Part shown: positions 1 through 51,882 of the stretch, piece after piece
Layout: every line of letters starts with the position of its first letter
How positions within the stretch are numbered: position 1 is the stretch's first letter
Source of the DNA: a virus
Lineage: Duplodnaviria > Heunggongvirae > Uroviricota > Caudoviricetes
Strand: one strand, 5' to 3'
DNA: 51,882 nt
IMG/VR virus record: IMGVR_UViG_3300047393_000041
Coordinates: 64,001 to 115,882 of that record
Program-made: the position numbers and the translations under genes
Notes under the pieces: model-generated
The model's input: only the letters and a program-made list of their open reading frames with translations
Told to the model about the DNA's origin: nothing
Database searches by the model: none

Positions 1-1
1 A

Positions 2-373
2 GTTTAATGTTATTATTACATTAGTTGGATTTTCAATAATGTAAATACGTTCTTCAATTAATTTTTTCATGTCCTCAAGTTTAGAAGTTTTTTCATATAC
101 TACAGGAGCATCTTTATCTATATTATCTACTTGTTTTAATGTAGAAAAATCTTTTTCTAACCATTCTGCCACAATATCATTTGTTAAGCTATCAGTTGGA
201 ATGAAATCTTCTATACTTGGAGAACCTAAACTTTGTAACCCATATACATCTAATGATGTTCCTAATTCACTTGTTCCAATGTATCTCCAATGTACATTTT
301 TAATTACATTTTGTAATTCTCCATGATTAATTTCGCAATCTAACGATTCTATTTTCCAGTTATATGTTATCAT
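2..373 (-). CDS. Small fibre-associated protein (DUF7936-like), cut by the window edge
   Basis: Manually translated, not in the ORF track: MITYNWKIESLDCEINHGELQNVIKNVHWRYIG...FIPTDSLTNDIVAEWLE. ATG 2 nt after the stop of 376..1824, no stop before the edge. Resembles small proteins that follow fibre genes in aquatic phages (from memory). Confidence 0.7.
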   Translation of the reverse strand, partial: MITYNWKIESLDCEINHGELQNVIKNVHWRYIGTSELGTSLDVYGLQSLGSPSIEDFIPTDSLTNDIVAEWLEKDFSTLKQVDNIDKDAPVVYEKTSKLEDMKKLIEERIYIIENPTNVIITLN

Positions 374-375
374 AA

Positions 376-1824
376 TTAAGCTATTCTATATGTTATAAAT
401 GTGTTTGTAGCTGTTTTTCTTGTTCTAAATATTGCTTGTGATGCAATAGGAATAGTTGTAAGACCAAACATTGTATTCCCTGATCCATTTGTTATTGTAA
501 CTATACCTACAGAAGATCCTCTATTAATTACAACCCAATCAAAAGCATTATCTATAGGCAATAATCCACCTAATATTCCTGCATTAGTTAATGTTGCACT
601 TGGTAATGCTAATGATACAGCTGTTGCGCTTGTAGCAGTGATTATACCTGTTAGTAACTCTGAAATCAATAATGTTGCACTAGCTGTTTTTGCTATAGGG
701 GCAGGTTGTGCAAAGAATATATTTCCGTTTTGCAAACTTGGTCCTGTTACATCTAATATTGCATTACGATTTGCTGTTCCACCTAACAATAAGTTACCAT
801 AAATTATAGTAGATGTTATACTTGAATTTCCAATTGTTGTAGAATAAATAGATCCTTGATTTGCTCCTATTGATATAGTTGACATACTCCCATCTCCTAA
901 CTGAATAATATCATCACCATTGCAACTTCCTCCTATTGCTATTGTATTATTACCACTTTGTCTTCGATTACCAGTTGAACCTATTGCAATGTTACCATTT
1001 CCTGTACTAGTATATCTTCCAGCAGACTCACCCACGAATATGTTAGATGAACCAGTAGTAAGATATCTTCCAGAACCATTTCCTAAACAATAATTAGAAT
1101 AAGCAGCATTAGCTTGTATTAACGGTGCTGCATAAAGTCCCATTATAAAGTTATATGGAACACTTTTAATTTGGTTAGTTGAAGAACCTAGACTATCATA
1201 TAAAGTTATTAATGGATAACATTCTGATATAGATACTAAACTTGCTACAATTGTACCATTAAATCCACCAGAAGGAGTTATTGTCAAGTTATAGTATGTA
1301 CCTACTGAATTACTGTAAGAAGTTATTGATCCTGATTCTGTAATACCCCATTCAAATAAATCACCAAATCGTATAGCTACTTCTCCTACAGTTCTATCAT
1401 AAATTGTATAGTTTAATTGATAATATCCATTACCTGGAGCAGGTGAAGTGGCAATCAAAGGAGTTACTCCACTAACGTGTGTATACCCACTAGCAAAATC
1501 TGTTCCTGTCCATCCAGTTCCTGAAGCTACAGTTAATAATTCTCCACTATATACAGCTCCATCAGTAAGCTCTGTTCCATAAATTCTAGAAGATCCAACT
1601 ACATTTAAAACTTCATGATAACCTATAGAATCATATCCTACAGTTATAGATCCTGATATTAAAGTTTGTGTCCCTAAATTCACAGCACTTGTTGCTCCTA
1701 CATAAGGAACAAATGTACCTGTGTTATATCCTGTATTGTTGTTAATCCACTCTAATTGTTTAGATATCTGCCATAAAAGATTACTCTCTGCAGACTGTCC
1801 TATTTGTTTACTTGGTATTGACAT
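376..1824 (-). CDS. Fibre/adhesin-like virion protein with YadA-head-like repeats
   Basis: 482 aa. G/N/S/T-rich repeats (NIFVGESAGRYTSTGNGNIAIG); internal segment paralogous to 44403..46238; C-terminal QPAPIAKTASATL...RTRKTATNTFITYRIA domain. Confidence 0.7.
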   Translation of the reverse strand: MSIPSKQIGQSAESNLLWQISKQLEWINNNTGYNTGTFVPYVGATSAVNLGTQTLISGSITVGYDSIGYHEVLNVVGSSRIYGTELTDGAVYSGELLTVASGTGWTGTDFASGYTHVSGVTPLIATSPAPGNGYYQLNYTIYDRTVGEVAIRFGDLFEWGITESGSITSYSNSVGTYYNLTITPSGGFNGTIVASLVSISECYPLITLYDSLGSSTNQIKSVPYNFIMGLYAAPLIQANAAYSNYCLGNGSGRYLTTGSSNIFVGESAGRYTSTGNGNIAIGSTGNRRQSGNNTIAIGGSCNGDDIIQLGDGSMSTISIGANQGSIYSTTIGNSSITSTIIYGNLLLGGTANRNAILDVTGPSLQNGNIFFAQPAPIAKTASATLLISELLTGIITATSATAVSLALPSATLTNAGILGGLLPIDNAFDWVVINRGSSVGIVTITNGSGNTMFGLTTIPIASQAIFRTRKTATNTFITYRIA

Positions 1825-1844
1825 ATTGTTTTATTTTTATTTTA

Positions 1845-2834
1845 TTAATATACTTTGGTAAGTACACAATTTTGAGATTGTATTGAATTAGCTGCATTTA
1901 ATGTTATCCATTCAGCTGTAATAGATAATGCATTTACAACAGTTGTATCAAATGCTGTATTATCTACTAATGCAAAATTTACACCATCTATACTAGTATT
2001 TGCATTTTTATTATAACTAAATTGACCATTTGTAAATAACTCAGCAACTCCTAATCCTCCAATTTTTGTTATTGTAAAATCAAGAAGAATTTCAAAATAT
2101 TTATTTGTTGTAATATTTAATGTAAATACACCTGCATCAGCTATTATATTTCCATCTGACTTCACTCTTATACGAATGTCCTCATTGTTTGCACAACTTA
2201 AATATCCACAAATTTTAGCTGTAAATGAATCACCAACTTGAAAAGCATTAGCTGGGACACTCAATGAACCAACACCTGTACCAATTAAACTTGTTTCACC
2301 TGAAGCTGGTACAATTATAGTTCCTAATGCTGTTTGAGCAAATAATCCATTAAATCCTGGACTACCAGGGATTCCTTGTATTCCTTGAGGTCCTTGCACT
2401 CCTTGTTCTCCTTGCACTCCTTGTATCCCTTGAGGACCTTGATCACCAGGAGGTCCTTTAATATCTCCTGCATCAAACCATTCTGTACCATTCCAACTCA
2501 TTAATGATCCATCAGATAAAAGAATCCATGCATCACCAATATTAACACCAGGAAGACTTCCTGCTCCAGCTAGAAAAGCTGCATAATCTGCATATGAACC
2601 AAGAATAGTTACAGAGTTACCTGCACTTCCTTGTGGTCCAGTGTTTCCTTGAATCCCTTGAGGACCAGGATTTCCTTGCTCACCCTGTTCACCTTGTGGA
2701 CCTTGAGGTCCTGGAGGTCCAACTATGTCAGAAGCTATACTAGTTATTAACTGATCTAAGTTAAGCCAACCTTTGTATCCTCTACAAGGTTTACATAACT
2801 GTTCCCAAAACCCTGCTTTGATAAATGTTGCCAT
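1845..2834 (-). CDS. Collagen-like fibre protein
   Basis: 329 aa. Two Gly-X-Y tracts (GPPGPQGPQGEQG...; GPPGDQGPQGIQG...) flank a ~55-aa domain, followed by a beta-rich C-terminal domain. Confidence 0.85.
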   Translation of the reverse strand: MATFIKAGFWEQLCKPCRGYKGWLNLDQLITSIASDIVGPPGPQGPQGEQGEQGNPGPQGIQGNTGPQGSAGNSVTILGSYADYAAFLAGAGSLPGVNIGDAWILLSDGSLMSWNGTEWFDAGDIKGPPGDQGPQGIQGVQGEQGVQGPQGIQGIPGSPGFNGLFAQTALGTIIVPASGETSLIGTGVGSLSVPANAFQVGDSFTAKICGYLSCANNEDIRIRVKSDGNIIADAGVFTLNITTNKYFEILLDFTITKIGGLGVAELFTNGQFSYNKNANTSIDGVNFALVDNTAFDTTVVNALSITAEWITLNAANSIQSQNCVLTKVY

Positions 2835-2855
2835 AATGTGTTTAAAATTAGATAG

Positions 2856-2863
2856 TAAAGATA
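2856..2863 (-). promoter_or_regulatory. Candidate Bacteroidota-type -7 promoter box (TATCTTTA)
   Basis: One mismatch to TAnnTTTG, ~20 nt upstream of the 2834 start, same octamer as at 40267. No TTTG at the -33 position. Confidence 0.45.
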
Positions 2864-2879
2864 TATATTTTATCTTTAT

Positions 2880-2900
2880 CTATAATTAATATAGTTATAA
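2880..2900. promoter_or_regulatory. 21-bp dyad motif, copy 1
   Basis: ctataattaatatagttataa; matches copies at 25189 and 40324. Confidence 0.55.
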
Positions 2901-2917
2901 TAAAATAATCAAATTGA

Positions 2918-3055
2918 TTATTTACCTTGTCCCTTATAGAGTTTCTTGTATCTCTTAGAAGATTTAAGTTTAGATGTTTGTGATTTAGCATGTACTCCTG
3001 GTCTGCTAACTTTAATTACTACTGCTTTTGTTGATGTATTGGTTTGTTTTGCCAT
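2918..3055 (-). CDS. 45-aa highly basic peptide ending YKGQGK
   Basis: Manual translation MAKQTNTSTKAVVIKVSRPGVHAKSQTSKLKSSKRYKKLYKGQGK; ATG 3 nt after the lysozyme stop; TAA at 2918-2920. Confidence 0.75.
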   Translation of the reverse strand: MAKQTNTSTKAVVIKVSRPGVHAKSQTSKLKSSKRYKKLYKGQGK

Positions 3056-3058
3056 GGT

Positions 3059-3556
3059 TTAAACTGGTATAAAAAATAAATTACTCTCTGCTTTTCTTCT
3101 TTTAACAAGCCCTGCAAGCTTAACTCCATCAGCTGTTATATATTTAGTCTCAAACCATTTTCTAACAGTTACTTCTGGAGCTCTTGTATTTATTAACTTA
3201 TACAATGTAGAAGATCCACCTGTATTATAAACATAAGAAACTAAAGCATCAAATTGATTTTGATTAAGTTCTATTTTTATATTCTGCATCACTGTATGCT
3301 CTCTAGAAGAAAGGTCTTGTAATAATACTTTTCTAGCTTCTTCTTTTGTGTGTATTGTTATGTTAGCATAAGCTAATGCTTTATTAGCTGCTCCTCTAAT
3401 GAAGTTTCCTTTTTTATCACGCATTGCATGACCATATCCTTCAGTCCATATTCCAATTGGATCCATTTTTGGTTGTAATCCAAGTAAAGTTAAATCTCCA
3501 TCATGTAAAGATTCGAATTTTTCAATAAGGTTTATTCCTATGTTACTTGTTTTCAT
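3059..3556 (-). CDS. Endolysin, GH24 phage lysozyme
   Basis: FES...DPIGIWTEGYGH, LNQNQFDALVSYVYNTG and GLVKRRKAESNLF are GH24 signature segments. Confidence 0.92.
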   Translation of the reverse strand: MKTSNIGINLIEKFESLHDGDLTLLGLQPKMDPIGIWTEGYGHAMRDKKGNFIRGAANKALAYANITIHTKEEARKVLLQDLSSREHTVMQNIKIELNQNQFDALVSYVYNTGGSSTLYKLINTRAPEVTVRKWFETKYITADGVKLAGLVKRRKAESNLFFIPV

Positions 3557-3840
3557 AATTGATCTTCTTGAGGAATGTCTAAGTTAGTTGTTGGTTGTCT
3601 ATTATTAAGACTATTTGAATAAGTGGTTAAGGATAAAAGAGCAGCTACAAGAGCAGCTTCCAGTCCTAACAACATAGCTATATCAGCATATGATTGCCCC
3701 ATCTTCCAATTATGTACTGTATGTGATATATTTAGAATTAAATCTATTGAAAAAGCTAGTGCTAAAGATCTTCTTAATGAAAGTTTCTTATTAGCTCCTA
3801 GCCATATAGGTTCAATGTATTTAAATAATTTATATATCAT
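3553..3840 (-). CDS. Putative holin (two hydrophobic segments)
   Basis: 95 aa, two TM-like stretches, polar C-terminus, ATGA overlap with the lysozyme start. Confidence 0.6.
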   Translation of the reverse strand: MIYKLFKYIEPIWLGANKKLSLRRSLALAFSIDLILNISHTVHNWKMGQSYADIAMLLGLEAALVAALLSLTTYSNSLNNRQPTTNLDIPQEDQL

Positions 3841-3841
3841 T

Positions 3842-4276
3842 TTAATTATATACTCTTATTTCTACTAATGTTTGATTCAAATAATCATTTACAAATACAG
3901 GAGTGCCTGTATGTAAGTTTTTAGTTCTTATTTCAAATTCTGTAGTGGAATTAACGAACGTAGTAAACAAAGCGTCTTCAACATTATTAGCTGTAAGTAC
4001 ACCTGTTTTATTCATATCTATAGAATTGATTATAGTACCTAAGTAGATGCCTACATTTGCATAAGACCAATTAATATTTTCTCCTAAAGTATTTTCTAAA
4101 ATAGTAGCCACAGGATCGTTTGTTCCTGTCTGATTTAATAAAGCTGTATACACTTTATATGTTGATCCAGAAGGACTACTAGCTATTAAATCTGTTATGT
4201 ATCTTGTTAAGTTAAATTCTCCTTTGTATCCTACTTGTTTCTCTATCCAAAGACCTGCTTTTATAAATATGCTCAT
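3842..4276 (-). CDS. Small virion fibre/decoration protein
   Basis: Start more likely at 4276 (MSIFIKAGLW) than 4303, which overlaps the upstream gene. N-terminus matches that of 1845..2834; C-terminal YKVYTALLNQTGTNDPVATILENTLG domain. Confidence 0.65.
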   Translation of the reverse strand: MSIFIKAGLWIEKQVGYKGEFNLTRYITDLIASSPSGSTYKVYTALLNQTGTNDPVATILENTLGENINWSYANVGIYLGTIINSIDMNKTGVLTANNVEDALFTTFVNSTTEFEIRTKNLHTGTPVFVNDYLNQTLVEIRVYN

Positions 4277-4278
4277 AA

Positions 4279-4896
4279 TTATTTGTGTAATTTGATTTTC
4301 CAATAAGCTTGTAAGCCTACTTGTAATTGACCATCTGTATTCATTCCTGTATATACATTGTATACCTGATCTGATTTTGTCTTTAACAGAAGACCAACAT
4401 TAAATTGATTTAATAATTGTGCTTGACTTCCTTGTATGCCTCCACCAATATATAATTGATTATTTCTAACTGGAGGAAGTGTTATAGTTTTTGTTACTAT
4501 AGGATATTTTAAATCCCAAGCTACTTTTCTATAAGAAATATTATTTTTACTTACAGTGTCATTAATGTAAACATGTCCTATACTATCAATTTTAATTGTA
4601 TCTTTATATACATTAAGAGCTATGTGCTCTTCTACTAGTTTAGTATATTGCAATACAAGTTTAGCATAGTTTGGATCAGGAGTATATTTAGTTTCTTGTT
4701 TTCCTGGAATTGTTTTATAAACTACAGGCTGTGTAACAACAGTATTTTTTGCAGTTACCCATACAGTGTCTTTTACTATTTTAGGTTCATTTGGTTTAGC
4801 TGGTGTACTAGTACATTTTTGCAATAAAATAACTGAAACTAATATTAAAATAATAACATTAAAAAAATTAGTCTTTACGTAGTTTAATATATTCAT
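4279..4896 (-). CDS. Membrane-anchored lysis-cassette protein, possible spanin-like lipoprotein
   Basis: Basic N-terminus, hydrophobic stretch, then LLQKC; C-terminal alternating beta-strands; located in the lysis cassette. Confidence 0.45.
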   Translation of the reverse strand: MNILNYVKTNFFNVIILILVSVILLQKCTSTPAKPNEPKIVKDTVWVTAKNTVVTQPVVYKTIPGKQETKYTPDPNYAKLVLQYTKLVEEHIALNVYKDTIKIDSIGHVYINDTVSKNNISYRKVAWDLKYPIVTKTITLPPVRNNQLYIGGGIQGSQAQLLNQFNVGLLLKTKSDQVYNVYTGMNTDGQLQVGLQAYWKIKLHK

Positions 4897-4897
4897 T

Positions 4898-5218
4898 TTA
4901 TTCTTTTATGTTTTTATATAATGTTGCTAAGTATTGAAGAATTACACCAATTCCTATAATTATTCCAATTGTCCAAGAGAATCTCTTTTTGAACTCTTCT
5001 TGTTTTTGAAGTTTATCTTCTAATTCTTTCATTTTAGACTTAAGCTCAGTTAAATCAGCAACAAACCCCCCAGTTTTTGTTAGTGCGTTACCTAATATAG
5101 CGTCTACAACTTGTGTTAATTTAGTGTCTATTGAAGTCATTTTCTCCTCTAGATCGTAAAGTCTTTGATCCATGCTTGTTAATTCTTTTTCAACTTTTTT
5201 TTCAAATAATGTTTCCAT
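4898..5218 (-). CDS. Coiled-coil protein with one C-terminal TM helix (holin/antiholin-like)
   Basis: Heptad-like N-terminus, SWTIGIIIGIGVILQYLA TM segment, basic tail; first gene of the lysis unit. Confidence 0.5.
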   Translation of the reverse strand: METLFEKKVEKELTSMDQRLYDLEEKMTSIDTKLTQVVDAILGNALTKTGGFVADLTELKSKMKELEDKLQKQEEFKKRFSWTIGIIIGIGVILQYLATLYKNIKE

Positions 5219-5298
5219 AAGGGAGTGTCAGTTATAATAACATATAAACAAATTAAGTATATAATCGTAGAGTTAATGTTACTATACTATTTACTTAG

Positions 5299-5306
5299 CA
5301 AATATA
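5299..5306 (-). promoter_or_regulatory. Bacteroidota sigma70-type -7 box (TATATTTG)
   Basis: Exact TAnnTTTG in intergenic DNA ~80 nt upstream of 5218 and downstream of a terminator. Confidence 0.55.
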
Positions 5307-5414
5307 ATTGTTTTATTAATGCTATGAACATATGTAGTAAAATTACACATCATAATATAGCATAAGTTAAAATTATTTTTTATGTATTTATCATTACATA
5401 ATGTATGTTATTTT

Positions 5415-5455
5415 AAACAAAAAGAACGTATATGATTGTAATAACATACGTTCTT
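5415..5455 (-). terminator. Intrinsic terminator after the 1595-aa gene
   Basis: 10-bp perfect stem AAGAACGTAT/ATACGTTCTT followed by TTTGTTT on the - strand. Confidence 0.7.
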
Positions 5456-5465
5456 CTTATTTAGA

Positions 5466-8400
5466 TTATCTTATACCATATTGGGATTGCATTTTAATAC
5501 CAAGATCTTTTGCAAGAGATGGATAAAACATAGGAAGTAATCCTGCAGCTTGATTAGTTATAGGATTTGTTTTCATCCAATATTTTATAACTTGATTTTT
5601 CTCAGCTGCATCATCGTCACCAGTTCCTAAAGCATATGATTCTTTTAAAAATCCACCTAAAGCTTTTTCATAATTAGTTATAAGACCCATAGCTGGAAAT
5701 GCTCCTTTTGACACTAAACTTGTTAAACTTCCAGGATTGTAAAAATATCCAACCTCATCTTTAAATTTATCTGTTGCTTTCAACATAAAGTTCCATTGAC
5801 TCTTAACAGCTGGATCTTCATCATCATCTGGAGCTAATGCTTTCATTCCTAAAAATAATGCCCACAATCCTGCATAGAATAATACATCTATTAATTGATT
5901 CTTAATATTTGCTCTAACAAGATCGATAAATTCATCTTCCGTCATTTCAAGTTCTTTATTAGTATCAGCTTTATAATCAGCTCTCTTTTTTTCATAAAGT
6001 TCTCTAATATAATCCATACCTTTATCATTACCCATTAAAGAGTTTTTAAGATTACCTAAAGCTCCTTTTAAATCATCTGAAATAAATCTTGCAATCATTC
6101 TAGTTCTTCCCCACTCATAAGCATCAGAAGCAGCATTGTATTTAATGTTACCCATACGTACATCTACAAGTCTTGGGATCCAGTTTTTAAATACCATGAA
6201 TGAGTTTCCATATATATTTAAATTCATTAGACGTTTATTTTCTTCTGTCATAGAACCTAAAGCATCAGCAGTAAAACTTTGTACTTTTCTTCTTAGTTCT
6301 ATTACAGAATCAGATTTTCTATCTACGCCAGGAATAATAAGTTCACCATTTTCTACTGTACTTAAAGCTAGCACTCCTTGTTTTTCATTGATAGTCTTTA
6401 CATCTTTTTCAAATTTATCAGCTCTATCTTTTCTTTCTTGTTCAGTTCCTTTATAAAATTCTTTATACTCTTCTGTAGTTTTTAAATATTCTCTAGAGTT
6501 AACCACTTTACCATCTACAACAATTGAATTTTTCAAGAAAGAAAAAAAGTTTAATCTTTGTACAGCTTCATCTCCTTCTCTCATCATTACCATTAACCAA
6601 TCTTGCACAGCTTGTTCATCTAATTTATTCAAAGAAAGATGTGTTGCAGCTTGTTTATTATAATTGTCTGTAAATGGTATAAAATACTCAAGCGCAGCAA
6701 GAATTTTCTGTTTATCTACACCATCCATTTTATTACCTAGTAACCACATTTCTGTAGATGCATAATCTGCTTTAGTAAAATACTTACCAGCATTAATAAA
6801 CCCTTGTGCTGTACCTCCAAAGTAGTTAGAAGATGATGATAATATATTAAGACCTAAAGCTGTCACTTGAAATGTATTATTTAATTGTGTTATGGCTTTG
6901 TTAATACTTATTTGTCTTCCATCTAAATTTTCTGGCAATAATTTAAACCCAAGTTTATCATTTATAGTTGTACCAAAATTACCAAACTTTCCTAACAATT
7001 GATCAAATGCTTCACTTTGTATATACTTTTGTTGATATACAATAGCTTTAAACATATCTTCATACAGTTTAGTATTCTCATTATTATCATTTGTATATAC
7101 TAATTCACCATACTCATCCTTTTGTGTTTTTCCAAATTGAGATGTTGCAATAGCTTTTTTGTTTTGTTCAAGTCTTAATAATGCTCTTCCTTGATTTTCT
7201 ATTTGCGATAAATACTGAAACTTAATAGCAAATTCATTATACATTGCCATAGTTTTAAATAAATCTTCTGACGCCTCTTCTTCAAATTTACTTACTAGAT
7301 ATCTAGGAATCTTATTTATTATTTTTCCTGAAATTGGATCAAAAGAACCAAATCCAACTTCATCAGGATCAACTGATATACTTTTCAAAAACTGCTCTCC
7401 TACTGTTATGTTTCCACCAAATATAAGTTTTTCTGTAAAACCTTTTCTAACCCATGGAAGAAATGTTCTAGCTGTTTTATCTTGTATATATCCTATTTTT
7501 GCATATTCATTATTTCTTTCTATAATGTAATTATAAAAATCTAAAGCTGGTTTATTTATATAATTACCATTGGTATCTTTAGCATGTAATTCTTTCCATT
7601 CTTTAGATTCCCAAGTTTCAACTGGGAAATTCTTAATATCATTATATAACAACCATCCCACAGATTTAGGTGTAGATATGTCATATAAGTTCTTAGCTTC
7701 AAATTGTTCTCTAGTCACTGCATTATAATTCTCTTCTTCTGAACCAACTCTAGATTTATCTTCTATCCTTTTATATTCTGTCTTTAATTTTTCTTCTAAA
7801 TATTCTTTATATGCATCTACATCAACATTATCTCTTATCCAATTAAAATCTTTTGCTTCTATCTTAGAAGTTAATGTTTTGTAAAATTCGTTTTGATATT
7901 GATCTATTAATTCATTTTCTCCTTTTTTCTTAATAAGAGAAAACATATTTTTAGATGTAAGACCTTTGTTACTTGCCCATGTTTGAAAAGATTTTTTTAA
8001 TTCTGTTAATTTCTTAACTTCTGATTGTGTATCCATACCAGCACGTCCAAATGCTGCATTAGCCATTTTGAATAAATCTTGAACACTTTTAATCTGTATA
8101 GTAGAAGTTGTTCCTAACCATTTAGAAAATATATCTTTTACAACTTTCTCTCCTTTTTCTGTACCTCCAATATTATCTACAGTGAATTCTGTAAATAACT
8201 CACCTAATGTTTCTTTAAGTTTTCTAGATTGATAAGCTGTTTCTCTTAATTCTTCTTTTAAAGCTTTTTCTTCATCAGTAGTTTTTCCTTCAAAAAGAAA
8301 ATCTAAATCTAAATCCAAAGTTGTATAATGTTGTAAAGCATCTTCTGCTACTAACATTGTTTTTGTGAAATCTTCTACTTCATCACCTTTTAAAGTTTCT

Positions 8401-10253
8401 CTATCTACATCTTTAAATTTAGTATTGTATGTTTCTATAATTCCTTGGATCTGTACATTCAACACTTTAGCTTGATATAATAAAGGTCCTATATCTTGTT
8501 TCATTTGCAATTGTCTAATTGCAGAATATAAAGCATTTAATTGTTCAGATTTATTAAGTCTTTCAGATGGTAATACTTTTTGTTCAGAAAGTTTTGCATA
8601 TACATCATTTAATTTATCTAATAATAAATTAATTTTTTTGCTTGCTGCAACATCGTTTTCTATAATAACTTTTTCTCCAGGAGCTGGAACAGGTATTAAA
8701 TAATCTTCTTTAATATTTTTAACATTAACATCTCCTATTATTACATTTAATAAATTAGGAAGTGCTCCTGTTTTTGCATTAGCTTCTGAATAAACAGCTT
8801 TGATAGGAATCATTCTTGTTTGTTCAAAATCTTTATTTTCTACACCATAATTATCTTTAATTATAGTTTTATACTGATTCATTTGTCTATTCCAAGAAGC
8901 AACGTTGTACCAAGGAATATCTTTAAATTTAGCTGTATCAAGTCCGATAAACTTCCAATCTAATATATTAATCTTTCCTGTAGGTGTAATAGCTAAAAAA
9001 TCTACGGTGCCTGCTAAATCTCTTTTAGCATCGTATATTGTAACTTCAGACATGAATATAGTATCTTTAGGAAATGATTCCATACGAGCTCTTAGATTGT
9101 CTCTCAGTAGATGATACATATCATTATTATTTGGATCCCCAAATGATACATGATTATCATTAGCTATAATGTCATTCAGCTCTTCTCTACTTCTTAATTT
9201 ACCACTATCATTAGTAAGAATAGACATAGCATGTTCTGTATCTTTATGTAAAGCAGTTCCTTTATCAGCCTTTAATGTATTAACTGCTTTTTTAAATTCA
9301 GAATCATTTAATGCTTTATCTCTACGTAATATGTCATACCAAGTTTTAGTTATGTTACTAACTCTCCATTTAATTTCTTTACCATCAATAAAATATTTTG
9401 AATCTTCTCCACCAGCATCATTCTTAACTGTATCTAAACTTATTCTATCAGATATTTCTTTTATGCTACTAACTAATTGTTCTTGTCTAGATTTTTGTAA
9501 AAAGAATGCACCTTCTTCTTCTCTAATATCTTCAGCTGTTCCTATATTCTTTCCTGAAATAATATCCATAGACATTTTATCAAATCCACTTTTCATGAAT
9601 AAGTTTTTAAAATAATCTATAATATCATTCCACCATGATTGTGATTTAGCTATAAGCTCTAGTTTTTCAGGGTTGTTTTCATTATTGTTAATTATAGTTT
9701 CAACTAACACTTTAGCAATAGCTTCTTCTTTAAGTTTAATAACATCTGGTTTACCATCTAATTGATATCCTGGATCACTACCATAAGTTTCAAACACTTC
9801 ATTCTTTAATTGATAGTTATTTATTTCACTCATCAATTTTTTATACAACTTAGGGTTGGTTTGTTTAATGATAGCTACAGCAAAGTGCATAGCTTCTTCA
9901 GGAAGAGATTGTGCTTCTGTACCCTCTACTACTTGAATAAGTTTTTGCATAAGCAATGCCACACCATTAGCATCTTGCTTAATACCATTTACTACAATAT
10001 TCTGCATTGATTTTGTATCTACACCAATGCGTTTAATAAAATCTTTTATTAATGCAAGGGTTTGTTTAGAAGCAGTTTGTGGTATAGTTTTTTCTTCTGT
10101 AGATTTTACTATATTTTCTAATGCAGGAAAATTATCTAATCCATTTTCTTCCTGCCACAGAGAAACCTTTGCAGCAAGAATTATTGGATTGATATTAGAT
10201 TGTTCAGCTAATGCTATAAATTCTGGAGAACTTCTATTTACACAATGTGCCAT
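5466..10253 (-). CDS. Large ejected virion protein with a PD-(D/E)xK nuclease-like domain
   Basis: 1595 aa, directly after the vRNAP as in crAss-like three-gene clusters. Motifs GTALHKDTE...SEVTIYD...AGTVDFL...ILDWKF; N-terminal LPEEAMH zincin-like remnant. Confidence 0.65.
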   Translation of the reverse strand: MAHCVNRSSPEFIALAEQSNINPIILAAKVSLWQEENGLDNFPALENIVKSTEEKTIPQTASKQTLALIKDFIKRIGVDTKSMQNIVVNGIKQDANGVALLMQKLIQVVEGTEAQSLPEEAMHFAVAIIKQTNPKLYKKLMSEINNYQLKNEVFETYGSDPGYQLDGKPDVIKLKEEAIAKVLVETIINNNENNPEKLELIAKSQSWWNDIIDYFKNLFMKSGFDKMSMDIISGKNIGTAEDIREEEGAFFLQKSRQEQLVSSIKEISDRISLDTVKNDAGGEDSKYFIDGKEIKWRVSNITKTWYDILRRDKALNDSEFKKAVNTLKADKGTALHKDTEHAMSILTNDSGKLRSREELNDIIANDNHVSFGDPNNNDMYHLLRDNLRARMESFPKDTIFMSEVTIYDAKRDLAGTVDFLAITPTGKINILDWKFIGLDTAKFKDIPWYNVASWNRQMNQYKTIIKDNYGVENKDFEQTRMIPIKAVYSEANAKTGALPNLLNVIIGDVNVKNIKEDYLIPVPAPGEKVIIENDVAASKKINLLLDKLNDVYAKLSEQKVLPSERLNKSEQLNALYSAIRQLQMKQDIGPLLYQAKVLNVQIQGIIETYNTKFKDVDRETLKGDEVEDFTKTMLVAEDALQHYTTLDLDLDFLFEGKTTDEEKALKEELRETAYQSRKLKETLGELFTEFTVDNIGGTEKGEKVVKDIFSKWLGTTSTIQIKSVQDLFKMANAAFGRAGMDTQSEVKKLTELKKSFQTWASNKGLTSKNMFSLIKKKGENELIDQYQNEFYKTLTSKIEAKDFNWIRDNVDVDAYKEYLEEKLKTEYKRIEDKSRVGSEEENYNAVTREQFEAKNLYDISTPKSVGWLLYNDIKNFPVETWESKEWKELHAKDTNGNYINKPALDFYNYIIERNNEYAKIGYIQDKTARTFLPWVRKGFTEKLIFGGNITVGEQFLKSISVDPDEVGFGSFDPISGKIINKIPRYLVSKFEEEASEDLFKTMAMYNEFAIKFQYLSQIENQGRALLRLEQNKKAIATSQFGKTQKDEYGELVYTNDNNENTKLYEDMFKAIVYQQKYIQSEAFDQLLGKFGNFGTTINDKLGFKLLPENLDGRQISINKAITQLNNTFQVTALGLNILSSSSNYFGGTAQGFINAGKYFTKADYASTEMWLLGNKMDGVDKQKILAALEYFIPFTDNYNKQAATHLSLNKLDEQAVQDWLMVMMREGDEAVQRLNFFSFLKNSIVVDGKVVNSREYLKTTEEYKEFYKGTEQERKDRADKFEKDVKTINEKQGVLALSTVENGELIIPGVDRKSDSVIELRRKVQSFTADALGSMTEENKRLMNLNIYGNSFMVFKNWIPRLVDVRMGNIKYNAASDAYEWGRTRMIARFISDDLKGALGNLKNSLMGNDKGMDYIRELYEKKRADYKADTNKELEMTEDEFIDLVRANIKNQLIDVLFYAGLWALFLGMKALAPDDDEDPAVKSQWNFMLKATDKFKDEVGYFYNPGSLTSLVSKGAFPAMGLITNYEKALGGFLKESYALGTGDDDAAEKNQVIKYWMKTNPITNQAAGLLPMFYPSLAKDLGIKMQSQYGIR

Positions 10254-10254
10254 A

Positions 10255-13200
10255 TTAACATTCGTTTATTTTATTTTTTTCTTCTTGAGATAGAGCATCC
10301 CATTCTTCTTGTGTTACTCCTTCAGGTTTTGTAATTGACTCTTTGAATAATTCAATATTTACTCCTGGAATTGCAATTTCTCCTGTACCATCTGTTCTTT
10401 CAAGTCTTGGAGAACCTTCACCTGTTTGACCAGGTTGTCTCAATCCTCTAAATATAAATTTAGTTCCAAGTTTATCATATACTACATCACCATCTTTTAG
10501 TGTAGAATTATCTACTTTAGGTTGTCCAGTCATTTGTGTAGGTGTTTCTGTTGGTAAAGATACAGTTTCTTCTGCAATTTCACCACCATAATAATTAACA
10601 ATATCTCTATCCTCTATTTCTCTTTTAACTGGCATTGTACCATTTTCAATAACAGAAGGTCTAAATGTTGTGTAATATTCTGAAGCCTTAGCACCATCTC
10701 CATAAAGATTAACCATTTTGTATACAGATTGTAAGTTTTCACCTCTATCATCAAATATCCTCAATGGCTCTCCTGATGAAAGCAAAACTCTTTTATATCC
10801 TATTACATCATTTAGAGAATAATCTCCTTTAGAAAGTCTTACAGCATAGTCTCTTTTAGTAACTGTGTTACCTGTTGTTATATCTACTCTTGTACCATCT
10901 TTAAGTTTTGTAACTTTATTTACAGCTACATAATTACTATTCATAGCTTTTTGATTGTACTTATCTGTAATAAGCATAACTTGTCTGTCCATTGTATCAA
11001 GACCTAATCCTTCTAATGTAGGAAATGAATCAGATGTAAATGTTCTATATTCTGAAAATGGATCATCACCTGTTTCTATTTTTTCTTTAAAGAAAGGAAT
11101 CACTCTAGGCATAATTAATTGATCATCAAAATTATTTCTTTCAAAGAATCCTTCGCTAAATGCTTTTAATGATTCTGTTGAAGATATAGAAGTTACAACA
11201 GGAGTTACAATAGCAGAATAATCTTCAATAGGAATAATATTCTTTATAGATATTGCTGATTGATAACTTCCTTGAAGAATAGCAACTGATACAATATCAT
11301 TATATAATTCTTTTGTTTCTTCATTGTAATCTCTAAGCTCTCTCATCATTTCCTGATTTAAGTTTTCACTTTCAGCAGATTTATCGTTAACTCTAAGTTG
11401 AATACTCTTAGCTCCATCTATTCTATCAGATGGAGTAACTTGTAACTCTTTTAGAATTTGAATGAATGGATATCTTATTTTTGCTCTCTCTAACTTAACA
11501 GCAACACATGACTTTGGATTGATAAGTAATGCATATGTTCTATCACTCAGTTCTGTCTTAGTCTGTATAATATAGTCTAAGAAAGCCATTTTAGCTTTAT
11601 TAGAAATTTTATTAAAATTCTCTTGACTCAAATACTTGTTCTTACCATAAACCTTCATTATACTTTCTGTAATAATTCTCAAGTCATCTCTTTCTAAATT
11701 AAATACAGCACTCATTGCTTGCATTGATTTAGACATAAACTTAGATTGTTTACCTATAAAAGTAGAATTAAGTATATTTTCTACAGAAGATATTATGTTT
11801 ACATCTTTGGCTGCTTGTGTTTGCCATTCTTTTCTAGCAAACATATCTCCAGATCCAAATCTACTTGTATCATAATTAGTAGCTTGTGTAAAGCTGAAAT
11901 TATACTCAGCCATTTTAGCATACTTAAGAAATTCAGAAAATATTTTTAACTGTTCTGCATTTCTAGCTTCATCGAATTTTACATCAGAGTAGTAATCAGA
12001 AATATTACTTTCTAAATTATCAAGATTTATTTTACTAGATTTAATAAATGTAACCTTTGATCCAAACTTATCTTTAACTAATTCGATGTTCTTTTTATCA
12101 AATAAGTTAGATGCATTGTTAGCATTTACAATTTTTAAATACTCAGATATAATAGGTTGATTCAAGAAGAAAGCTGTCTGTCTTCCTGCACCTATATTCT
12201 CAAGGAACATGAATGTACCTATAACAAGATCTGATTGTATAATTCTAGTAATAAAGTCATCTTTAGCTACATCCACTACAGCAGTTGCATATCCAGATAA
12301 TCTGTTAGATATTAATTCTGTAGAATCCTTCACTGTAGTTCCTGATAAAGATACAAACTCTTCACCATTAACTATAGTTGTATTATGTTTTAAAGCTATT
12401 GTTCCATCTCCTAATAGCACTTGATCATCTAAAGATACAAGTTGAAATCTTTTAGGATCAATGTACACTTGACTCTTTTGTTTCAATGAAAGGTTTGTAA
12501 TATTAACAGCTACAATACCTACCCATTTTTTACCCATTACAAATGAGTTTCTTAAAGAAGTCATAAAGTTTCTATTAAGAATTCTATTTGGAATACTAGT
12601 CTCATCAGTTTGTCTTAATGTATCTAATTCACCTGCTAATTTTTTTAATCCTGCATCATCAATAGGAGATATAAGTCTATCAAAGTTTTCTGGTAATGTT
12701 ATAAGTTTCTCAAGAGAATCATAGTATTCATTCTCAAGAGAATTTTTATACATCTCTTTAACATATCTATTTCTTAATGTATCATTTAATAATTTAGCAT
12801 TTAACTTGGCTTCTTTACCAGCTAACATTTGAATCTGATCATTAATATAATCTACAGGATCTTTATCAGCAGCATCTGCTTGTGACATAATCTCATTAAT
12901 GATTGCTTCATTTTGATCATAAAAAACTTGTTGTCTTATAGCTCCTACTTCTGAAACAACTCTTGTAGGATCAAGAAAGTTATACAACTCTTCTCTAAAT
13001 GCATCAGAGTCTTTTATCTTTTGTATATCTTTTAAAATAGTTTCATCATATATTCTACTAAAGAATTCTTTTGTAGCTTCTTCAGAACCTAAATATTTAA
13101 CCAACTTGATGTCACCTTTACTATCTACATATACAGATTTAAGATACATGTTTAATTTATCAATATCAAAATCTGATCCTGCTTTAGTAGTAATTTCTGA

Positions 13201-16200
13201 TGGTACAACAACTGTTGCTCCCATGTATTGTGGAAGAAACCCTTTCACTCTAAACACCTCAACAGAAGATAGTGCTTGTGTAGGAATTCTAAATCCAATA
13301 CCAGAAAGAATAGCTTTTCCTTCTGTTGTACCATTAAGATAGTTTAATAATTCTCTATCATTTTTAAATTTACCTTTGAACTTATCTTTAAACCAATGAG
13401 GCATATAAACTTCACACCATTTTTCAGTTCTTGTGTAAAATTTCAATGTATCATCTGTAAGCATAACATTAGCTTTTTGTGCAGTAGTTAATGTAGCATA
13501 TTTCTCTCTTGTTATCTTCTCCCAAATTCCTTTATCATTCTTCATAACAATACTTCTACCTTTAGTAGCAGATTCAAGCATTGTTGCAGGCATCTGTACA
13601 TGTGCTCCTCCAGTCATTTTAGGAGAACCAATAGCTTTATCTATCATAGAATAAAGAATACTTCTAATCTGTGTATAAGAAGGGGATGCTTCAAATGGGA
13701 TAATGAATTGATTTTCTTCATTAAGTTCAAGAGTATCTTTTGAATTATCTGATACTTCTCTTCTTAACATTTCTCTCATTAATGTTTCTGATATAGATGT
13801 ACCATCTTTCATTACAAACTCAGTACCAAGATCTTCTATACCTAAATCAATAAGAAGTTCTTTGTAACCATTAGAATGCATTAAATCAAGAATGTCTTTA
13901 TTTCTATTGTATTCTTTTTCAGCTTCAACACTAGATGCTTCTCCATTATCAAATATATCCATACTAGCTAACTTAGTAAGCTGAGATCCTCTAGTTTGTG
14001 TTTTATTATCACTACTAGCAGTTTCTACTTGTATACCATAAGCTTTCCATGGAACTTGTACAATTGATTCTTCAGAAAAAGCTTCAGTATTAAATGAACC
14101 ATCTCCATTATAAAGACTATGTTTTTCTTGTGTACCCACTTTTCTACCTGATTCAACAATAGCATATCCTATTTGTTGTTTCATCATTTGTATATAAAGT
14201 TTCTCAAGGTTAGTTCCTTTTACCATACTGTAGTAGACAGGTACTTGAGAGAACTTATCTAACACTTGATCAAAATTATTTTTATTAAACTTATTACCTG
14301 TAACAATTGGTTTTAATATTTCAAGTTTATGTTTAGGCATTTTAGTTTCCATCAAAGCTTTATCATGAGCTTCTAGTGCAGAGTTTGAATACTTATATCC
14401 AGGAAGATTTATTCTTGTAAAAGCCATTTGCCATTGAAAGAATTTTTCTTCTGGTCCTTCTAAATCCCATTGTTTATTTTTAAGTTTAACTTCTCTGTGA
14501 GTAGTATCCATCAACCATGATACAGCATCTGCTTCATTATTATCACCAAACAATTTATTGATATTAGCTAAGCTACCTGCTGTAGTAACATCTTTAATAG
14601 TTATAGTGTTAGTATGAGATTTAAATTTATGACCACCTAAGTCTCCAGTCCATGTATTAGTTTTAGCATCATATACATATTCATCTACTTTAATACCATC
14701 AGTTTCATTTGCATTGTTATTTAAGAATGTATTAAACTCAGCAGAATCAAATGTAGTTCTTCTAGGAGATAACCAAGATTTGATACGTTTAGTTTGATCT
14801 AAAGACCCATCTTTCTTAACAGCAAATTGATAAGGATCACCAAATAAAATCTTATGATATTCTATATTAGCAATAATATAATTTACATTAGCAAAATTAA
14901 TTATATCATTAACAGATTTTTCTGTTAATGCATTTTTATTTAATGAATTAGCTTTAGCAAAGTTACCATCTAAATCTAAATACTTAGATGTTTTTTCTCC
15001 CACTACAATTTTCTTGTTTTCTACTAATACATTCTTTGTTCCTACATTCATACCATCAATAAATTCTTTTACAGAATTATTAATAGCACCTATGTTTGTA
15101 TCTATGTATTTTTTAATATCATCTAATGATTCATTATCCTCAATCATTTCATTGATTGCTTCTAATTGCTCATCAGCTAATATATCTTTGAAGAAACGTA
15201 ATTCTTTTGCTTTATCACCAACATTTAATAGTTTTTCTCTAGTTTTATAATCTAAAGCTAAATTAATGTCATCCATCAAGTATCCCTTGAATATAGTATT
15301 AATGTCTGTATATGATCCAGCTGCTATAGAATCAAATGAAACATTGTTACCTATGTTCATCATCCATTCTGTAGATCCATCAGCAGGCATCAATATATAA
15401 TATTTACCATTAAGATTTTGATTAATCTCTAATGTATATCTATCTCCAATTTTTAATTTAGATGTAGAAGTTCCTTTATCAGTATCTTGATTATCTTCTC
15501 CTTGTATATAAGATAATTTGAATTCTTTTATTTGTTTACCATCTTTATCATAAAACAAACCACCCTCTTTCAATACTTGACTACCTGCAGAGAATATATC
15601 ATTAAGTTCAGTTCTTGTTTGTTTTAATTCAGTTACTGTATTTGCTTCATTGAATTCATTTTCAAATATAGATGGAGCATTATTTTCTGAGAATGCACCA
15701 ATACGTTGATTCTCCACACCAAAGTATGTACTTTCTTGTGAAGGGTTATTAACTGTATTATATAATTCAGCTAATCTACTCAATGGTCCATCGATATCAA
15801 GTGTCTTACCTGATATGCTCATCAAATTATTATTACTACCAAAGAATGCATATATACTTTGTACTTGTTCAGTGAAGCCATTCTTACCTGTTTTTTGATA
15901 AGACTTCAGTTTATTATATGTATCAAGGTCAAACTCTATTCCAATAGCATTTAAGAATGCAACCATGTCTTTAGATTTTCTTAAAGGCATTGCTTGAAGA
16001 GCTTCTTGATCTATTGTGTAAGTCTTGTTATTGAAATTAACAATAGTTCCTGTTCCTTTGGCTAGAGTTTTTATATTCTCCATCCAATACTGTTGTGTTT
16101 GTTTATTAGCAGTAAATAGATTAGCTGCACCAGTGTGAACACTATCAATAGATTTGTATTGAATTAATGCATCTGGTTTCTGTCTAGCAAATGTTTGCAT

Positions 16201-19200
16201 GAAATCAATAAACAATCTCCAGTCATTAGCTTTAAACTCACTGAATGGAATCACTTTATCTTTACCACCAATCTTTTGAAATACACTTACATAGTTAGCA
16301 TCATCCTGAGCCAAGTTAAATAACTTATCTGTAAATTTAGAAACACTTGATGAATTAGAAAGTTTATCTAATAACGTAGCAAACGTTCTACTATAGTCCA
16401 TAAGTTTATATCCTTTAATAGGAAATCCTTTTACAGTCATTTCAGAATAACTAGGAGTCGGTGTATTTAATGTAATAGCACTTTCTTGATTAGTAGATTC
16501 TCTTTCAATTTGTGTAGATAATAAAAACTTAACAGCTGGTGTAGCACTCTTTTTACCTTCTACAGTAAATGGATCAGAAACATAATCATTTTTATTTGTT
16601 TCATCATTATTTATATTATGAACTTCTTCTTCATTGAAGTTGATTCCTTGTATTCTTAATTTATCTTTAACTCTTTCTTTAAGTTGTCCCCATGCATTAT
16701 CAGAAAGTAATTGTCTTCTACCTTCTTTAATATACATTTCTTCAACCTTATTAAACATTTCTGTACCAGTAATTCCTTGAGGATTAAATAATAATCCTTT
16801 TTCTCCATCTCTAAATAATATACCAGAAGCTCTAGCTAACATATCTTGTACAAAGTTATTGGCTTGTTGTACAGTTAAGTCTTCTACAGTTCTATATTCA
16901 GGAGCAGAAGTTATTGATTCAGGAGATAATGCTTTTTCTTTAAACTTACCTGCATTAATAGCTTCAAATAATTCTTGTTTTAGAGAAGGTTTATTATTAA
17001 AAGTTTTAAAGAAGTTTAATATTTTATTAAATAATCTACGAACAAATTCTCCTAATGATCTAGCTGGAATTTTACCAAGTCTAAAATCAGAAAAGTCATC
17101 CATTATTCTTTCTTTAGCTTGTAAGTCAGTAGCTTCAAGAAAAGGAATCTTTTTACCTGTTTGTCTATCTGTAAAAAATCCATTTTTATTTTTAAATTCA
17201 TTAAGAAGAGCTTGTCTTTGTTCAGATGTTAATAAACCTTTCCAAACAGCTTCCATAACTTCATGATACTCAGTACCTCTAAGACCTCCTTTAACAAATT
17301 TAGCTACACCATTTTCAAATACACCCCAAGCTTTTTCATTAGGGCTAATTGTAATCATGTGTTCTAAATCTTCCCATGGAATCAAAGGAAGCGTTTCTGC
17401 TGCCCATTCTTTGAATATTTCAAAGTCAGCATCAGTCATTCTATCTTTATCATTTAAACCAACTCTTCTAAAATCTCCACTAGGAAATTCACTAGGAGGA
17501 GTTTCTTCTTCTTTTATCCAAGTAAATTTATTGTCTTCAAAACTTCCTGAAACTCTTTCTCCATTATCTAATATAATAGAATACAATCCTTTTTTAGCTT
17601 TGTTTTCTATTACACTTACTATTTTACCAGTGATGGTTCCTTTATTGAAAGGAGCAACAGCTGTAATCTCTTTACCTATATTTGTTTCCTCAGCTTTAGG
17701 AGCTTCTTGTTGTTTTAATTTTTCAGCTTTTAATGATGCAGCTATTTGCATAGCCATAAAATCTGTAACATATGTTTCTTCTTCTCCTTTTGGAATAGAA
17801 GCATCAAATTTGTCAGCATCCTTTAATGCATTAATTACTACATCTAAAGAATTTGTATCAGCAGCTACAGCTTTTGTTGTTGCATTTCTTTCCACTTCAA
17901 CAATAAAATTACCATCAGCATCTTCTTGTGATGTATATTCTACAGGACCAGCTTTAAACTCAAATGTTTTTGGTGCAGGAGCTTCTTCTTTCTTTTCTTC
18001 TTTTTTTGCAGGAGCAACAATTACTTGTACATTAAAATCATCTGGTTGTGTTATTGTAGAATATCTTTGTTGAAAAGAATAAGGAATTGCTTCTGTAGGC
18101 TTAGCTATAGAAGTGGAAAGAGGTGTATCACCTATTGGTCTAGCTTTACCACTTGGATATGTACTAGATAATAAATATGTTTGGTAGTTTGCCCATTTAC
18201 TTGAAACAAAGTTTCCTTCTTGGTTTATATACCACTCTTCAAAAGGAGCTGATTGTAAATCAGTTAATGTTTTAGTATTAATGCTGTTGAATGTTTTAGC
18301 ATCTGTTAAATGATCAATTATTTCTTTTTTATAATTATCTATTTCAGCTAATTGAAAACTTTTATTACCAAGATTTAAACTCAATGTATTAACATCTATA
18401 CCAATTTGGTTTGGAGATGCTGTATCAGCTTTTGATTTCCAATACAATACATTTTGTAAAAACTTAGTAAATTGTCTATTGAAACTTATTGCTTGTCCTG
18501 TATTAGATTGTTCTACAGTTTGATTAGCAATTCTTCTAATAGTTTCATATATACCTTCTGCTTCTCTATTATTGAAAGATCTATTGTTTAAGAATTGTAA
18601 TGTATCTCCATATTGTAACATAGGTACACCATTAGCAGCTTTTTGTATTTCTCCTCTACTATTAGTTATAGTTTTTTTAGTTGGAATTACAATTAAATTT
18701 GCTTGGTTAGTTATTAATTCTTCTTTGATTAATATACCTCCTACATGATTTTTTTCTTTAATTCCCTCTGCAGTTTTTATTTCAATAGGAATACCACTAG
18801 ATACAAAGAATTCAAATGTAGGAAACTCTGTAGCTCCTGCATTAAATAATTTTGTTCTATACGCTTTCCATGCTGCTGCATAAGCTCTAGCCTCATCTTC
18901 TTGTTCAGATCTATATCTTGGATTACCATTTCTATAGTGTAAAGAAGTGGTGCGCATTGTTTGGAATATAACATCTTTAAGACTATCACCTAAGTCTTCT
19001 CCAACTTTACCAATTATTTTTCCTTCTTTATTTACATAAAATAAACCATCTTTGTTTTGCTCTACAAATACTTGAGCAACAAATCCATTATCTATACTAT
19101 TAACATCTTCTATAGAGTCAACACTGACTGTTGATTCTTTTCCATAAGACATTTGAACCAAACCGTTAAGGTTTAATCCAGCCACTTGTTTAGGTGTTAA

Positions 19201-22200
19201 TAATATAGCTCTTATATTAGATCTATTAGGAAACTCAGCAATGTTATTTAAAAATACTCTAGAGTTTTTAATATGCTGTGCTGATTTTGTAGCATCTTCT
19301 ATTCCTTCAGACTCTGTTGTGCTAGAAAGAAATAATGCTTCAGCATCAATAAGCTTACCTTCTATAAAAGGTTCAGCAGGAATTTGATTACTGGTTGCTA
19401 TAGATCCTGAATCATGTTCTAATTCATTTTGTTGTTTTATTATTTGTTCTTTGTTCTTTTGTAACTTCTCTTGATCTGTTTCAAGTCTTTTATATCCTCT
19501 TAATCTTTTTGGATCAATGTTTAATATATCACCATTTACATCTTCCACCTTAACTGTACCATCATCATTTAAAGCTAATATTTTAACTTTACCTAAATTA
19601 GTATTCTCATCAGTTAAGTCTTTAGATTCTTCAACTGCTTCTTTTCTGGTTTTATAAAAAGATATAGTTCCATCAGGACCTGTTACTTGATATCTATCGT
19701 CAGCAAGTTTCTTAATAGAAGCTTTCTTTGTAGCTCTTATTTCATATTCTCTACCGACTTCTAATTCTTCTTTTTGTTTTTCATCATTGACAAATGTAGA
19801 AGCTGGGAAAACTTCTTCATAATCTATATCAATAGTTTCTTTAGCAATATCTTCTGATTGTTTAAAATATTTATTAAATCCTTCTTCTGTAGAAAGATTA
19901 TCAAATATGTCTGATGTTGTTTTCTTGTGTTGATTTAATTGATTAATTCCTGCACCATAGTTATATAACTCTGTAGCATCCTCAAGACCAACAATATTAT
20001 CTTTTGTACCATCTTGATTATTTAATTCAAAATTCAATAATGAATTAAATGTTTTTAAATCTAGATTTTTATTATTTAATGCAATATTTATTTTTTCAGA
20101 ATAAGTACGTAAAGTTTTTACTTGTTCTCTGATACGTTTTTTATCAGCAGGTGTAGTATATTCAGTAATTGTTTTATTTAATATATTAGCTTGCTCCTCA
20201 TATGATTTAGATAATTCAGATAATGAATCTCTATCTGTAATACTAGATAATGATTCATTGCTTATAAGAGGATTGATATTTGTTACTTTTTCTTGTATAG
20301 AATCAAGTCTTTCATTTACATCATTTTTAATTGTTGAGTAATATGTAAGATCTGTTTTCCAACTTTCAAAAGTGTCATGATTAAAAACTTCTTTTATTTC
20401 TTCAGGAGTTGTTGGATTTACAGAATTAGTAAATGGATTTTTAAATGTATTATTGATAGCATCTGATGTTTTTTTAATATCATTAGCTTGAGTAATTAAT
20501 GAATCTACATAACTGGCTACAGTATTTTTATTAGATGAAGTAAAATCCATTCCAAAAGTTTTTTGGAAATCTTCTTTATCAAGATCTTTTAACATGTTTA
20601 ATTGTTCAATTGTTACATCATGCATTCCTGATGGAATACGTGATTGTATAAAATTAAAGAACATGTCATGTTTAAGATTTTTATAATTAAATACATTTCC
20701 ACTATTAGCAGCATCTTGCATTTCTTTTGCTATACCAATAGAGTTTAATGTATTATCATATTTATTTGAAAGAATACCAGTTAATCCATATCTGTTAAGC
20801 ATATTAACAGCAGAAGTTAAATGAGCATCTCTACCTTCTCCTTTTTTATTATCATGAATTTGTTGAGCTCCTCCTATAAGTAATGCTGTAATACCACCAA
20901 CAATCATGTTGTTCACACCTTCTGTAGTATTAAACTGTTCAGATAATCCATAAGTAGTAGAACTAGTAATTTCTTTTAAATCATCCCAGTTCTTTTTATT
21001 ATTTGGATCACTAAGATTTTTATATTTTCTTGTATAGTAATCATAAGTTCCTCTCTCAGTAGCATATTGTCCTCCTTCTTCATACACACCTTCGGCCAAT
21101 ACATTAGCTAATTTAGGTTTAACAAAGTCCCAAACTTTATCTTTAATCCCTTCTGCAGCTTTTCTTTCAAATGTGTCAAGACTTCCTTCTTTAAGACCCA
21201 CTTTACCAGCTTCGCCTATACCTCTTGTAAGACTTCCTGTAACTCCTTTTTGAGCTGTAGTAAAAGATTTGAATAAGTTATCAAACTGTACAGCATTAGA
21301 TACAGTTAACAATGCCATGTTAATACCAAATCTAGTATTCATAGCATTAGTAGAATAGTCTTCAATTTCTTGAAGAGGTTGTCCTATTGGTTCTTCACCA
21401 AAGTTACTATCTTTATATTGTTGAATTAATTGTTCTTTAATATGTCTGTATCCATCTCTAGCTTCAACACCTGCTTCTGTTTGTGCAGCTCCCCAAGTAA
21501 TGATACCATAACGTGCACCATTTAATACTTTTTCAGCTTGAGCTAAGTTTCCTAACTTTTGAATTTTTAAAAGTTGCTGTTCTGTTTTACCTAAACCTTT
21601 TGCTAAACTTAAAACAGTTTCAATTTTATTAGTTCCTCCTGCAATTTTATTAAACCATAACGCAGCTTTACCAATTTGATTAGCTACTAACGGAAGTTCT
21701 CCTATTCCTCCTGTAACAGCACCAATTGCTACATCTTGTACTGCAGCACCAGCAATAGCACCAGCTGTAAATCCAAGATTTTTAATAATTGATTCTCCCC
21801 AGAAGTTTGCAGAACCTGGAGCAAATGGAATCATTGCTAAATAAGGATGTGCTTTTTCTTCTCTGGTCATATAGTTAGGAAGAACATCTTCCATGTTCTT
21901 TATCCAACTATCTATACCACCTTCATATCCATTTGGATCACCAGCAAGATCAGACATACTACCATTTTTAATGGCTGATATTGTATTAGGAATATCTGTC
22001 ATAGATTGTGCAAATGTACCAACAGCTGTAACTCCAGCTTTAGCAAGACTATGTCCAAGTTTAGTATACCATGATTGTTGTAGTCCATATATATTTTCGA
22101 GATCGGTATCTCGTTCATACATAGGATAACGTTTATTATCTAATAAAGTTTTTGCACTTACAGAACTAAAAGGTTTGTCAAAAGATCTCTGGTCTGGAGC

Positions 22201-22389
22201 TTGAACATTAGCAAGTTCATCTAGGCTTAAACCCATTTCAACTTTTCCAGTATTGATATTCCAATTACCTCCCATATCAGTATTTATCTCTCTTGTAACA
22301 GGAGATCCTAATGGAGCTTGGGGTAATCTGATTTCATCATCAGATCTATCAGAAATATTATTTATAAGTTCGTTGTCAAAAATTGGCAT
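10255..22389 (-). CDS. Giant virion-associated DNA-dependent RNA polymerase (crAss-like, single-chain double-psi-barrel)
   Basis: 4044 aa. GFRIPTQ...KAGSDFDIDKL matches the DFDID catalytic motif of the crAss-like vRNAP (phi14:2 gp66 type); DFDID codons at 13159-13173. Confidence 0.9.
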   Translation of the reverse strand: MPIFDNELINNISDRSDDEIRLPQAPLGSPVTREINTDMGGNWNINTGKVEMGLSLDELANVQAPDQRSFDKPFSSVSAKTLLDNKRYPMYERDTDLENIYGLQQSWYTKLGHSLAKAGVTAVGTFAQSMTDIPNTISAIKNGSMSDLAGDPNGYEGGIDSWIKNMEDVLPNYMTREEKAHPYLAMIPFAPGSANFWGESIIKNLGFTAGAIAGAAVQDVAIGAVTGGIGELPLVANQIGKAALWFNKIAGGTNKIETVLSLAKGLGKTEQQLLKIQKLGNLAQAEKVLNGARYGIITWGAAQTEAGVEARDGYRHIKEQLIQQYKDSNFGEEPIGQPLQEIEDYSTNAMNTRFGINMALLTVSNAVQFDNLFKSFTTAQKGVTGSLTRGIGEAGKVGLKEGSLDTFERKAAEGIKDKVWDFVKPKLANVLAEGVYEEGGQYATERGTYDYYTRKYKNLSDPNNKKNWDDLKEITSSTTYGLSEQFNTTEGVNNMIVGGITALLIGGAQQIHDNKKGEGRDAHLTSAVNMLNRYGLTGILSNKYDNTLNSIGIAKEMQDAANSGNVFNYKNLKHDMFFNFIQSRIPSGMHDVTIEQLNMLKDLDKEDFQKTFGMDFTSSNKNTVASYVDSLITQANDIKKTSDAINNTFKNPFTNSVNPTTPEEIKEVFNHDTFESWKTDLTYYSTIKNDVNERLDSIQEKVTNINPLISNESLSSITDRDSLSELSKSYEEQANILNKTITEYTTPADKKRIREQVKTLRTYSEKINIALNNKNLDLKTFNSLLNFELNNQDGTKDNIVGLEDATELYNYGAGINQLNQHKKTTSDIFDNLSTEEGFNKYFKQSEDIAKETIDIDYEEVFPASTFVNDEKQKEELEVGREYEIRATKKASIKKLADDRYQVTGPDGTISFYKTRKEAVEESKDLTDENTNLGKVKILALNDDGTVKVEDVNGDILNIDPKRLRGYKRLETDQEKLQKNKEQIIKQQNELEHDSGSIATSNQIPAEPFIEGKLIDAEALFLSSTTESEGIEDATKSAQHIKNSRVFLNNIAEFPNRSNIRAILLTPKQVAGLNLNGLVQMSYGKESTVSVDSIEDVNSIDNGFVAQVFVEQNKDGLFYVNKEGKIIGKVGEDLGDSLKDVIFQTMRTTSLHYRNGNPRYRSEQEDEARAYAAAWKAYRTKLFNAGATEFPTFEFFVSSGIPIEIKTAEGIKEKNHVGGILIKEELITNQANLIVIPTKKTITNSRGEIQKAANGVPMLQYGDTLQFLNNRSFNNREAEGIYETIRRIANQTVEQSNTGQAISFNRQFTKFLQNVLYWKSKADTASPNQIGIDVNTLSLNLGNKSFQLAEIDNYKKEIIDHLTDAKTFNSINTKTLTDLQSAPFEEWYINQEGNFVSSKWANYQTYLLSSTYPSGKARPIGDTPLSTSIAKPTEAIPYSFQQRYSTITQPDDFNVQVIVAPAKKEEKKEEAPAPKTFEFKAGPVEYTSQEDADGNFIVEVERNATTKAVAADTNSLDVVINALKDADKFDASIPKGEEETYVTDFMAMQIAASLKAEKLKQQEAPKAEETNIGKEITAVAPFNKGTITGKIVSVIENKAKKGLYSIILDNGERVSGSFEDNKFTWIKEEETPPSEFPSGDFRRVGLNDKDRMTDADFEIFKEWAAETLPLIPWEDLEHMITISPNEKAWGVFENGVAKFVKGGLRGTEYHEVMEAVWKGLLTSEQRQALLNEFKNKNGFFTDRQTGKKIPFLEATDLQAKERIMDDFSDFRLGKIPARSLGEFVRRLFNKILNFFKTFNNKPSLKQELFEAINAGKFKEKALSPESITSAPEYRTVEDLTVQQANNFVQDMLARASGILFRDGEKGLLFNPQGITGTEMFNKVEEMYIKEGRRQLLSDNAWGQLKERVKDKLRIQGINFNEEEVHNINNDETNKNDYVSDPFTVEGKKSATPAVKFLLSTQIERESTNQESAITLNTPTPSYSEMTVKGFPIKGYKLMDYSRTFATLLDKLSNSSSVSKFTDKLFNLAQDDANYVSVFQKIGGKDKVIPFSEFKANDWRLFIDFMQTFARQKPDALIQYKSIDSVHTGAANLFTANKQTQQYWMENIKTLAKGTGTIVNFNNKTYTIDQEALQAMPLRKSKDMVAFLNAIGIEFDLDTYNKLKSYQKTGKNGFTEQVQSIYAFFGSNNNLMSISGKTLDIDGPLSRLAELYNTVNNPSQESTYFGVENQRIGAFSENNAPSIFENEFNEANTVTELKQTRTELNDIFSAGSQVLKEGGLFYDKDGKQIKEFKLSYIQGEDNQDTDKGTSTSKLKIGDRYTLEINQNLNGKYYILMPADGSTEWMMNIGNNVSFDSIAAGSYTDINTIFKGYLMDDINLALDYKTREKLLNVGDKAKELRFFKDILADEQLEAINEMIEDNESLDDIKKYIDTNIGAINNSVKEFIDGMNVGTKNVLVENKKIVVGEKTSKYLDLDGNFAKANSLNKNALTEKSVNDIINFANVNYIIANIEYHKILFGDPYQFAVKKDGSLDQTKRIKSWLSPRRTTFDSAEFNTFLNNNANETDGIKVDEYVYDAKTNTWTGDLGGHKFKSHTNTITIKDVTTAGSLANINKLFGDNNEADAVSWLMDTTHREVKLKNKQWDLEGPEEKFFQWQMAFTRINLPGYKYSNSALEAHDKALMETKMPKHKLEILKPIVTGNKFNKNNFDQVLDKFSQVPVYYSMVKGTNLEKLYIQMMKQQIGYAIVESGRKVGTQEKHSLYNGDGSFNTEAFSEESIVQVPWKAYGIQVETASSDNKTQTRGSQLTKLASMDIFDNGEASSVEAEKEYNRNKDILDLMHSNGYKELLIDLGIEDLGTEFVMKDGTSISETLMREMLRREVSDNSKDTLELNEENQFIIPFEASPSYTQIRSILYSMIDKAIGSPKMTGGAHVQMPATMLESATKGRSIVMKNDKGIWEKITREKYATLTTAQKANVMLTDDTLKFYTRTEKWCEVYMPHWFKDKFKGKFKNDRELLNYLNGTTEGKAILSGIGFRIPTQALSSVEVFRVKGFLPQYMGATVVVPSEITTKAGSDFDIDKLNMYLKSVYVDSKGDIKLVKYLGSEEATKEFFSRIYDETILKDIQKIKDSDAFREELYNFLDPTRVVSEVGAIRQQVFYDQNEAIINEIMSQADAADKDPVDYINDQIQMLAGKEAKLNAKLLNDTLRNRYVKEMYKNSLENEYYDSLEKLITLPENFDRLISPIDDAGLKKLAGELDTLRQTDETSIPNRILNRNFMTSLRNSFVMGKKWVGIVAVNITNLSLKQKSQVYIDPKRFQLVSLDDQVLLGDGTIALKHNTTIVNGEEFVSLSGTTVKDSTELISNRLSGYATAVVDVAKDDFITRIIQSDLVIGTFMFLENIGAGRQTAFFLNQPIISEYLKIVNANNASNLFDKKNIELVKDKFGSKVTFIKSSKINLDNLESNISDYYSDVKFDEARNAEQLKIFSEFLKYAKMAEYNFSFTQATNYDTSRFGSGDMFARKEWQTQAAKDVNIISSVENILNSTFIGKQSKFMSKSMQAMSAVFNLERDDLRIITESIMKVYGKNKYLSQENFNKISNKAKMAFLDYIIQTKTELSDRTYALLINPKSCVAVKLERAKIRYPFIQILKELQVTPSDRIDGAKSIQLRVNDKSAESENLNQEMMRELRDYNEETKELYNDIVSVAILQGSYQSAISIKNIIPIEDYSAIVTPVVTSISSTESLKAFSEGFFERNNFDDQLIMPRVIPFFKEKIETGDDPFSEYRTFTSDSFPTLEGLGLDTMDRQVMLITDKYNQKAMNSNYVAVNKVTKLKDGTRVDITTGNTVTKRDYAVRLSKGDYSLNDVIGYKRVLLSSGEPLRIFDDRGENLQSVYKMVNLYGDGAKASEYYTTFRPSVIENGTMPVKREIEDRDIVNYYGGEIAEETVSLPTETPTQMTGQPKVDNSTLKDGDVVYDKLGTKFIFRGLRQPGQTGEGSPRLERTDGTGEIAIPGVNIELFKESITKPEGVTQEEWDALSQEEKNKINEC

Positions 22390-22398
22390 ACTATTATT

Positions 22399-25092
22399 TT
22401 ATTTATAGGTTTTTAAAAAATCGGAAACCGTTCCAGGACCAATCATTTTCATTCGTTCCTGTACAGTAGCAAGACTGGAGAATTCATTTCCTATATATCC
22501 AGTTTGCCATATTCCATTATTTTGTGCATACATTCTAAGAATGTAACTATCATTAGGTCCACCATCATTATCTGCAGATCCTTCAACATCAAATCTAACT
22601 AAAGGAGCTAATGCAGTGTGTGCCAAACTAGGAGCATTATATCCACTCAAACGAGCATTTGTAGCTGCTGAACTATCTGTACCTCCTATTAAATTAGTTG
22701 TATGTGCAGGAGAAGCCATTACTTGATTCTTAATATCATTCCAAGGATTACTTTGAGCAATCTTTGGAGAAAATGTAGATACTTCTGCAGCACTCATTGG
22801 TATAACTTGTTTAACATCTCCGCTAGTTACAACTAAATTAGCAGATCCATCATATTTTTTTTCTATTGTATATGATGCATTAGGATCTTTTCTAATTTCT
22901 TTTAATGTTGCTGGTGAGAAATCTTCCCATTTTTTAACATCCAATTGTCCAAGAGTTTGAAACTCATTTAATTTATTACCAATTATTGAATTGATTGTAG
23001 TTTCATCTGCTTTATTATTTTTGTAATCAATTGTTCCAACTTGCATTTGTCTTTCAGGCATTCTTTTTGCTAAAAAATCTGATTCAAAGTTTCTCTTCTC
23101 TTGATTTATTTTATTTATAGTTGGATCATATTTAAGTTTAATAAATTGAGTTCTATTAAATAAAACTTTCTCTGTAGGACTTAAAGCTTTACCTTGATAA
23201 TGATTTATATAAGCTCTTGCCAATCCTTCTTCTTTTGTACCTTTATATGATTTTAATAATTTATCAGTATCAAGAGTAGTTTTTGATGTAGATGCTCCTG
23301 TAGTAGGACTTCCTCCTATTCCTCCAGTAGTTGTATAAAATGTTTCAGCATCTTTTCCAAAATTATATAACTCACTTGCTGTATACATAGTACGACCATT
23401 AGTGTAATTTACTCCTGCTTCTTGTTTAAGAATTGCATTTTGTTTATCATCATAAACTTTTGATGCAGCTTTAGTAGCATTATATAAAGATTGTTTTTGT
23501 CCTAATGTAATTTCAAGTGCTCTTCTTTCTTCTAAGTATTTAGCTAAATTAGGATTGTGTAAACTTTTAATTAATTTAGATGGATCTTGAGCATATGATC
23601 TTGATAGATAATCTAAGTAGGTTGCTTTCTTTTGACTTGTACCTAATGAAGGATCTGTTATTTTATCTAGATATTTATTTGTAAGAAGATCTATTTGACC
23701 AGGTACTTTAACTACACCACCTTTTGTTCGTTCTCCAGATATACTTAATATTTCTTCATTTAATCCTCCTGCTGTAGGAGTATCAATATCTGTAGCAATT
23801 GCTTTATCTGTAACTGGAATATCACCAGTAGCAAGACCTCCTTTAAGTTTAGCAGCTGCCATTGATTGTTCAGCGGTAAATTTAGCTACTCCCCAATTAA
23901 ATGCTCTATCTTGATTTCTTTGATCTCTTGCAGCATTATCATATGAAAACTGTAACTGTTTTTTCTGCATATCCATTTGAGCATATGGATTAGCTTTATA
24001 CTCTTGCTCATAACTTTGCCAAGACATATCTTTAGCTAAGCCTGTTAATGTTTTTTGTGTATAAAGTTTATATTTATATTGATCAACATCTTTATTAGCA
24101 TCAATTTGTGCAATCTGATCACTTAACTCTTTATCAAGAGAACCATTAGTTAATTGTGCATTAGCATCAGTAATGTCAGCTTTAATTTTATTTTTATCAG
24201 CAGTTGATAATTTAGGATTAGTAGTTAATTCTAAATTCTTTTGTATTATTTTATCATTTAATATTTGCTTTGATAAATTATAATTACCAACTGCATCTTC
24301 TTTAAATGCATCTGCTGTTTTTCCTCTATAATGATACCATGAATCTATACCTAACTGTTGTTTATCATTTTCATTTAATGAGCTATAAAAATTAGCTAAT
24401 ATCTTTTCAGCAGGTTTACCTTTTACTTTGACAGAAAGTATTGCATCATCTATTCTAGACTGTCCTTTAGATGGATCAGTTGAAGCATTTCCTTTACTAT
24501 CAAAATATAATGTATTACCAGCATTATCTCTTTTAAATGGATTCTCAATAGAATTATCTACTTCATGTATTTTATCAGCAACCTCTCTAAGTTTTTTATC
24601 TATATCAGTATACTGTACATATTTACCATTGTATGATTGTTTTATGTCTGTCTTATTAATGTATTGACTTACACCTTCTTCAAACTTAGCTCTATTTTGA
24701 ACAGATGATTTTCCTTCTTTCTCAGCTTGAGCTAATGTTTTTTGTTCTTGTCTTATTTTAGAAGTTGAGCTTACAGCATTTATAACATTCTCATCTTTTG
24801 CTATTTGGTTAGTCATTCCGTTAACAGAATTAACTAATTGAAAATTAGAGAAATCTCCAGCAGCTACAGTTTTTAAATTATTACCAAGAGCATCTAGTTT
24901 AGATTGTAAGTATTTTTTATCTAATTCTGAAACTACATCAAGTCCTGCAATATTATCAATATTAGTTTGTATTCTTTGTACACCTTCGTCATATTGTTGT
25001 TGCTTTTGCATACCAACTTTCACCATTGCCTCTACAGGTAATTGTGAAACGTAAGGATTAAAAGTGGGGATTTTATCTGTCCATGAGGCCAT
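22399..25092 (-). CDS. Ejected virion protein preceding the vRNAP
   Basis: 897 aa, helical, Q/K/N-rich; N-terminal FNPYVSQLPVEAMVKVG; first gene of the RNAP cluster by synteny. Confidence 0.55.
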   Translation of the reverse strand: MASWTDKIPTFNPYVSQLPVEAMVKVGMQKQQQYDEGVQRIQTNIDNIAGLDVVSELDKKYLQSKLDALGNNLKTVAAGDFSNFQLVNSVNGMTNQIAKDENVINAVSSTSKIRQEQKTLAQAEKEGKSSVQNRAKFEEGVSQYINKTDIKQSYNGKYVQYTDIDKKLREVADKIHEVDNSIENPFKRDNAGNTLYFDSKGNASTDPSKGQSRIDDAILSVKVKGKPAEKILANFYSSLNENDKQQLGIDSWYHYRGKTADAFKEDAVGNYNLSKQILNDKIIQKNLELTTNPKLSTADKNKIKADITDANAQLTNGSLDKELSDQIAQIDANKDVDQYKYKLYTQKTLTGLAKDMSWQSYEQEYKANPYAQMDMQKKQLQFSYDNAARDQRNQDRAFNWGVAKFTAEQSMAAAKLKGGLATGDIPVTDKAIATDIDTPTAGGLNEEILSISGERTKGGVVKVPGQIDLLTNKYLDKITDPSLGTSQKKATYLDYLSRSYAQDPSKLIKSLHNPNLAKYLEERRALEITLGQKQSLYNATKAASKVYDDKQNAILKQEAGVNYTNGRTMYTASELYNFGKDAETFYTTTGGIGGSPTTGASTSKTTLDTDKLLKSYKGTKEEGLARAYINHYQGKALSPTEKVLFNRTQFIKLKYDPTINKINQEKRNFESDFLAKRMPERQMQVGTIDYKNNKADETTINSIIGNKLNEFQTLGQLDVKKWEDFSPATLKEIRKDPNASYTIEKKYDGSANLVVTSGDVKQVIPMSAAEVSTFSPKIAQSNPWNDIKNQVMASPAHTTNLIGGTDSSAATNARLSGYNAPSLAHTALAPLVRFDVEGSADNDGGPNDSYILRMYAQNNGIWQTGYIGNEFSSLATVQERMKMIGPGTVSDFLKTYK

Positions 25093-25131
25093 AGTGGAGT
25101 ATTTTATTTACATGCCTAAACATGTCGTTAG

Positions 25132-25163
25132 CAAATGTAATATGAATTATTAGAACTACCAAA
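25132..25163 (-). promoter_or_regulatory. Bacteroidota sigma70-type promoter TTTG-N20-TACATTTG
   Basis: Both boxes match the Bacteroides/Flavobacterium consensus with a 20-nt spacer, 40 nt upstream of the 25092 start. Confidence 0.75.
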
Positions 25164-25188
25164 ATTAATAATCAATTCTGGTAATTCT

Positions 25189-25209
25189 TTATAATTAAAT
25201 TAGTTATAA
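25189..25209. promoter_or_regulatory. 21-bp dyad motif, copy 2
   Basis: ttataattaaattagttataa, starting 50 nt from the edge of the -7 box. Confidence 0.6.
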
Positions 25210-28200
25210 ATTTTTATATGATTTTACAATAGAACCATTTTTAGATTTTTCTTCTTTTTTCTTTTTTAGAATAGTTTCATATTCATATCCTTCAGGAGCA
25301 ATATCTTTAGAAGTACCAGCTTTTCCTTGTATACTAAATTGTTGTAAAGGATTCATGTTAACAATTCTACCTTTACTGTCATATCTATAATTATACATAT
25401 TCTCCATTACACCAAGTTGTCTATTCTCAAGTTTATTCTTAGCATATTTATCAGCTATAGAATTAAGAGCAGCTTGTGTTGTAGCTTTAGTATTAGACAT
25501 AGCTTCTGATTGTCTTTCATATTGTTTATCAGCTATATCAAGATTTGTAAGTTTGGCTTGATTTAGAATATTTCTATTCTCTCCATATACTTTATCTTTC
25601 ATTTCTTGATTAGCTCTGAATTGATTACCTAACACTTGTTGATTAGCTTGATACTTCTGAGCATTTAAATTAGCTTGAGCTGCTGGATTGTATCCAGACA
25701 TTCTTTGCGCTGCTCTATAGTCAGCTTGATTAGCATTCAATTGATCTTGTAATGAAATATCATAAGGTGTACCTAATTCTGGATGATAGAAGTTAGCTTG
25801 TACAGGTTGTACTTGATTTGTAGCCATGGCATACATTTCTGGATACAATTGTGATGCATCTAATTCTTCTTGATCTGTAGGTCTTATTTGTGGTAGAATT
25901 TGATTAAACATATCTATATAAGGATTTGAAGGAGTAAGTTCTTCCTCATTATTATATGTATCTGTACCAAAAGAGGTTGGAAGTTCTACGTTTTGTTTAA
26001 GTTGCAAGTTAGATACTTTTGGTAAATTTTTAGGATTAACATCAAATGCACCTCTAGGAACACCTTGTGATATTGGAGTATTGTATACAGTAGCTTCTTT
26101 AAGTTTACCACTTTTAATATCTCTATCCATTTGAGCTACCTTCTCATCATCAGTTAACTCATTAGTACCATTTTGTGCTTGTGTAAACTTACCACCAAAC
26201 TTAGCATATTGCTTTTGAGCTTCTTTATCTATTTTAACTTTACCTCTAGCAAGATCATCAGCAACTAAACCACGTTCTTCTGCTGTATCATTAATTGCAT
26301 TTTGAAGAGAAGCTGCGTTTATTTTTTTATCAGCTAACTCTTTAAGTTTCATATTAGCACCTTGTATACTGGCTTGTAATGATCCAAGTTTTAATTTATC
26401 AAAAGAGTTTCTTGGGTTTAGTGCATTAAGTTCTGTTGTAGATTTTTCAATTAATGTATTTTGTTTATCTTCTATCTTAGATAAATCATTTACATAATTT
26501 TTAAACTTCTTACCTTTAGCTTTATTATCTCCTAACATATCTATATATTGATTAGGTATTTGAAGATTACCAAATACCACTCCTGATTTTTGTACTTCTC
26601 CTGTTTCAGGATCTACTGTACCACCTTCTTCTAATTCTACCATAGGTTCTCCTCTTTCTACTTCTACAGGATTACCACCATAAGTAACACCTATTCCTGT
26701 TTCTCCATTAGGAGATCTTTCTTCATGACTCTTACCTCTAAACATAACTGTTTCTCCTGTACCAGGTAAATAAGGATTACGTGAAATAGTTTCAGCTCCT
26801 CCACCCCAATGTGTTTGTAACTCTCCACCTAATCCATAAGAATTAATTTCTCCACCATCTTCGTATATTTCCATAGCTCTATCACTAGGAGGAGTATAAT
26901 TTCTTAGATGTCCACCAGCTCTTAATGTATCCATTCCTTCATGCGCATAGTCATAAACTTCTTGCTCATCAAGACCACCAAATGAAGCTATTACTTGTGG
27001 AGTCCAATCATGACTAACCCATCCACCATCTTTCATATAAGATTGATTCTGTGATTGAATACCTTTAGCCATATTTGCACTAGCCATTCCTTGCATATTT
27101 CTTTGTGTAGCAGCATTGTCTTTCTTTATTCTTTTACCATAAGGATCTAAAGCATTACCAGCTATTCCACCAATAAATTCTCCAACCGCTCCACCAATTC
27201 CTGGAACAATAGCATTACCAATTGCTTTACCAGCTGTACCACCTATTTTACCACCAGCATTTTGTCCACCAATTAATGATTGTCCCATACCTGTAGCTTT
27301 GCTTGATATAGCTCCCCACATATCTGCTGATCCACCATCTTGCATTTGATGAATTCTTCCACCATGATAGTATTGTTTTGTATTAGAATCATTTAATGGT
27401 TCATATCCTAGATTATCATATAATGTATTAGGAGCATATGTGTTTTGTATTTCTCCTCCACCTTTTAACATTAAACCATTTCTACCAAGAACATTTGTAC
27501 CTACACCTCCTGCATTAAGATTAAAGTTAGGTTGCATCATAGCATTTCTTTGTTTAGAAAATGTATCTTGCATTTGTCTTCTTGCATCTATATCAGTACT
27601 TGTAGCTGCTTTTAAAGAAACATCACTAACTAATTTTGTTTGTTTAGCTGCTTTAGCTGCTTCTTTCTCTTGTTGTAAAGCTCCTATACCTCCAATGATA
27701 TCTCCCACTGGTCCAGCATATTTACCTAATGCTCCTGCTGTTTTTGTCCATCCATTTTCTTGTGGGGCATTAGGTTGCATACCTGCAGATTGTGGAACTT
27801 GTGGTGCGTTTATTCCTCCTCCTGTAACGCCTGCAGAAGTTAGTTGACTTACACCTTGTATAGGTTGTACAGAAGGTCCAGAAGGTCCAGGACTTGATCC
27901 AAAACCTGTTTGAAATCCAGCATAATTATTATTATAATAACCTCCATCTTGTGCTGTAGGAACATCTCCTCCACCAAGACTACTAGCCATTTTCATAAGA
28001 CCACTAATATCAAAACCACCACCTCCACCATCTTTTGGAGCAGCAGCTTGTTGTTTGAGTGCTAACTCTTGTCTTTCAGCACCAGTAGAACCTGTAATCA
28101 TTTTATCAGCAGAATCAAACTGATCTGAAAAATTTAAAGGTTTAAATGCTGGTTGTGCTAAATTTATATTAGCACCTAATTGAGCTTTCTTAAACTCTTT

Positions 28201-28296
28201 ACCATGAACCTTCATGAAGGCTTCTTGATTTGGAAACTTTTTATAGAAGGCTGCCTCAGACTTAACCCCTGCTATTTTTAACATTTTTGCTTTCAT
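25204..28296 (-). CDS. Virion cargo/ejection protein with glycine-zipper segment and repeated phi-x-x-GG motifs
   Basis: 1030 aa, low complexity G/Q/A/N; GKIGGTAGKAIGNAIVPGIGGAVGEFIGGIAG; position after the muzzle matches crAss-like cargo genes. Confidence 0.6.
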   Translation of the reverse strand: MKAKMLKIAGVKSEAAFYKKFPNQEAFMKVHGKEFKKAQLGANINLAQPAFKPLNFSDQFDSADKMITGSTGAERQELALKQQAAAPKDGGGGGFDISGLMKMASSLGGGDVPTAQDGGYYNNNYAGFQTGFGSSPGPSGPSVQPIQGVSQLTSAGVTGGGINAPQVPQSAGMQPNAPQENGWTKTAGALGKYAGPVGDIIGGIGALQQEKEAAKAAKQTKLVSDVSLKAATSTDIDARRQMQDTFSKQRNAMMQPNFNLNAGGVGTNVLGRNGLMLKGGGEIQNTYAPNTLYDNLGYEPLNDSNTKQYYHGGRIHQMQDGGSADMWGAISSKATGMGQSLIGGQNAGGKIGGTAGKAIGNAIVPGIGGAVGEFIGGIAGNALDPYGKRIKKDNAATQRNMQGMASANMAKGIQSQNQSYMKDGGWVSHDWTPQVIASFGGLDEQEVYDYAHEGMDTLRAGGHLRNYTPPSDRAMEIYEDGGEINSYGLGGELQTHWGGGAETISRNPYLPGTGETVMFRGKSHEERSPNGETGIGVTYGGNPVEVERGEPMVELEEGGTVDPETGEVQKSGVVFGNLQIPNQYIDMLGDNKAKGKKFKNYVNDLSKIEDKQNTLIEKSTTELNALNPRNSFDKLKLGSLQASIQGANMKLKELADKKINAASLQNAINDTAEERGLVADDLARGKVKIDKEAQKQYAKFGGKFTQAQNGTNELTDDEKVAQMDRDIKSGKLKEATVYNTPISQGVPRGAFDVNPKNLPKVSNLQLKQNVELPTSFGTDTYNNEEELTPSNPYIDMFNQILPQIRPTDQEELDASQLYPEMYAMATNQVQPVQANFYHPELGTPYDISLQDQLNANQADYRAAQRMSGYNPAAQANLNAQKYQANQQVLGNQFRANQEMKDKVYGENRNILNQAKLTNLDIADKQYERQSEAMSNTKATTQAALNSIADKYAKNKLENRQLGVMENMYNYRYDSKGRIVNMNPLQQFSIQGKAGTSKDIAPEGYEYETILKKKKEEKSKNGSIVKSYKNL

Positions 28297-28300
28297 AATT

Positions 28301-30739
28301 TTAAAGATTGTCTAACCAGCCTCCTGGTTGTTTAGTATTGTAGTTTGTAAAGTTAGTTAGATTATCTAAGTTCTGCAAACCTTTTTGCTCTTGTCTTAAT
28401 CCGTTCTTAGCCATAGGAAACTCTGTTACCTTCTTTCCTTTGAACTTATAATTCTTTCCTGGTTTCATTAGTTTCGTATCTCCTGTATCAGATATACCAA
28501 GTACATCATAAGGAACTCCTTGCATTGTAATATCATTACTTCCTATTTCTGTTATCTCTCCTGGATGATCCCATTGTCCTCTATCATCTTTAATGACTCC
28601 TCCTTGTTTAAGTTGAGGAGACTCATTATTATTAATTTGAGAAGCAGCTCCGATAGTACCTACAGCTCCAGTAACAGCTGGAACATAGTTCATCATATAT
28701 CTAAACTTATTTCTATCATTTATTAAGTTAAAAAATTCAGGATCAACTTTTGATTTACCAGATATTCCTTTATCTATTATTTCATCAGCTCTTTCTGGTG
28801 TTAAATTTTCTCCAGGTTTTAAACCATGCTCATATCTTATTTCTGAAAGTCTTGCATTTATTTCTGTTGGATCTAATAAATAATCTGAAGTTTTTTCATA
28901 ACTACCACTATCTAATCTAGGTTTAAAATCTTTTAAATTAAATGGGGATTGTAACACATCTTCATATCCTGTAATAAAAGAATTACCATTCGTAAGACCA
29001 TGATTTCCTTCATGTATTGCTGTTGATGTAATCATGTCAGGATTTATATATTTATCAACTAAGTTTTGTCTTTTAGAAAGATTTTTATAAGGATCAAGAT
29101 ACCAACCTGAAACTCCATAGTTACCTTGATGTACTCTAGGGTTTCCATCTACAAAGTTATCAAGTTTATTTAAATTTGATTCAAATTCACTTCTATAATT
29201 TTTATTTTCTATATTTTTTAATAGTTGTTCTTCATTATATGACTTTGGACCATATCTACTAGAGGCTTCTGTTATTTTTTCTTTTGTTATTGGATGATTA
29301 TACCAATTATCCATCCACTGATTAGCTTTATCTAAACTTTTTTGTGCCTCAATATGATGTAATGGATTTATGATTTTAGGAAGTTTTTGTATAGAATTAT
29401 CAACTGCTTCTAATCTATTAAAAGTTTTATCAGTAAATATATTATTTTTTAAAAATTGTTTTGTTTTACGTCCAATACTACTTGCATTAGATAATATAGG
29501 TTGTTCTAATTTTGGAGCAATGCGTTCAGATATATCTCCTAACTTATTTCCTATATACTTTTCAGCTGAATGATAACCAGGAATTATATTAAGAGGATTA
29601 ATGAGATTATTAATAAACTGTGTATTTGATTTTGCTCCTATACCTTCTATTCCTCCTGTTAATAATGGAACACCTATACTTGTAACATAAGGCATATATG
29701 AATCTTCTTGTTGTGCTCTTAATGGAGCAGAACCTAAATCAGAAGCCATGTTACCAATCATCACTCCTGGATTCAACCATTCATCAACAAAATTATTTGG
29801 TTCATCAGGAAACATTCTAAACTTATCTCCTGTAGCTTGTGTTTCATCTGCAAGTTGTTGTCTCCAATTATCTTTTGTAAAAGATTTCTTTTGAGAAGCA
29901 GCACTTTTATTTAGTCTATCTTTTCTATCTTGTACAATAGCTTTATCTTTAGCTAGTTGGTTTGCTTTAACTTGATCTTTATATTCTTTAGTATCAAACC
30001 ATCTTCTAGAATCTTCAGATTGAGCTTCTTTATTTATAGATTGCTGTAGTGGTGTATTTGCTTTTTGATCTTTAGTAAATTTTTTAAAATCAAATTTAGA
30101 AGTCTTACTTCCATCTTGACTAATAGTCTTAGGTTTCCAATCTAATCCTTGTTGGTAGTATTGCATTTCTTTACCATTCTGTGCAGAAGCATCTGTAACA
30201 TCAGTTTGGTTTCTACGTGGCCCTTTACTAGGAGATCCATGTCTAGCATACATATGTCCTACAGCTCCTGGCATTACTCCTCCCATTTGAAATTCTTTCT
30301 GAGGAAACATTATATTTTCTCCTTTCTCAACTGCTGGATGTCTAGTTTCATTTTCCCATTTATCAGCTTCTTGCCATGTTTTAAATGGACCACCTAAATG
30401 TTCACCTGTTTTTCTAAATTCTCCCATTGGGTCATTTAATGGTTTACCATATTTAAAACTAGGAATTAAATAAGATGGTTCTCCATCTTCTCCACCTATA
30501 GACATAGCTCTTTCACTGCTAGGATCAGAATATGGAATTCTATATTCTTTTGGTAGTTTATCACTAGTTGGTTGTAAGAACTTAAGTTTACCTCCAGTTT
30601 GAAACTGTCCTCCCCATGCAGGAGAACTATTTCTACCTACATTGCTATATCCATCTCCTTGAAATCCTTCAGGAGCATGTGTTTGATAATCATTATAATT
30701 ATCATCTTTACCGAAATTGTCTAACCATCCTTTAGCCAT
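28301..30739 (-). CDS. Virion cargo protein with an internal HExxH zincin-like domain
   Basis: 812 aa. TAIHEGNHGLT at 29000-29014, later EINARLSEIR; GG motifs; GWLDN at both termini. Confidence 0.55.
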   Translation of the reverse strand: MAKGWLDNFGKDDNYNDYQTHAPEGFQGDGYSNVGRNSSPAWGGQFQTGGKLKFLQPTSDKLPKEYRIPYSDPSSERAMSIGGEDGEPSYLIPSFKYGKPLNDPMGEFRKTGEHLGGPFKTWQEADKWENETRHPAVEKGENIMFPQKEFQMGGVMPGAVGHMYARHGSPSKGPRRNQTDVTDASAQNGKEMQYYQQGLDWKPKTISQDGSKTSKFDFKKFTKDQKANTPLQQSINKEAQSEDSRRWFDTKEYKDQVKANQLAKDKAIVQDRKDRLNKSAASQKKSFTKDNWRQQLADETQATGDKFRMFPDEPNNFVDEWLNPGVMIGNMASDLGSAPLRAQQEDSYMPYVTSIGVPLLTGGIEGIGAKSNTQFINNLINPLNIIPGYHSAEKYIGNKLGDISERIAPKLEQPILSNASSIGRKTKQFLKNNIFTDKTFNRLEAVDNSIQKLPKIINPLHHIEAQKSLDKANQWMDNWYNHPITKEKITEASSRYGPKSYNEEQLLKNIENKNYRSEFESNLNKLDNFVDGNPRVHQGNYGVSGWYLDPYKNLSKRQNLVDKYINPDMITSTAIHEGNHGLTNGNSFITGYEDVLQSPFNLKDFKPRLDSGSYEKTSDYLLDPTEINARLSEIRYEHGLKPGENLTPERADEIIDKGISGKSKVDPEFFNLINDRNKFRYMMNYVPAVTGAVGTIGAASQINNNESPQLKQGGVIKDDRGQWDHPGEITEIGSNDITMQGVPYDVLGISDTGDTKLMKPGKNYKFKGKKVTEFPMAKNGLRQEQKGLQNLDNLTNFTNYNTKQPGGWLDNL

Positions 30740-31605
30740 TACTTATATGATATTTGTGCAGGAGTTAATATGAATTGGCTCACTAGGTGAACGTTTGATT
30801 GATTGTCGAGTATATGTCTCACTTTTAATTCTTTTGCTCTTAGAGGAGCTTTTTTGAAACTACGTGTATCATAATTCATATTCTCTTGGTTGATCACTTT
30901 ATCAATAGAAAGACTCTGACATCCAGTGTTAAACAATGGAATTTGAGAAGATTTTTGAAGAGCCCAGAATGTATTGTACTGATAGAAGTTATCACTCTTG
31001 GTATATAGAATTGTTTTACTATCTGTATTGAATATTGGGTATTGCATATACGCATGCATGTTGTTTAATGGTTTTGCCACTAAGTTTAATACACCAGAAC
31101 TCTGTTGTCCATTATATAGAACAGCTTTGTTAAACCATTTATCATTTGTTTCTATTCTTGTGTTATCATTAAACACACCATCTCGTATAGGAATATATTC
31201 ATATGCTTTTGTATAATCTTGTACATTCTGAAGAATCTCATCTTGATATTGATATGCAAAAGGATACTCGATAATGTATGGTTTTATATTTCCATAATAA
31301 GAATTGTATAATTCAATATTTGTTAAGTGTCTCCATATACATCCTGTTATAGTTTGTGTTAATTTGATATTATAATATTCGTCTCTAGTAATATCATGTA
31401 ATGATATAGTCTTTTCAGATTTACAATCTCCTGTAGATTTTAATGTAACCATAGTTACATTATCGTTTACAGTATAACTTATTCCTAATATAAGAGTTTT
31501 TTTAGAAACACCTTCTGCTATCACATTCCCAAACTGATCAAAGATTGAGAATGGTCCAGCAGTAGGTCCTACTTGTGTTAACTTTATTGTTATTACTTTT
31601 GACAT
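30739..31605 (-). CDS. C-terminal part of the muzzle/tail stabilisation protein, fused to N-terminal module A
   Basis: First ~70 aa match the N-termini of 40420, 41099 and 43097. The remainder (IWRHLTN...YYGNIKPYIIEYPF...LKVRHILDN) resembles the muzzle C-terminus (from memory). Confidence 0.6.
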   Translation of the reverse strand: MSKVITIKLTQVGPTAGPFSIFDQFGNVIAEGVSKKTLILGISYTVNDNVTMVTLKSTGDCKSEKTISLHDITRDEYYNIKLTQTITGCIWRHLTNIELYNSYYGNIKPYIIEYPFAYQYQDEILQNVQDYTKAYEYIPIRDGVFNDNTRIETNDKWFNKAVLYNGQQSSGVLNLVAKPLNNMHAYMQYPIFNTDSKTILYTKSDNFYQYNTFWALQKSSQIPLFNTGCQSLSIDKVINQENMNYDTRSFKKAPLRAKELKVRHILDNQSNVHLVSQFILTPAQISYK

Positions 31606-31614
31606 ATTAGTTTA

Positions 31615-34600
31615 TTAACAAGGTCCATTATTAATTAATGTTACTTCAGGAGGTGTAACTACACTTCCACTTCGTGCACAGAATGTTTGAGTTGAAGGTC
31701 CTCCACCAGAGTTACCAATATTTACAGTTTGGGTAACTCCTGAACAATCAGTATAACTCACTGTTACAACTCCCACTGTTGTTTTACTTATTGTATATGA
31801 GAAACAAGCTATTGTTGTAGTTGTTGTTGTTGTTGCAGGATTACAGTTAACTATTTCAGTTATTACACCATCTACAACATTAAATATATTTCCACTAGAA
31901 AGTGATTCACTTGTAAAATACCAACCATTAGATACAGTTGAACAATCTGTAGATTCACCATTGTATACAGTTTCACCAATATTCAAACTTTCGACTTGAA
32001 TAATAATACTATTTATAGATATTGTAATAGGCATAACACTTTTAATATAAGTTATGGCAGAACATGCATCTAATTGACTTCCTGTAGAAATTACTGTTGA
32101 AGGAGGAGATATTATATTGTATCCTGTAGCAAAACTAGTTGTTGTTAAATTTGTTGGTCTCACGCAAGGTTCAATTACAACTACACCAGTTCCTGCTAAT
32201 ATACAATCTGTTAATGTAACTTGTCCTGCAAGTGCACAATCAATTACATGAGATTCTCCATCTAATCTACAATCTAAAATTATAGTGGTGGTAGTACTTG
32301 TAGTTGGTGGTGTAGGAACTAATGTTCCAGCAACAAAATCAAAATCATCACAACATCCATTTACTCCTGAATAGAAGAAGTTATTTTCAGCTATGTACCA
32401 GTTAGGAATATAACTATGAAAGCTTATCCAAGTTTTAGTGTTCATGTTAAATGAAAGAGTCCAAGATTTATTACAAAAATAATCTGAATCTTTTAAATCA
32501 ACAACTGTGGTTAATATTGAATCACCAACTAATTCTTCTATGTAAAATTCCTTAGTTGTAGAATTATATTTAACATTATTAGTTAGCGGAATATAATCAA
32601 GTTTAGTAATAATTACTCTATCAAATTTACTATCATACACTGCATGTAAACCTACACCATTAAAATGATTATCAGTATCAACTGTTGGAAAATATCTTAA
32701 TATTTCAAATGCTAAATGGTCTGTGAAGAATCTATTCATTCCAGAACCAAATGCAGATAAGTCTTGAGCTTGTGTACCTGCAATGAGAAATACTTGTCCT
32801 CTTTTAGCATCAATTGTTATTTGTCCATTTGGAATCTTCAATAACATTTTATTTTGACTTCCTACATATCCAAGATCTGTTTCAGCAAAATCTATTGGAG
32901 GAGCTCCTTTAAATAACATTGGATTACCAACATAAGCTGCTTGCGGATTACTTGTATCAATGGTAAGTAAGTTATTGTACATTAATGTCTTATTCTCAAA
33001 TCTAGCAAGTATAGCTCTATTTTGAATACCATCTAATGATATTAAGTTTCCATAGTTTTGAGGAAAATCAAAATATGAAACTGCTCTATATGTTAACCAA
33101 CTGTTCACTCTATTATCAGCATCTGTATTCTGTGTATCAGAATAGATTGCTCTAAATGGATAATGTGTATAGCAAGCTTTTCCATCCCAGTCAGGAGGAA
33201 GATGTGTAAATGTATTTTCTTTATTTTGTTTAGAGAATGTTACATTATATGTATATGTATTATCATTAGCTATACTAACAAAATCTTCCTGTAACCAATC
33301 ATCAGGAATACCTGTTGATACATGTGGCCAGAAATCACCTTCTCTATTATTAAATGCTTGTCTAAGATCTGTATTATAAGAACTCTCACAATAGAAGTTA
33401 GGAACACCATATGCAAATAAATAAAAATATCCATCATAGAATGTTCTTTGAGATCCTGCATTAGGAGGAGGATATAAAGTTGGATCATTAGGACAATCAA
33501 ATTCATGGGCTTTATATGATATAATATTAGAAAGTAATCCTGATCCATTATTTGCATAATCTGATAATATAGATCTAGCAGAATGCCAGTATTTTGGATA
33601 AGCTATATTACCAATCTCATCATAAAATACATCACTATCATCTGGAGCATTAACTCTATTATCAATAAAGAATGGAAGTTTAGTTTTAAATGCAAATCTA
33701 CTTATAAATGTATCTCCGCCAAATATTGTAGAGCTTCCTGTAGTTTTAGTATTTTTTTGAAATCCTGTATCAATAGTAACATAAGAATATATTTGTCCCC
33801 ATTGATTAACAAAAGTATTTTTCAATGATGCGTAATATGAAACAACACTAATAGCTTGTTCGTTAGCAGGTGTTGCACAAGCACTGCTGTCACCTATAGT
33901 AAATCTGGATACATCAGTTACTCCTAACGCAGCCATGTTGACACTAGAACTAGGGAAAGGTAATGCTGTTTTTGATTCATCTGTTTTTAAATAAACAGAA
34001 GATTCTCTTTGATAATTATTTATATTAAAATCATCACCTACATTTTGTACTCCAGGAATTAAGTATCTAGATAGATCTATATATCGCTGTTTGATACCAA
34101 TATTATTAGGTATAGATGTATTATAATCATAACTAGCTGTAGAGTTAAATGATTGTGCATAGTTTCTTCTTGTTATACCATTTATATATATTTGTAGATA
34201 TGCTTGATATGTTGTAAACATAGCAGTAGCATTAAATTGACTTGTAATAGCTCCTAATCTACTAGAACTATCTAATGCATCTTCTTGTGCTTCTTTTGAA
34301 AGTAATCTATATTTAGCATTACTTCTGACTTGTACAAAATGCGCAGATCCTTTACCAAACATTACATTCTCCAGTTTAAGAGTATCTCCTAAAAATGGTT
34401 GACCAAATGATGTTTCAGGTGAATTAAATATTTGTCTATAACTATTATTAAATTGAGGCAAAGGACTTTCTACTCCACATGCATCAACTCTTACGGGATC
34501 TCTTTCATCAATTCCAGTATCATCACCACAATATTCTATACATTCAGGTTTAGGTGAACCTGGTTCAGTGTAAACAATATATTCAGTATATCCACTATCC

Positions 34601-36819
34601 CAGTTATTTGAACCTTGTAAATACACTTGTGTGAGTGCACCTTGAGTTCTATCTGTAAATTGAGCTCGCCATCCTTCACATGGATCAAAAAATCCTGGAC
34701 AATCACGATATAAATACCATACATCATAATTAGAATATGATATACATCCTACATTAGATGATAACATTACAGGTCCAGTGTTAGTTTGTTTTATTTGATT
34801 AAATGGTCCATTACCTAAGAATGTAGGTTTGTTTATTGAACACCAATCAAATACACCTAAACTCTCAAAGTTATGAGTAGCTAATTTATTAGTATTAGGA
34901 TCTATATATTGAATAGCTGTATATGGAGGTTTTCCTACTGGAAATTCATTAAATTTAAATATATTAATTTCAAAAGGTTGAGATTCTTTTGCCCAAGCAT
35001 TATTGGTTGTATTTAAAAAAGGATCTGCATTTAAATCATTATATGGATAGTTAGGAAAATAAAAAGATTGTTCTTCTCTTTTATATTTATTTACATTACG
35101 AAGAATTCCTTTACCTACAATAGATTTATTTGTTGCTCTATCTCCTCTTAGTATTTTAAATCCTACTATAGCAGCTTTTTGTTCATCTGTAAGAGACGAA
35201 CTTCGAATTAAAGTATTTACTTGAGTAATATCTATTTTTACTCCTATAGGAAATACATTATTATTTTGAAAAGATAATCCTGTAAGAGGATCATAACCTA
35301 TAACTGGTTTTGTTATAGGAGATACTAATACATCTGGAAATTTATGATGTCTAATCTTTTGTCCAGCAAGATCTCCCCATACATTAGTATTGCATGGATA
35401 TTCTTCTGTAGATTCCCAATATGCAAATTTACCATAGTTGTAAGCAGTGGCATTACCAATGTTAGTTGTTGCATCTACAGGAGATGTATTAATTACAGAA
35501 GCAGTGTTGTAAATTTCCCAATAAGGAGCACTTGTTCCTTCACCAATGAAATCTTGATTTGTATTAGGAACACTAACTAAATCACTACTTATTGCTTCTC
35601 TACTTGGTATATGAAAACCATCTGTTTGTTTTCCATTTCTAAGTAGGAATGCAATTTCAAAAGCATACACTTCATCACGAAGATAACCTCTTAAGTTAGT
35701 TGCGTTTAATTCATCTGAATAGTTTTCAGTTGGTGGTAATTTATATGTTTCCCAAAGTAAAGTTATACCTGTTGCTATCTCTTGATAATTAATTCTATCA
35801 ATAGATACTAAACCATCCCATATAAGAACATCTTGTGCTGTAGTTAAATCTTCAGCTATATCATAATATGGAAACTTTTCAAATATATCATTAATAGATA
35901 ATCTTATGGCAGTAACATCTTGTCCTGTATATGTAACTTGTTTAGTTACATTATCAATAAAATATGTACCAACTAATTCTACAGAACTAACTGCATTTAT
36001 TGTTTTAATAACTGCTAAGTTAAAATATGTATATTCTCCTGTTGTATCTAAATTAGAAACATCAACAACAATTGACTTACCTACATTATAATTATAATTT
36101 ACCGTTGTAATACTAATATCTGCAATTGGTGTAGGGTTTGTAATAGAATAATATGATGTATATGGATTACCAGAAGCATCTGCATATTGAACAGCAAATT
36201 GATATGTACCAGCAATTAATGCTCCTCCAGTTGTAATGTCTACAACTGAAAGATCTGGAATATTAAAATTAGGTTGTATTTTTAATTGATTACAATCTAC
36301 TTCTGTAGTGTATGTAGGATTGCAAAGATCTGAGCCAGGAGTTAATGTATAAGGAATATTTTCAATATCTAAATATCTTCTTGGATTATATCCATCTGTC
36401 CAATATATTTCAGTTTTACAATTAGCTATCTTATGTACAACTTTATGTATTGGATTATCAATATTAAAATTAAGACATGCTGAATTAATTAATGTATGAT
36501 ATATACAATCATTATTATCCATATAACCTATCTCACATGAACCATCATTAGGATTAGTAAGAAAGAATATATGTTTACTTTTTTCGTTGATAAAATGCTC
36601 TCCTATTAATACATAGTTTTTTGGAAAAGATAAACAAAGTTCATTTCCTTGTTCATTCTGATAATTAACAGATGATGAATCAAAGTTTTCTAAAGCAGCA
36701 TTTAAAGCGTAAGTCAATGTACCTGGTTTAATTTGGTTCAAAGTTTGATCCATATTTAAACCAATAGATGCATTATTATATTCTGCCTTGATATTTCCTT
36801 GTGGTTGTTCTTCAGCCAT
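31615..36819 (-). CDS. Muzzle / tail stabilisation protein (P22 gp10-like), N-terminal main part
   Basis: 1734 aa. GLNMD...YALNA N-terminus, YLRDEVYAFEI, IRHHKFPD, WTLSFNMNTKTWISFHSYIP; syntenic after the ring gene. The last ~250 aa are accessory modules. Confidence 0.75.
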   Translation of the reverse strand: MAEEQPQGNIKAEYNNASIGLNMDQTLNQIKPGTLTYALNAALENFDSSSVNYQNEQGNELCLSFPKNYVLIGEHFINEKSKHIFFLTNPNDGSCEIGYMDNNDCIYHTLINSACLNFNIDNPIHKVVHKIANCKTEIYWTDGYNPRRYLDIENIPYTLTPGSDLCNPTYTTEVDCNQLKIQPNFNIPDLSVVDITTGGALIAGTYQFAVQYADASGNPYTSYYSITNPTPIADISITTVNYNYNVGKSIVVDVSNLDTTGEYTYFNLAVIKTINAVSSVELVGTYFIDNVTKQVTYTGQDVTAIRLSINDIFEKFPYYDIAEDLTTAQDVLIWDGLVSIDRINYQEIATGITLLWETYKLPPTENYSDELNATNLRGYLRDEVYAFEIAFLLRNGKQTDGFHIPSREAISSDLVSVPNTNQDFIGEGTSAPYWEIYNTASVINTSPVDATTNIGNATAYNYGKFAYWESTEEYPCNTNVWGDLAGQKIRHHKFPDVLVSPITKPVIGYDPLTGLSFQNNNVFPIGVKIDITQVNTLIRSSSLTDEQKAAIVGFKILRGDRATNKSIVGKGILRNVNKYKREEQSFYFPNYPYNDLNADPFLNTTNNAWAKESQPFEINIFKFNEFPVGKPPYTAIQYIDPNTNKLATHNFESLGVFDWCSINKPTFLGNGPFNQIKQTNTGPVMLSSNVGCISYSNYDVWYLYRDCPGFFDPCEGWRAQFTDRTQGALTQVYLQGSNNWDSGYTEYIVYTEPGSPKPECIEYCGDDTGIDERDPVRVDACGVESPLPQFNNSYRQIFNSPETSFGQPFLGDTLKLENVMFGKGSAHFVQVRSNAKYRLLSKEAQEDALDSSSRLGAITSQFNATAMFTTYQAYLQIYINGITRRNYAQSFNSTASYDYNTSIPNNIGIKQRYIDLSRYLIPGVQNVGDDFNINNYQRESSVYLKTDESKTALPFPSSSVNMAALGVTDVSRFTIGDSSACATPANEQAISVVSYYASLKNTFVNQWGQIYSYVTIDTGFQKNTKTTGSSTIFGGDTFISRFAFKTKLPFFIDNRVNAPDDSDVFYDEIGNIAYPKYWHSARSILSDYANNGSGLLSNIISYKAHEFDCPNDPTLYPPPNAGSQRTFYDGYFYLFAYGVPNFYCESSYNTDLRQAFNNREGDFWPHVSTGIPDDWLQEDFVSIANDNTYTYNVTFSKQNKENTFTHLPPDWDGKACYTHYPFRAIYSDTQNTDADNRVNSWLTYRAVSYFDFPQNYGNLISLDGIQNRAILARFENKTLMYNNLLTIDTSNPQAAYVGNPMLFKGAPPIDFAETDLGYVGSQNKMLLKIPNGQITIDAKRGQVFLIAGTQAQDLSAFGSGMNRFFTDHLAFEILRYFPTVDTDNHFNGVGLHAVYDSKFDRVIITKLDYIPLTNNVKYNSTTKEFYIEELVGDSILTTVVDLKDSDYFCNKSWTLSFNMNTKTWISFHSYIPNWYIAENNFFYSGVNGCCDDFDFVAGTLVPTPPTTSTTTTIILDCRLDGESHVIDCALAGQVTLTDCILAGTGVVVIEPCVRPTNLTTTSFATGYNIISPPSTVISTGSQLDACSAITYIKSVMPITISINSIIIQVESLNIGETVYNGESTDCSTVSNGWYFTSESLSSGNIFNVVDGVITEIVNCNPATTTTTTTIACFSYTISKTTVGVVTVSYTDCSGVTQTVNIGNSGGGPSTQTFCARSGSVVTPPEVTLINNGPC

Positions 36820-36827
36820 GATGTATA

Positions 36828-37796
36828 TTAATTATTTCTACGTCTTCCATATCTACTAGTAGGAAGTTCATACATATTAAATCTATTCAAATCATTTTTA
36901 ATCCTTTGTTGTTTTTCCCAAGGAGTTTGTTTTTTGATTTCAATACTAGCCATAATAAAAGCTTCTTCATATGCTTGTTTATGATATAATAACTTTTGTT
37001 GTAACTGATTAAAAGTTTCATCATTAGTTTGATTAGTAAGCATTTCAAATACTTTAAACTTAAGGAATGCTTCTACATATTCTCTTATACGATAATTATC
37101 AGGAATCATTTGATTTCCTATTTCATCATACTCTGTAGCATAAAATATTAAATGTACTACACCTTTTCTAAAGTTAGTTACAAACTTGTTATCTCGTATA
37201 TCAAATGAATCAATACTTGCAGATCCAGGTGTAAAGTTACGATCAGGTAAAGGTTGGGAATAAGTTTCCCAATTATCTGTATATCCTACTCCACAGTTAT
37301 GTCTTGCAGATATATTTCCAGGCTTAAGTAAATAACTATGATTAAATCCTCTAGTCACACTATTGTTTGTTTTATACACAGCTTGTACTAAAACAGGCAT
37401 ACATGTACCATCACATTGTGGAGTTTGACAACCAACATTAGTACAAGGAGTTCCACCAATAGTTAATGGAGCTATTTGTATAGTAGTTGCTGTAGCAGCT
37501 TGTGAATAAAATGAGTTAGCTGATTGATAAGGATAAGCTGCTACTTCTGTAGTCATCCAAGCTTCTCTAACAGCATAAAAGTTATCAGGAAGTCTTGCTT
37601 GAAAATCTTCAACAAAAAGAACTTCATCAGTAATTACATAAGTAGTTCTTCCTAACTTTTTTAAAGCTTTGTCTAAATAAGTAGGGAATAACAAATCATC
37701 TACAGCACCTGTATCGAAATAACTTTTAAGTTCTTCCTTAACGGTTGAGTAGATAGGTTCTGGGCTTATAAAAGCATATTTATAATAGTAGCTCAT
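36828..37796 (-). CDS. Tail ring/adaptor (tubular) protein
   Basis: 322 aa; FQARLPDNFYAVREA and QMIPDNYRIREYVEAFLK; lies between the IHF-like gene and the muzzle, as in crAss-like genomes. Confidence 0.6.
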   Translation of the reverse strand: MSYYYKYAFISPEPIYSTVKEELKSYFDTGAVDDLLFPTYLDKALKKLGRTTYVITDEVLFVEDFQARLPDNFYAVREAWMTTEVAAYPYQSANSFYSQAATATTIQIAPLTIGGTPCTNVGCQTPQCDGTCMPVLVQAVYKTNNSVTRGFNHSYLLKPGNISARHNCGVGYTDNWETYSQPLPDRNFTPGSASIDSFDIRDNKFVTNFRKGVVHLIFYATEYDEIGNQMIPDNYRIREYVEAFLKFKVFEMLTNQTNDETFNQLQQKLLYHKQAYEEAFIMASIEIKKQTPWEKQQRIKNDLNRFNMYELPTSRYGRRRNN

Positions 37797-37803
37797 AATT
37801 TAT

Positions 37804-38283
37804 TTAGTGTTTCCATTCTCGATATATATGTTGATATTTATCGTTGGTTTTTAAATAGTGTGATAGTAGTCTTGATGTAAGTCTGGAAGGTTTGAAGTAC
37901 CAAAGTCCAGAGTTCTTAAAACGTGCTGTGGGTTTAAACCACATCCAACCAAAGAAATAACCTTCTGTGTGATAATTAAAATTATATATCACCTTTCCTT
38001 TCTCTTTAGTTTTTTGCCAATCAATTGGTAAGTTTATAAATTCTTTTCCATCAGCAACTGTAATCTTTCTTCGTTTCTTTTTATTGATAGAGAATTCTCC
38101 AAATCCATAAGGTAGTTTTGCTTTTTCTCCTGTCTCTAAAATATATTCTTTAAATAATTCATTATGTGTGTAGATTATATTTCTCCATTCATCAAATGTA
38201 AGTTTGATAGAAGGATAACTTTTACAGAAATGATTATAGTTATCTTTACTAGAAGATCGCCAATCTACATGCACTCGACTCAT
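37804..38283 (-). CDS. IHF/HU-like protein of the crAss-like tail module
   Basis: 159 aa, basic; AKLPYGFGEFSINKKKRRK resembles the HU/IHF beta-arm; conserved synteny. Confidence 0.65.
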   Translation of the reverse strand: MSRVHVDWRSSSKDNYNHFCKSYPSIKLTFDEWRNIIYTHNELFKEYILETGEKAKLPYGFGEFSINKKKRRKITVADGKEFINLPIDWQKTKEKGKVIYNFNYHTEGYFFGWMWFKPTARFKNSGLWYFKPSRLTSRLLSHYLKTNDKYQHIYREWKH

Positions 38284-39012
38284 TTAGTTTGTTGGTTTAG
38301 AATTTGGAGATTGACCATCTATTCCTTCTTGACTAATGTCTGATTTAATATTGAAATAAGTTTGAAGAAGTTTTTTTGAAGTTAACTCCAACACTTGTTG
38401 TTCTAAATATCCAGGAAGAGGGAACTCTTTATCCAAAGGATTCATACATAATTGTTCATTTGTATAATCTGGAGACCCACATCCACATTCGGGATACATG
38501 ATATTATTATCAACATCTTCTTCAAAGAATGCTACAAATCTAATTGCTCTAAGCATTGGATTATTCACATATAAATATCCATTAGATATCCAGAAGTATT
38601 CTTCATTCTTAATTACAGGAAGTTTTAATAAGTTTAAATATCTATTAATAGAAATTTCTTTTAACTTCTTTCCTTTGCCACTCATAGCATTGATAGAATA
38701 AACTCCTTGTATAACATACTGATAGTTTCCTTCTGATATACGTGGAAGTTTAAACTTAGTTCTTGATATTGTACATTCATCAACATAATCACAACATTCA
38801 GAAATAGATACTTCACACATCTCAAGACATGGGATTGTTGTAAATAATGTATCAGTTGCCCAAAGTTTTCTAAGATTTGTTTCTCTCTTAATTAATAACA
38901 AAGAGTTGTTTCTTATCTCAGAAGCAATTGCTCTATCTGTGATAAGACTATCTGTAGAAAGTATCTTGTGGACACTTCTAACATCTGATACTAATTTTCT
39001 TAATGTTGCCAT
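38284..39012 (-). CDS. Tail ring protein
   Basis: 242 aa; N-terminal helix pair (LVSDVR...ITDRAIASEIRN..LLIKRE) and C-terminal FPLPGYLEQQVLEL typical of crAss-like ring proteins. Confidence 0.6.
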   Translation of the reverse strand: MATLRKLVSDVRSVHKILSTDSLITDRAIASEIRNNSLLLIKRETNLRKLWATDTLFTTIPCLEMCEVSISECCDYVDECTISRTKFKLPRISEGNYQYVIQGVYSINAMSGKGKKLKEISINRYLNLLKLPVIKNEEYFWISNGYLYVNNPMLRAIRFVAFFEEDVDNNIMYPECGCGSPDYTNEQLCMNPLDKEFPLPGYLEQQVLELTSKKLLQTYFNIKSDISQEGIDGQSPNSKPTN

Positions 39013-39015
39013 AAT

Positions 39016-40239
39016 TTATATTCGTTGTTCAAATTCTGCAATCTTGCCTAGTACAGGATCATATACAAGAGCTAATGCAGCTCTAACTGAATGGACAAAA
39101 TTATTATCTAAGTGCCATCTATCAGTTCCTGATAAGCTAGGCATTTGTTGTATTCTTACTCCTTTAATTTCTTTAGCCATGTAGTGATGTTTATCACCTG
39201 TGTGGATTTCTCTATATTTAGCATTACCAAAGAAATGACTATATTCTGGATGTGTTGCAAACAATAATGGAAGATCATCTATTTTACAATTTCCATGGTG
39301 CCATCCAATAAATGTATTACCTAACACCTTTGCTTTAATTACACTATGTTCTCTTATAAACTCTACATCATAATCATCTTTGAAATATACATCTAATGCA
39401 TGTGCTAGATAAAAAGATTTAGTTCTGTCATGATTACCTTGTACAAGTACAACTGTAACATCATTACAATGTTGTCTTAGCATATTAATTGTATCTACTA
39501 AAACTGAGAATCCTAATTCATATTCAGAATGATAATCAAGAATTGTATCTTGTGGAGTACCTTGTGTAGTTTGGTTTTGGTAGTTATCAGTATGAAAGAA
39601 ATCATTTGATATTGGTAGTACAATTGTATTTATATGGTAATTAGCTTTAACTTTTTGAACTAACGATTGAGCTATGTTAAAATATCTTCTAGCTCTGTCT
39701 GCTGGATCATTATCACCATCTACACATTTTTTAGCTAAATGATAATCAGCTATTGATATTTCTATATCTACATGATCTTTATCAGTAAAACCATATTCTT
39801 TATTTATAGAAATATTAGTTGGTTTGTAGTTTTCTAAAAACTTAGCAAAGTCTTCAGGAGAGTAATCTTTTGCTTCTTTTCTTTTTGAAAAAACTGAGGA
39901 AGTAAAACTTCCACTTGGTAACATCTTAGACCAGTAGTTTGTTATAACATACTTATCTAAATTTATCTTATGTAATTTAGCTAACTCAATATCATCTTTA
40001 GGTTCAAATGCACTAGTAACAGTGCTTTCTATTGTTCCTTTCTCAACATTTACTTTTCTAATTTCTCCTGTAGAAACATTAAGTTCCATAGGAACTTCTG
40101 TATCTTTTTCTCTTAATTCTTTTAAAAGTTCATTCACTTCAAACTCACTTATTCCTAGTTTTTCAGCATAGAATTTTTTACTTTTCTTCTGACGTAATAA
40201 CTCTTCTAACTTGAATAATAAATCTTGATTTTCAGACAT
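39016..40239 (-). CDS. Calcineurin-like metallophosphoesterase with N-terminal HTH
   Basis: Metal motifs ADYH, NDFFH, GNHD, WHHG, HTGDKHH; N-terminal YAEKLGISEFEVNELL HTH-like segment. Confidence 0.85.
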   Translation of the reverse strand: MSENQDLLFKLEELLRQKKSKKFYAEKLGISEFEVNELLKELREKDTEVPMELNVSTGEIRKVNVEKGTIESTVTSAFEPKDDIELAKLHKINLDKYVITNYWSKMLPSGSFTSSVFSKRKEAKDYSPEDFAKFLENYKPTNISINKEYGFTDKDHVDIEISIADYHLAKKCVDGDNDPADRARRYFNIAQSLVQKVKANYHINTIVLPISNDFFHTDNYQNQTTQGTPQDTILDYHSEYELGFSVLVDTINMLRQHCNDVTVVLVQGNHDRTKSFYLAHALDVYFKDDYDVEFIREHSVIKAKVLGNTFIGWHHGNCKIDDLPLLFATHPEYSHFFGNAKYREIHTGDKHHYMAKEIKGVRIQQMPSLSGTDRWHLDNNFVHSVRAALALVYDPVLGKIAEFEQRI

Positions 40240-40266
40240 ATATAGTTTAGTTTAATTAAATTAGGG

Positions 40267-40298
40267 TAAAGATAAATATAGTTTTTATACTATCCAAA
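40267..40298 (-). promoter_or_regulatory. Bacteroidota sigma70-type promoter TTTG-N20-TATCTTTA
   Basis: 20-nt spacer; 27 nt upstream of the 40239 start. Confidence 0.7.
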
Positions 40299-40323
40299 TA
40301 AAATTAATTAAATAGGTTATTCT

Positions 40324-40344
40324 TTATAATCAAAATAGTTATAA
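40324..40344. promoter_or_regulatory. 21-bp dyad motif, copy 3
   Basis: ttataatcaaaatagttataa, again starting 50 nt from the -7 box. Confidence 0.6.
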
Positions 40345-40374
40345 AACAAAAACTCCCCTAGTAAACTAGAGGAG
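40343..40374 (-). terminator. Intrinsic terminator after the fibre cluster
   Basis: - strand CTCCTCTAG-TTTA-CTAGGGGAG followed by TTTTTGTTTT. Confidence 0.8.
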
Positions 40375-40419
40375 TAAAGTTCTCGGAAAACCAACAAACC
40401 TTGAACTTTTTTTATATTG

Positions 40420-41061
40420 TTATGGAATATATGTTATATCTAATCCACCAGATCCACCACCACCATCAGCACCTGGAGCTGCTGGTACTGTACTAGAAGC
40501 TCTCACTCTAATTTGATAAGTATATGTTCCTGCAGTTAAACTCATTGTATTCGTTGAGTATTGAGTTCCTGTAGATGATGATTTACTTGCAATAAAGTTA
40601 GTACCATTTATTGATATAGTAGTTTCAAGGGTAGTCCCATGATAAGTGGTTATCGTAGCATAAGCTTTTACTAAATAAGATCCAGTACCTGTAACAAGAA
40701 TAGTTCCTCCAGTACAGATTTTATCATCTATCATAGGGTCAGGTGTATTGGAATAACTAGAATATGCTCCTACTGAAAATCCGCATACCGTAGATGTAAT
40801 TGCATTCACTACAGTAGTAGTTGTAGTAGTTGTTGGTGTTACACCACCTAATGTTATATCAATATAATTTACACAGGCCCCTGTTGATTTAACTCTAATT
40901 ATTGTTGCACCATCAGGTACTACTGTAGAAGTGTAACCTGCAACTAATGCTGCCTTACTGACTCCTGTAGCAAATGCTGCTGAATATGAATCAATATTAG
41001 TGTAAAGATTGAATGGTCCAGAATCTGCACCTGCTGTTGTCAATGTTATTAATGCTGTCAT
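40420..41061 (-). CDS. Modular virion decoration/fibre protein (module A + poly-Thr + beta domain)
   Basis: 213 aa; GPFNLY...VPDGATIIRVKSTGACVNYIDI, then T7, then an Ig-like-looking head. Confidence 0.6.
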   Translation of the reverse strand: MTALITLTTAGADSGPFNLYTNIDSYSAAFATGVSKAALVAGYTSTVVPDGATIIRVKSTGACVNYIDITLGGVTPTTTTTTTVVNAITSTVCGFSVGAYSSYSNTPDPMIDDKICTGGTILVTGTGSYLVKAYATITTYHGTTLETTISINGTNFIASKSSSTGTQYSTNTMSLTAGTYTYQIRVRASSTVPAAPGADGGGGSGGLDITYIP

Positions 41062-41098
41062 TTTGTTTTTATTTTAAGTTGTTGTGTTATAATTTAAA

Positions 41099-41851
41099 TT
41101 AACATCCACTGCCTACAGTTACTATATTTGCAATTACGCCATCAGTTAATTCATATATTTGAATACCTGATCTTACTGCATCATAACTAATTGGTGTGAT
41201 GAGAGCTGGAGTTGTATAAAGTGTTACACCAAGTCCTAATGTAGGAGAATTTGAATATGCAGTAATTACTCCTGATGGAGTCCATGTTATTGCACCATTA
41301 CATCCAACTGTTCCTGCTGTTAGATTAAATGTATAATATGTAATTGGTGCAGGTGTAGTTCTAGTAGTAGTAGTTGTTGGTGTTACAGTTGTTATTGTTG
41401 TTGTAGTTGTTGGTGTTGAAGTAGTCGTCGTTGTGGTTGTTATTTCTTCTGCACTCCCTTGAATTGCACAATCTAAAACTATAACAGTAGTAGTTGTGGT
41501 TGTTGTTGGTATTACAGTTGTTGTTGTTGTTGTTGTTATTTCATCTGCGATTCCTTCAATTGTACAATCTAAAGCTACAGTAGTAGTAGTAGTTGTAGTT
41601 ACTTCATATGCATTTCCGTCAAGTTCACACAATGCAAGATATATATCAGTATAGTTTGAGCAAATCTCGTTTACAGATTGAATCCTAACAATTGTTGTAC
41701 CGTTAGGAATTTGATCTGTTGGATATCCAGTAGTCAATATTAATTTACTAATGTTAGTTGCAAATGGTACTGAATAACCTGTTACATCTGAATATAAATT
41801 AAAAGGACCTGTGTCTACTCCTGCTACTGTTAATAATATTATTCCTGTCAT
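41099..41851 (-). CDS. Modular decoration protein (module A + CxphixG/poly-Thr repeats + module D)
   Basis: 250 aa with multiple T5-T7 tracts and three CxphixG motifs. Confidence 0.6.
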   Translation of the reverse strand: MTGIILLTVAGVDTGPFNLYSDVTGYSVPFATNISKLILTTGYPTDQIPNGTTIVRIQSVNEICSNYTDIYLALCELDGNAYEVTTTTTTTVALDCTIEGIADEITTTTTTTVIPTTTTTTTVIVLDCAIQGSAEEITTTTTTTSTPTTTTTITTVTPTTTTTRTTPAPITYYTFNLTAGTVGCNGAITWTPSGVITAYSNSPTLGLGVTLYTTPALITPISYDAVRSGIQIYELTDGVIANIVTVGSGC

Positions 41852-41870
41852 TATTTTAAAATTTTACATG

Positions 41871-43037
41871 TTAAATATAAGAACACGATCCACCTATCTT
41901 TGTGGTAATACCTAATGTATTTCCATTTAAATTCCAGCAAGATGCAATAGATCTAACTGAATTTACAGTAGCAGCTACAGTAAGTTCTTTGTTTTGCCAT
42001 AATGATATACCAGGAATTAATGTTTTTGAACTTGAATATAACACTATTGTACCAGAAGCATTAAACACTACAGAATTAGAATTACAACTAATTGTACCAT
42101 ATGTTAAACTATGACTAAACCATACTACAGGTTTTAAAACTACTGATGCTTTTCCAGCTAATGTACAAATTTTTGCTTTAGTTGTAGTGGTAGTTGTTAA
42201 TTTTTTGGTAGTAGTTGTTGTTGTGGTTAATTTCTTAGTGGTAGTCGTAGTTGTTGTTAACTTTTTAGTAGTGGTGGTAGTAGTAGTTAACTTTTTAGTA
42301 GTGGTGGTAGTGGTTAATAGTTTTTTAGTTGTTGTACTTGTAGTAGATGCTGGATAAACAACTGTCATATTTCCAGCAAATGTACAAGCAGGATCTATAA
42401 TAGGATCAACTAAAACTCTAACTGAGTAACCATATTGACCAGCCTTTAGAGGTAAATAAGTTCTCCAAACCCAATCATTATTTGCCTCGATGTGAAAAGT
42501 TTCTATACCCTCAGCAGTTACTGTAGAACTCCACAACATTAATTCTTTACCAAGATCTGTAAATTGTGGACCACTAAGGTATGAAATTATAGCTCCAGCT
42601 GGAAGAGCTGTAAATCCACTACTGTTAGTAGCAGTGTTATTTGGAGCATCCCAATGAGCAATTCCTGTCTCTCTAAGTTTATCACCTAAATTTCCAGTTT
42701 CATTAGTTACATACTCGAGTAACTTAAAAAATTCATCACTCGATGGGATATGATATCCAACTGGTGCAAGTTTTTTACGTAATTTTGTATCTGTTTTTGA
42801 TGCTTCATTCCATATTCCTGCAACTGCATACCAGTTGTATAATTTACCATAAATTGCTCCATTTGCTGGATCATTTTTATAATAACACCAAGCTCCAGTT
42901 GTTAAATTTTTCCAATATGTTGGATTTGTTACTTGAGGAATTATTGTACCATCAGTATATTTAGACACATCTAAATTTTTAGCTGACCATTGTTGTGTAC
43001 CTATCTGTACTGTGGGTAATAATAATGCTGTTGCCAT
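41871..43037 (-). CDS. Fibrobacter succinogenes major paralogous (FISUMP) domain protein with Thr-rich stalk
   Basis: QIGTQQWSAKNLDV...AWCYY.NDPANGAIYGKLYNWYAV...LAPVGYHIPS...GFTALPAG is the Fib_succ_major signature. Confidence 0.85.
   Translation of the reverse strand: MATALLLPTVQIGTQQWSAKNLDVSKYTDGTIIPQVTNPTYWKNLTTGAWCYYKNDPANGAIYGKLYNWYAVAGIWNEASKTDTKLRKKLAPVGYHIPSSDEFFKLLEYVTNETGNLGDKLRETGIAHWDAPNNTATNSSGFTALPAGAIISYLSGPQFTDLGKELMLWSSTVTAEGIETFHIEANNDWVWRTYLPLKAGQYGYSVRVLVDPIIDPACTFAGNMTVVYPASTTSTTTKKLLTTTTTTKKLTTTTTTTKKLTTTTTTTKKLTTTTTTTKKLTTTTTTKAKICTLAGKASVVLKPVVWFSHSLTYGTISCNSNSVVFNASGTIVLYSSSKTLIPGISLWQNKELTVAATVNSVRSIASCWNLNGNTLGITTKIGGSCSYI
42181..42340 (-). repeat. 30-nt degenerate tandem repeat encoding (KKLTTTTTTT)n, ~5 units
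   Basis: ttaa-y-ttt-y-tt recurs at 42197, 42227, 42257 and 42287; third codon positions vary. Confidence 0.9.
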
Positions 43038-43096
43038 TTATTAATTTTTATTATTATAATTATGTAAACTTTTAATCTTAACTTTATTATTGCTAT

Positions 43097-44194
43097 TTAA
43101 CATGATCTCATAATTTGCCATCCAGCCAAACCTCCAAAACCAGTTATTCTAACTGTTATATTAGGATTTACTGCATAATCATCACTAGTATATTTCCACC
43201 ACATTAATTGTTGAAAGTTAATCTTAAATCCACTGTATGCACCTATACCATCAATATTTTTTGCTAACAATAATGGAGATCCAGTTTCTGCAGTATATTC
43301 AGTTTGACGTGAGTATATTGGTAAACTATTAAAATCTCCTGACAATGAATATGCTCCAGTAAAACCATTCCATATATAGTGAGGATATGTTGACAAACCA
43401 TATTGTATATTATTACTAATATTATTAATATCATTATAACTAAAATATCCATCACTATAATAACGACAACTTAAATCGCCTGAATTATCAAATGGGCCTG
43501 AGTTAAAAACTGTAAAAATTGGATCTTGCTGACGAAGACTAAGATTTGGATTAAATATATTGTCGTTCCCATAAAAACTTCCTGATGTTGCTTTTTTGAT
43601 ACCATCATGAAGTATTTCAAATTTAATTGGAGCAGCATCTTGACGTAAGTTAAGTGTAACTACTCCTCCTTCAGGAGATAACTCAATAGTATATTCACGT
43701 TTTCCTGCTCCTTGTTTTAATATATAACAATCTAATGGTTGAAGATTTGTTGATATTGGTCCACTAGTTGTAGTTGTAGTTGTTGTATTAGGACATGTGC
43801 CTTGTATAACAAATGGTCCACATCCACTCCACGTATCACTTCTTGCACATTTAATATTAAAATATTGACCAGCACTTACAAAAGTAGACAGTATTTCATC
43901 ATTGCAACCAATCCAACGTATATCACAATCAGTTGCAGCTGGTCCATATCTAACATCATGACATGTAAGTTTAATAATTGGTGCAGGAATATTTATAATA
44001 CTATTACAGTCTCCTATAGAAATAATTTTAATATTATTTACTGTACTTGGAAGTGCTGTTGTAAGATAACCTATAATTAATTGATCTTTAGTCACTCCTG
44101 ATGCAAAAGGAATTGTGTAGTTATCAGCATCTGAATATAAATCAAATGGGCCTGTATTAGCTCCTGCTGATGTTAATTTAATAATTGATGTCAT
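43097..44194 (-). CDS. Modular decoration protein (module A + module C + poly-Thr + unique head)
   Basis: 365 aa; GANTGPFDLYSD...SIGDCNSIINI, then CDIRWIGC...CARS...GTC, T7, and a ~220-aa head. Confidence 0.6.
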   Translation of the reverse strand: MTSIIKLTSAGANTGPFDLYSDADNYTIPFASGVTKDQLIIGYLTTALPSTVNNIKIISIGDCNSIINIPAPIIKLTCHDVRYGPAATDCDIRWIGCNDEILSTFVSAGQYFNIKCARSDTWSGCGPFVIQGTCPNTTTTTTTSGPISTNLQPLDCYILKQGAGKREYTIELSPEGGVVTLNLRQDAAPIKFEILHDGIKKATSGSFYGNDNIFNPNLSLRQQDPIFTVFNSGPFDNSGDLSCRYYSDGYFSYNDINNISNNIQYGLSTYPHYIWNGFTGAYSLSGDFNSLPIYSRQTEYTAETGSPLLLAKNIDGIGAYSGFKINFQQLMWWKYTSDDYAVNPNITVRITGFGGLAGWQIMRSC

Positions 44195-44230
44195 TTTGTT
44201 TTTATTTTAATTTAATTAGAAGTTCTTTTT

Positions 44231-44398
44231 TTATAACTCTATCTTGTCATAAAAAACCTTTGTTTCAAAATCATAGTAAGGATTTTCAAAGTTATCCACT
44301 AACAATTCTTCAACTAACATTTCATTGTCTAGCAAATAAATTTCTATTGCTGTAGCGTATAATAATTTACCTGTATTCTTATCTATTACTGTTTTCAT
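44231..44398 (-). CDS. 55-aa acidic protein after a fibre gene (chaperone-like)
   Basis: Manual translation MKTVIDKNTGKLLYATAIEIYLLDNEMLVEELLVDNFENPYYDFETKVFYDKIEL; starts 4 nt after the stop of 44403..46238. Confidence 0.7.
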   Translation of the reverse strand: MKTVIDKNTGKLLYATAIEIYLLDNEMLVEELLVDNFENPYYDFETKVFYDKIEL

Positions 44399-44402
44399 AT
44401 TT

Positions 44403-46238
44403 TTAATTTGATATATTTATACCGTAATTCTTCCATCCATCACTCATAGAATTCATCTGCATAGCTACAAGTATCCAGGTCCCTGAAGTTGTAGAAAAAC
44501 TAGCTGTAGAAGGTATAAATGTTGTTGTAACAACATCTTCTCCTGTTAGGCTAGAAACTGTAGACATATAGAAACCTCTAATCAATCCAGCTCTAATAAG
44601 AAACTCTCTAGTAAAGGTTCCTTCTATAAAGTTAGAGTCAAGATCATACTTTCCAATCTGAGTAGCTCCTGACAAGGAGTTGATTGAGTTTGTATATACA
44701 CCTATAGTTCCAGTTGAATTTGCATTAATTTTTCCAAAACGAGTCTTTAATTTTAAGTAATCTCCATCTGTAAAGAAATTTGGGTCAATATATACACTAG
44801 CTGCCAAAGTTAGAGATGTACTACCACCACTTTCATTATATGTAGTTGTTCTTGCTGCTGTCTTATTATATATGGTACTGTCTACACTTCCATCTGCTTT
44901 TAAGAATTGTGAAACTAACCCTCCTGATTTCTTAAATGATGTGCCTAAAATTGAACCGTTTACTTGCAATTTGTCTACTCCATTATTAACTGTACCACCT
45001 AATAATAAGTTTCCATAAATAGCGGTATGAGTAATTGAGCTATTTCCTAACACTGTTGTATTACTTCCTAATCCTGTAGAATCATAACCGATTACTATTT
45101 GATTTGATTGTGTATCTGCAAGTGGAGATGTTCTAAACCCTATCATTACACTATTATATAAACTAGTGGCAATAGTTGATTTATTTGCTAACCATCTTCC
45201 TGAACTTTGTCCAAGTGCAACATTGCTTTGTCCAAGTACATTATTTCCTAATGCTGCTGCTCCAACTCCTGTATTTTGAATTCCAGTTGTATTAGCACTC
45301 AGTGATTGATTTCCAACTGCAGTATTCTGCCATCCAGTTGTATTATAAAACATTGATTGATGTCCAATTGCTACATTAGAATATCCACCTGTATTATAAT
45401 ATAATGAAGTATATCCTACTGCTAAATTAGAATATCCTATTGTATTATAGTATAATGTATATTCTCCAAGTGCAACATTGTAATATCCAGTAGTAGTATT
45501 AACTAATGATCTATATCCTATTGCAAAGTTATCACGTCCTGTTGTATTTCTACTCCCAGACGTAACTCCATTAAAATAATTACCAATAATATTAGAAATT
45601 CTAATTTCATTATTAACCTCTCCTGAACTATTTAAGAAAGTAGTTGTAGCAATTGAAGTTCCAATAGTTTTGATACTTAAAACTACTGTTCCATTAAAAT
45701 CAGTTGTAGGCACTATACTCAAACTAGTCACATCAGTTGCTCTTGGACCTGTAGCTCCTGTAGCAGTTACTCCACTTTTCACAGTACCTCCATAATTGAT
45801 AGTAATGCTTCCTGCTGTTCTTCCAGTAATTGTATAGGTAATCTGATAATATGTATCAATAACTGCTGCTAATGTAGAAATTAAAGGTCCTACACTTCCT
45901 GCTATGTGTGTGTAACCTGTTGCAAAATTAGTACCTGTCCAGTTAGTACCTGTAGCAGTTGTTGTAAGTTCTTCACCTAATGGTGCTGTATCACTTTCTA
46001 CTGTTCCTTTAAAAGATTTTAATCCTGTAATAGTTTGAACACCTGCGATATAAACAATCGAAGGATCTGATGTGCATAATTTTGTTTCTATTTTTTGTAA
46101 AGCTACTGAAAGAGTATCTTTATTTTGGATTCCTGTACATGTTAAATTTGGTCCAGCATAGCAAACAGAAGTTGAAGGTGTACATGGTTGACAATCTTCA
46201 CACCCACAGTTATTATCAATAGTTAAATATGGCCACAT
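44403..46238 (-). CDS. Tail fibre/adhesin with Cys-rich N-terminus and YadA-head-like repeats
   Basis: 611 aa; ~14-aa repeats (N[VT]A[LVI]G..SL..NTTG); fibre-like QFLKADGSVDS motif. Confidence 0.75.
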   Translation of the reverse strand: MWPYLTIDNNCGCEDCQPCTPSTSVCYAGPNLTCTGIQNKDTLSVALQKIETKLCTSDPSIVYIAGVQTITGLKSFKGTVESDTAPLGEELTTTATGTNWTGTNFATGYTHIAGSVGPLISTLAAVIDTYYQITYTITGRTAGSITINYGGTVKSGVTATGATGPRATDVTSLSIVPTTDFNGTVVLSIKTIGTSIATTTFLNSSGEVNNEIRISNIIGNYFNGVTSGSRNTTGRDNFAIGYRSLVNTTTGYYNVALGEYTLYYNTIGYSNLAVGYTSLYYNTGGYSNVAIGHQSMFYNTTGWQNTAVGNQSLSANTTGIQNTGVGAAALGNNVLGQSNVALGQSSGRWLANKSTIATSLYNSVMIGFRTSPLADTQSNQIVIGYDSTGLGSNTTVLGNSSITHTAIYGNLLLGGTVNNGVDKLQVNGSILGTSFKKSGGLVSQFLKADGSVDSTIYNKTAARTTTYNESGGSTSLTLAASVYIDPNFFTDGDYLKLKTRFGKINANSTGTIGVYTNSINSLSGATQIGKYDLDSNFIEGTFTREFLIRAGLIRGFYMSTVSSLTGEDVVTTTFIPSTASFSTTSGTWILVAMQMNSMSDGWKNYGINISN

Positions 46239-46286
46239 AGATTTGAAGTGTATAAATTATATAATAAATTTTAAATATAAGTTGTA

Positions 46287-47027
46287 TTAAGGTCTATATT
46301 GAATATAATAATAACCTGAACCTACTGGAGGTGTAAGAACTGGTGTTCCAGCTACTCCATTACAAACATATATTTTTTGCCATGTTCCATATCCTGCACC
46401 ATCAATATCAAATTTACCAGTTAATGAACCATAATAATTTTCTACAACATAAGGAACCATTCTATTATAATAGTTTGTAGTTATTCCAGATGTAGCAGAT
46501 AAATATGTATTGATTAAACTATCAAGTTCATCATATCTTACATAGTTTGTATCAAGATATAAAGCTAATGCACATAATGTATCTATTGTAGCTTGAAGCA
46601 TAGCATGTGTTCCTGAAGAAGGTGTTATAGAAGGTGTTGCATCTGTAAGACATTTTACATCATAATCAGCTTCAATTACATCTAGCTTACCATCAATCAC
46701 TACTATATCGGCAACAATACTATCTATTTGTAACTGAAGGCTACAAGCAGCTTGTATAAGAGCTTTTGATATATCTACAATAGTTATATCTCCAGAGATA
46801 GGAAGAAATGAACTCACAAGAGTACATATAGTTATACCAGTAAGATCTATCTTTATACCTGTTCCATTTAATGCAGATACAAGATATGTAGTTATAGCTT
46901 GTTCTACATGTGATAAAGAATCACCTGTTTGAATTCCTAAAGTAGGAATATCTATTCCTGTATATTTAACACATTGATCACTTGTAGTTTCAATGCATCC
47001 ATTATAACAATTTTGGCAATTAGACAT
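46287..47027 (-). CDS. Cys-rich short fibre protein, tail-collar-like C-terminus
   Basis: 246 aa; CQNCYNGC..SDQCVKYTG..LGIQTGDSL; coiled coil; WQKIYVCNG..GTP. Confidence 0.5.
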   Translation of the reverse strand: MSNCQNCYNGCIETTSDQCVKYTGIDIPTLGIQTGDSLSHVEQAITTYLVSALNGTGIKIDLTGITICTLVSSFLPISGDITIVDISKALIQAACSLQLQIDSIVADIVVIDGKLDVIEADYDVKCLTDATPSITPSSGTHAMLQATIDTLCALALYLDTNYVRYDELDSLINTYLSATSGITTNYYNRMVPYVVENYYGSLTGKFDIDGAGYGTWQKIYVCNGVAGTPVLTPPVGSGYYYIQYRP

Positions 47028-47039
47028 ATTATATTTATT

Positions 47040-47717
47040 TTATAGTGTTATTGTTGTTGTTGTGGTTGTAGTAGCTGGACAAGATCCTTCTGTAAAAATA
47101 ACTTGAGGATTATTGTAAGTTACTGATAATGGATTTAATTCTGTAGTAATATCACTTACACTTCCGCTTCCTCCAAATCCCATCCACCAGAAATACCATC
47201 TTTCTGGATAATATATATTATTGTAATTTAATGTTGCAGAAGCAGTAAAATCACTTTGTGTATCATATATATCTCCTTGATATGTAGGATAACCCTCTCC
47301 ATCTAATCCTGTAAAAGTAATAGTACCACTAGTCATAAATGATGCATCAAATGTACTGATGTTTACACAAATAGATAAAGGAAATAAAGCTACTGTAGTA
47401 GTAGTAGTTGTAGTTAACATTCCTTCAGGTGTAACTATAGGTTTAATATTGCAACCTAAAGTTAATAACTTAACTTTACTTGCAATTCTATTTATAGACA
47501 CATCACATATATAATTAGGATTATAATTCTTATATGTTAATATTCTTCTATACGCAATTAGTTGAATCATTATTCCAGCAGGAACAGACTGATTCAACAT
47601 AAATGTAATATTATTAAATAGACCATTAGCATAATACGCTAATTTACAATCTATCTCTTCAATCAAGTTAGGAATGTTTGCACATTCAGGGCAATTAGTT
47701 AGTCTAGGTGATAACAT
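47040..47717 (-). CDS. Putative tail-hub protein with appended poly-Thr-flanked domain
   Basis: 225 aa; helical N-half, then T7, a beta domain and T7; position matches crAss-like hub genes (inference). Confidence 0.4.
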   Translation of the reverse strand: MLSPRLTNCPECANIPNLIEEIDCKLAYYANGLFNNITFMLNQSVPAGIMIQLIAYRRILTYKNYNPNYICDVSINRIASKVKLLTLGCNIKPIVTPEGMLTTTTTTTVALFPLSICVNISTFDASFMTSGTITFTGLDGEGYPTYQGDIYDTQSDFTASATLNYNNIYYPERWYFWWMGFGGSGSVSDITTELNPLSVTYNNPQVIFTEGSCPATTTTTTTITL

Positions 47718-47726
47718 AATTTGATA

Positions 47727-47822
47727 TTATTTATTTAACTTACCTGCACAAGTTGCGCATAGTCCATCTTTCAATTGACATCCACATCCCACATTAGCTC
47801 CGCATGAATTACATTGTGCCAT
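47727..47822 (-). CDS. 31-aa six-cysteine peptide
   Basis: Manual translation MAQCNSCGANVGCGCQLKDGLCATCAGKLNK; fills the intergenic gap (2 nt after one stop, 9 nt before the next start). Confidence 0.75.
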   Translation of the reverse strand: MAQCNSCGANVGCGCQLKDGLCATCAGKLNK

Positions 47823-47824
47823 GA

Positions 47825-48388
47825 TTAATAAAAGTTTAATTGATAATTATTTCCAGAACATCCACAGTTATTTTTTATAAAACTATCTAACATATTATTT
47901 GCTTGAATATATAATTTATTAGATTCAAAATCTGCACAGTTATTAGCTGCAGCAATTGATCCTTGTATAAAGAAATTAATTGTATTCAATGTTACAGTTG
48001 ATTGTGTTTTGATAGCTCTATCGCATTCCATAAGATCTAATTTAAGAAAAGCTCTATCGAACTTCTCTTGTATTTTATCTGTACGCATTATTGTTCTCTC
48101 TACAAAGTTTAAATATGCAGGAGCAACAGAATATTTTAATCTGTATATTCCATCAGGTAAAGGTTGTTCATTACCCACTTCAGTAATACCAAGATCTACA
48201 GAATTAAATAAATTATATGAATTTACAACAAAAGGAAGTACAGCTATACCAAAACTTGGTACAGTTATTTCAATTGTTGGAGTAGTTACAATAGGTGGAT
48301 CATCAGGGTAAGTTGAAGTATCAATCACTCCTAAAGTTAATACATTATATGTAGGGATTACTGTTATATCTAATTTTAAATCTGCCAT
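47825..48388 (-). CDS. Putative tail-hub/structural protein
   Basis: 187 aa; beta-sandwich N-half (PLPDGIYRLKYSV) and Cys-containing helical C-half; synteny. Confidence 0.45.
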   Translation of the reverse strand: MADLKLDITVIPTYNVLTLGVIDTSTYPDDPPIVTTPTIEITVPSFGIAVLPFVVNSYNLFNSVDLGITEVGNEQPLPDGIYRLKYSVAPAYLNFVERTIMRTDKIQEKFDRAFLKLDLMECDRAIKTQSTVTLNTINFFIQGSIAAANNCADFESNKLYIQANNMLDSFIKNNCGCSGNNYQLNFY

Positions 48389-48407
48389 GGTTTTATATTA
48401 AGAAGTT

Positions 48408-48445
48408 AATAAAAAGGGGAGAGAGTGTTTTACTCATCTCCCCTT
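48408..48445 (-). terminator. Intrinsic terminator after the 395-aa gene
   Basis: - strand AAGGGGAGA-T-GAGT-AAAAC-ACTC-TCTCCCCTT followed by TTTATT. Confidence 0.8.
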
Positions 48446-48477
48446 AGTATTAGGAATTTATTATTTTCTACTTATCC

Positions 48478-49665
48478 TTAAGGAATGTTAGTAGAAGTTG
48501 TTGTAGTTGTTGCAGGAGCAGCAGTACTAGTAGTTGTAGTTGTAATAACACAACCGTTGTTAGCATCAATTAAACCTAAAGCAGCTGCTAATACAGTTTC
48601 GATTGCAGCAGCAATACCACTAAACAAACCTCCTCCGATAGGAGTAGCAGCATTTGGAGCAGCGATGATCACTGTACTATCTTCTTGAATATAATCACCC
48701 CATTGGTAAGCAGACTTATCAAGTTCATTGAATTTAATATAGTAAGTATCATAAGTTACACCACCTGAAACATAAGTTTCAAAGTTTTCATTGTAACCAT
48801 TCATTCTATATAAATGTTTCAAGTAACCTGCTTGGTAGCTATAGAAGTTTTTCTCTAATTGAGCAATCTCTGCAGATTGACCTGTTGGATAAGAAGCACG
48901 TTGAGTAATAGCTGTAGTTGCAACAAGGTTACAAGCATCAGCAACAATAAAGTCAGCAGTAGTAGCTGGACCAGAATATACAAAAGTTCTAAAAGACATT
49001 CTGTCATATTCAAAAGGGAATGCAGCAACATCACATGGTTGACCATATTTTGTTAAAGGTTTTCCTGTAATACGTAAAATAGTTCCACCTACATTTTCAA
49101 ATGTATAGAATGTGTTAAAACTAATATTATCAGGATTGATACCAGGAGCTTGTGCAGTTAATTTAGCAATCAACTCATTGATTAATACATTAGGATCTGT
49201 ATCAGCACATGGATCACCACCACAATCACAACAAGGTGCTTGGATAGTTACTGAACGTGTGAATCCATTGAAATACAATGTATCAATATAAGAAGAATGT
49301 GCACGTAAAGTTAATGTTAATGTGTCTCCACATTGAGCAGTAAAGTTAGTTACATCAGTAATTTGGTTTGCTGCTGTTGGGCAACCTACCACTTTGTACC
49401 ATTCAGATACATTAGATCCTGTAGAAGAAATTCTATCAGATCTTTTAGATGCTTGAAGGTAAGTGTTTTGTCTACCTTGTGCAATGTAGAAATAAGGATT
49501 AGCAGTAGCAATATTAGTAGCATCTACAGCAACATATTTACTGCTAAAAATACCTACTTGACCTGCGGTAAGGTCTTGTGTTGAGATTGCTCCCATACCA
49601 GAGCTAGGAAGAGTAGTCTGTCCTACTGGAACCACAAATAATGTGGTTAATGAAAAATCAGCCAT
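48478..49665 (-). CDS. Probable auxiliary capsid protein (crAss-like conserved structural protein) with poly-Thr tail
   Basis: 395 aa; third gene after the capsid gene, followed by a strong terminator as expected for a high-copy protein. Confidence 0.5.
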   Translation of the reverse strand: MADFSLTTLFVVPVGQTTLPSSGMGAISTQDLTAGQVGIFSSKYVAVDATNIATANPYFYIAQGRQNTYLQASKRSDRISSTGSNVSEWYKVVGCPTAANQITDVTNFTAQCGDTLTLTLRAHSSYIDTLYFNGFTRSVTIQAPCCDCGGDPCADTDPNVLINELIAKLTAQAPGINPDNISFNTFYTFENVGGTILRITGKPLTKYGQPCDVAAFPFEYDRMSFRTFVYSGPATTADFIVADACNLVATTAITQRASYPTGQSAEIAQLEKNFYSYQAGYLKHLYRMNGYNENFETYVSGGVTYDTYYIKFNELDKSAYQWGDYIQEDSTVIIAAPNAATPIGGGLFSGIAAAIETVLAAALGLIDANNGCVITTTTTSTAAPATTTTTSTNIP

Positions 49666-49689
49666 TGTTTATTTATTTAAATTAATAGT

Positions 49690-50421
49690 TTATTCGTTTG
49701 TTTGTATTCTGTAAGCTGCATTTTGTACAGCAGATTGATTTTCTGTATACATTGCTAAATTTTGAACTGTAAGATCTAAAAGTTCATCTTCTAGATATGT
49801 TTCTAATTCGCAATTTGTATTAATAGATGGATTACCATCTAACATTATATATCCTTCTTTATTAATATAATCAGGATAACGCATGTACATTATTTGTATA
49901 TTCTTAGGAGTAAATGTCCCATCTGTAAATATACTGATTTCATCAGATGACAAAAAATTAAATGTTTCTTGATATTCAAATGAAGGTTTATAATGATCAT
50001 TGTTTAATATAAATTGTAGATCACCATGTTTTGCAAGATCTCTATTAATCCATATCTTTCTATCTATACATCTACCTTTATCAGCTAATACATAACTATC
50101 TACATAAAACATATACTTTGGTTCTAATGTATGAATATTAGCAGCCCACTGATTCAAATTAGAATCTTTTACCGTTAAAGGCAAAGGCTGATGATTGTAA
50201 TTCATCACTAAACTCTGAAGATCTTCATAACGCTTTTTAAATGAGTCCATGCCCATTCCATTAGCAACACTTATACCATCAACTTTTTGTTTTATTAATT
50301 TAATCTGAGCTTCATTTAAAGCTAAGATTTTATCTTCTAATTGAATTTGTTGATGTGCATTAGTTGATAGTTTATTTAGTTTCTGATCAATCTTGTACAA
50401 TAAACTATCTACTGGGATCAT
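49690..50421 (-). CDS. Tail ring protein
   Basis: 243 aa; IDQKLNKL...EDKILALNEAQIKLIKQK and CELETYLEDELLDLTV fit the crAss-like ring family. Confidence 0.6.
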   Translation of the reverse strand: MIPVDSLLYKIDQKLNKLSTNAHQQIQLEDKILALNEAQIKLIKQKVDGISVANGMGMDSFKKRYEDLQSLVMNYNHQPLPLTVKDSNLNQWAANIHTLEPKYMFYVDSYVLADKGRCIDRKIWINRDLAKHGDLQFILNNDHYKPSFEYQETFNFLSSDEISIFTDGTFTPKNIQIMYMRYPDYINKEGYIMLDGNPSINTNCELETYLEDELLDLTVQNLAMYTENQSAVQNAAYRIQTNE

Positions 50422-50449
50422 ATGCTTTTATATTTTTAAAACTAGCTAC

Positions 50450-51418
50450 TTAAATAGCAGCTAGTTTTTTAGTTTTTAATTTTTGTTCTAATATCAATAA
50501 CTCATCTTGGTTATCATCATCAGCTAAGAATCTAATTAAATCATCTTCATCTTTTGCCACTTCATATTCACCTTCATAAACTTTACCATTAGGTTTAATT
50601 CTATATACTGAATGTGCTGTAGCTTGTTTAACAAGATCTCTAATGTGAAGTAAATCATCTTTCATGTTAGCAAATCTGTTAAACACTTCAACTGGATTTA
50701 AGCCTGAATATTTACCATTCTTAAATTCTGTTTGTTTTAACATGTTATCTACTTGATTGTAAACAACTTCTTCTTTTGTTTCTTCTGTTACTGGAAGACC
50801 TAAAAGTCTTGCAACTTTTTTCTTCTTATCAGGAGTCATAGAATCAAACATTACAATTGCTTTATTAATCAATTGTTTTTTCTTAAATATTACAGCATTT
50901 TCAATTTCATCATCTACAACATAAAACTGTGTGTCAGCAGGATATTCTCCTCTTTCCCAAGCTTGATGACTTGATGCAATTGTAGGGTGTACTCTCAACC
51001 ATGAAAAAGCTATTTCTTGAAAAGGAACTGATAGATCAAAGAAATTATCACCATCTAATAATTTAACTGATTGCACATGTGACTGATCATTCGTAGAAGT
51101 TGATAAACCATAGTTCCAGAATTGTGAACGAGGTCCTAAATCAATATCTCCTAAATCATATTCAAGTTTTGTCTTAAGAGCTCTAACTCTTTCAATTTCT
51201 AATTCTCTTTCTAAAGGATCTGAGATTCGTTTAATATAAGCAGCATTTTCATCTAATCCTGTTCTATACTTACCATCTAATTCTTTATACGGATACTTGA
51301 AAACTCCTGTTCCAGGGATTCTTGTCATTCCTTTTTGTGCTAGTCCACTATCCATTGTCTGAAGTTGTGAGCTATTGAATTCTCTTTTTATTGTAGAGAT
51401 TTTACCTGTCTTTGCCAT
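50450..51418 (-). CDS. Conserved crAss-like protein following the major capsid gene
   Basis: 322 aa, no catalytic motif recognised; call rests on synteny. Confidence 0.45.
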   Translation of the reverse strand: MAKTGKISTIKREFNSSQLQTMDSGLAQKGMTRIPGTGVFKYPYKELDGKYRTGLDENAAYIKRISDPLERELEIERVRALKTKLEYDLGDIDLGPRSQFWNYGLSTSTNDQSHVQSVKLLDGDNFFDLSVPFQEIAFSWLRVHPTIASSHQAWERGEYPADTQFYVVDDEIENAVIFKKKQLINKAIVMFDSMTPDKKKKVARLLGLPVTEETKEEVVYNQVDNMLKQTEFKNGKYSGLNPVEVFNRFANMKDDLLHIRDLVKQATAHSVYRIKPNGKVYEGEYEVAKDEDDLIRFLADDDNQDELLILEQKLKTKKLAAI

Positions 51419-51453
51419 AATGTAGTTTAATTAATAATGTTTGGTTTTATTAG

Positions 51454-51527
51454 TTGCGTGGGATGGATTCGAACCACCGACCTCTAGGTTATGAGCCTAG
51501 CGAGCTAACCGCTGCTACTACCACACG
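51454..51527 (-). tRNA. trnM: tRNA-Met (CAU), initiator-like
   Basis: CGTGTGG...CTAGG-CTCATAA-CCTAG-AGGTC-GGTGG-TTCGAAT-CCATC-CCACGCA-A; C1:A72 mismatch; no encoded CCA. Confidence 0.93.
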
Positions 51528-51529
51528 AG

Positions 51530-51736
51530 TTGTAGAGTGGTCCCACCGAAGGAACCTGAACATGGATACTATCCATTTCAACACTCTGTCACTTAGTTAC
51601 GTTGCTATGCAAGAGGCTTGACTAAGTATATTTGAGATCAATCCCCTCTAGGAGGGAGAGGAGGTGAGGGGATCTTTCTCGGAAATATTGAGTTACTCTG
51701 GGACGCTGTTCTTATGGATAGCGTAGTAACTACTCT
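51530..51736 (-). ncRNA. Candidate structured ncRNA (four back-to-back domains)
   Basis: Stems at 51691-97/51725-31, 51628-48/51666-88, 51591-97/51621-27, and a three-way junction 51534-51587; GC-richer than the flanks; no ORF. Confidence 0.6.
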
Positions 51737-51742
51737 TTATTT

Positions 51743-51880
51743 TTAGAATTGTGGAATTTCCTCAATCAACACAGTTCTTGACAAATCTTCAATAAATACA
51801 TCACATCTGTCTTTCATCCAGATTTCGTATCCTGGGAATTTGTTAGCACTTGACATACCTTGAGATTTAGCAAAACCTAA
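51743..51880 (-). CDS. C-terminal end of the probable major capsid protein (partial)
   Basis: Open from the window edge: LGFAKSQGMSSANKFPGYEIWMKDRCDVFIEDLSRTVLIEEIPQF*; position matches the crAss-like MCP and the sequence resembles its C-terminal strands. Confidence 0.65.
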   Translation of the reverse strand, partial: LGFAKSQGMSSANKFPGYEIWMKDRCDVFIEDLSRTVLIEEIPQF

Positions 51881-51882
51881 GT

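Follow-up and report, generated by a model that had tools for sequence, protein, structure and literature searches.

A split muzzle gene and threonine-tethered, exchangeable modules at the tail locus of an uncultured crAss-like phage

Genes of the locus

We analysed a window (the whole stretch of DNA examined) of 51,882 nucleotides from the 115,882-bp (116 kb) genome of an uncultured crAss-like phage. All genes and features considered lie on the minus strand. Pfam matches to the muzzle, ring 1 and ring 2 proteins place the phage in the crAss-like type. The muzzle ORF (31615-36819) matched PF25731 (crAss_MUZ) with an E-value of 8e-36 and a score of 124 bits (cut-off 27). Its core, residues 1-1490 (32350..36819), consists of propeller, Ig-like and crass domains and ends in ...NNFFYSGVNGCC. 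The core is followed by a C-terminal extension (31618..32349), in which a Thr/Pro/Ser tract leads to three module B units (nt 32185-32283; Cys 1517, 1528 and 1539), a conserved domain, D' (nt 31834-32175), a seven-threonine (T7) tract (nt 31813-31833) and module C (nt 31618-31812). The next gene (30739..31605) encodes a 288-aa A-platform protein. It comprises module A (residues 1-75, nt 31381-31605), a low-confidence linker and a ring-joining/platform jelly-roll (residues 92-285, nt 30751-31332) equivalent to residues 1242-1371 of phicrAss001 gp44.

Module A also opens three other proteins, named here by the first coordinate of their genes. The 40420 gene (40420..41061) encodes A (nt 40834-41061), a T7 tract (nt 40813-40833) and a 130-aa end module. 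In 41099 (41099..41851), A (nt 41636-41851) precedes three single B units among six interleaved Thr tracts (nt 41357-41635) and module D (nt 41102-41356); one relative, P0004, has the same D straight after A and poly-Thr, without B. The 43097 protein (43097..44194) combines A (nt 43985-44194), a Cys-rich C-like segment (nt 43793-43966), a T7 tract (nt 43766-43786) and a 222-aa head domain (nt 43100-43762). The 41871 protein (41871..43037) has no module A and starts with a Fib_succ_major domain (nt 42417-43010), whose residues 10-207 gave a full-length match to PF09603 (E 7.8e-31, 108 bits, cut-off 33.9). A region made of B, five tandem T6-7-KKL decamers and B (nt 42135-42404) separates this domain from D (nt 41883-42134).

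The 47040 gene (47040..47717) encodes a conserved, Cys-containing N-domain of ~100 aa (nt 47415-47717), which is a second type of anchor, followed by a T7 tract (nt 47394-47414), a 107-aa module (nt 47073-47393) and a terminal T7 tract (nt 47052-47072). A conserved 395-aa structural-module protein is encoded at 48478..49665; it carries two short Thr tracts at its end (nt 48496-48543) and no swappable module. The preliminary description had taken 47040 for a putative hub and 48478 for a putative auxiliary capsid protein. Flanking the cassette are a tailspike-like gene (44403-46238; phrog_4636 tail spike, E 3e-23) and a fibre-like gene (46287-47027), longer homologues of which resemble the solved tail fibre 9qgo_A (E 1.6e-3). 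The A-protein genes are placed in the late structural block, with fibre-like genes on one side and ring and muzzle genes on the other, and in many relatives they lie directly between the muzzle and platform genes.

Modules and threonine tracts

The preliminary description had proposed a kit of four modules, A to D, joined by poly-Thr spacers. Module A proved to be a real domain of ~75 residues, N-terminal in exactly four proteins of the genome. The N-termini of 30739-31605, 40420-41061, 41099-41851 and 43097-44194 could be aligned with 15 invariant columns, pairwise BLASTP E-values ranged from 2e-5 to 6e-19, and a profile searched against the whole 115,882-bp genome retrieved these four copies and no more. 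Module A contains one invariant cysteine. Among 444 homologues of 117-373 aa, a Thr/Ser tract immediately followed A in 118 of the best 120. Module A was represented by 1,665 clusters among 1.84 billion proteins. In the best 150 of the 1,665 representatives, which were 78-426 aa long, A was always at or near the N-terminus, starting at residue 1-10 in 148. Identity within A was 65-85% among homologues, while the sequence behind it was unrelated. These comparisons agree with the proposal of a conserved N-terminal domain ahead of hypervariable tails, the arrangement of anchor-type RBPs, in which unrelated C-terminal parts follow a conserved N-domain. Some relatives encode proteins of 72-104 aa that contain A, a Thr tract and hardly anything more.

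In sequence, module A matched neither solved structures nor named families, and no Pfam family at E <= 0.01. Its fold resembled several FN3 domains (VIA Z 5.0-5.4 over 66-70 residues), which is a generic match. The top fold matches included a Flavobacterium type 9 secretion CTD (8gl8_D; Z 6.0, rmsd 2.3 A, 64 residues); the N-terminal position of A and the lack of a Pfam match at that threshold speak against a C-terminal sorting domain of this kind.

Module B, an 11-residue unit with one cysteine, is linked with Thr tracts. The pattern C.[LIFV][DEAQ]G, drawn up after the cases had been seen, occurred eight times, confined to the muzzle, 41099 and 41871, compared with 0.48 +/- 0.69 (maximum 4) in shuffled sequences. 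In 1,029 unique proteins of relatives, the motif was enriched 34-fold close to Thr tracts (within 25 aa), with tandem units spaced by 11 residues, which bears B out as a motif. One to four B units stand behind the first Thr tract in 55 of 60 split muzzles. B and C may act as disulfide joints between parts, as the preliminary description proposed, but the B region of the muzzle is predicted to be disordered as a monomer (AF2 pLDDT ~30). Tracts of at least four threonines were present, as claimed, in exactly seven ORFs (the muzzle, 40420, 41099, 41871, 43097, 47040 and 48478). Their length was exactly seven in 12 of 19 tracts in the window and in 363 of 849 tracts in relatives.

For modules C and D, part of the proposed distribution stood. 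Module C is clear at the C-terminus of the muzzle, where a profile made from relatives gave E 8e-33, whereas the copy suggested in 43097 is marginal, scoring ~10 bits in a targeted comparison, and was not retrieved by database-scale searches. Relatives carry C on nine muzzles and seven A-proteins. Module D is common to the ends of 41099 (residues 166-250) and 41871 (residues 302-385), with a BLASTP E-value of 1.4e-6 and a jackhmmer E-value of 1e-35. A further D copy had been suggested in the muzzle; profile comparison did not support it (hhalign probability 0.6%), and residues 1549-1662 at that place form the different conserved domain D'. Both D' and C of the muzzle extension were modelled with an AF2 pLDDT of ~90. 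Just 2 of 150 cargo regions had any Pfam match, and for this reason a binding function of the end modules is assumed from position and analogy. We infer that they may be host-surface (probably glycan) binding or adhesion domains on flexible tethers.

Division of the muzzle gene

The phicrAss001 muzzle gp44 has been solved (PDB 7QOK/7QOL; Pfam PF25731/PF25729), and the tails of this phage are stabilised by disulfides (Bayfield et al. 2023, PMC10172136). Our muzzle resembles gp44 in its N-terminal PF25731 match, in its structure and in the ring 1 and ring 2 genes alongside. It differs in that the propeller does not run into the ring-joining domain within a single polypeptide: the equivalent of residues 1242-1371 is encoded by the next gene. 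The model of muzzle residues 1226-1481 aligned with 7qok_A as far as residue 1241 (Z 9.4), and the jelly-roll of the A-platform protein (AF2 pLDDT 77.6 for the whole model) aligned with residues 1242-1371 (VIA Z 10.1, rmsd 2.6 A, 129 residues; Foldseek E 5e-4). More than 100 relatives have an unsplit muzzle, in which the core runs directly into the platform with only 5-15 residues at the junction; their C-termini share 50-81% identity with the platform part found here. The muzzle gene is split at the propeller/platform junction, equivalent to 1241/1242, by ~330 inserted codons, which add a 245-aa tethered string to the first piece and A to the second. Therefore, the 288-aa A-protein is the ring-joining (platform) domain of the muzzle, not an accessory protein. 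Since this domain carries A, module A is peptide-bonded to a core tail part too.

The 288-aa piece had no sequence match to any Pfam family, and none of the 42 members of its alignment matched PF25729 (crAss_MUZ_C) at E <= 1. Its length is kept at ~288 aa in 51 unique relatives, and a folded module A is retained in all 51. The length of the muzzle extension varies among relatives from ~0 to more than 1000 aa. Judged from its order of parts, Thr-B-B-B-D'-Thr-C-stop-start-A, the insertion resembles the end of one cassette gene joined to the start of another that follows it. Such a recombination event could have brought in the platform protein's A as a passenger, with no function as a dock.

A divided nozzle is also known from the Pseudomonas podophage A1002, where it consists of nozzle-base gp42 and nozzle-rope gp39, the latter made of an Ig-like part, a fibre dock and platform-C (PMC13730344). 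In both phages the platform-bearing piece has an additional N-terminal part; that of A1002 includes an Ig-like domain and is involved in fibre attachment, and module A may be Ig-like as well. However, the split point differs, gp39 supplies propeller strands too, A1002 has neither Thr tethers nor a shared module kit, and its phage group is unrelated; fibre docking by module A would be an analogy. The domain order of phage T7 gp12 likewise includes a fibre-dock position (PMC6702177).

Module exchange and its interpretation

We clustered Thr-delimited segments from 80 loci and found the same families behind A, behind the second N-module and at muzzle C-termini. Fib_succ_major occurred in five contexts in relatives, among them positions behind A, behind the 47040-type anchor and at the C-terminus of a muzzle, and the 43097 head domain was found on A-proteins and non-A proteins. 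The modules are thus recombined in differing orders and host proteins, as the preliminary description had held, both in this genome and in over 80 related loci. In G001, a relative with ~90% nucleotide identity to our phage, homology to 40420 is lost at nt 40814, exactly at the Thr tract, and regained at the stop codon. Homology to 47040 is lost at nt 47427, 13 nt ahead of the Thr-coding tract; its N-domain is 92% identical to the G001 homologue, whose onward 570-aa string differs and ends in Fib_succ_major. At the corresponding place, G001 lacks the 44403, 43097, 41871 and 41099 genes. Between near-identical phages, exchange boundaries fall at Thr-coding tracts, in line with their supposed role as junctions, and at the ends of genes; A-genes are also gained or lost as a whole.

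We propose that this phage, an environmental podophage of the crAss-like type, builds its outward-facing tail proteins from anchors, T7 spacers (often with B) and small swappable end modules, all encoded in a cassette for the tail tip and fibres. We put the probability of this modular-cassette explanation, taken as a whole, at roughly 0.6. The anchors would be the putatively FN3/Ig-like module A, the 47040 N-domain and the muzzle core, and the spacers T7 units, often with the 11-residue, one-Cys B units alongside. End modules would come from a large, mostly uncharacterised pool that includes the Cys-bracketed, beta-rich C and D, the 43097 head domain and Fib_succ_major. By analogy, module A may be a dock that holds the small A-proteins on the tail. 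This dock would lie near the muzzle/barrel junction, the place that A must take in the platform protein, at a sequence position like that of the fibre-dock domain of T7 gp12 and the Ig-like/fibre-dock part of the split A1002 nozzle. Recombination between the repeated A-coding 5' ends and Thr-coding tracts would drive the swaps, and cysteines may lock parts together following release from the cell.

We found no published description of a Thr-tethered exchangeable-module design in the literature. Modular RBPs of tailed phages combine a conserved N-terminal anchor with an exchangeable C-terminal domain, as in the head-binding domains of the P22, Sf6 and HK620 tailspikes, the N-domains of T7-like gp17 and the branched anchor systems of Klebsiella and CBA120-type phages. 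The A-proteins share with these a conserved N-domain, hypervariable C-parts, exchange among relatives and several proteins per genome. Unlike in these RBPs, the junction is a fixed T7-unit poly-Thr spacer accompanied by an 11-residue one-Cys unit, small Cys-bracketed modules strung together take the place of a trimeric spike as cargo, and the same modules also occur on the muzzle and the second anchor (47040); docking by A is here inferred. Ser/Thr/Pro-rich interdomain linkers are known in modular secreted glycoside hydrolases and adhesins, and these too are low-complexity, hydroxy-amino-acid spacers between small, independently folding, binding-type domains. In contrast to them, the phage proteins are made intracellularly, tract length is quantised at seven and the tracts coincide with recombination boundaries.

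Uncultured crAss-like phages of this kind are common in environmental metagenomes, with module A alone accounting for 1,665 protein clusters. The kit of anchor, Thr spacer and small domain offers a handle for predicting host-range change from sequence, an aid to the discovery of new small binding domains and a template for engineered modular display on phage tails. Compared with its unsplit relatives (platform identity up to 81%), the split muzzle is a natural experiment that shows how a core tail protein tolerates cutting and decoration.

The Thr tracts could instead be mucin-like stalks O-glycosylated by phage glycosyltransferases, with the modules secondary and the main role being that of a sugar coat, which would stabilise or shield the particle or let it adhere to mucus or exopolymers, rather than specific receptor recognition. 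The phage has a gene for at least one GT2 glycosyltransferase (G000:C1:58115-58390, E 2.3e-11), the strong preference for T7 suggests a recognised unit, and tracts also cap 48478, with no swappable module, and the end of 47040. A simple coat would not need folded modules that are conserved and exchanged as whole units, and we regard this account as unlikely; the sugar-coat and receptor-module ideas are mutually compatible. Somewhat less likely again, module A could be an Ig-like domain of a generic kind that serves for decoration or weak adhesion, such as those known on phage virions (e.g., T4 Hoc), or only a starter of folding or oligomerisation, with A-proteins attached by other means or unattached. 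Its generic FN3/Ig-like fold match (Z 5-6), the arrival of the platform A with the inserted gene junction, and the relatives' proteins that are almost only A and a Thr tract fit this idea. Yet A is conserved far above the sequence that follows it, nearly always occupies residue 1, as phage anchors do, and stays folded in every one of the 51 platform proteins.

It is very improbable that the small A-Thr-X proteins stay out of the virion and act in or on the infected cell (e.g., in superinfection exclusion or host-envelope modification), sharing modules with the muzzle through recombination alone. The type 9 secretion CTD among the fold matches of A points this way, but secretion CTDs are C-terminal and A is N-terminal, and none of the type 9 secretion CTD families in Pfam matched at E <= 0.01. 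Moreover, the genes belong to the late structural block, in many relatives right between the muzzle and platform genes, and one copy of A is fused to a tail core domain.

As an improbable variant of the modular cassette, A and B could form a plug-and-socket pair, disulfide-locked through their single invariant cysteines. The muzzle extension starts with B and the platform protein with A, both from the same structural point; A-B pairing and co-varying cysteines would re-join the split halves, and the B units of 41099 and 41871 would let more A-proteins attach in chains or branches. If true, the pairing would create an array at the tail tip that assembles itself and can be reprogrammed rapidly. 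In 47 of 47 loci, muzzle Cys1489 and platform Cys89 either occur together or are missing together, a concordance that comes down to no more than two independent changes (sign test p 0.5).

Module families in the threonine-tract genes

The 115,882-bp viral record is complete, with direct terminal repeats, and the window forms its last 51.9 kb. All genes of the region are on the minus strand. Because they include a crassvirus muzzle protein (31615-36819, minus strand; PF25731, E = 8e-36), tail ring proteins 1 and 2 (36828-37796 and 38284-39012, both minus) and a tailspike-like ORF (44403-46238, minus), we assign the module-bearing genes to a crAss-like podophage and, within it, to the tail and fibre portion of its late structural block. 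Within this block, a 407-aa DNA-repair-exonuclease-like gene (39016-40239; phrog_704, E = 3e-50) separates the cassette of module A genes from ring protein 2, a position kept in relatives. Threonine tracts are confined to seven genes, the number given in the preliminary description, namely the muzzle and the ORFs starting at 40420, 41099, 41871, 43097, 47040 and 48478. Searched against solved structures by sequence, the N-terminal domain of 47040 had no matches and the 48478 family no meaningful one, so that their respective labels, hub and auxiliary capsid, are putative. The 48478 protein and module A were the two queries used against INPHARED phage records, and neither found a match.

Module A had been proposed as an N-terminal domain shared by ORFs 30739, 40420, 41099 and 43097. 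Aligned with one another, the four N-termini share 15 invariant columns (pairwise E-values 2e-5 to 6e-19), and a profile search found exactly these four copies in the 115,882-bp genome. Large protein collections contained 444 homologues of 117-373 aa, with a Thr/Ser tract right behind A in 118 of the best 120. Among 1.84 billion proteins, module A had 1,665 cluster representatives. The best 150 of these measured 78-426 aa in total; A started at residues 1-10 in 148 and at residues 24 and 335 in the other two, and a Pfam match was obtained for only two of the 150 cargo regions (to Ice_binding and Fib_succ_major). In several relatives (L014, L025, L051, L063, L076 and others), some A-proteins are minimal (72-104 aa), with nothing or hardly anything besides A and a Thr tract, and look as if their cargo had been lost or was still to be acquired.

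In the AlphaFold model of the 288-aa protein encoded by ORF 30739, module A (residues 1-75) is a beta-sandwich. A sequence search of solved structures with its profile returned no matches, and by fold it resembled type 9 secretion sorting domains (Z 6.0) no less than FN3 domains (Z about 5). We rejected mimicry of type 9 secretion, as A lies at the wrong protein end and gives no sequence signal. Predicted as a complex, the 288-aa protein and the A domain from the small A-proteins scored 0.03, a value that speaks neither for nor against an association.

The 11-residue module B occurs eight times and is restricted to the muzzle, 41099 and 41871, as had been described; shuffled sequences gave 0.48 ± 0.69 occurrences. 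Its consensus in relatives is LDCxLxG(T/N)A..I, with a tandem period of 11 residues and a 34-fold enrichment within 25 residues of Thr tracts. Modules C and D held up in part. Module C is well supported at the C-terminus of the muzzle, but the copy claimed for 43097 is marginal (about 10 bits in a targeted comparison, with cysteines aligned), and jackhmmer did not recover it in either direction. Module D is common to the C-termini of 41099 and 41871 (BLASTP E = 1.4e-6, and also linked by jackhmmer), whereas the suspected muzzle copy was rejected, since hhalign gave a probability of only 0.6%. That muzzle position (residues 1549-1662) carries a different conserved domain, D', also found in 28 muzzle-size proteins and in four shorter ORFs that resemble fragments of a muzzle. 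Atlas structure entries for module D were unnamed viral proteins, some of them carrying Fib_succ_major or Peptidase_S74, which we consider leads only.

A muzzle split by an inserted cassette junction

The AlphaFold model of the 288-aa protein (pLDDT 77.6) has two parts, of which the second matches residues 1242-1371 of gp44, the muzzle of phicrAss001 (Z 10.1, rmsd 2.6 Å over 129 residues; Foldseek E = 5e-4), and more weakly the C-terminal platform domains of T7-type nozzles. Correspondingly, a model of the last 585 residues of the window's muzzle aligns with gp44 only as far as residue 1241 (Z 9.4). Sequence searches of solved structures gave only a chance-level match for the 288-aa family and, for the whole muzzle, only a gingipain C-terminal region (E-value 0.63). 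We found 101 longer homologues of the 288-aa protein, about 97 as long as a full muzzle (1,353-1,977 aa), whose C-termini match its residues ~88-288 with up to 81% identity. The muzzle is thus split, its ring-joining platform domain being encoded by a separate gene.

None of the 45 unsplit homologues inspected had module A or a Thr tract at the junction of propeller and platform. As only 5-15 residues lie there between ...NNFFYSG and (I/M)W(R/K)HLTN..., the window carries some 330 inserted codons here. The insert comprises, in order, Thr tract, three B units, D', a tract of seven threonines (T7 tract), C, stop, 9 nt, start, A and linker, and has the form of a cassette gene's 3' portion with the 5' portion of the next gene behind it. 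In the monomer model D' and C are predicted confidently (pLDDT about 90), whereas the B region (about 30) is predicted to be disordered. Fold searches with this part of the muzzle were dominated by the propeller and yielded no fold class for D' or C; atlas feature searches with the two returned only unnamed viral clusters, below trust level.

In T7 gp12, the domain immediately before the platform is the fibre dock (PMC6702177), where the window's protein has module A. In the nozzle of phage A1002, which is likewise split, the piece with the platform has an Ig-like and fibre-dock part on its N-terminal side (PMC13730344). By analogy with the domain order of these two proteins, module A of the platform protein would occupy the fibre-attachment position of other podophages.

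Cysteines recur in the modules: one is invariant in A, each B unit has one, four are conserved in C, and D-type domains are bracketed by two, one close to the start and the other right at the end. They also flank the split point, as Cys1489 and Cys1490 of the muzzle (32350-32355) and Cys89 of the platform protein (31339-31341). Cys1490 is kept in all 43 split muzzles. Cys1489 and Cys89 were both cysteines in 25 unique loci and both other residues in 22, with no discordant locus (47/47), a concordance that on the tree comes down to no more than two independent changes and was not significant in a co-evolution test. We take this concordance as a lead towards a possible interchain Cys1489-Cys89 disulfide, and not as evidence for one.

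Two further observations concern the muzzle interior. Positions 34440-34971 (residues ~616-793) showed no nucleotide alignment to any of six relatives, although all six align at 71-91% on either side, and are a second hypervariable insert. Some unsplit relatives have a T7-8 tract at another internal site, around residue 1067.

Exchange at threonine tracts

Using module A as a query against viral contigs, we identified 95 related loci and retrieved 80 of them; in these, every Thr-tract protein was split at its tracts and the pieces were clustered. The same piece families followed A, a second N-terminal module and the N-domain of the 47040 type, and also stood at the C-terminus of the muzzle. 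In the window Fib_succ_major is N-terminal; elsewhere it is C-terminal after A, after the 47040 anchor or on a muzzle, or internal. Module C occurs in nine muzzles and seven A-proteins, the head domain of 43097 in A-proteins and non-A proteins alike, and module D follows either A (in three proteins) or Fib_succ_major. The clustered pieces and direct checks bear out the proposed combinatorial reuse, with identical module families in varied orders and hosts, both in the window and in relatives. Tracts of seven threonines are preferred, making up 12 of 19 tracts in the window and 363 of 849 in relatives. The linker of 41871 contains, at 42180-42314, five tandem 30-nt repeats encoding T6-7-KKL decamers, a lysine-containing spacer variant not seen in the window's other genes.

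Breakpoints had been predicted in Thr codon tracts among close relatives, and comparison with one such relative, G001 (87-91% identity in core genes), provided two clear cases, though no statistical survey. The 47040 protein and its G001 counterpart agree fully over 63 residues and at 92% over some 97, before diverging completely at the Thr tract. Nucleotide homology stops at 47427, 13 nt ahead of the tract (47414-47394), and resumes at the gene end. For 40420, homology stops at 40814, within the tract (40833-40813), and resumes at the stop codon. In addition, 5.1 kb of the window (46252-41102; genes 44403, 43097, 41871 and 41099) is missing from G001 at that place, where an A-Fib_succ_major fusion is found instead.

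Proposed adhesion modules and possible glycosylated stalks

The best reading of these results is a modular host-adhesion kit in which T7 spacers join small exchangeable modules to fixed anchors. Its proteins would be displayed on the virion, docked by A, with the end modules binding and disulfides perhaps locking the joints. New combinations may arise by recombination at repeated A-coding and Thr-coding DNA, and the muzzle split could be a by-product that became fixed. Since the same genome encodes a GT2-family glycosyltransferase (58115-58390 of the record, outside the window; E = 2.3e-11), O-glycosylated Thr stalks are a live alternative, with this enzyme as a candidate for modifying the tracts. 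Such stalks are compatible with an adhesion kit.

While conserved anchors with exchangeable receptor-binding domains behind them are classical, several features of the kit appear undescribed in the literature searched: poly-threonine junctions of fixed length, the B unit of 11 residues, the sharing of modules among the muzzle, two anchor types and stand-alone genes, and a muzzle split by a cassette-gene junction. With both unsplit relatives and close-relative breakpoints available, the window offers a clean case.

The tailspike-like genes at 376-1824 and 44403-46238, about 43 kb apart, are paralogues (34% identity over 229 aa, E = 1e-19), and G001 lacks the 44403 copy at the equivalent place. 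The fibre-like gene 46287-47027 encodes 246 aa, compared with 352-373 aa for its homologues in three more distant relatives; their extra C-terminal part matches a solved tail fibre with a collar-like TPDLR and HxH region (9qgo_A, E = 1.6e-3).

Follow-up and report, generated by a model that had tools for sequence, protein, structure and literature searches.

A crAss-type phage muzzle encoded as two chains, with variable modules at the cut

The muzzle is a large protein that plugs the tail tip, and no other tail protein of crAss-type phages is as conserved. It is thought to gate the release of DNA and cargo. Muzzles of the PF25731 family consist of a ring-joining domain, a seven-bladed propeller, IG1, IG2 and a crass fold. 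The muzzle of crAss001, gp44 (Bayfield et al. 2023, PMC10172136), is a single chain, as are those of Lbo-JY46 (a Leptolyngbya phage), csAssE-Sib, FpV4 and phi17:2 (a Cellulophaga phage), and our literature search found no split muzzle in Crassvirales. The closest solved precedent for a divided structure is the two-protein nozzle of Pseudomonas podophage A1002, made of nozzle-base gp42 and nozzle-rope gp39, whose genes are not adjacent (PMC13730344). They share a nozzle-type fold, each completing the other in the propeller and platform parts. The chain with the C-terminal fragment is extended at its N-terminus by a sequence that includes an Ig-like domain and forms a 300-Å rope, onto which fibre dimers dock (PMC13730344).

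We analyzed a stretch of 51,882 nt (the window; positions 64,001 to 115,882 of IMG/VR record IMGVR_UViG_3300047393_000041) from a freshwater crAss-type phage whose genome is complete, with terminal repeats. Here the muzzle is divided between two chains and has ∼330 extra residues at the cut. All genes in this region lie on the minus strand, and the parts of the two chains are as follows.

31615–36819, minus strand: muzzle chain 1 (MuzN, P0001), 1734 aa, muzzle body plus an extra C-terminal tail
32353–36819, minus strand: muzzle-homologous part of chain 1, residues 1–1489, ending in NFFYSGVNGC (from alignment to one-chain muzzles)
30739–31605, minus strand: muzzle chain 2 (MuzC, P0002), 288 aa, module A plus the final ∼200 aa of the muzzle fold
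30742–31341, minus strand: muzzle C-terminal fragment, chain 2 residues 89–288 (from similarity to unsplit muzzle C-termini)

The N-terminal region of chain 1 (residues 19–302) fits the Pfam crAss_MUZ model, PF25731, at 124 bits (cut-off, 27), and chain 1 also matches phrog_37948 (E = 1.9e-118). A PHROGs search with chain 2 returned no family. Like gp44, the window muzzle is a large tail-end protein encoded after ring-protein-sized genes and before cargo proteins and a giant virion RNA polymerase; its sequence identity to gp44 is below the level of a PDB hit. According to the original prediction, muzzle sequence stops at FFYSGVNGCC and resumes in the next ORF, and both flanks indeed align to one-chain muzzles. 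Homology ends at about residue 1489 (NGC) of chain 1, where residues 1479–1490 read ...NNFFYSGVNGCC, and restarts at Cys89 of chain 2, which reads ...QTITGCIWRHLTN around Gly88-Cys89. Residues 1212–1486 of chain 1 match residues 1197–1455 of the single-chain Lbo-JY46 protein (E = 5e-54), and residues 90–275 of chain 2 match residues 1463–1641 of the same protein (E = 2e-22), with a gap of only 7 residues between the two matches. In unsplit homologues (n = 10, including Lbo-JY46, csAssE-Sib, FpV4 and phi17:2), a loop of only 3–9 residues lies between the flanks. Chain 2 residues 89–288 are homologous to muzzle C-termini: they resemble the ends of proteins of 1400–2100 aa (identity up to 45–58%), among them the annotated csAssE-Sib muzzle. 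Judged from these alignments, chance cannot account for the break in muzzle homology. PF25731 muzzles are usually one polypeptide; in the window, TAA TAA and a fresh ATG separate two ORFs. These data confirm the predicted two-chain muzzle, with the fold divided over 31615–36819 and 30739–31605.

The distance from the GGATGT at one border to that at the other is 1008 nt, or 336 codons, and the segment contains these elements.

31618–32352, minus strand: extra tail of chain 1, residues 1490–1734 (245 aa), missing from unsplit homologues
31840–32157, minus strand: tail module 'D-like', residues 1555–1660, alpha/beta
31618–31812, minus strand: tail module 'C', residues 1670–1734, a small beta sandwich with conserved Cys
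31606–31617, minus strand: double stop TAA TAA and 6-nt spacer (9 nt counted from the first stop) upstream of the chain 2 ATG, read directly
31351–31605, minus strand: module A, chain 2 residues 1–85, an FN3/Ig-like beta sandwich

Direct reading bore out the predicted module order and stop/start junction. A conserved CDDFDFVAG head is followed by poly-Thr, three C-x-L-x-G repeats (module B), a ∼105-aa module, poly-Thr and a ∼65-aa Cys module; the segment then ends in TAA TAA ACT AAT, after which come the ATG and the ∼85-aa module. AlphaFold modelled the two tail modules with pLDDT of 75–94 (63–94 over the whole of 'D-like' and about 93 for 'C'), joined by disordered linkers, and module A on its own at 80–89. 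Fold searches with module A gave generic FN3/Ig matches only (Z 5–6.1; rmsd 2.3–3.5 Å over 64–76 residues). The tail model yielded nothing useful (VIA Z ≤4.3, Foldseek E ≥0.26): the best structural match of 'C' scored Z 4.3 or less, which is uninformative, and 'D-like' had no significant fold or family match. Pfam and NCBIfam placed no family in the tail of the window, in chain 2, or in the long tails of three relatives (L018, L033 and L039). This lack of fold matches for module A and the tail is no evidence of new folds.

The segment had been read as the 3' end of one accessory gene plus the 5' start of another. The window contains a group of accessory genes that draw on a shared module pool (n = 4).

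40420–44194, minus strand: accessory genes, three of them headed by module A (40420–41061, 41099–41851 and 43097–44194) and one FISUMP ORF (41871–43037; PF09603, E = 7.8e-31)

Module A resembles the N-termini of 40420–41061 and 43097–44194 (BLAST E = 3e-9 and 3e-6; E = 4e-8 and 6e-6 in a search of its own genome). Profile HMMs of the tail modules B, D and C, run against all ORFs of the window, hit no accessory gene; in shuffle tests against those genes, D and C gave z <1 and B gave z of 2.9 and 4.6. By sequence comparison, then, only module A is clearly common to the accessory genes, and B weakly so. The accessory-gene reading thus stands for the 5' start, is weak for B and is unsupported for C and D. 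Because C and D have no detectable similarity to accessory genes, the proposed insertion of an accessory 3' end rests on architecture rather than on tail homology. Some relatives have a FISUMP domain at a chain end (E = 1.4e-19), of the same family as ORF 41871–43037, and this helps the architectural argument.

To see how widespread the split is, we surveyed relatives in IMG/VR. A separate chain 2 ORF of 287–288 aa occurs in 80 loci, 68–97% identical to that of the window, and representatives of the split form were found down to 35% identity; full-length chain 1 homologues were recovered from 42 loci. All 79 relatives with readable upstream DNA are split, at the same position, and all split relatives carry the insert. 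The predicted split is therefore real, but rather than a one-off insertion it is an ancient trait that has become fixed across a large clade. In a quick tree, split representatives occupy one part, with unsplit muzzles around them, and a single origin is possible; one unsplit protein, P0024, takes an uncertain position within the split group. The muzzle part of chain 2 has a mean pairwise identity of 81% and the adjoining muzzle part of chain 1 one of 80%. Module A reaches 51%, and the chain 1 tail, which is the most variable part and ranges from 131 to 563 aa, reaches 43%. The upstream stop is TAA in 79 of 79 relatives, with a spacer of –1 to 19 nt between the ORFs, and 49 of the 79 upstream chains have a poly-Thr end immediately before the chain 2 ATG. 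Thirty of the 79 have a second fission at a neighbouring hot spot, giving three chains, such that ∼64 muzzle residues, roughly one blade, lie in a separate protein of 290–615 aa. Three proteins of ∼290 aa (P0081, P0110 and P0115) were considered as other split forms; muzzle sequence is continuous across the site in each, and they appear to be fragments of, or differently started, unsplit genes.

The matching hexamers at the borders had also been pointed out.

32353–32358, minus strand: border hexamer GGATGT, Gly1488-Cys1489 of chain 1
31339–31344, minus strand: border hexamer GGATGT, Gly88-Cys89 of chain 2

Although the match is present in the window, it is not a conserved repeat: only 25 of 79 relatives have the same hexamer at both borders, and in 43 of the 79 the chain 2 side reads Ala-Cys. 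At local base composition, a 6-bp match in a single register is expected by chance at ∼6e-4, and in P0024, the nearest unsplit relative, the Cys before Trp is already there. The repeat is weak evidence. At the borders, N1487, C1489 and C1490 are invariant among 42 chain 1 sequences and Cys89 is invariant among 66 chain 2 sequences.

Can the two chains assemble into one fold? In the models, the muzzle part of chain 2 does not fold when alone (pLDDT <50), while module A does. We co-folded chain 1 residues 1–330 and 1150–1500 with chain 2, alongside three controls. The complex gave an ipSAE of 0.79, versus 0.00 for the best control, although two halves of a single fold may score well through resemblance to known folds. 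Among 80 solved complexes 58 attain the ipSAE mark, and among 110 mismatched pairs 2 do, a calibration that differs from our run, which used its own alignments and three chains. Runs had at least 53% of contacts in common, with partner pLDDT of at least 55. Strand pairing is predicted between chain 2 residues 90–93 and chain 1 residues 1481–1485, and between chain 2 residues 109–113 and chain 1 residues 36–41. The listed interface includes module A residues 3–16 and 53–77, whose partners are unlisted, and chain 1 residues 1486–1500. Since the chains are halves of one fold, the pass may reflect the predictor's training on solved one-chain nozzles or muzzles; with that caveat, the models are consistent with fragment complementation.

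We consider it quite likely that two polypeptides rebuild one muzzle fold and that the tail array most likely touches host glycans. Chain 1 would supply the muzzle body (residues 1–1489) and a 245-aa string of small, Thr-linked, Cys-containing modules; chain 2 would supply module A, an FN3/Ig-like domain, followed by the closing ∼200 residues of the fold, its strands completing the propeller/ring-joining part by fragment complementation. The cistrons abut, so the chains are probably made together and in equal amounts. The cut would create two free ends outside an essential hexamer: a new N-terminus carrying the conserved module A, and a new C-terminus carrying a fast-changing array, present six times per virion and most likely contacting host surface glycans. 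The split itself, where it lies, how well it is conserved, the homology on either side and the variability of the tail are direct results; virion assembly, coupled translation, outward display and the host-binding role are what we infer. Compared by description, the A1002 nozzle is similar in that window chain 2 also bears an N-terminal Ig-like extension. The lineages are unrelated, however. The window has adjoining cistrons and a variable tail on the N-terminal fragment as well, and its clade includes forms with three chains.

The modules had been envisaged as adhesins displayed at the tail tip. In the co-fold, the cut maps to the C-terminal propeller/ring-joining part, paired with an N-terminal strand of chain 1. 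This region is the proximal end of the crAss001 muzzle (PMC10172136, PMC10136315), so placement at the tip lacks support. PDB sequence searches with chain 1, chain 2 and an 86-sequence profile of the C-terminal fragment returned nothing, and thus the cut cannot be placed by sequence on the solved gp44 structure; an hhalign comparison of C-terminal motifs with gp44 residues 1237–1304 was weak (E = 0.014, probability 3%). As for adhesion, nothing informative came out of the fold searches. None of the tail modules resembles a known binding fold or family, so their host-binding role stays putative, and an adhesin function of the modules is something we infer.

Might the two ORFs yield a single chain after all, the ∼1-kb segment being removed as a group I/II intron or as an intein or split intein, or else passed by stop read-through or bypass? 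Some crAss-like groups often have introns and inteins in their core genes (PMC10136315), where a core virion gene likewise appears interrupted; the window ORFs share a frame, a Cys follows each border, and excision between the repeats restores ...FYSGVNGCIWRH.... Yet the segment is protein-coding, modular and retained. Covariance models found no ribozyme core in 30500–32700 (Rfam, no intron family at E ≤1; the sole match was a chance snoRNA below threshold), and neither protein has Hint blocks or any Hint/intein family at E ≤0.1. Cys89 is preceded by T-I-T-G/A (TITG at the end of module A in the window), whereas an intein would have His-Asn ahead of a Cys, Ser or Thr, and an intein's constant length is lacking: the segment encodes conserved, foldable modules, with module A folding as an FN3-like sandwich and the chain 1 side comprising 131–563 aa of swappable modules. 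Read-through is contradicted by the frame, shared in only 20 of 79 relatives, and by the upstream stops, all TAA and doubled in the window. Removal of the segment is therefore very improbable. We give still less credence, next to none, to a muzzle broken by a disabling insertion or an assembly error. Stop codons interrupting an essential gene resemble such damage, but 79 independent assemblies, at identities as low as 68%, share the split, as do representatives at identities as low as 35%, the fragment beyond the stops is as conserved as the body, and the genome is complete; a search of it revealed no second muzzle C-terminus. The split is neither damage nor an assembly artefact.

A different account keeps the two chains and assigns the additions to assembly rather than to host binding. 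The chains would be clasped together by module A and the conserved CCDDFDFVAG head, perhaps through disulfides via C1489/C1490 and C61/C89, leaving the remaining tail as decoration or as a docking site of A-headed accessory proteins. The invariant border cysteines on both sides and the interface residues listed above agree with this, as do the disulfides that stabilise crAss001 tails (PMC10172136) and the fibre-docking extension of the A1002 nozzle (PMC13730344). But the border Cys is absent from a deep split relative (P0036), and a clasp leaves unexplained the low conservation of the tail, the lowest of any part, as well as its exchange of entire modules and its four-fold range of lengths. 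We think this account unlikely. Display by a rebuilt two-chain muzzle, the reading we prefer, could be carried further: the cut ends may form a display rack that evolves readily and from which fibre-like genes arise, with module A as a common plug that docks accessory proteins beside chain 2. The dock would possibly be the conserved CCDDFDFVAG segment, fixed by disulfides, and in three-chain relatives the ∼64 muzzle residues would have become the anchor of a separate protein. This extension is speculative, and we doubt it.

How the split arose is a separate matter. In-frame domain insertion followed by fission fits the data equally well as capture of a ready-made gene junction: a module array would have entered a loop in frame and later been cut by a stop/start. 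The single-chain muzzles FpV4 gp29, phi17:2 gp043 and P0024 tolerate extra domains in loops of the same C-terminal region, as in-frame inserts of ∼290–330 aa without a Pfam family, and their insertion point is the second fission site of the three-chain relatives. The poly-Thr before the chain 2 ATG also resembles a cut linker. On the other hand, each of the three accessory genes with a module A has it at the N-terminus, as expected for a captured gene start, and none of 150 representatives is unsplit with module A in the loop. We regard insertion before cutting as plausible, if slightly short of probable.

Whatever its origin, a muzzle cut inside its propeller/ring-joining end can persist over long evolutionary time. 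Cut ends carrying fast-changing modules are a possible route to new host-contact surfaces for podophages with a fixed tail, and they name candidate host-range determinants for an abundant uncultured group of freshwater phages. For annotation, when a short gene labelled 'hypothetical' follows a muzzle gene, it may encode the final piece of that muzzle. In two relatives (L036 and L029), a suspected duplicate of the muzzle C-terminus at the end of chain 1 proved to be a FISUMP domain.

Every gene of the region lies on the minus strand, including the two ORFs that the original prediction had read as one muzzle gene split by an accessory-gene junction:

31615–36819, minus strand: P0001, muzzle chain 1, 1734 aa
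30739–31605, minus strand: P0002, muzzle chain 2, 288 aa
32353–32358 and 31339–31344: border hexamers GGATGT

The N-terminus of P0001 matched the Pfam crassvirus muzzle model at 124 bits (cut-off 27), and among PHROGs the protein matched a family of virion structural proteins (E 1.9e-118). At the cut, residues 1479–1490 of P0001 are ...NNFFYSGVNGCC and residues 84–96 of P0002 are ...QTITGCIWRHLTN. Both hexamers lie exactly where they had been read in the sequence, 1008 nt apart; of the 336 codons in between, 245 belong to the chain 1 tail and 87 to chain 2, with TAA TAA ACT AAT between the two. The double TAA that ends chain 1 spans 31612–31617 in the window.

For comparison, we aligned both ORFs to unsplit homologues. 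By tblastn against GenBank phages, the two flanks adjoin within single genes of Lbo-JY46, a faecal contig and csAssE-Sib, whose gene carries the annotation 'Muzzle protein'. In the 1654-aa protein of Leptolyngbya phage Lbo-JY46, residues 1197–1455 matched P0001 1212–1486 (E 5e-54) and residues 1463–1641 matched P0002 90–275 (E 2e-22), with 7 residues between. Multiple alignment (n = 10) placed a 3–9 residue loop at the cut site of unsplit homologues, such as FYSGLNG-TDSS-LWIH in a relative with 50% identity. When 1.84 billion representative proteins were searched for P0002 homologues, many 1400–2100 aa muzzles proved to have a C-terminus matching P0002 from residue ∼85–90 on, with identity up to 58%. 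The C-terminus of ORF 30739–31605 is therefore homologous to muzzle C-termini, and these alignments show that the muzzle is really interrupted at the predicted site.

The split recurs in relatives. The source genome, a virus record of 115,882 bp, is rated complete and carries direct terminal repeats, and we found no second muzzle C-terminus in it. An IMG/VR scan gave 415 P0002 relatives; a separate ORF of 287–288 aa (68–97% identity) is present in every one of the 80 best, and the upstream chain was compared in the 79 with upstream DNA. The split is kept throughout: muzzle homology of the upstream ORF stops at NFFYSG-x-N-G-C-C in 79/79 loci, followed by a chain 1 tail of 131–563 aa and a TAA, with the chain 2 ATG –1 to 19 nt downstream. 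The split form extends to representatives with as little as 35% identity (P0036). Among the relatives, mean pairwise identity is 81% for the muzzle part of chain 2 versus 80% for the part of chain 1 next to the cut, indicating the same constraint behind the stops as in the rest of the muzzle; values for module A (the N-terminal ∼85 aa of P0002) and the chain 1 tail are 51% and 43%. In a quick tree built on 88 rows of the C-terminal fragment, the eight split representatives and the unsplit P0024 form a group, its internal branching not resolved, nested among unsplit muzzles. A single origin of the split would be compatible with this tree.

Folded alone, P0002 gave a confident beta sandwich at residues 1–85 (pLDDT 80–89) and an unconfident muzzle part (pLDDT below 50), as would be expected of a fragment needing its partner. 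Co-folding of the halves, which had also been proposed, used three pieces with their own alignments: chain 1 residues 1–330, chain 1 residues 1150–1500, and chain 2. In this set-up, which differs from the tool's calibration, ipSAE was 0.79 (runs 0.76–0.83), and none of three controls exceeded 0.00; among solved complexes 58 of 80 reach this mark, and among mismatched pairs 2 of 110 do. Runs agreed in at least 53% of contacts, with partner pLDDT of at least 55. The lowest-error contacts joined chain 2 residues 90–93 to chain 1 residues 1481–1485, segments from opposite sides of the cut loop, and chain 2 residues 109–113 to chain 1 N-terminal residues 36–41. Because these are halves of one fold with solved one-chain relatives, the pass may reflect likeness of fold and not proof. 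P0001 and P0002 probably constitute a functional two-chain muzzle. Their closest family is the crAss-type muzzle, to which both are homologous but whose one-chain architecture they do not share. In working terms, the nearest parallel is Pseudomonas phage A1002, whose two-protein nozzle was solved in 2026; the missing propeller and platform parts come there from a chain that bears an Ig-like extension (PMC13730344). None of the papers searched described a split muzzle for crAss-type phages.

Core genes of crAss-like phages are known to carry introns and inteins (PMC10136315), so we asked whether the segment between the borders is spliced out as either. No intron family matched 30500–32700 at E up to 1, and neither P0001 nor P0002 has a Hint domain. 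An intein is further opposed by the residues preceding Cys89, which are T-I-T-G (Ala in relatives) and not His-Asn, and by a putative N-terminal half that would range four-fold in length, with modules swapped. Read-through joining the two ORFs is unlikely, since the window stop is doubled, TAA is found in every relative and only 20/79 share a frame between the ORFs.

As to how two chains arose, the data fit either insertion of a gene junction into the muzzle gene or an in-frame insertion with later fission. The 6-bp match is present in the window, yet both hexamers are identical in only 25/79 relatives, and it may be due to chance; 43/79 have Ala-Cys on the chain 2 side of the border. The border Cys is probably ancestral, since Cys precedes Trp already in the nearest unsplit protein. 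The invariant cysteines C1489, C1490, C61 and C89 suggest possible disulfide stapling.

The inserted pieces had been predicted to be shared with accessory genes. This held for module A, a generic FN3/Ig-like sandwich (best match Z 6.1, rmsd 2.3 Å over 64 residues, not diagnostic). It is homologous to the N-termini of ORFs 40420–41061 (E 3e-9; own-genome search E 4e-8) and 43097–44194 (E 3e-6; own-genome search E 6e-6), and ORF 41099–41851 visibly begins with it. For module B of the chain 1 tail, shuffle tests against accessory genes gave weak support (z 2.9 and 4.6); modules D and C gained none, and profile HMMs of B, D and C found no accessory gene. Poly-Thr and repeat regions are disordered in the tail model, and two modules are confidently predicted (pLDDT 75–94); for these, fold and family searches gave no informative match. 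Two relatives, L036 and L029, have a FISUMP domain (PF09603, E 1.4e-19; L036:5527–6426) fused via poly-Thr to the end of chain 1, and window accessory ORF 41871–43037 carries FISUMP at its head (E 7.8e-31). This domain shows that muzzle ends and accessory genes share a module pool at clade level. Host binding by the variable tail has about an even chance.

Display at the tail tip, also predicted, was not supported. The proximal end of the crAss001 muzzle is made up of the propeller and the ring-joining domain, and its tip of the crass domain (PMC10172136, PMC10136315); a weak profile alignment (E 0.014, probability 3%) places the cut near residue 1237 of 1371 of gp44, the crAss001 muzzle. A more likely exit point for the cut ends is close to where the muzzle meets the tail barrel.

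A third muzzle cistron occurs in 30/79 IMG/VR relatives, and one-chain muzzles carry in-frame inserts of ∼290–330 aa at the same site, between ITKxDY and DxxYFxxxS[FW]T:

L033:6437–7999 and L036:6422–7996: third muzzle cistron
L084:1856–7741: one-chain muzzle with insert, FpV4 gp29
L085:1315–8184: one-chain muzzle with insert, phi17:2 gp043
P0024: one-chain muzzle with insert

In three-cistron loci, chain 1 ends shortly past ITKLDY, with poly-Thr or a further tail. The middle protein begins with ∼64 muzzle residues (M...DYFCNKSW...NFFYSGLNGCC) and continues into a 220–520 aa tail; these residues form the N-terminal anchor of a separate 290–615 aa protein with Thr-linked tails. Because cuts and inserts coincide, loops of the muzzle C-terminal region are hot spots for insertion and fission. 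A Pfam search with the three inserts gave no family match; a DRSGS motif that recalls a vWA metal site occurs in FpV4. The representative proteins P0110, P0115 and P0081 (∼290 aa each) start at nearly the same muzzle position, just ahead of ITKxDY, which could mark another fission site or truncated gene calls.

In csAssE-Sib, the gene immediately upstream of the one-chain muzzle gene belongs to the TnpB family (L003:121–1344). The next gene in the window (28301–30739) starts at the chain 2 stop codon, and its 812-aa product matched no family; its counterparts in relatives range from 671 to 1761 aa, with the same MAKGWLDN start and QPGGWLDN end.

What the first reader, a model, noticed from the sequence alone, without database searches (positions are those of the whole stretch)
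51530..51736. Four-domain RNA between capsid gene and tRNA with an anti-Shine-Dalgarno loop
Seen (- strand): H1 AGTTACT/AGTAACT with inner ACGCT/AGCGT; H2 ATATTT-GAGA-GATCCCCTC/GAGGGGATT-TCTC-AAATAT enclosing the 17-nt loop ACCTCCTCTCCCTCCTA; H3 ACTTAGT/ACTAAGT with inner TTGC/GCAA; H4 a three-way junction (AGAGTG/CACTCT, ATGGAT/ATCCAT, GGTTCC/GGGACC). The domains abut with almost no linker. TCACCTCCT (51659-51667) equals the 16S rRNA anti-SD core, and a second CCTCCT follows. Knowledge: Bacteroidota mostly lack SD sequences and occlude the anti-SD via bS21/bS18/bS6; rpsU is the SD-bearing exception in Flavobacteriales. Inference: RNase P cleavage at the tRNA could define the 3' end of an RNA that pairs with SD-containing mRNAs (e.g. 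rpsU), mimics the 16S tail, or stabilises capsid mRNA.
Basis: partly seen in the sequence, partly recalled or inferred. Interest (0 to 1): 0.78.

Follow-up and report, generated by a model that had tools for sequence, protein, structure and literature searches.

The report
Structured RNA after phage capsid gene
The 215-base spacer after the major capsid gene of this freshwater crAss-type phage encodes a real, evolutionarily conserved folded RNA, but it is a string of independent modules (two constant, the rest optional) that most likely ends, cuts and protects the very abundant capsid message rather than a single four-domain RNA built around an anti-Shine-Dalgarno loop.

Summary
The fold beats shuffles (z -4.25), and no Rfam family other than the tRNA matches.

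Across 140 distinct versions of this spacer the region is modular. H2 (a GC hairpin) and H4 (a three-way junction) are near-universal and covary strongly. H1, H3, two other hairpins, HNH ORFs and the tRNA itself are optional. H2+H4 persist in a phage whose capsid protein is only 63% identical. H4 was found only behind this capsid gene.

The CCUCC loop is strongly conserved in the window's own subclade but replaced by short unrelated loops elsewhere, so an exposed anti-SD is not the shared function. In more distant relatives the H2 position holds a classical U-tailed terminator. In three of the four versions lacking H4, a tRNA-Met sits in its place.

Best reading (0.45): a cis-acting terminator-derived stabiliser (H2) plus a tRNA-like or tRNA processing punctuation (H4), which sets the ratio of capsid to downstream gene expression. 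The function is untested. Two earlier scan notes flagged the same region in sister genomes.

The parts
51743..51882 (-). [quoted passage not shown] The gene continues across the contig's 127-bp terminal repeat.
   Evidence: Pfam Crass_capsid 1.5e-28; PHROG major head protein 1.3e-32.
51691..51731 (-). H1, an optional hairpin. In 25 of 140 relatives the equivalent hairpin is followed by a run of five or more T (terminator-like). Here the T run has decayed to CAATATTT.
   Evidence: No terminator-like site is called in the window's own spacer.
51628..51688 (-). H2, a constant module. The outer stem is GAGA/TCTC and the GC-rich inner stem is GATCCCCTC/GAGGGGATT. The 5' arm is C-rich and the 3' arm G-rich. 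The core spans 51680-51634.
   Evidence: Present in almost all of the 140 spacer versions. 98% paired, with 14 of 15 pairs showing double changes. The L245 relative has a canonical terminator at this place.
51649..51665 (-). 17-nt pyrimidine loop of H2, ACCTCCTCTCCCTCCTA. Together with the last two stem bases it reads TCACCTCCT (51667-51659).
   Evidence: Loop pi is 0.053 against 0.153 at four-fold sites, and positions 3-15 are almost invariant in 41 distinct sequences. The loop is not conserved outside the subclade.
51591..51627 (-). H3, an optional hairpin with the conserved internal loop AAGCCTC. It is present in 11 of 140 relatives. A related copy lies upstream of H2 in the distant relative L250.
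51534..51587 (-). H4, a constant three-way junction. P1 is AGAGTG/CACTCT with an invariant AGA/TCT base. Hairpin A (51581-51557) is variable. Hairpin B (51556-51539) has the conserved 6-nt loop TTCRRT. The tail at 51533-51528 carries an invariant C at +2.
   Evidence: Alignment A1. Model R1 gives a single hit in the genome at 57.6 bits. Found only behind this capsid gene in IMG/VR.
51453..51527 (-). tRNA-Met (CAT), an optional module. It is present in 32 of 140 distinct spacers, usually 4-7 nt after H4.
51419..51452 (-). Leader of the next gene, with the motifs AAACCAAAC and AACTACAT directly before ATG. It is conserved in all relatives and recurs before three other genes of this genome.
50450..51418 (-). 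Downstream 322-aa gene of unknown function (PHROG 16383), followed by virion structural genes.

Best explanation
The spacer is a cis-acting, modular RNA at the boundary between the capsid message and the downstream virion genes.

H2 is a very stable GC hairpin descended from, or equivalent to, the capsid gene's terminator. It attenuates read-through and blocks 3' exonucleases, so the capsid message outlasts the distal part of the transcript.

H4 is a clade-specific three-way junction that acts as processing punctuation. Its 6-7-bp end helix stacks on a short hairpin with a TTC-containing loop and is followed by a short single-stranded tail. This resembles the acceptor/T-arm half of a tRNA. RNase P and/or RNase Z, or another structure-specific nuclease, would cut there exactly as at the true tRNA-Met that follows it or replaces it. 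The upstream capsid mRNA would then end in a protected structure, and the downstream message would start at its conserved short leader.

Shown: the structures, their strand, their conservation, their modularity, their exclusive position, and the terminator and tRNA equivalents in relatives.

Inferred: termination or attenuation, the cleavage, the enzyme, and the effect on stability. Sub-claim odds: H2 as terminator/stabiliser about 0.6; H4 as tRNA-like processing signal about 0.3.
For: 1. Position and strand. The element always lies directly after the capsid gene, on its sense strand (G-U 64 against A-C 11; plus-strand model scores 70-80 bits against 15-23 on the minus strand). In the crAss-like phage phi14:2 the capsid transcript is the most abundant (bioRxiv 10.1101/2020.03.07.982082, read).

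2. H2 equivalents in relatives.
- L245 (capsid 81% identical) has only CTCCCCCT/AGGGGGAG plus TTTTATTT, a textbook intrinsic terminator.
- L173 has a hairpin plus ATTTTTT.
- L247 has a bare GC hairpin.
- H2 sits only about 26 nt before the next ATG in L191. That leaves no room for a promoter, so downstream genes must be read through.

3. Modules tolerate insertions between them. These are H1, H3, two other hairpins, the tRNA and HNH ORFs of about 500 nt. This is expected for autonomous punctuation or stability elements and not for one integrated fold.

4. H4 and the tRNA.
- H4 is present in 136 of 140 distinct spacers.
- Three of the four without it (L165, L172, L173) carry a tRNA-Met at that place, against 29 of 136 with H4 (my hypergeometric estimate is p about 0.04, ignoring relatedness).
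- Where both occur, the tRNA starts 4-7 nt after H4 in 18 of 29. RNase P cleavage would therefore leave H4 with a short tail.

5. H4 geometry. P1 is 6-7 bp and hairpin B 4-6 bp with 0-2 nt between them. The loop TTCRRT and the C at +2 of the tail are invariant or nearly so.

6. RNA-library contigs of relatives join the capsid 3' end to H2, and to H4 (X1 record 4, X2 record 6, X5 record 20).
Against: - No transcript ends were mapped. Only assembled contigs were available, and their breaks fall at different places.
- The window's own H2 has no U tract, and the scan finds no terminator in the spacer.
- H4 is not detectably a tRNA. There is no second tRNA hit at E up to 10. ARAGORN of 117 in standard mode. 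In its permissive mitochondrial mode it of 117 against 1 of 117 shuffled, with inconsistent anticodons.
- The hairpin B loop has 6 nt rather than 7. The A58-equivalent position is A or G, and the closing pair is not fixed.
- The invariant AGA/TCT pairs suggest sequence-specific recognition, which RNase P would not need.
- When an H1 terminator is present upstream, most capsid transcripts might never reach H2 and H4.
- The strong conservation of the 17-nt loop in the window's subclade is not explained by a pure stabiliser role.
Confidence: 0.45

Rival explanations
1. Trans-acting RNA. The capsid 3' UTR, or a fragment released by processing at H4 or the tRNA, acts through the exposed C/U-rich loop of H2. 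It would work as an anti-Shine-Dalgarno / 16S 3'-tail mimic that pairs with G-rich (SD-like) sites in host mRNAs such as rpsU, or that titrates proteins binding the 16S tail (bS21, Era).
For: - TCACCTCCT is identical to the 16S 3' core.
- Loop positions 3-15 are almost invariant in 41 distinct sequences, while four-fold sites nearby have pi 0.15.
- A CUCCCUCC-type loop also occurs on an unrelated AT-rich stem in L249, and in L248, L052, L143, L155, L209 and L228.
- The phage itself uses no SD, so it would not harm its own translation.
- The RNA would be very abundant.
Against: - Only about 21 of 49 distinct H2 variants expose CCUCC. About a quarter have TTCAGA-type loops with the C run fully paired.
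- Distant relatives have GNRA loops or a plain terminator.
- Nine sequences of the window's own subclade read AACUCC at the first CCUCC.
- The 9-mer is not significant on its own, and a C/U-rich loop contains CCUCC easily.
- The host and any target are unknown, and no separate small RNA is shown.
Confidence: 0.12
2. Protein-binding regulatory platform. H4 (invariant AGA/TCT base pairs, TTCRRT loop) and the CCUC-type motifs of H2 and H3 would be operators for a phage or host RNA-binding protein. That protein would control translation or decay of the downstream virion genes, or chaperone the capsid message.
For: - Sequence-invariant base pairs and loop letters sit inside helices that otherwise covary.
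- CCUC-like motifs recur in the H2 loop and the H3 internal loop, and a CCTACC word precedes H2 in many relatives.
- H4 is strictly tied to this one locus.
Against: - No candidate protein has been identified.
- Large insertions (a tRNA, HNH ORFs of about 500 nt) between H4 and the next start codon are tolerated, which argues against a distance-dependent translational operator.
- Four lineages do without H4.
Confidence: 0.15
3. Plain tandem terminators or attenuators only. H1 and H2 stop host RNA polymerase. H4 is merely a stabilising 5' cap for read-through transcripts, or a pause or antitermination structure, and no endonucleolytic processing is involved.
For: - Canonical terminators sit at this place in L245 and L173, and H1 is followed by T runs in 25 of 140 relatives.
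- In run X5, contig depth is 56-88 over the capsid 3' end and H2, against 0-5 over the next gene (weak, since contigs of mixed strains cannot rank genes).
Against: - H2 lacks a U tract in most of the clade, including this window.
- H4 is separated from the downstream message whenever a tRNA follows it, so it cannot serve as that message's 5' cap there.
Confidence: 0.15
4. A new self-cleaving ribozyme, or a DNA-level signal (packaging or replication site, cruciform).
For: Three-way junctions are common ribozyme scaffolds. The region is GC-rich in a genome of 31% GC.
Against: - H4 has no conserved unpaired junction core. The only conserved single-stranded letters are the TTCRRT loop and one C in the tail.
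- No Rfam ribozyme hit.
- The excess of G-U over A-C pairs and the strand asymmetry of model scores point to RNA rather than DNA.
Confidence: 0.05

Closest known systems
Terminator/stabiliser hairpins after highly expressed phage capsid genes and intercistronic stabiliser hairpins (T7 T-phi after gene 10; T7 RNase III sites; Rhodobacter puf operon hairpins) - from established knowledge, not tested here
   Same: A very stable GC hairpin sits directly after the most abundant late gene, in the sense strand, with downstream genes depending on read-through. Relatives carry a canonical hairpin plus U tract at the same place.
   Different: In this window and most of the clade the U tract is missing. 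The hairpin has a conserved purine/pyrimidine outer stem. In one subclade it also carries a conserved 17-nt pyrimidine loop. It is always coupled to a second conserved structure (H4).
Plant mitochondrial t-elements and tRNA punctuation of mRNAs (Forner et al. 2007, PMC1920247, read); MALAT1/mascRNA 3'-end formation (own knowledge)
   Same: A tRNA or a degenerate tRNA-like fold lies next to an mRNA end. It is interchangeable in position with true tRNAs. It is proposed to be cut by RNase P/Z, with an upstream structure protecting the new 3' end.
   Different: t-elements are defined by the T-arm motif GGTTCRANYCC. H4 has a 6-nt TTCRRT loop and no D or anticodon arm. Cleavage is untested. No bacteriophage example is known to me.
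tRNA (Rfam RF00005)
   Same: A 6-7-bp terminal helix stacks on a short hairpin with a TTC loop. A single-stranded tail follows. H4 is immediately adjacent to, or replaced by, a tRNA-Met.
   Different: Not recognised by the Rfam tRNA model or by ARAGORN. It has three helices rather than four, and the middle hairpin is variable without an anticodon loop.
16S rRNA 3' tail / anti-Shine-Dalgarno sequence
   Same: Nine identical letters, TCACCTCCT, followed by a second CCTCC, largely single-stranded.
   Different: Present only in part of the family. The first two letters are base-paired. No evidence of interaction. The match is not significant by itself.

Membership tests
Any Rfam family (release 15) | A covariance-model match at or near the gathering score | tested here: not met
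   Only the tRNA (49.1 bits) matches. Nothing else in 51528-51742 reaches even E 10, apart from a 15.8-bit chance hit to Xist exon 4 on the other strand. The gathering scan of the whole window also finds only the tRNA.
tRNA / tRNA pseudogene (for H4) | Cloverleaf recognised by tRNA models, with a 7-nt T loop and an anticodon arm | tested here: not met
   There is no second RF00005 hit. ARAGORN of 117 in standard mode. In mitochondrial mode it of 117 against 1 of 117 shuffled, with inconsistent anticodons. The loop is 6 nt.
t-element (tRNA-like mRNA processing signal) | Conserved T-arm motif GGTTCRANYCC within a tRNA-like fold | tested here: not met
   Hairpin B reads SS-TTCRRT-SS, one base short, and its closing pair is variable. 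The motif definition comes from PMC1920247.
t-element (tRNA-like mRNA processing signal) | mRNA termini coincide with the element's ends, through cleavage by RNase P/Z | not testable with these tools
   Only assembled contigs of RNA libraries were available. They cannot show ends.
Intrinsic (Rho-independent) terminator (for H1 and H2) | A GC-rich hairpin immediately followed by a U tract | tested here: inconclusive
   Not met in this window: no site is called in the spacer, H2 is followed by TCTCAAAT and H1 by CAATATTT. Met at the homologous place in L245 and L173, and for H1 in 25 of 140 relatives.
Anti-SD / 16S-tail mimic | A single-stranded CCUCC conserved wherever the element occurs | tested here: not met
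   CCUCC lies in the loop in about 21 of 49 distinct plus-strand H2 variants. The TTCAGA, ATCCCC and GNRA loops lack it. It is conserved only within the window's own subclade.
Self-cleaving ribozyme | A conserved unpaired catalytic core at the junction | tested here: not met
   The junction linkers are 0-2 nt and not conserved. No ribozyme family is hit.

The most novel reading that the evidence does not exclude
A phage uses a MALAT1-like or t-element-like strategy. A dedicated tRNA-mimicking three-way junction (H4) is cut by the host's tRNA-processing enzymes to create the 3' end of its most abundant mRNA. That end is then protected by the H2 hairpin. In one subclade, the H2 loop additionally serves as a 16S-tail / anti-SD decoy, made in very large amounts in a host that does not use Shine-Dalgarno pairing.
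Probability: 0.12. Interest if true: 0.8.

Novelty: new variant of a known kind. Interest (0 to 1): 0.5.

Why it matters
The element sits behind the capsid gene of a very common freshwater crAss-type phage lineage. More than 598 IMG/VR contigs carry the capsid gene, and its protein cluster has about 3,800 member sequences. H4 and H2 are clean, covariation-supported RNA motifs that are absent from Rfam. They could be added as new families and used to mark this lineage.

If the processing model holds, it would be a bacterial-virus example of tRNA-like punctuation of mRNAs. It would also show how phages set capsid-to-minor-protein ratios in hosts that lack Shine-Dalgarno-led translation.

The modular gain and loss of hairpins, tRNA and homing-endonuclease ORFs at one spacer is a tidy natural experiment on what each module is needed for.

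Tried and rejected
1. Close phage isolates. Nucleotide search of INPHARED found only tRNA matches. Protein search found one cyanophage at 26% identity. There is therefore no annotated relative, and the host is not established.

2. Second copies in the genome. The weak 38-nt match at genome 8329-8365 is coding sequence. None of the modules is repeated elsewhere in the genome or in the relatives' flanks, so these are not dispersed mobile hairpins.

3. Metatranscriptomes.
- The broader run search listed only small shares. The narrow one mostly listed small-share runs of unrelated organisms and samples; I took these for tRNA words and did not lay them.
- All runs were held as contigs.
- Laying X1, X2, X3 and X5 showed relatives' capsid 3' end joined to H2 and H4.
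- One contig ends on an Illumina adapter inside H4 hairpin A (about 51561-51563).
- Contig breaks between H4/tRNA and the leader fall at different places in X1 and X2.
- X5 depth is higher over the capsid gene and H2 than downstream.
- None of this can show RNA ends or rank genes. I treat it as inconclusive.

4. MAFFT plus RNAalifold on H2 (A2) failed, finding 3 pairs, because loop lengths differ. I replaced it with a model-based alignment.

5. My automatic H2 finder was noisy and is not used for counts.

6. H4 in prokaryote genomes. The pattern scan gave 3 hits in unrelated MAGs, with no capsid gene nearby and different folds. These are chance.

7. Pseudoknot or kissing between the H2 loop and H4 hairpin B. 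The loop is invariant while hairpin B varies, so there is no covariation. In L249 a 9-nt complement of the loop lies downstream, but this does not generalise.

8. An intramolecular triple helix in H2 was considered on paper. The short-loop subclade cannot form it, so I rejected it.

9. A small ORF through H4 was rejected because hairpin A varies in length by non-multiples of three.

10. A sigma-70-type promoter in the spacer: none above chance.

11. Relatives cannot be drawn for a virus record.

Full report
**What is there**

On the minus strand of the window, an ORF open at the window end stops at 51745-51743. A 215-nt non-coding stretch follows (51742-51528). Next come a tRNA-Met(CAT) at 51527-51453, a 34-nt leader and a 322-aa gene.

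The window is the last 51.9 kb of a 115,882-bp IMG/VR virus record. Its 127-bp terminal repeat lies inside that ORF. Read around the repeat, the ORF is a 520-aa crAss-type major capsid protein.

The strand-specific fold is far better than shuffles: z is -4.25, against -2.2 for the other strand. Rfam finds nothing but the tRNA.

**Relatives**

The capsid protein has one isolate hit, a cyanophage at 26% identity. It has more than 598 matches in IMG/VR and a large metagenomic protein cluster.

I collected 240 loci with both flanking genes, which gave 140 distinct spacers of 120-797 nt, median 190. The capsid protein is 94-98% identical across the first two sets of loci, collected with queries from within the clade. 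In contrast, the spacer is a mosaic of blocks.

**Modularity**

- H2 and H4 occur in the same order in nearly every spacer.
- H1 is optional. A terminator-like form with five or more T occurs in 25 of 140.
- H3 occurs in 11 of 140.
- Two further hairpins occur in 11 and 5 of 140.
- Spacers longer than 450 nt, which in the cases I read carry a small inserted ORF (HNH-like in L163), number 12 of 140.
- The tRNA-Met occurs in 32 of 140.
- None of the modules is repeated elsewhere in the genome.

**H4**

- A MAFFT alignment of 56 diverse copies gives a three-way junction of 20 pairs, 17 of them with compensatory double changes.
- 93.6% of cells are paired, against 36-52% when partners are slid. 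The covariation score is 0.607 against 0.18 in shuffles.
- G-U cells outnumber A-C cells 64 to 11, so the structure is RNA of the capsid-sense strand.
- The AGA/TCT pairs at the base of P1, the TTC of the hairpin B loop and the C two bases after P1 are invariant; the loop's last T is nearly so.
- A covariance model finds one copy in the genome.
In 113 the capsid C-terminus lies within 900 nt upstream on the same strand. The other six lie at contig ends.
- The same pattern gave three chance hits in 596 Gb of prokaryote genomes.
- H2, H4 and an H3-like hairpin are still present in L250, whose capsid protein is 63% identical. There P1 has become AGAATG/CATTCT and hairpin B CCAC/GTGG.

**H2**

A model-based alignment gives 98% paired cells and double changes in 14 of 15 pairs. 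The inner stem takes many forms:
- TCCCCTC/GAGGGGA
- CCCCCAC/GTGGGGG
- GCCCTCC/GGAGGGC
- CCCCTAGC/GCTAGGGG
- GGGTTC/GAACCC

The loop differs by lineage. In the window's subclade it is the 17-mer. In 41 distinct sequences, positions 3-15 are almost invariant and loop pi is 0.053. Four-fold sites in the last 300 nt of the capsid gene have pi 0.153. Elsewhere the loops are UCCCACC-type, or only 5-8 nt long (TTCAGA, ATCCCC, CTCCC). CCUCC is exposed in about 21 of 49 distinct plus-strand variants.

Further out:
- L245 has a textbook terminator at this place.
- L173 has a GNRA hairpin plus a T run.
- L247 has a bare hairpin with the arms swapped.
- L249 keeps a CUCCCUCCUC loop on an unrelated stem.
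- L253 (50% identity) has nothing.

**H4 and tRNA**

H4 is present in 136 of 140 distinct spacers. Of the four without it, three (L165, L172, L173) have a tRNA-Met right after the hairpin, and one (L191) has H2 alone. Among spacers with H4, 29 also have the tRNA, usually 4-7 nt downstream.

H4 is not a tRNA by any detector, and its T-like loop is one base short of the t-element motif.

**Transcript evidence**

Only assembled contigs of lake and freshwater RNA libraries were available. They join the capsid 3' end to H2 and H4 in relatives. Otherwise they give inconsistent break points, one adapter junction inside H4, and, in one run, higher depth over the capsid gene and H2 than downstream. I do not count this as evidence for ends or levels.

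**Host and Shine-Dalgarno**

The phage's own starts lack SD words and sit in A-rich, G-poor leaders. A conserved AAACCAA...AACTACAT leader recurs. This fits an SD-independent host but does not name it.

**Reading**

The constant features are:
- a very stable hairpin directly after the most abundant late gene, with terminator equivalents in relatives;
- a second autonomous structure, interchangeable in position with a tRNA;
- tolerance of insertions between modules;
- dependence of downstream genes on read-through.

These features point to a cis-acting boundary element that ends, cuts and protects the capsid message. Known parallels are terminator and stabiliser hairpins in phage and operon mRNAs, and tRNA or t-element punctuation (PMC1920247). 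In phi14:2 the capsid transcript is the most abundant, and late genes are read by host polymerase.

The anti-SD idea survives only as a subclade-specific add-on. The loop is clearly under selection there, but neither a target nor a released RNA is known.

**Verdict**

H2 and H4 are new, well-supported RNA motifs of unknown, probably mRNA-processing or stability, function. Two earlier first-reader notes in this scan (e1-5447292, e1-1731805) flagged the same spacer in sister genomes. My comparative data agree with their 'processing/attenuation platform' suggestion.

Noticed in passing
genome G000:C1:19666-20070 (+), outside the window (locus L373:367-771): The phage encodes a full-length tmRNA. 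Rfam RF00023 scores 81.4 bits against a gathering score of 47 (E 4e-30), and ARAGORN also calls it. The tag peptide that ARAGORN proposes looks too long and needs checking.
   Followed up: partly
window 51419-51452 (-); also genome positions ~2878, ~8215 and ~63573 (- strand): The leader motif AAACCAA(A/C)...AACTACAT(T)ATG recurs before four genes of this genome. It is conserved in all relatives. Inserted HNH ORFs start with the same AACTACATATG context. A similar AACTACAG precedes H4 in many relatives. It may be an SD-independent initiation signal.
   Followed up: partly
whole genome (136 predicted ORFs): The genes have essentially no Shine-Dalgarno sequences: 4 of 136 starts against 9% of random 17-mers. 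The region -20 to -4 is 53% A and 6.5% G. The genome is 31% GC. This fits an SD-independent host such as Bacteroidota, but the host is not identified.
   Followed up: yes
loci L026, L035, L048, L049, L163, L167, L220 (spacer between H4/tRNA and the next gene): Twelve of 140 spacer versions exceed 450 nt. In the loci I read, a small ORF lies between H4/tRNA and the leader. In L163 it reads like an HNH homing endonuclease (my reading of the sequence; not checked against a family). This makes the spacer an insertion hot spot.
   Followed up: no
loci L057, L058, L076 (about 190-620 nt after the capsid stop): The tRNA-Met appears to be interrupted right after the anticodon loop (CTCATAA) by an insertion of about 430-470 nt that begins with an ORF. 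ARAGORN then calls only a downstream 'tRNA-Thr' or tRNA-Met. This may be an intron in the tRNA.
   Followed up: no
locus L249:2755-2895: In this relative (capsid 83% identical) the H2 stem is AT-rich and unrelated, yet the loop keeps CUCCCUCCUC. A 9-nt perfect complement of the loop (AGGGAGCAG) lies about 25 nt downstream. This suggests an alternative pairing or a pseudoknot there.
   Followed up: partly
genome ends (positions 1-127 = 115756-115882): The record's 127-bp direct terminal repeat falls inside the capsid gene. It is therefore a circular-assembly overlap, not a physical genome end.
   Followed up: yes
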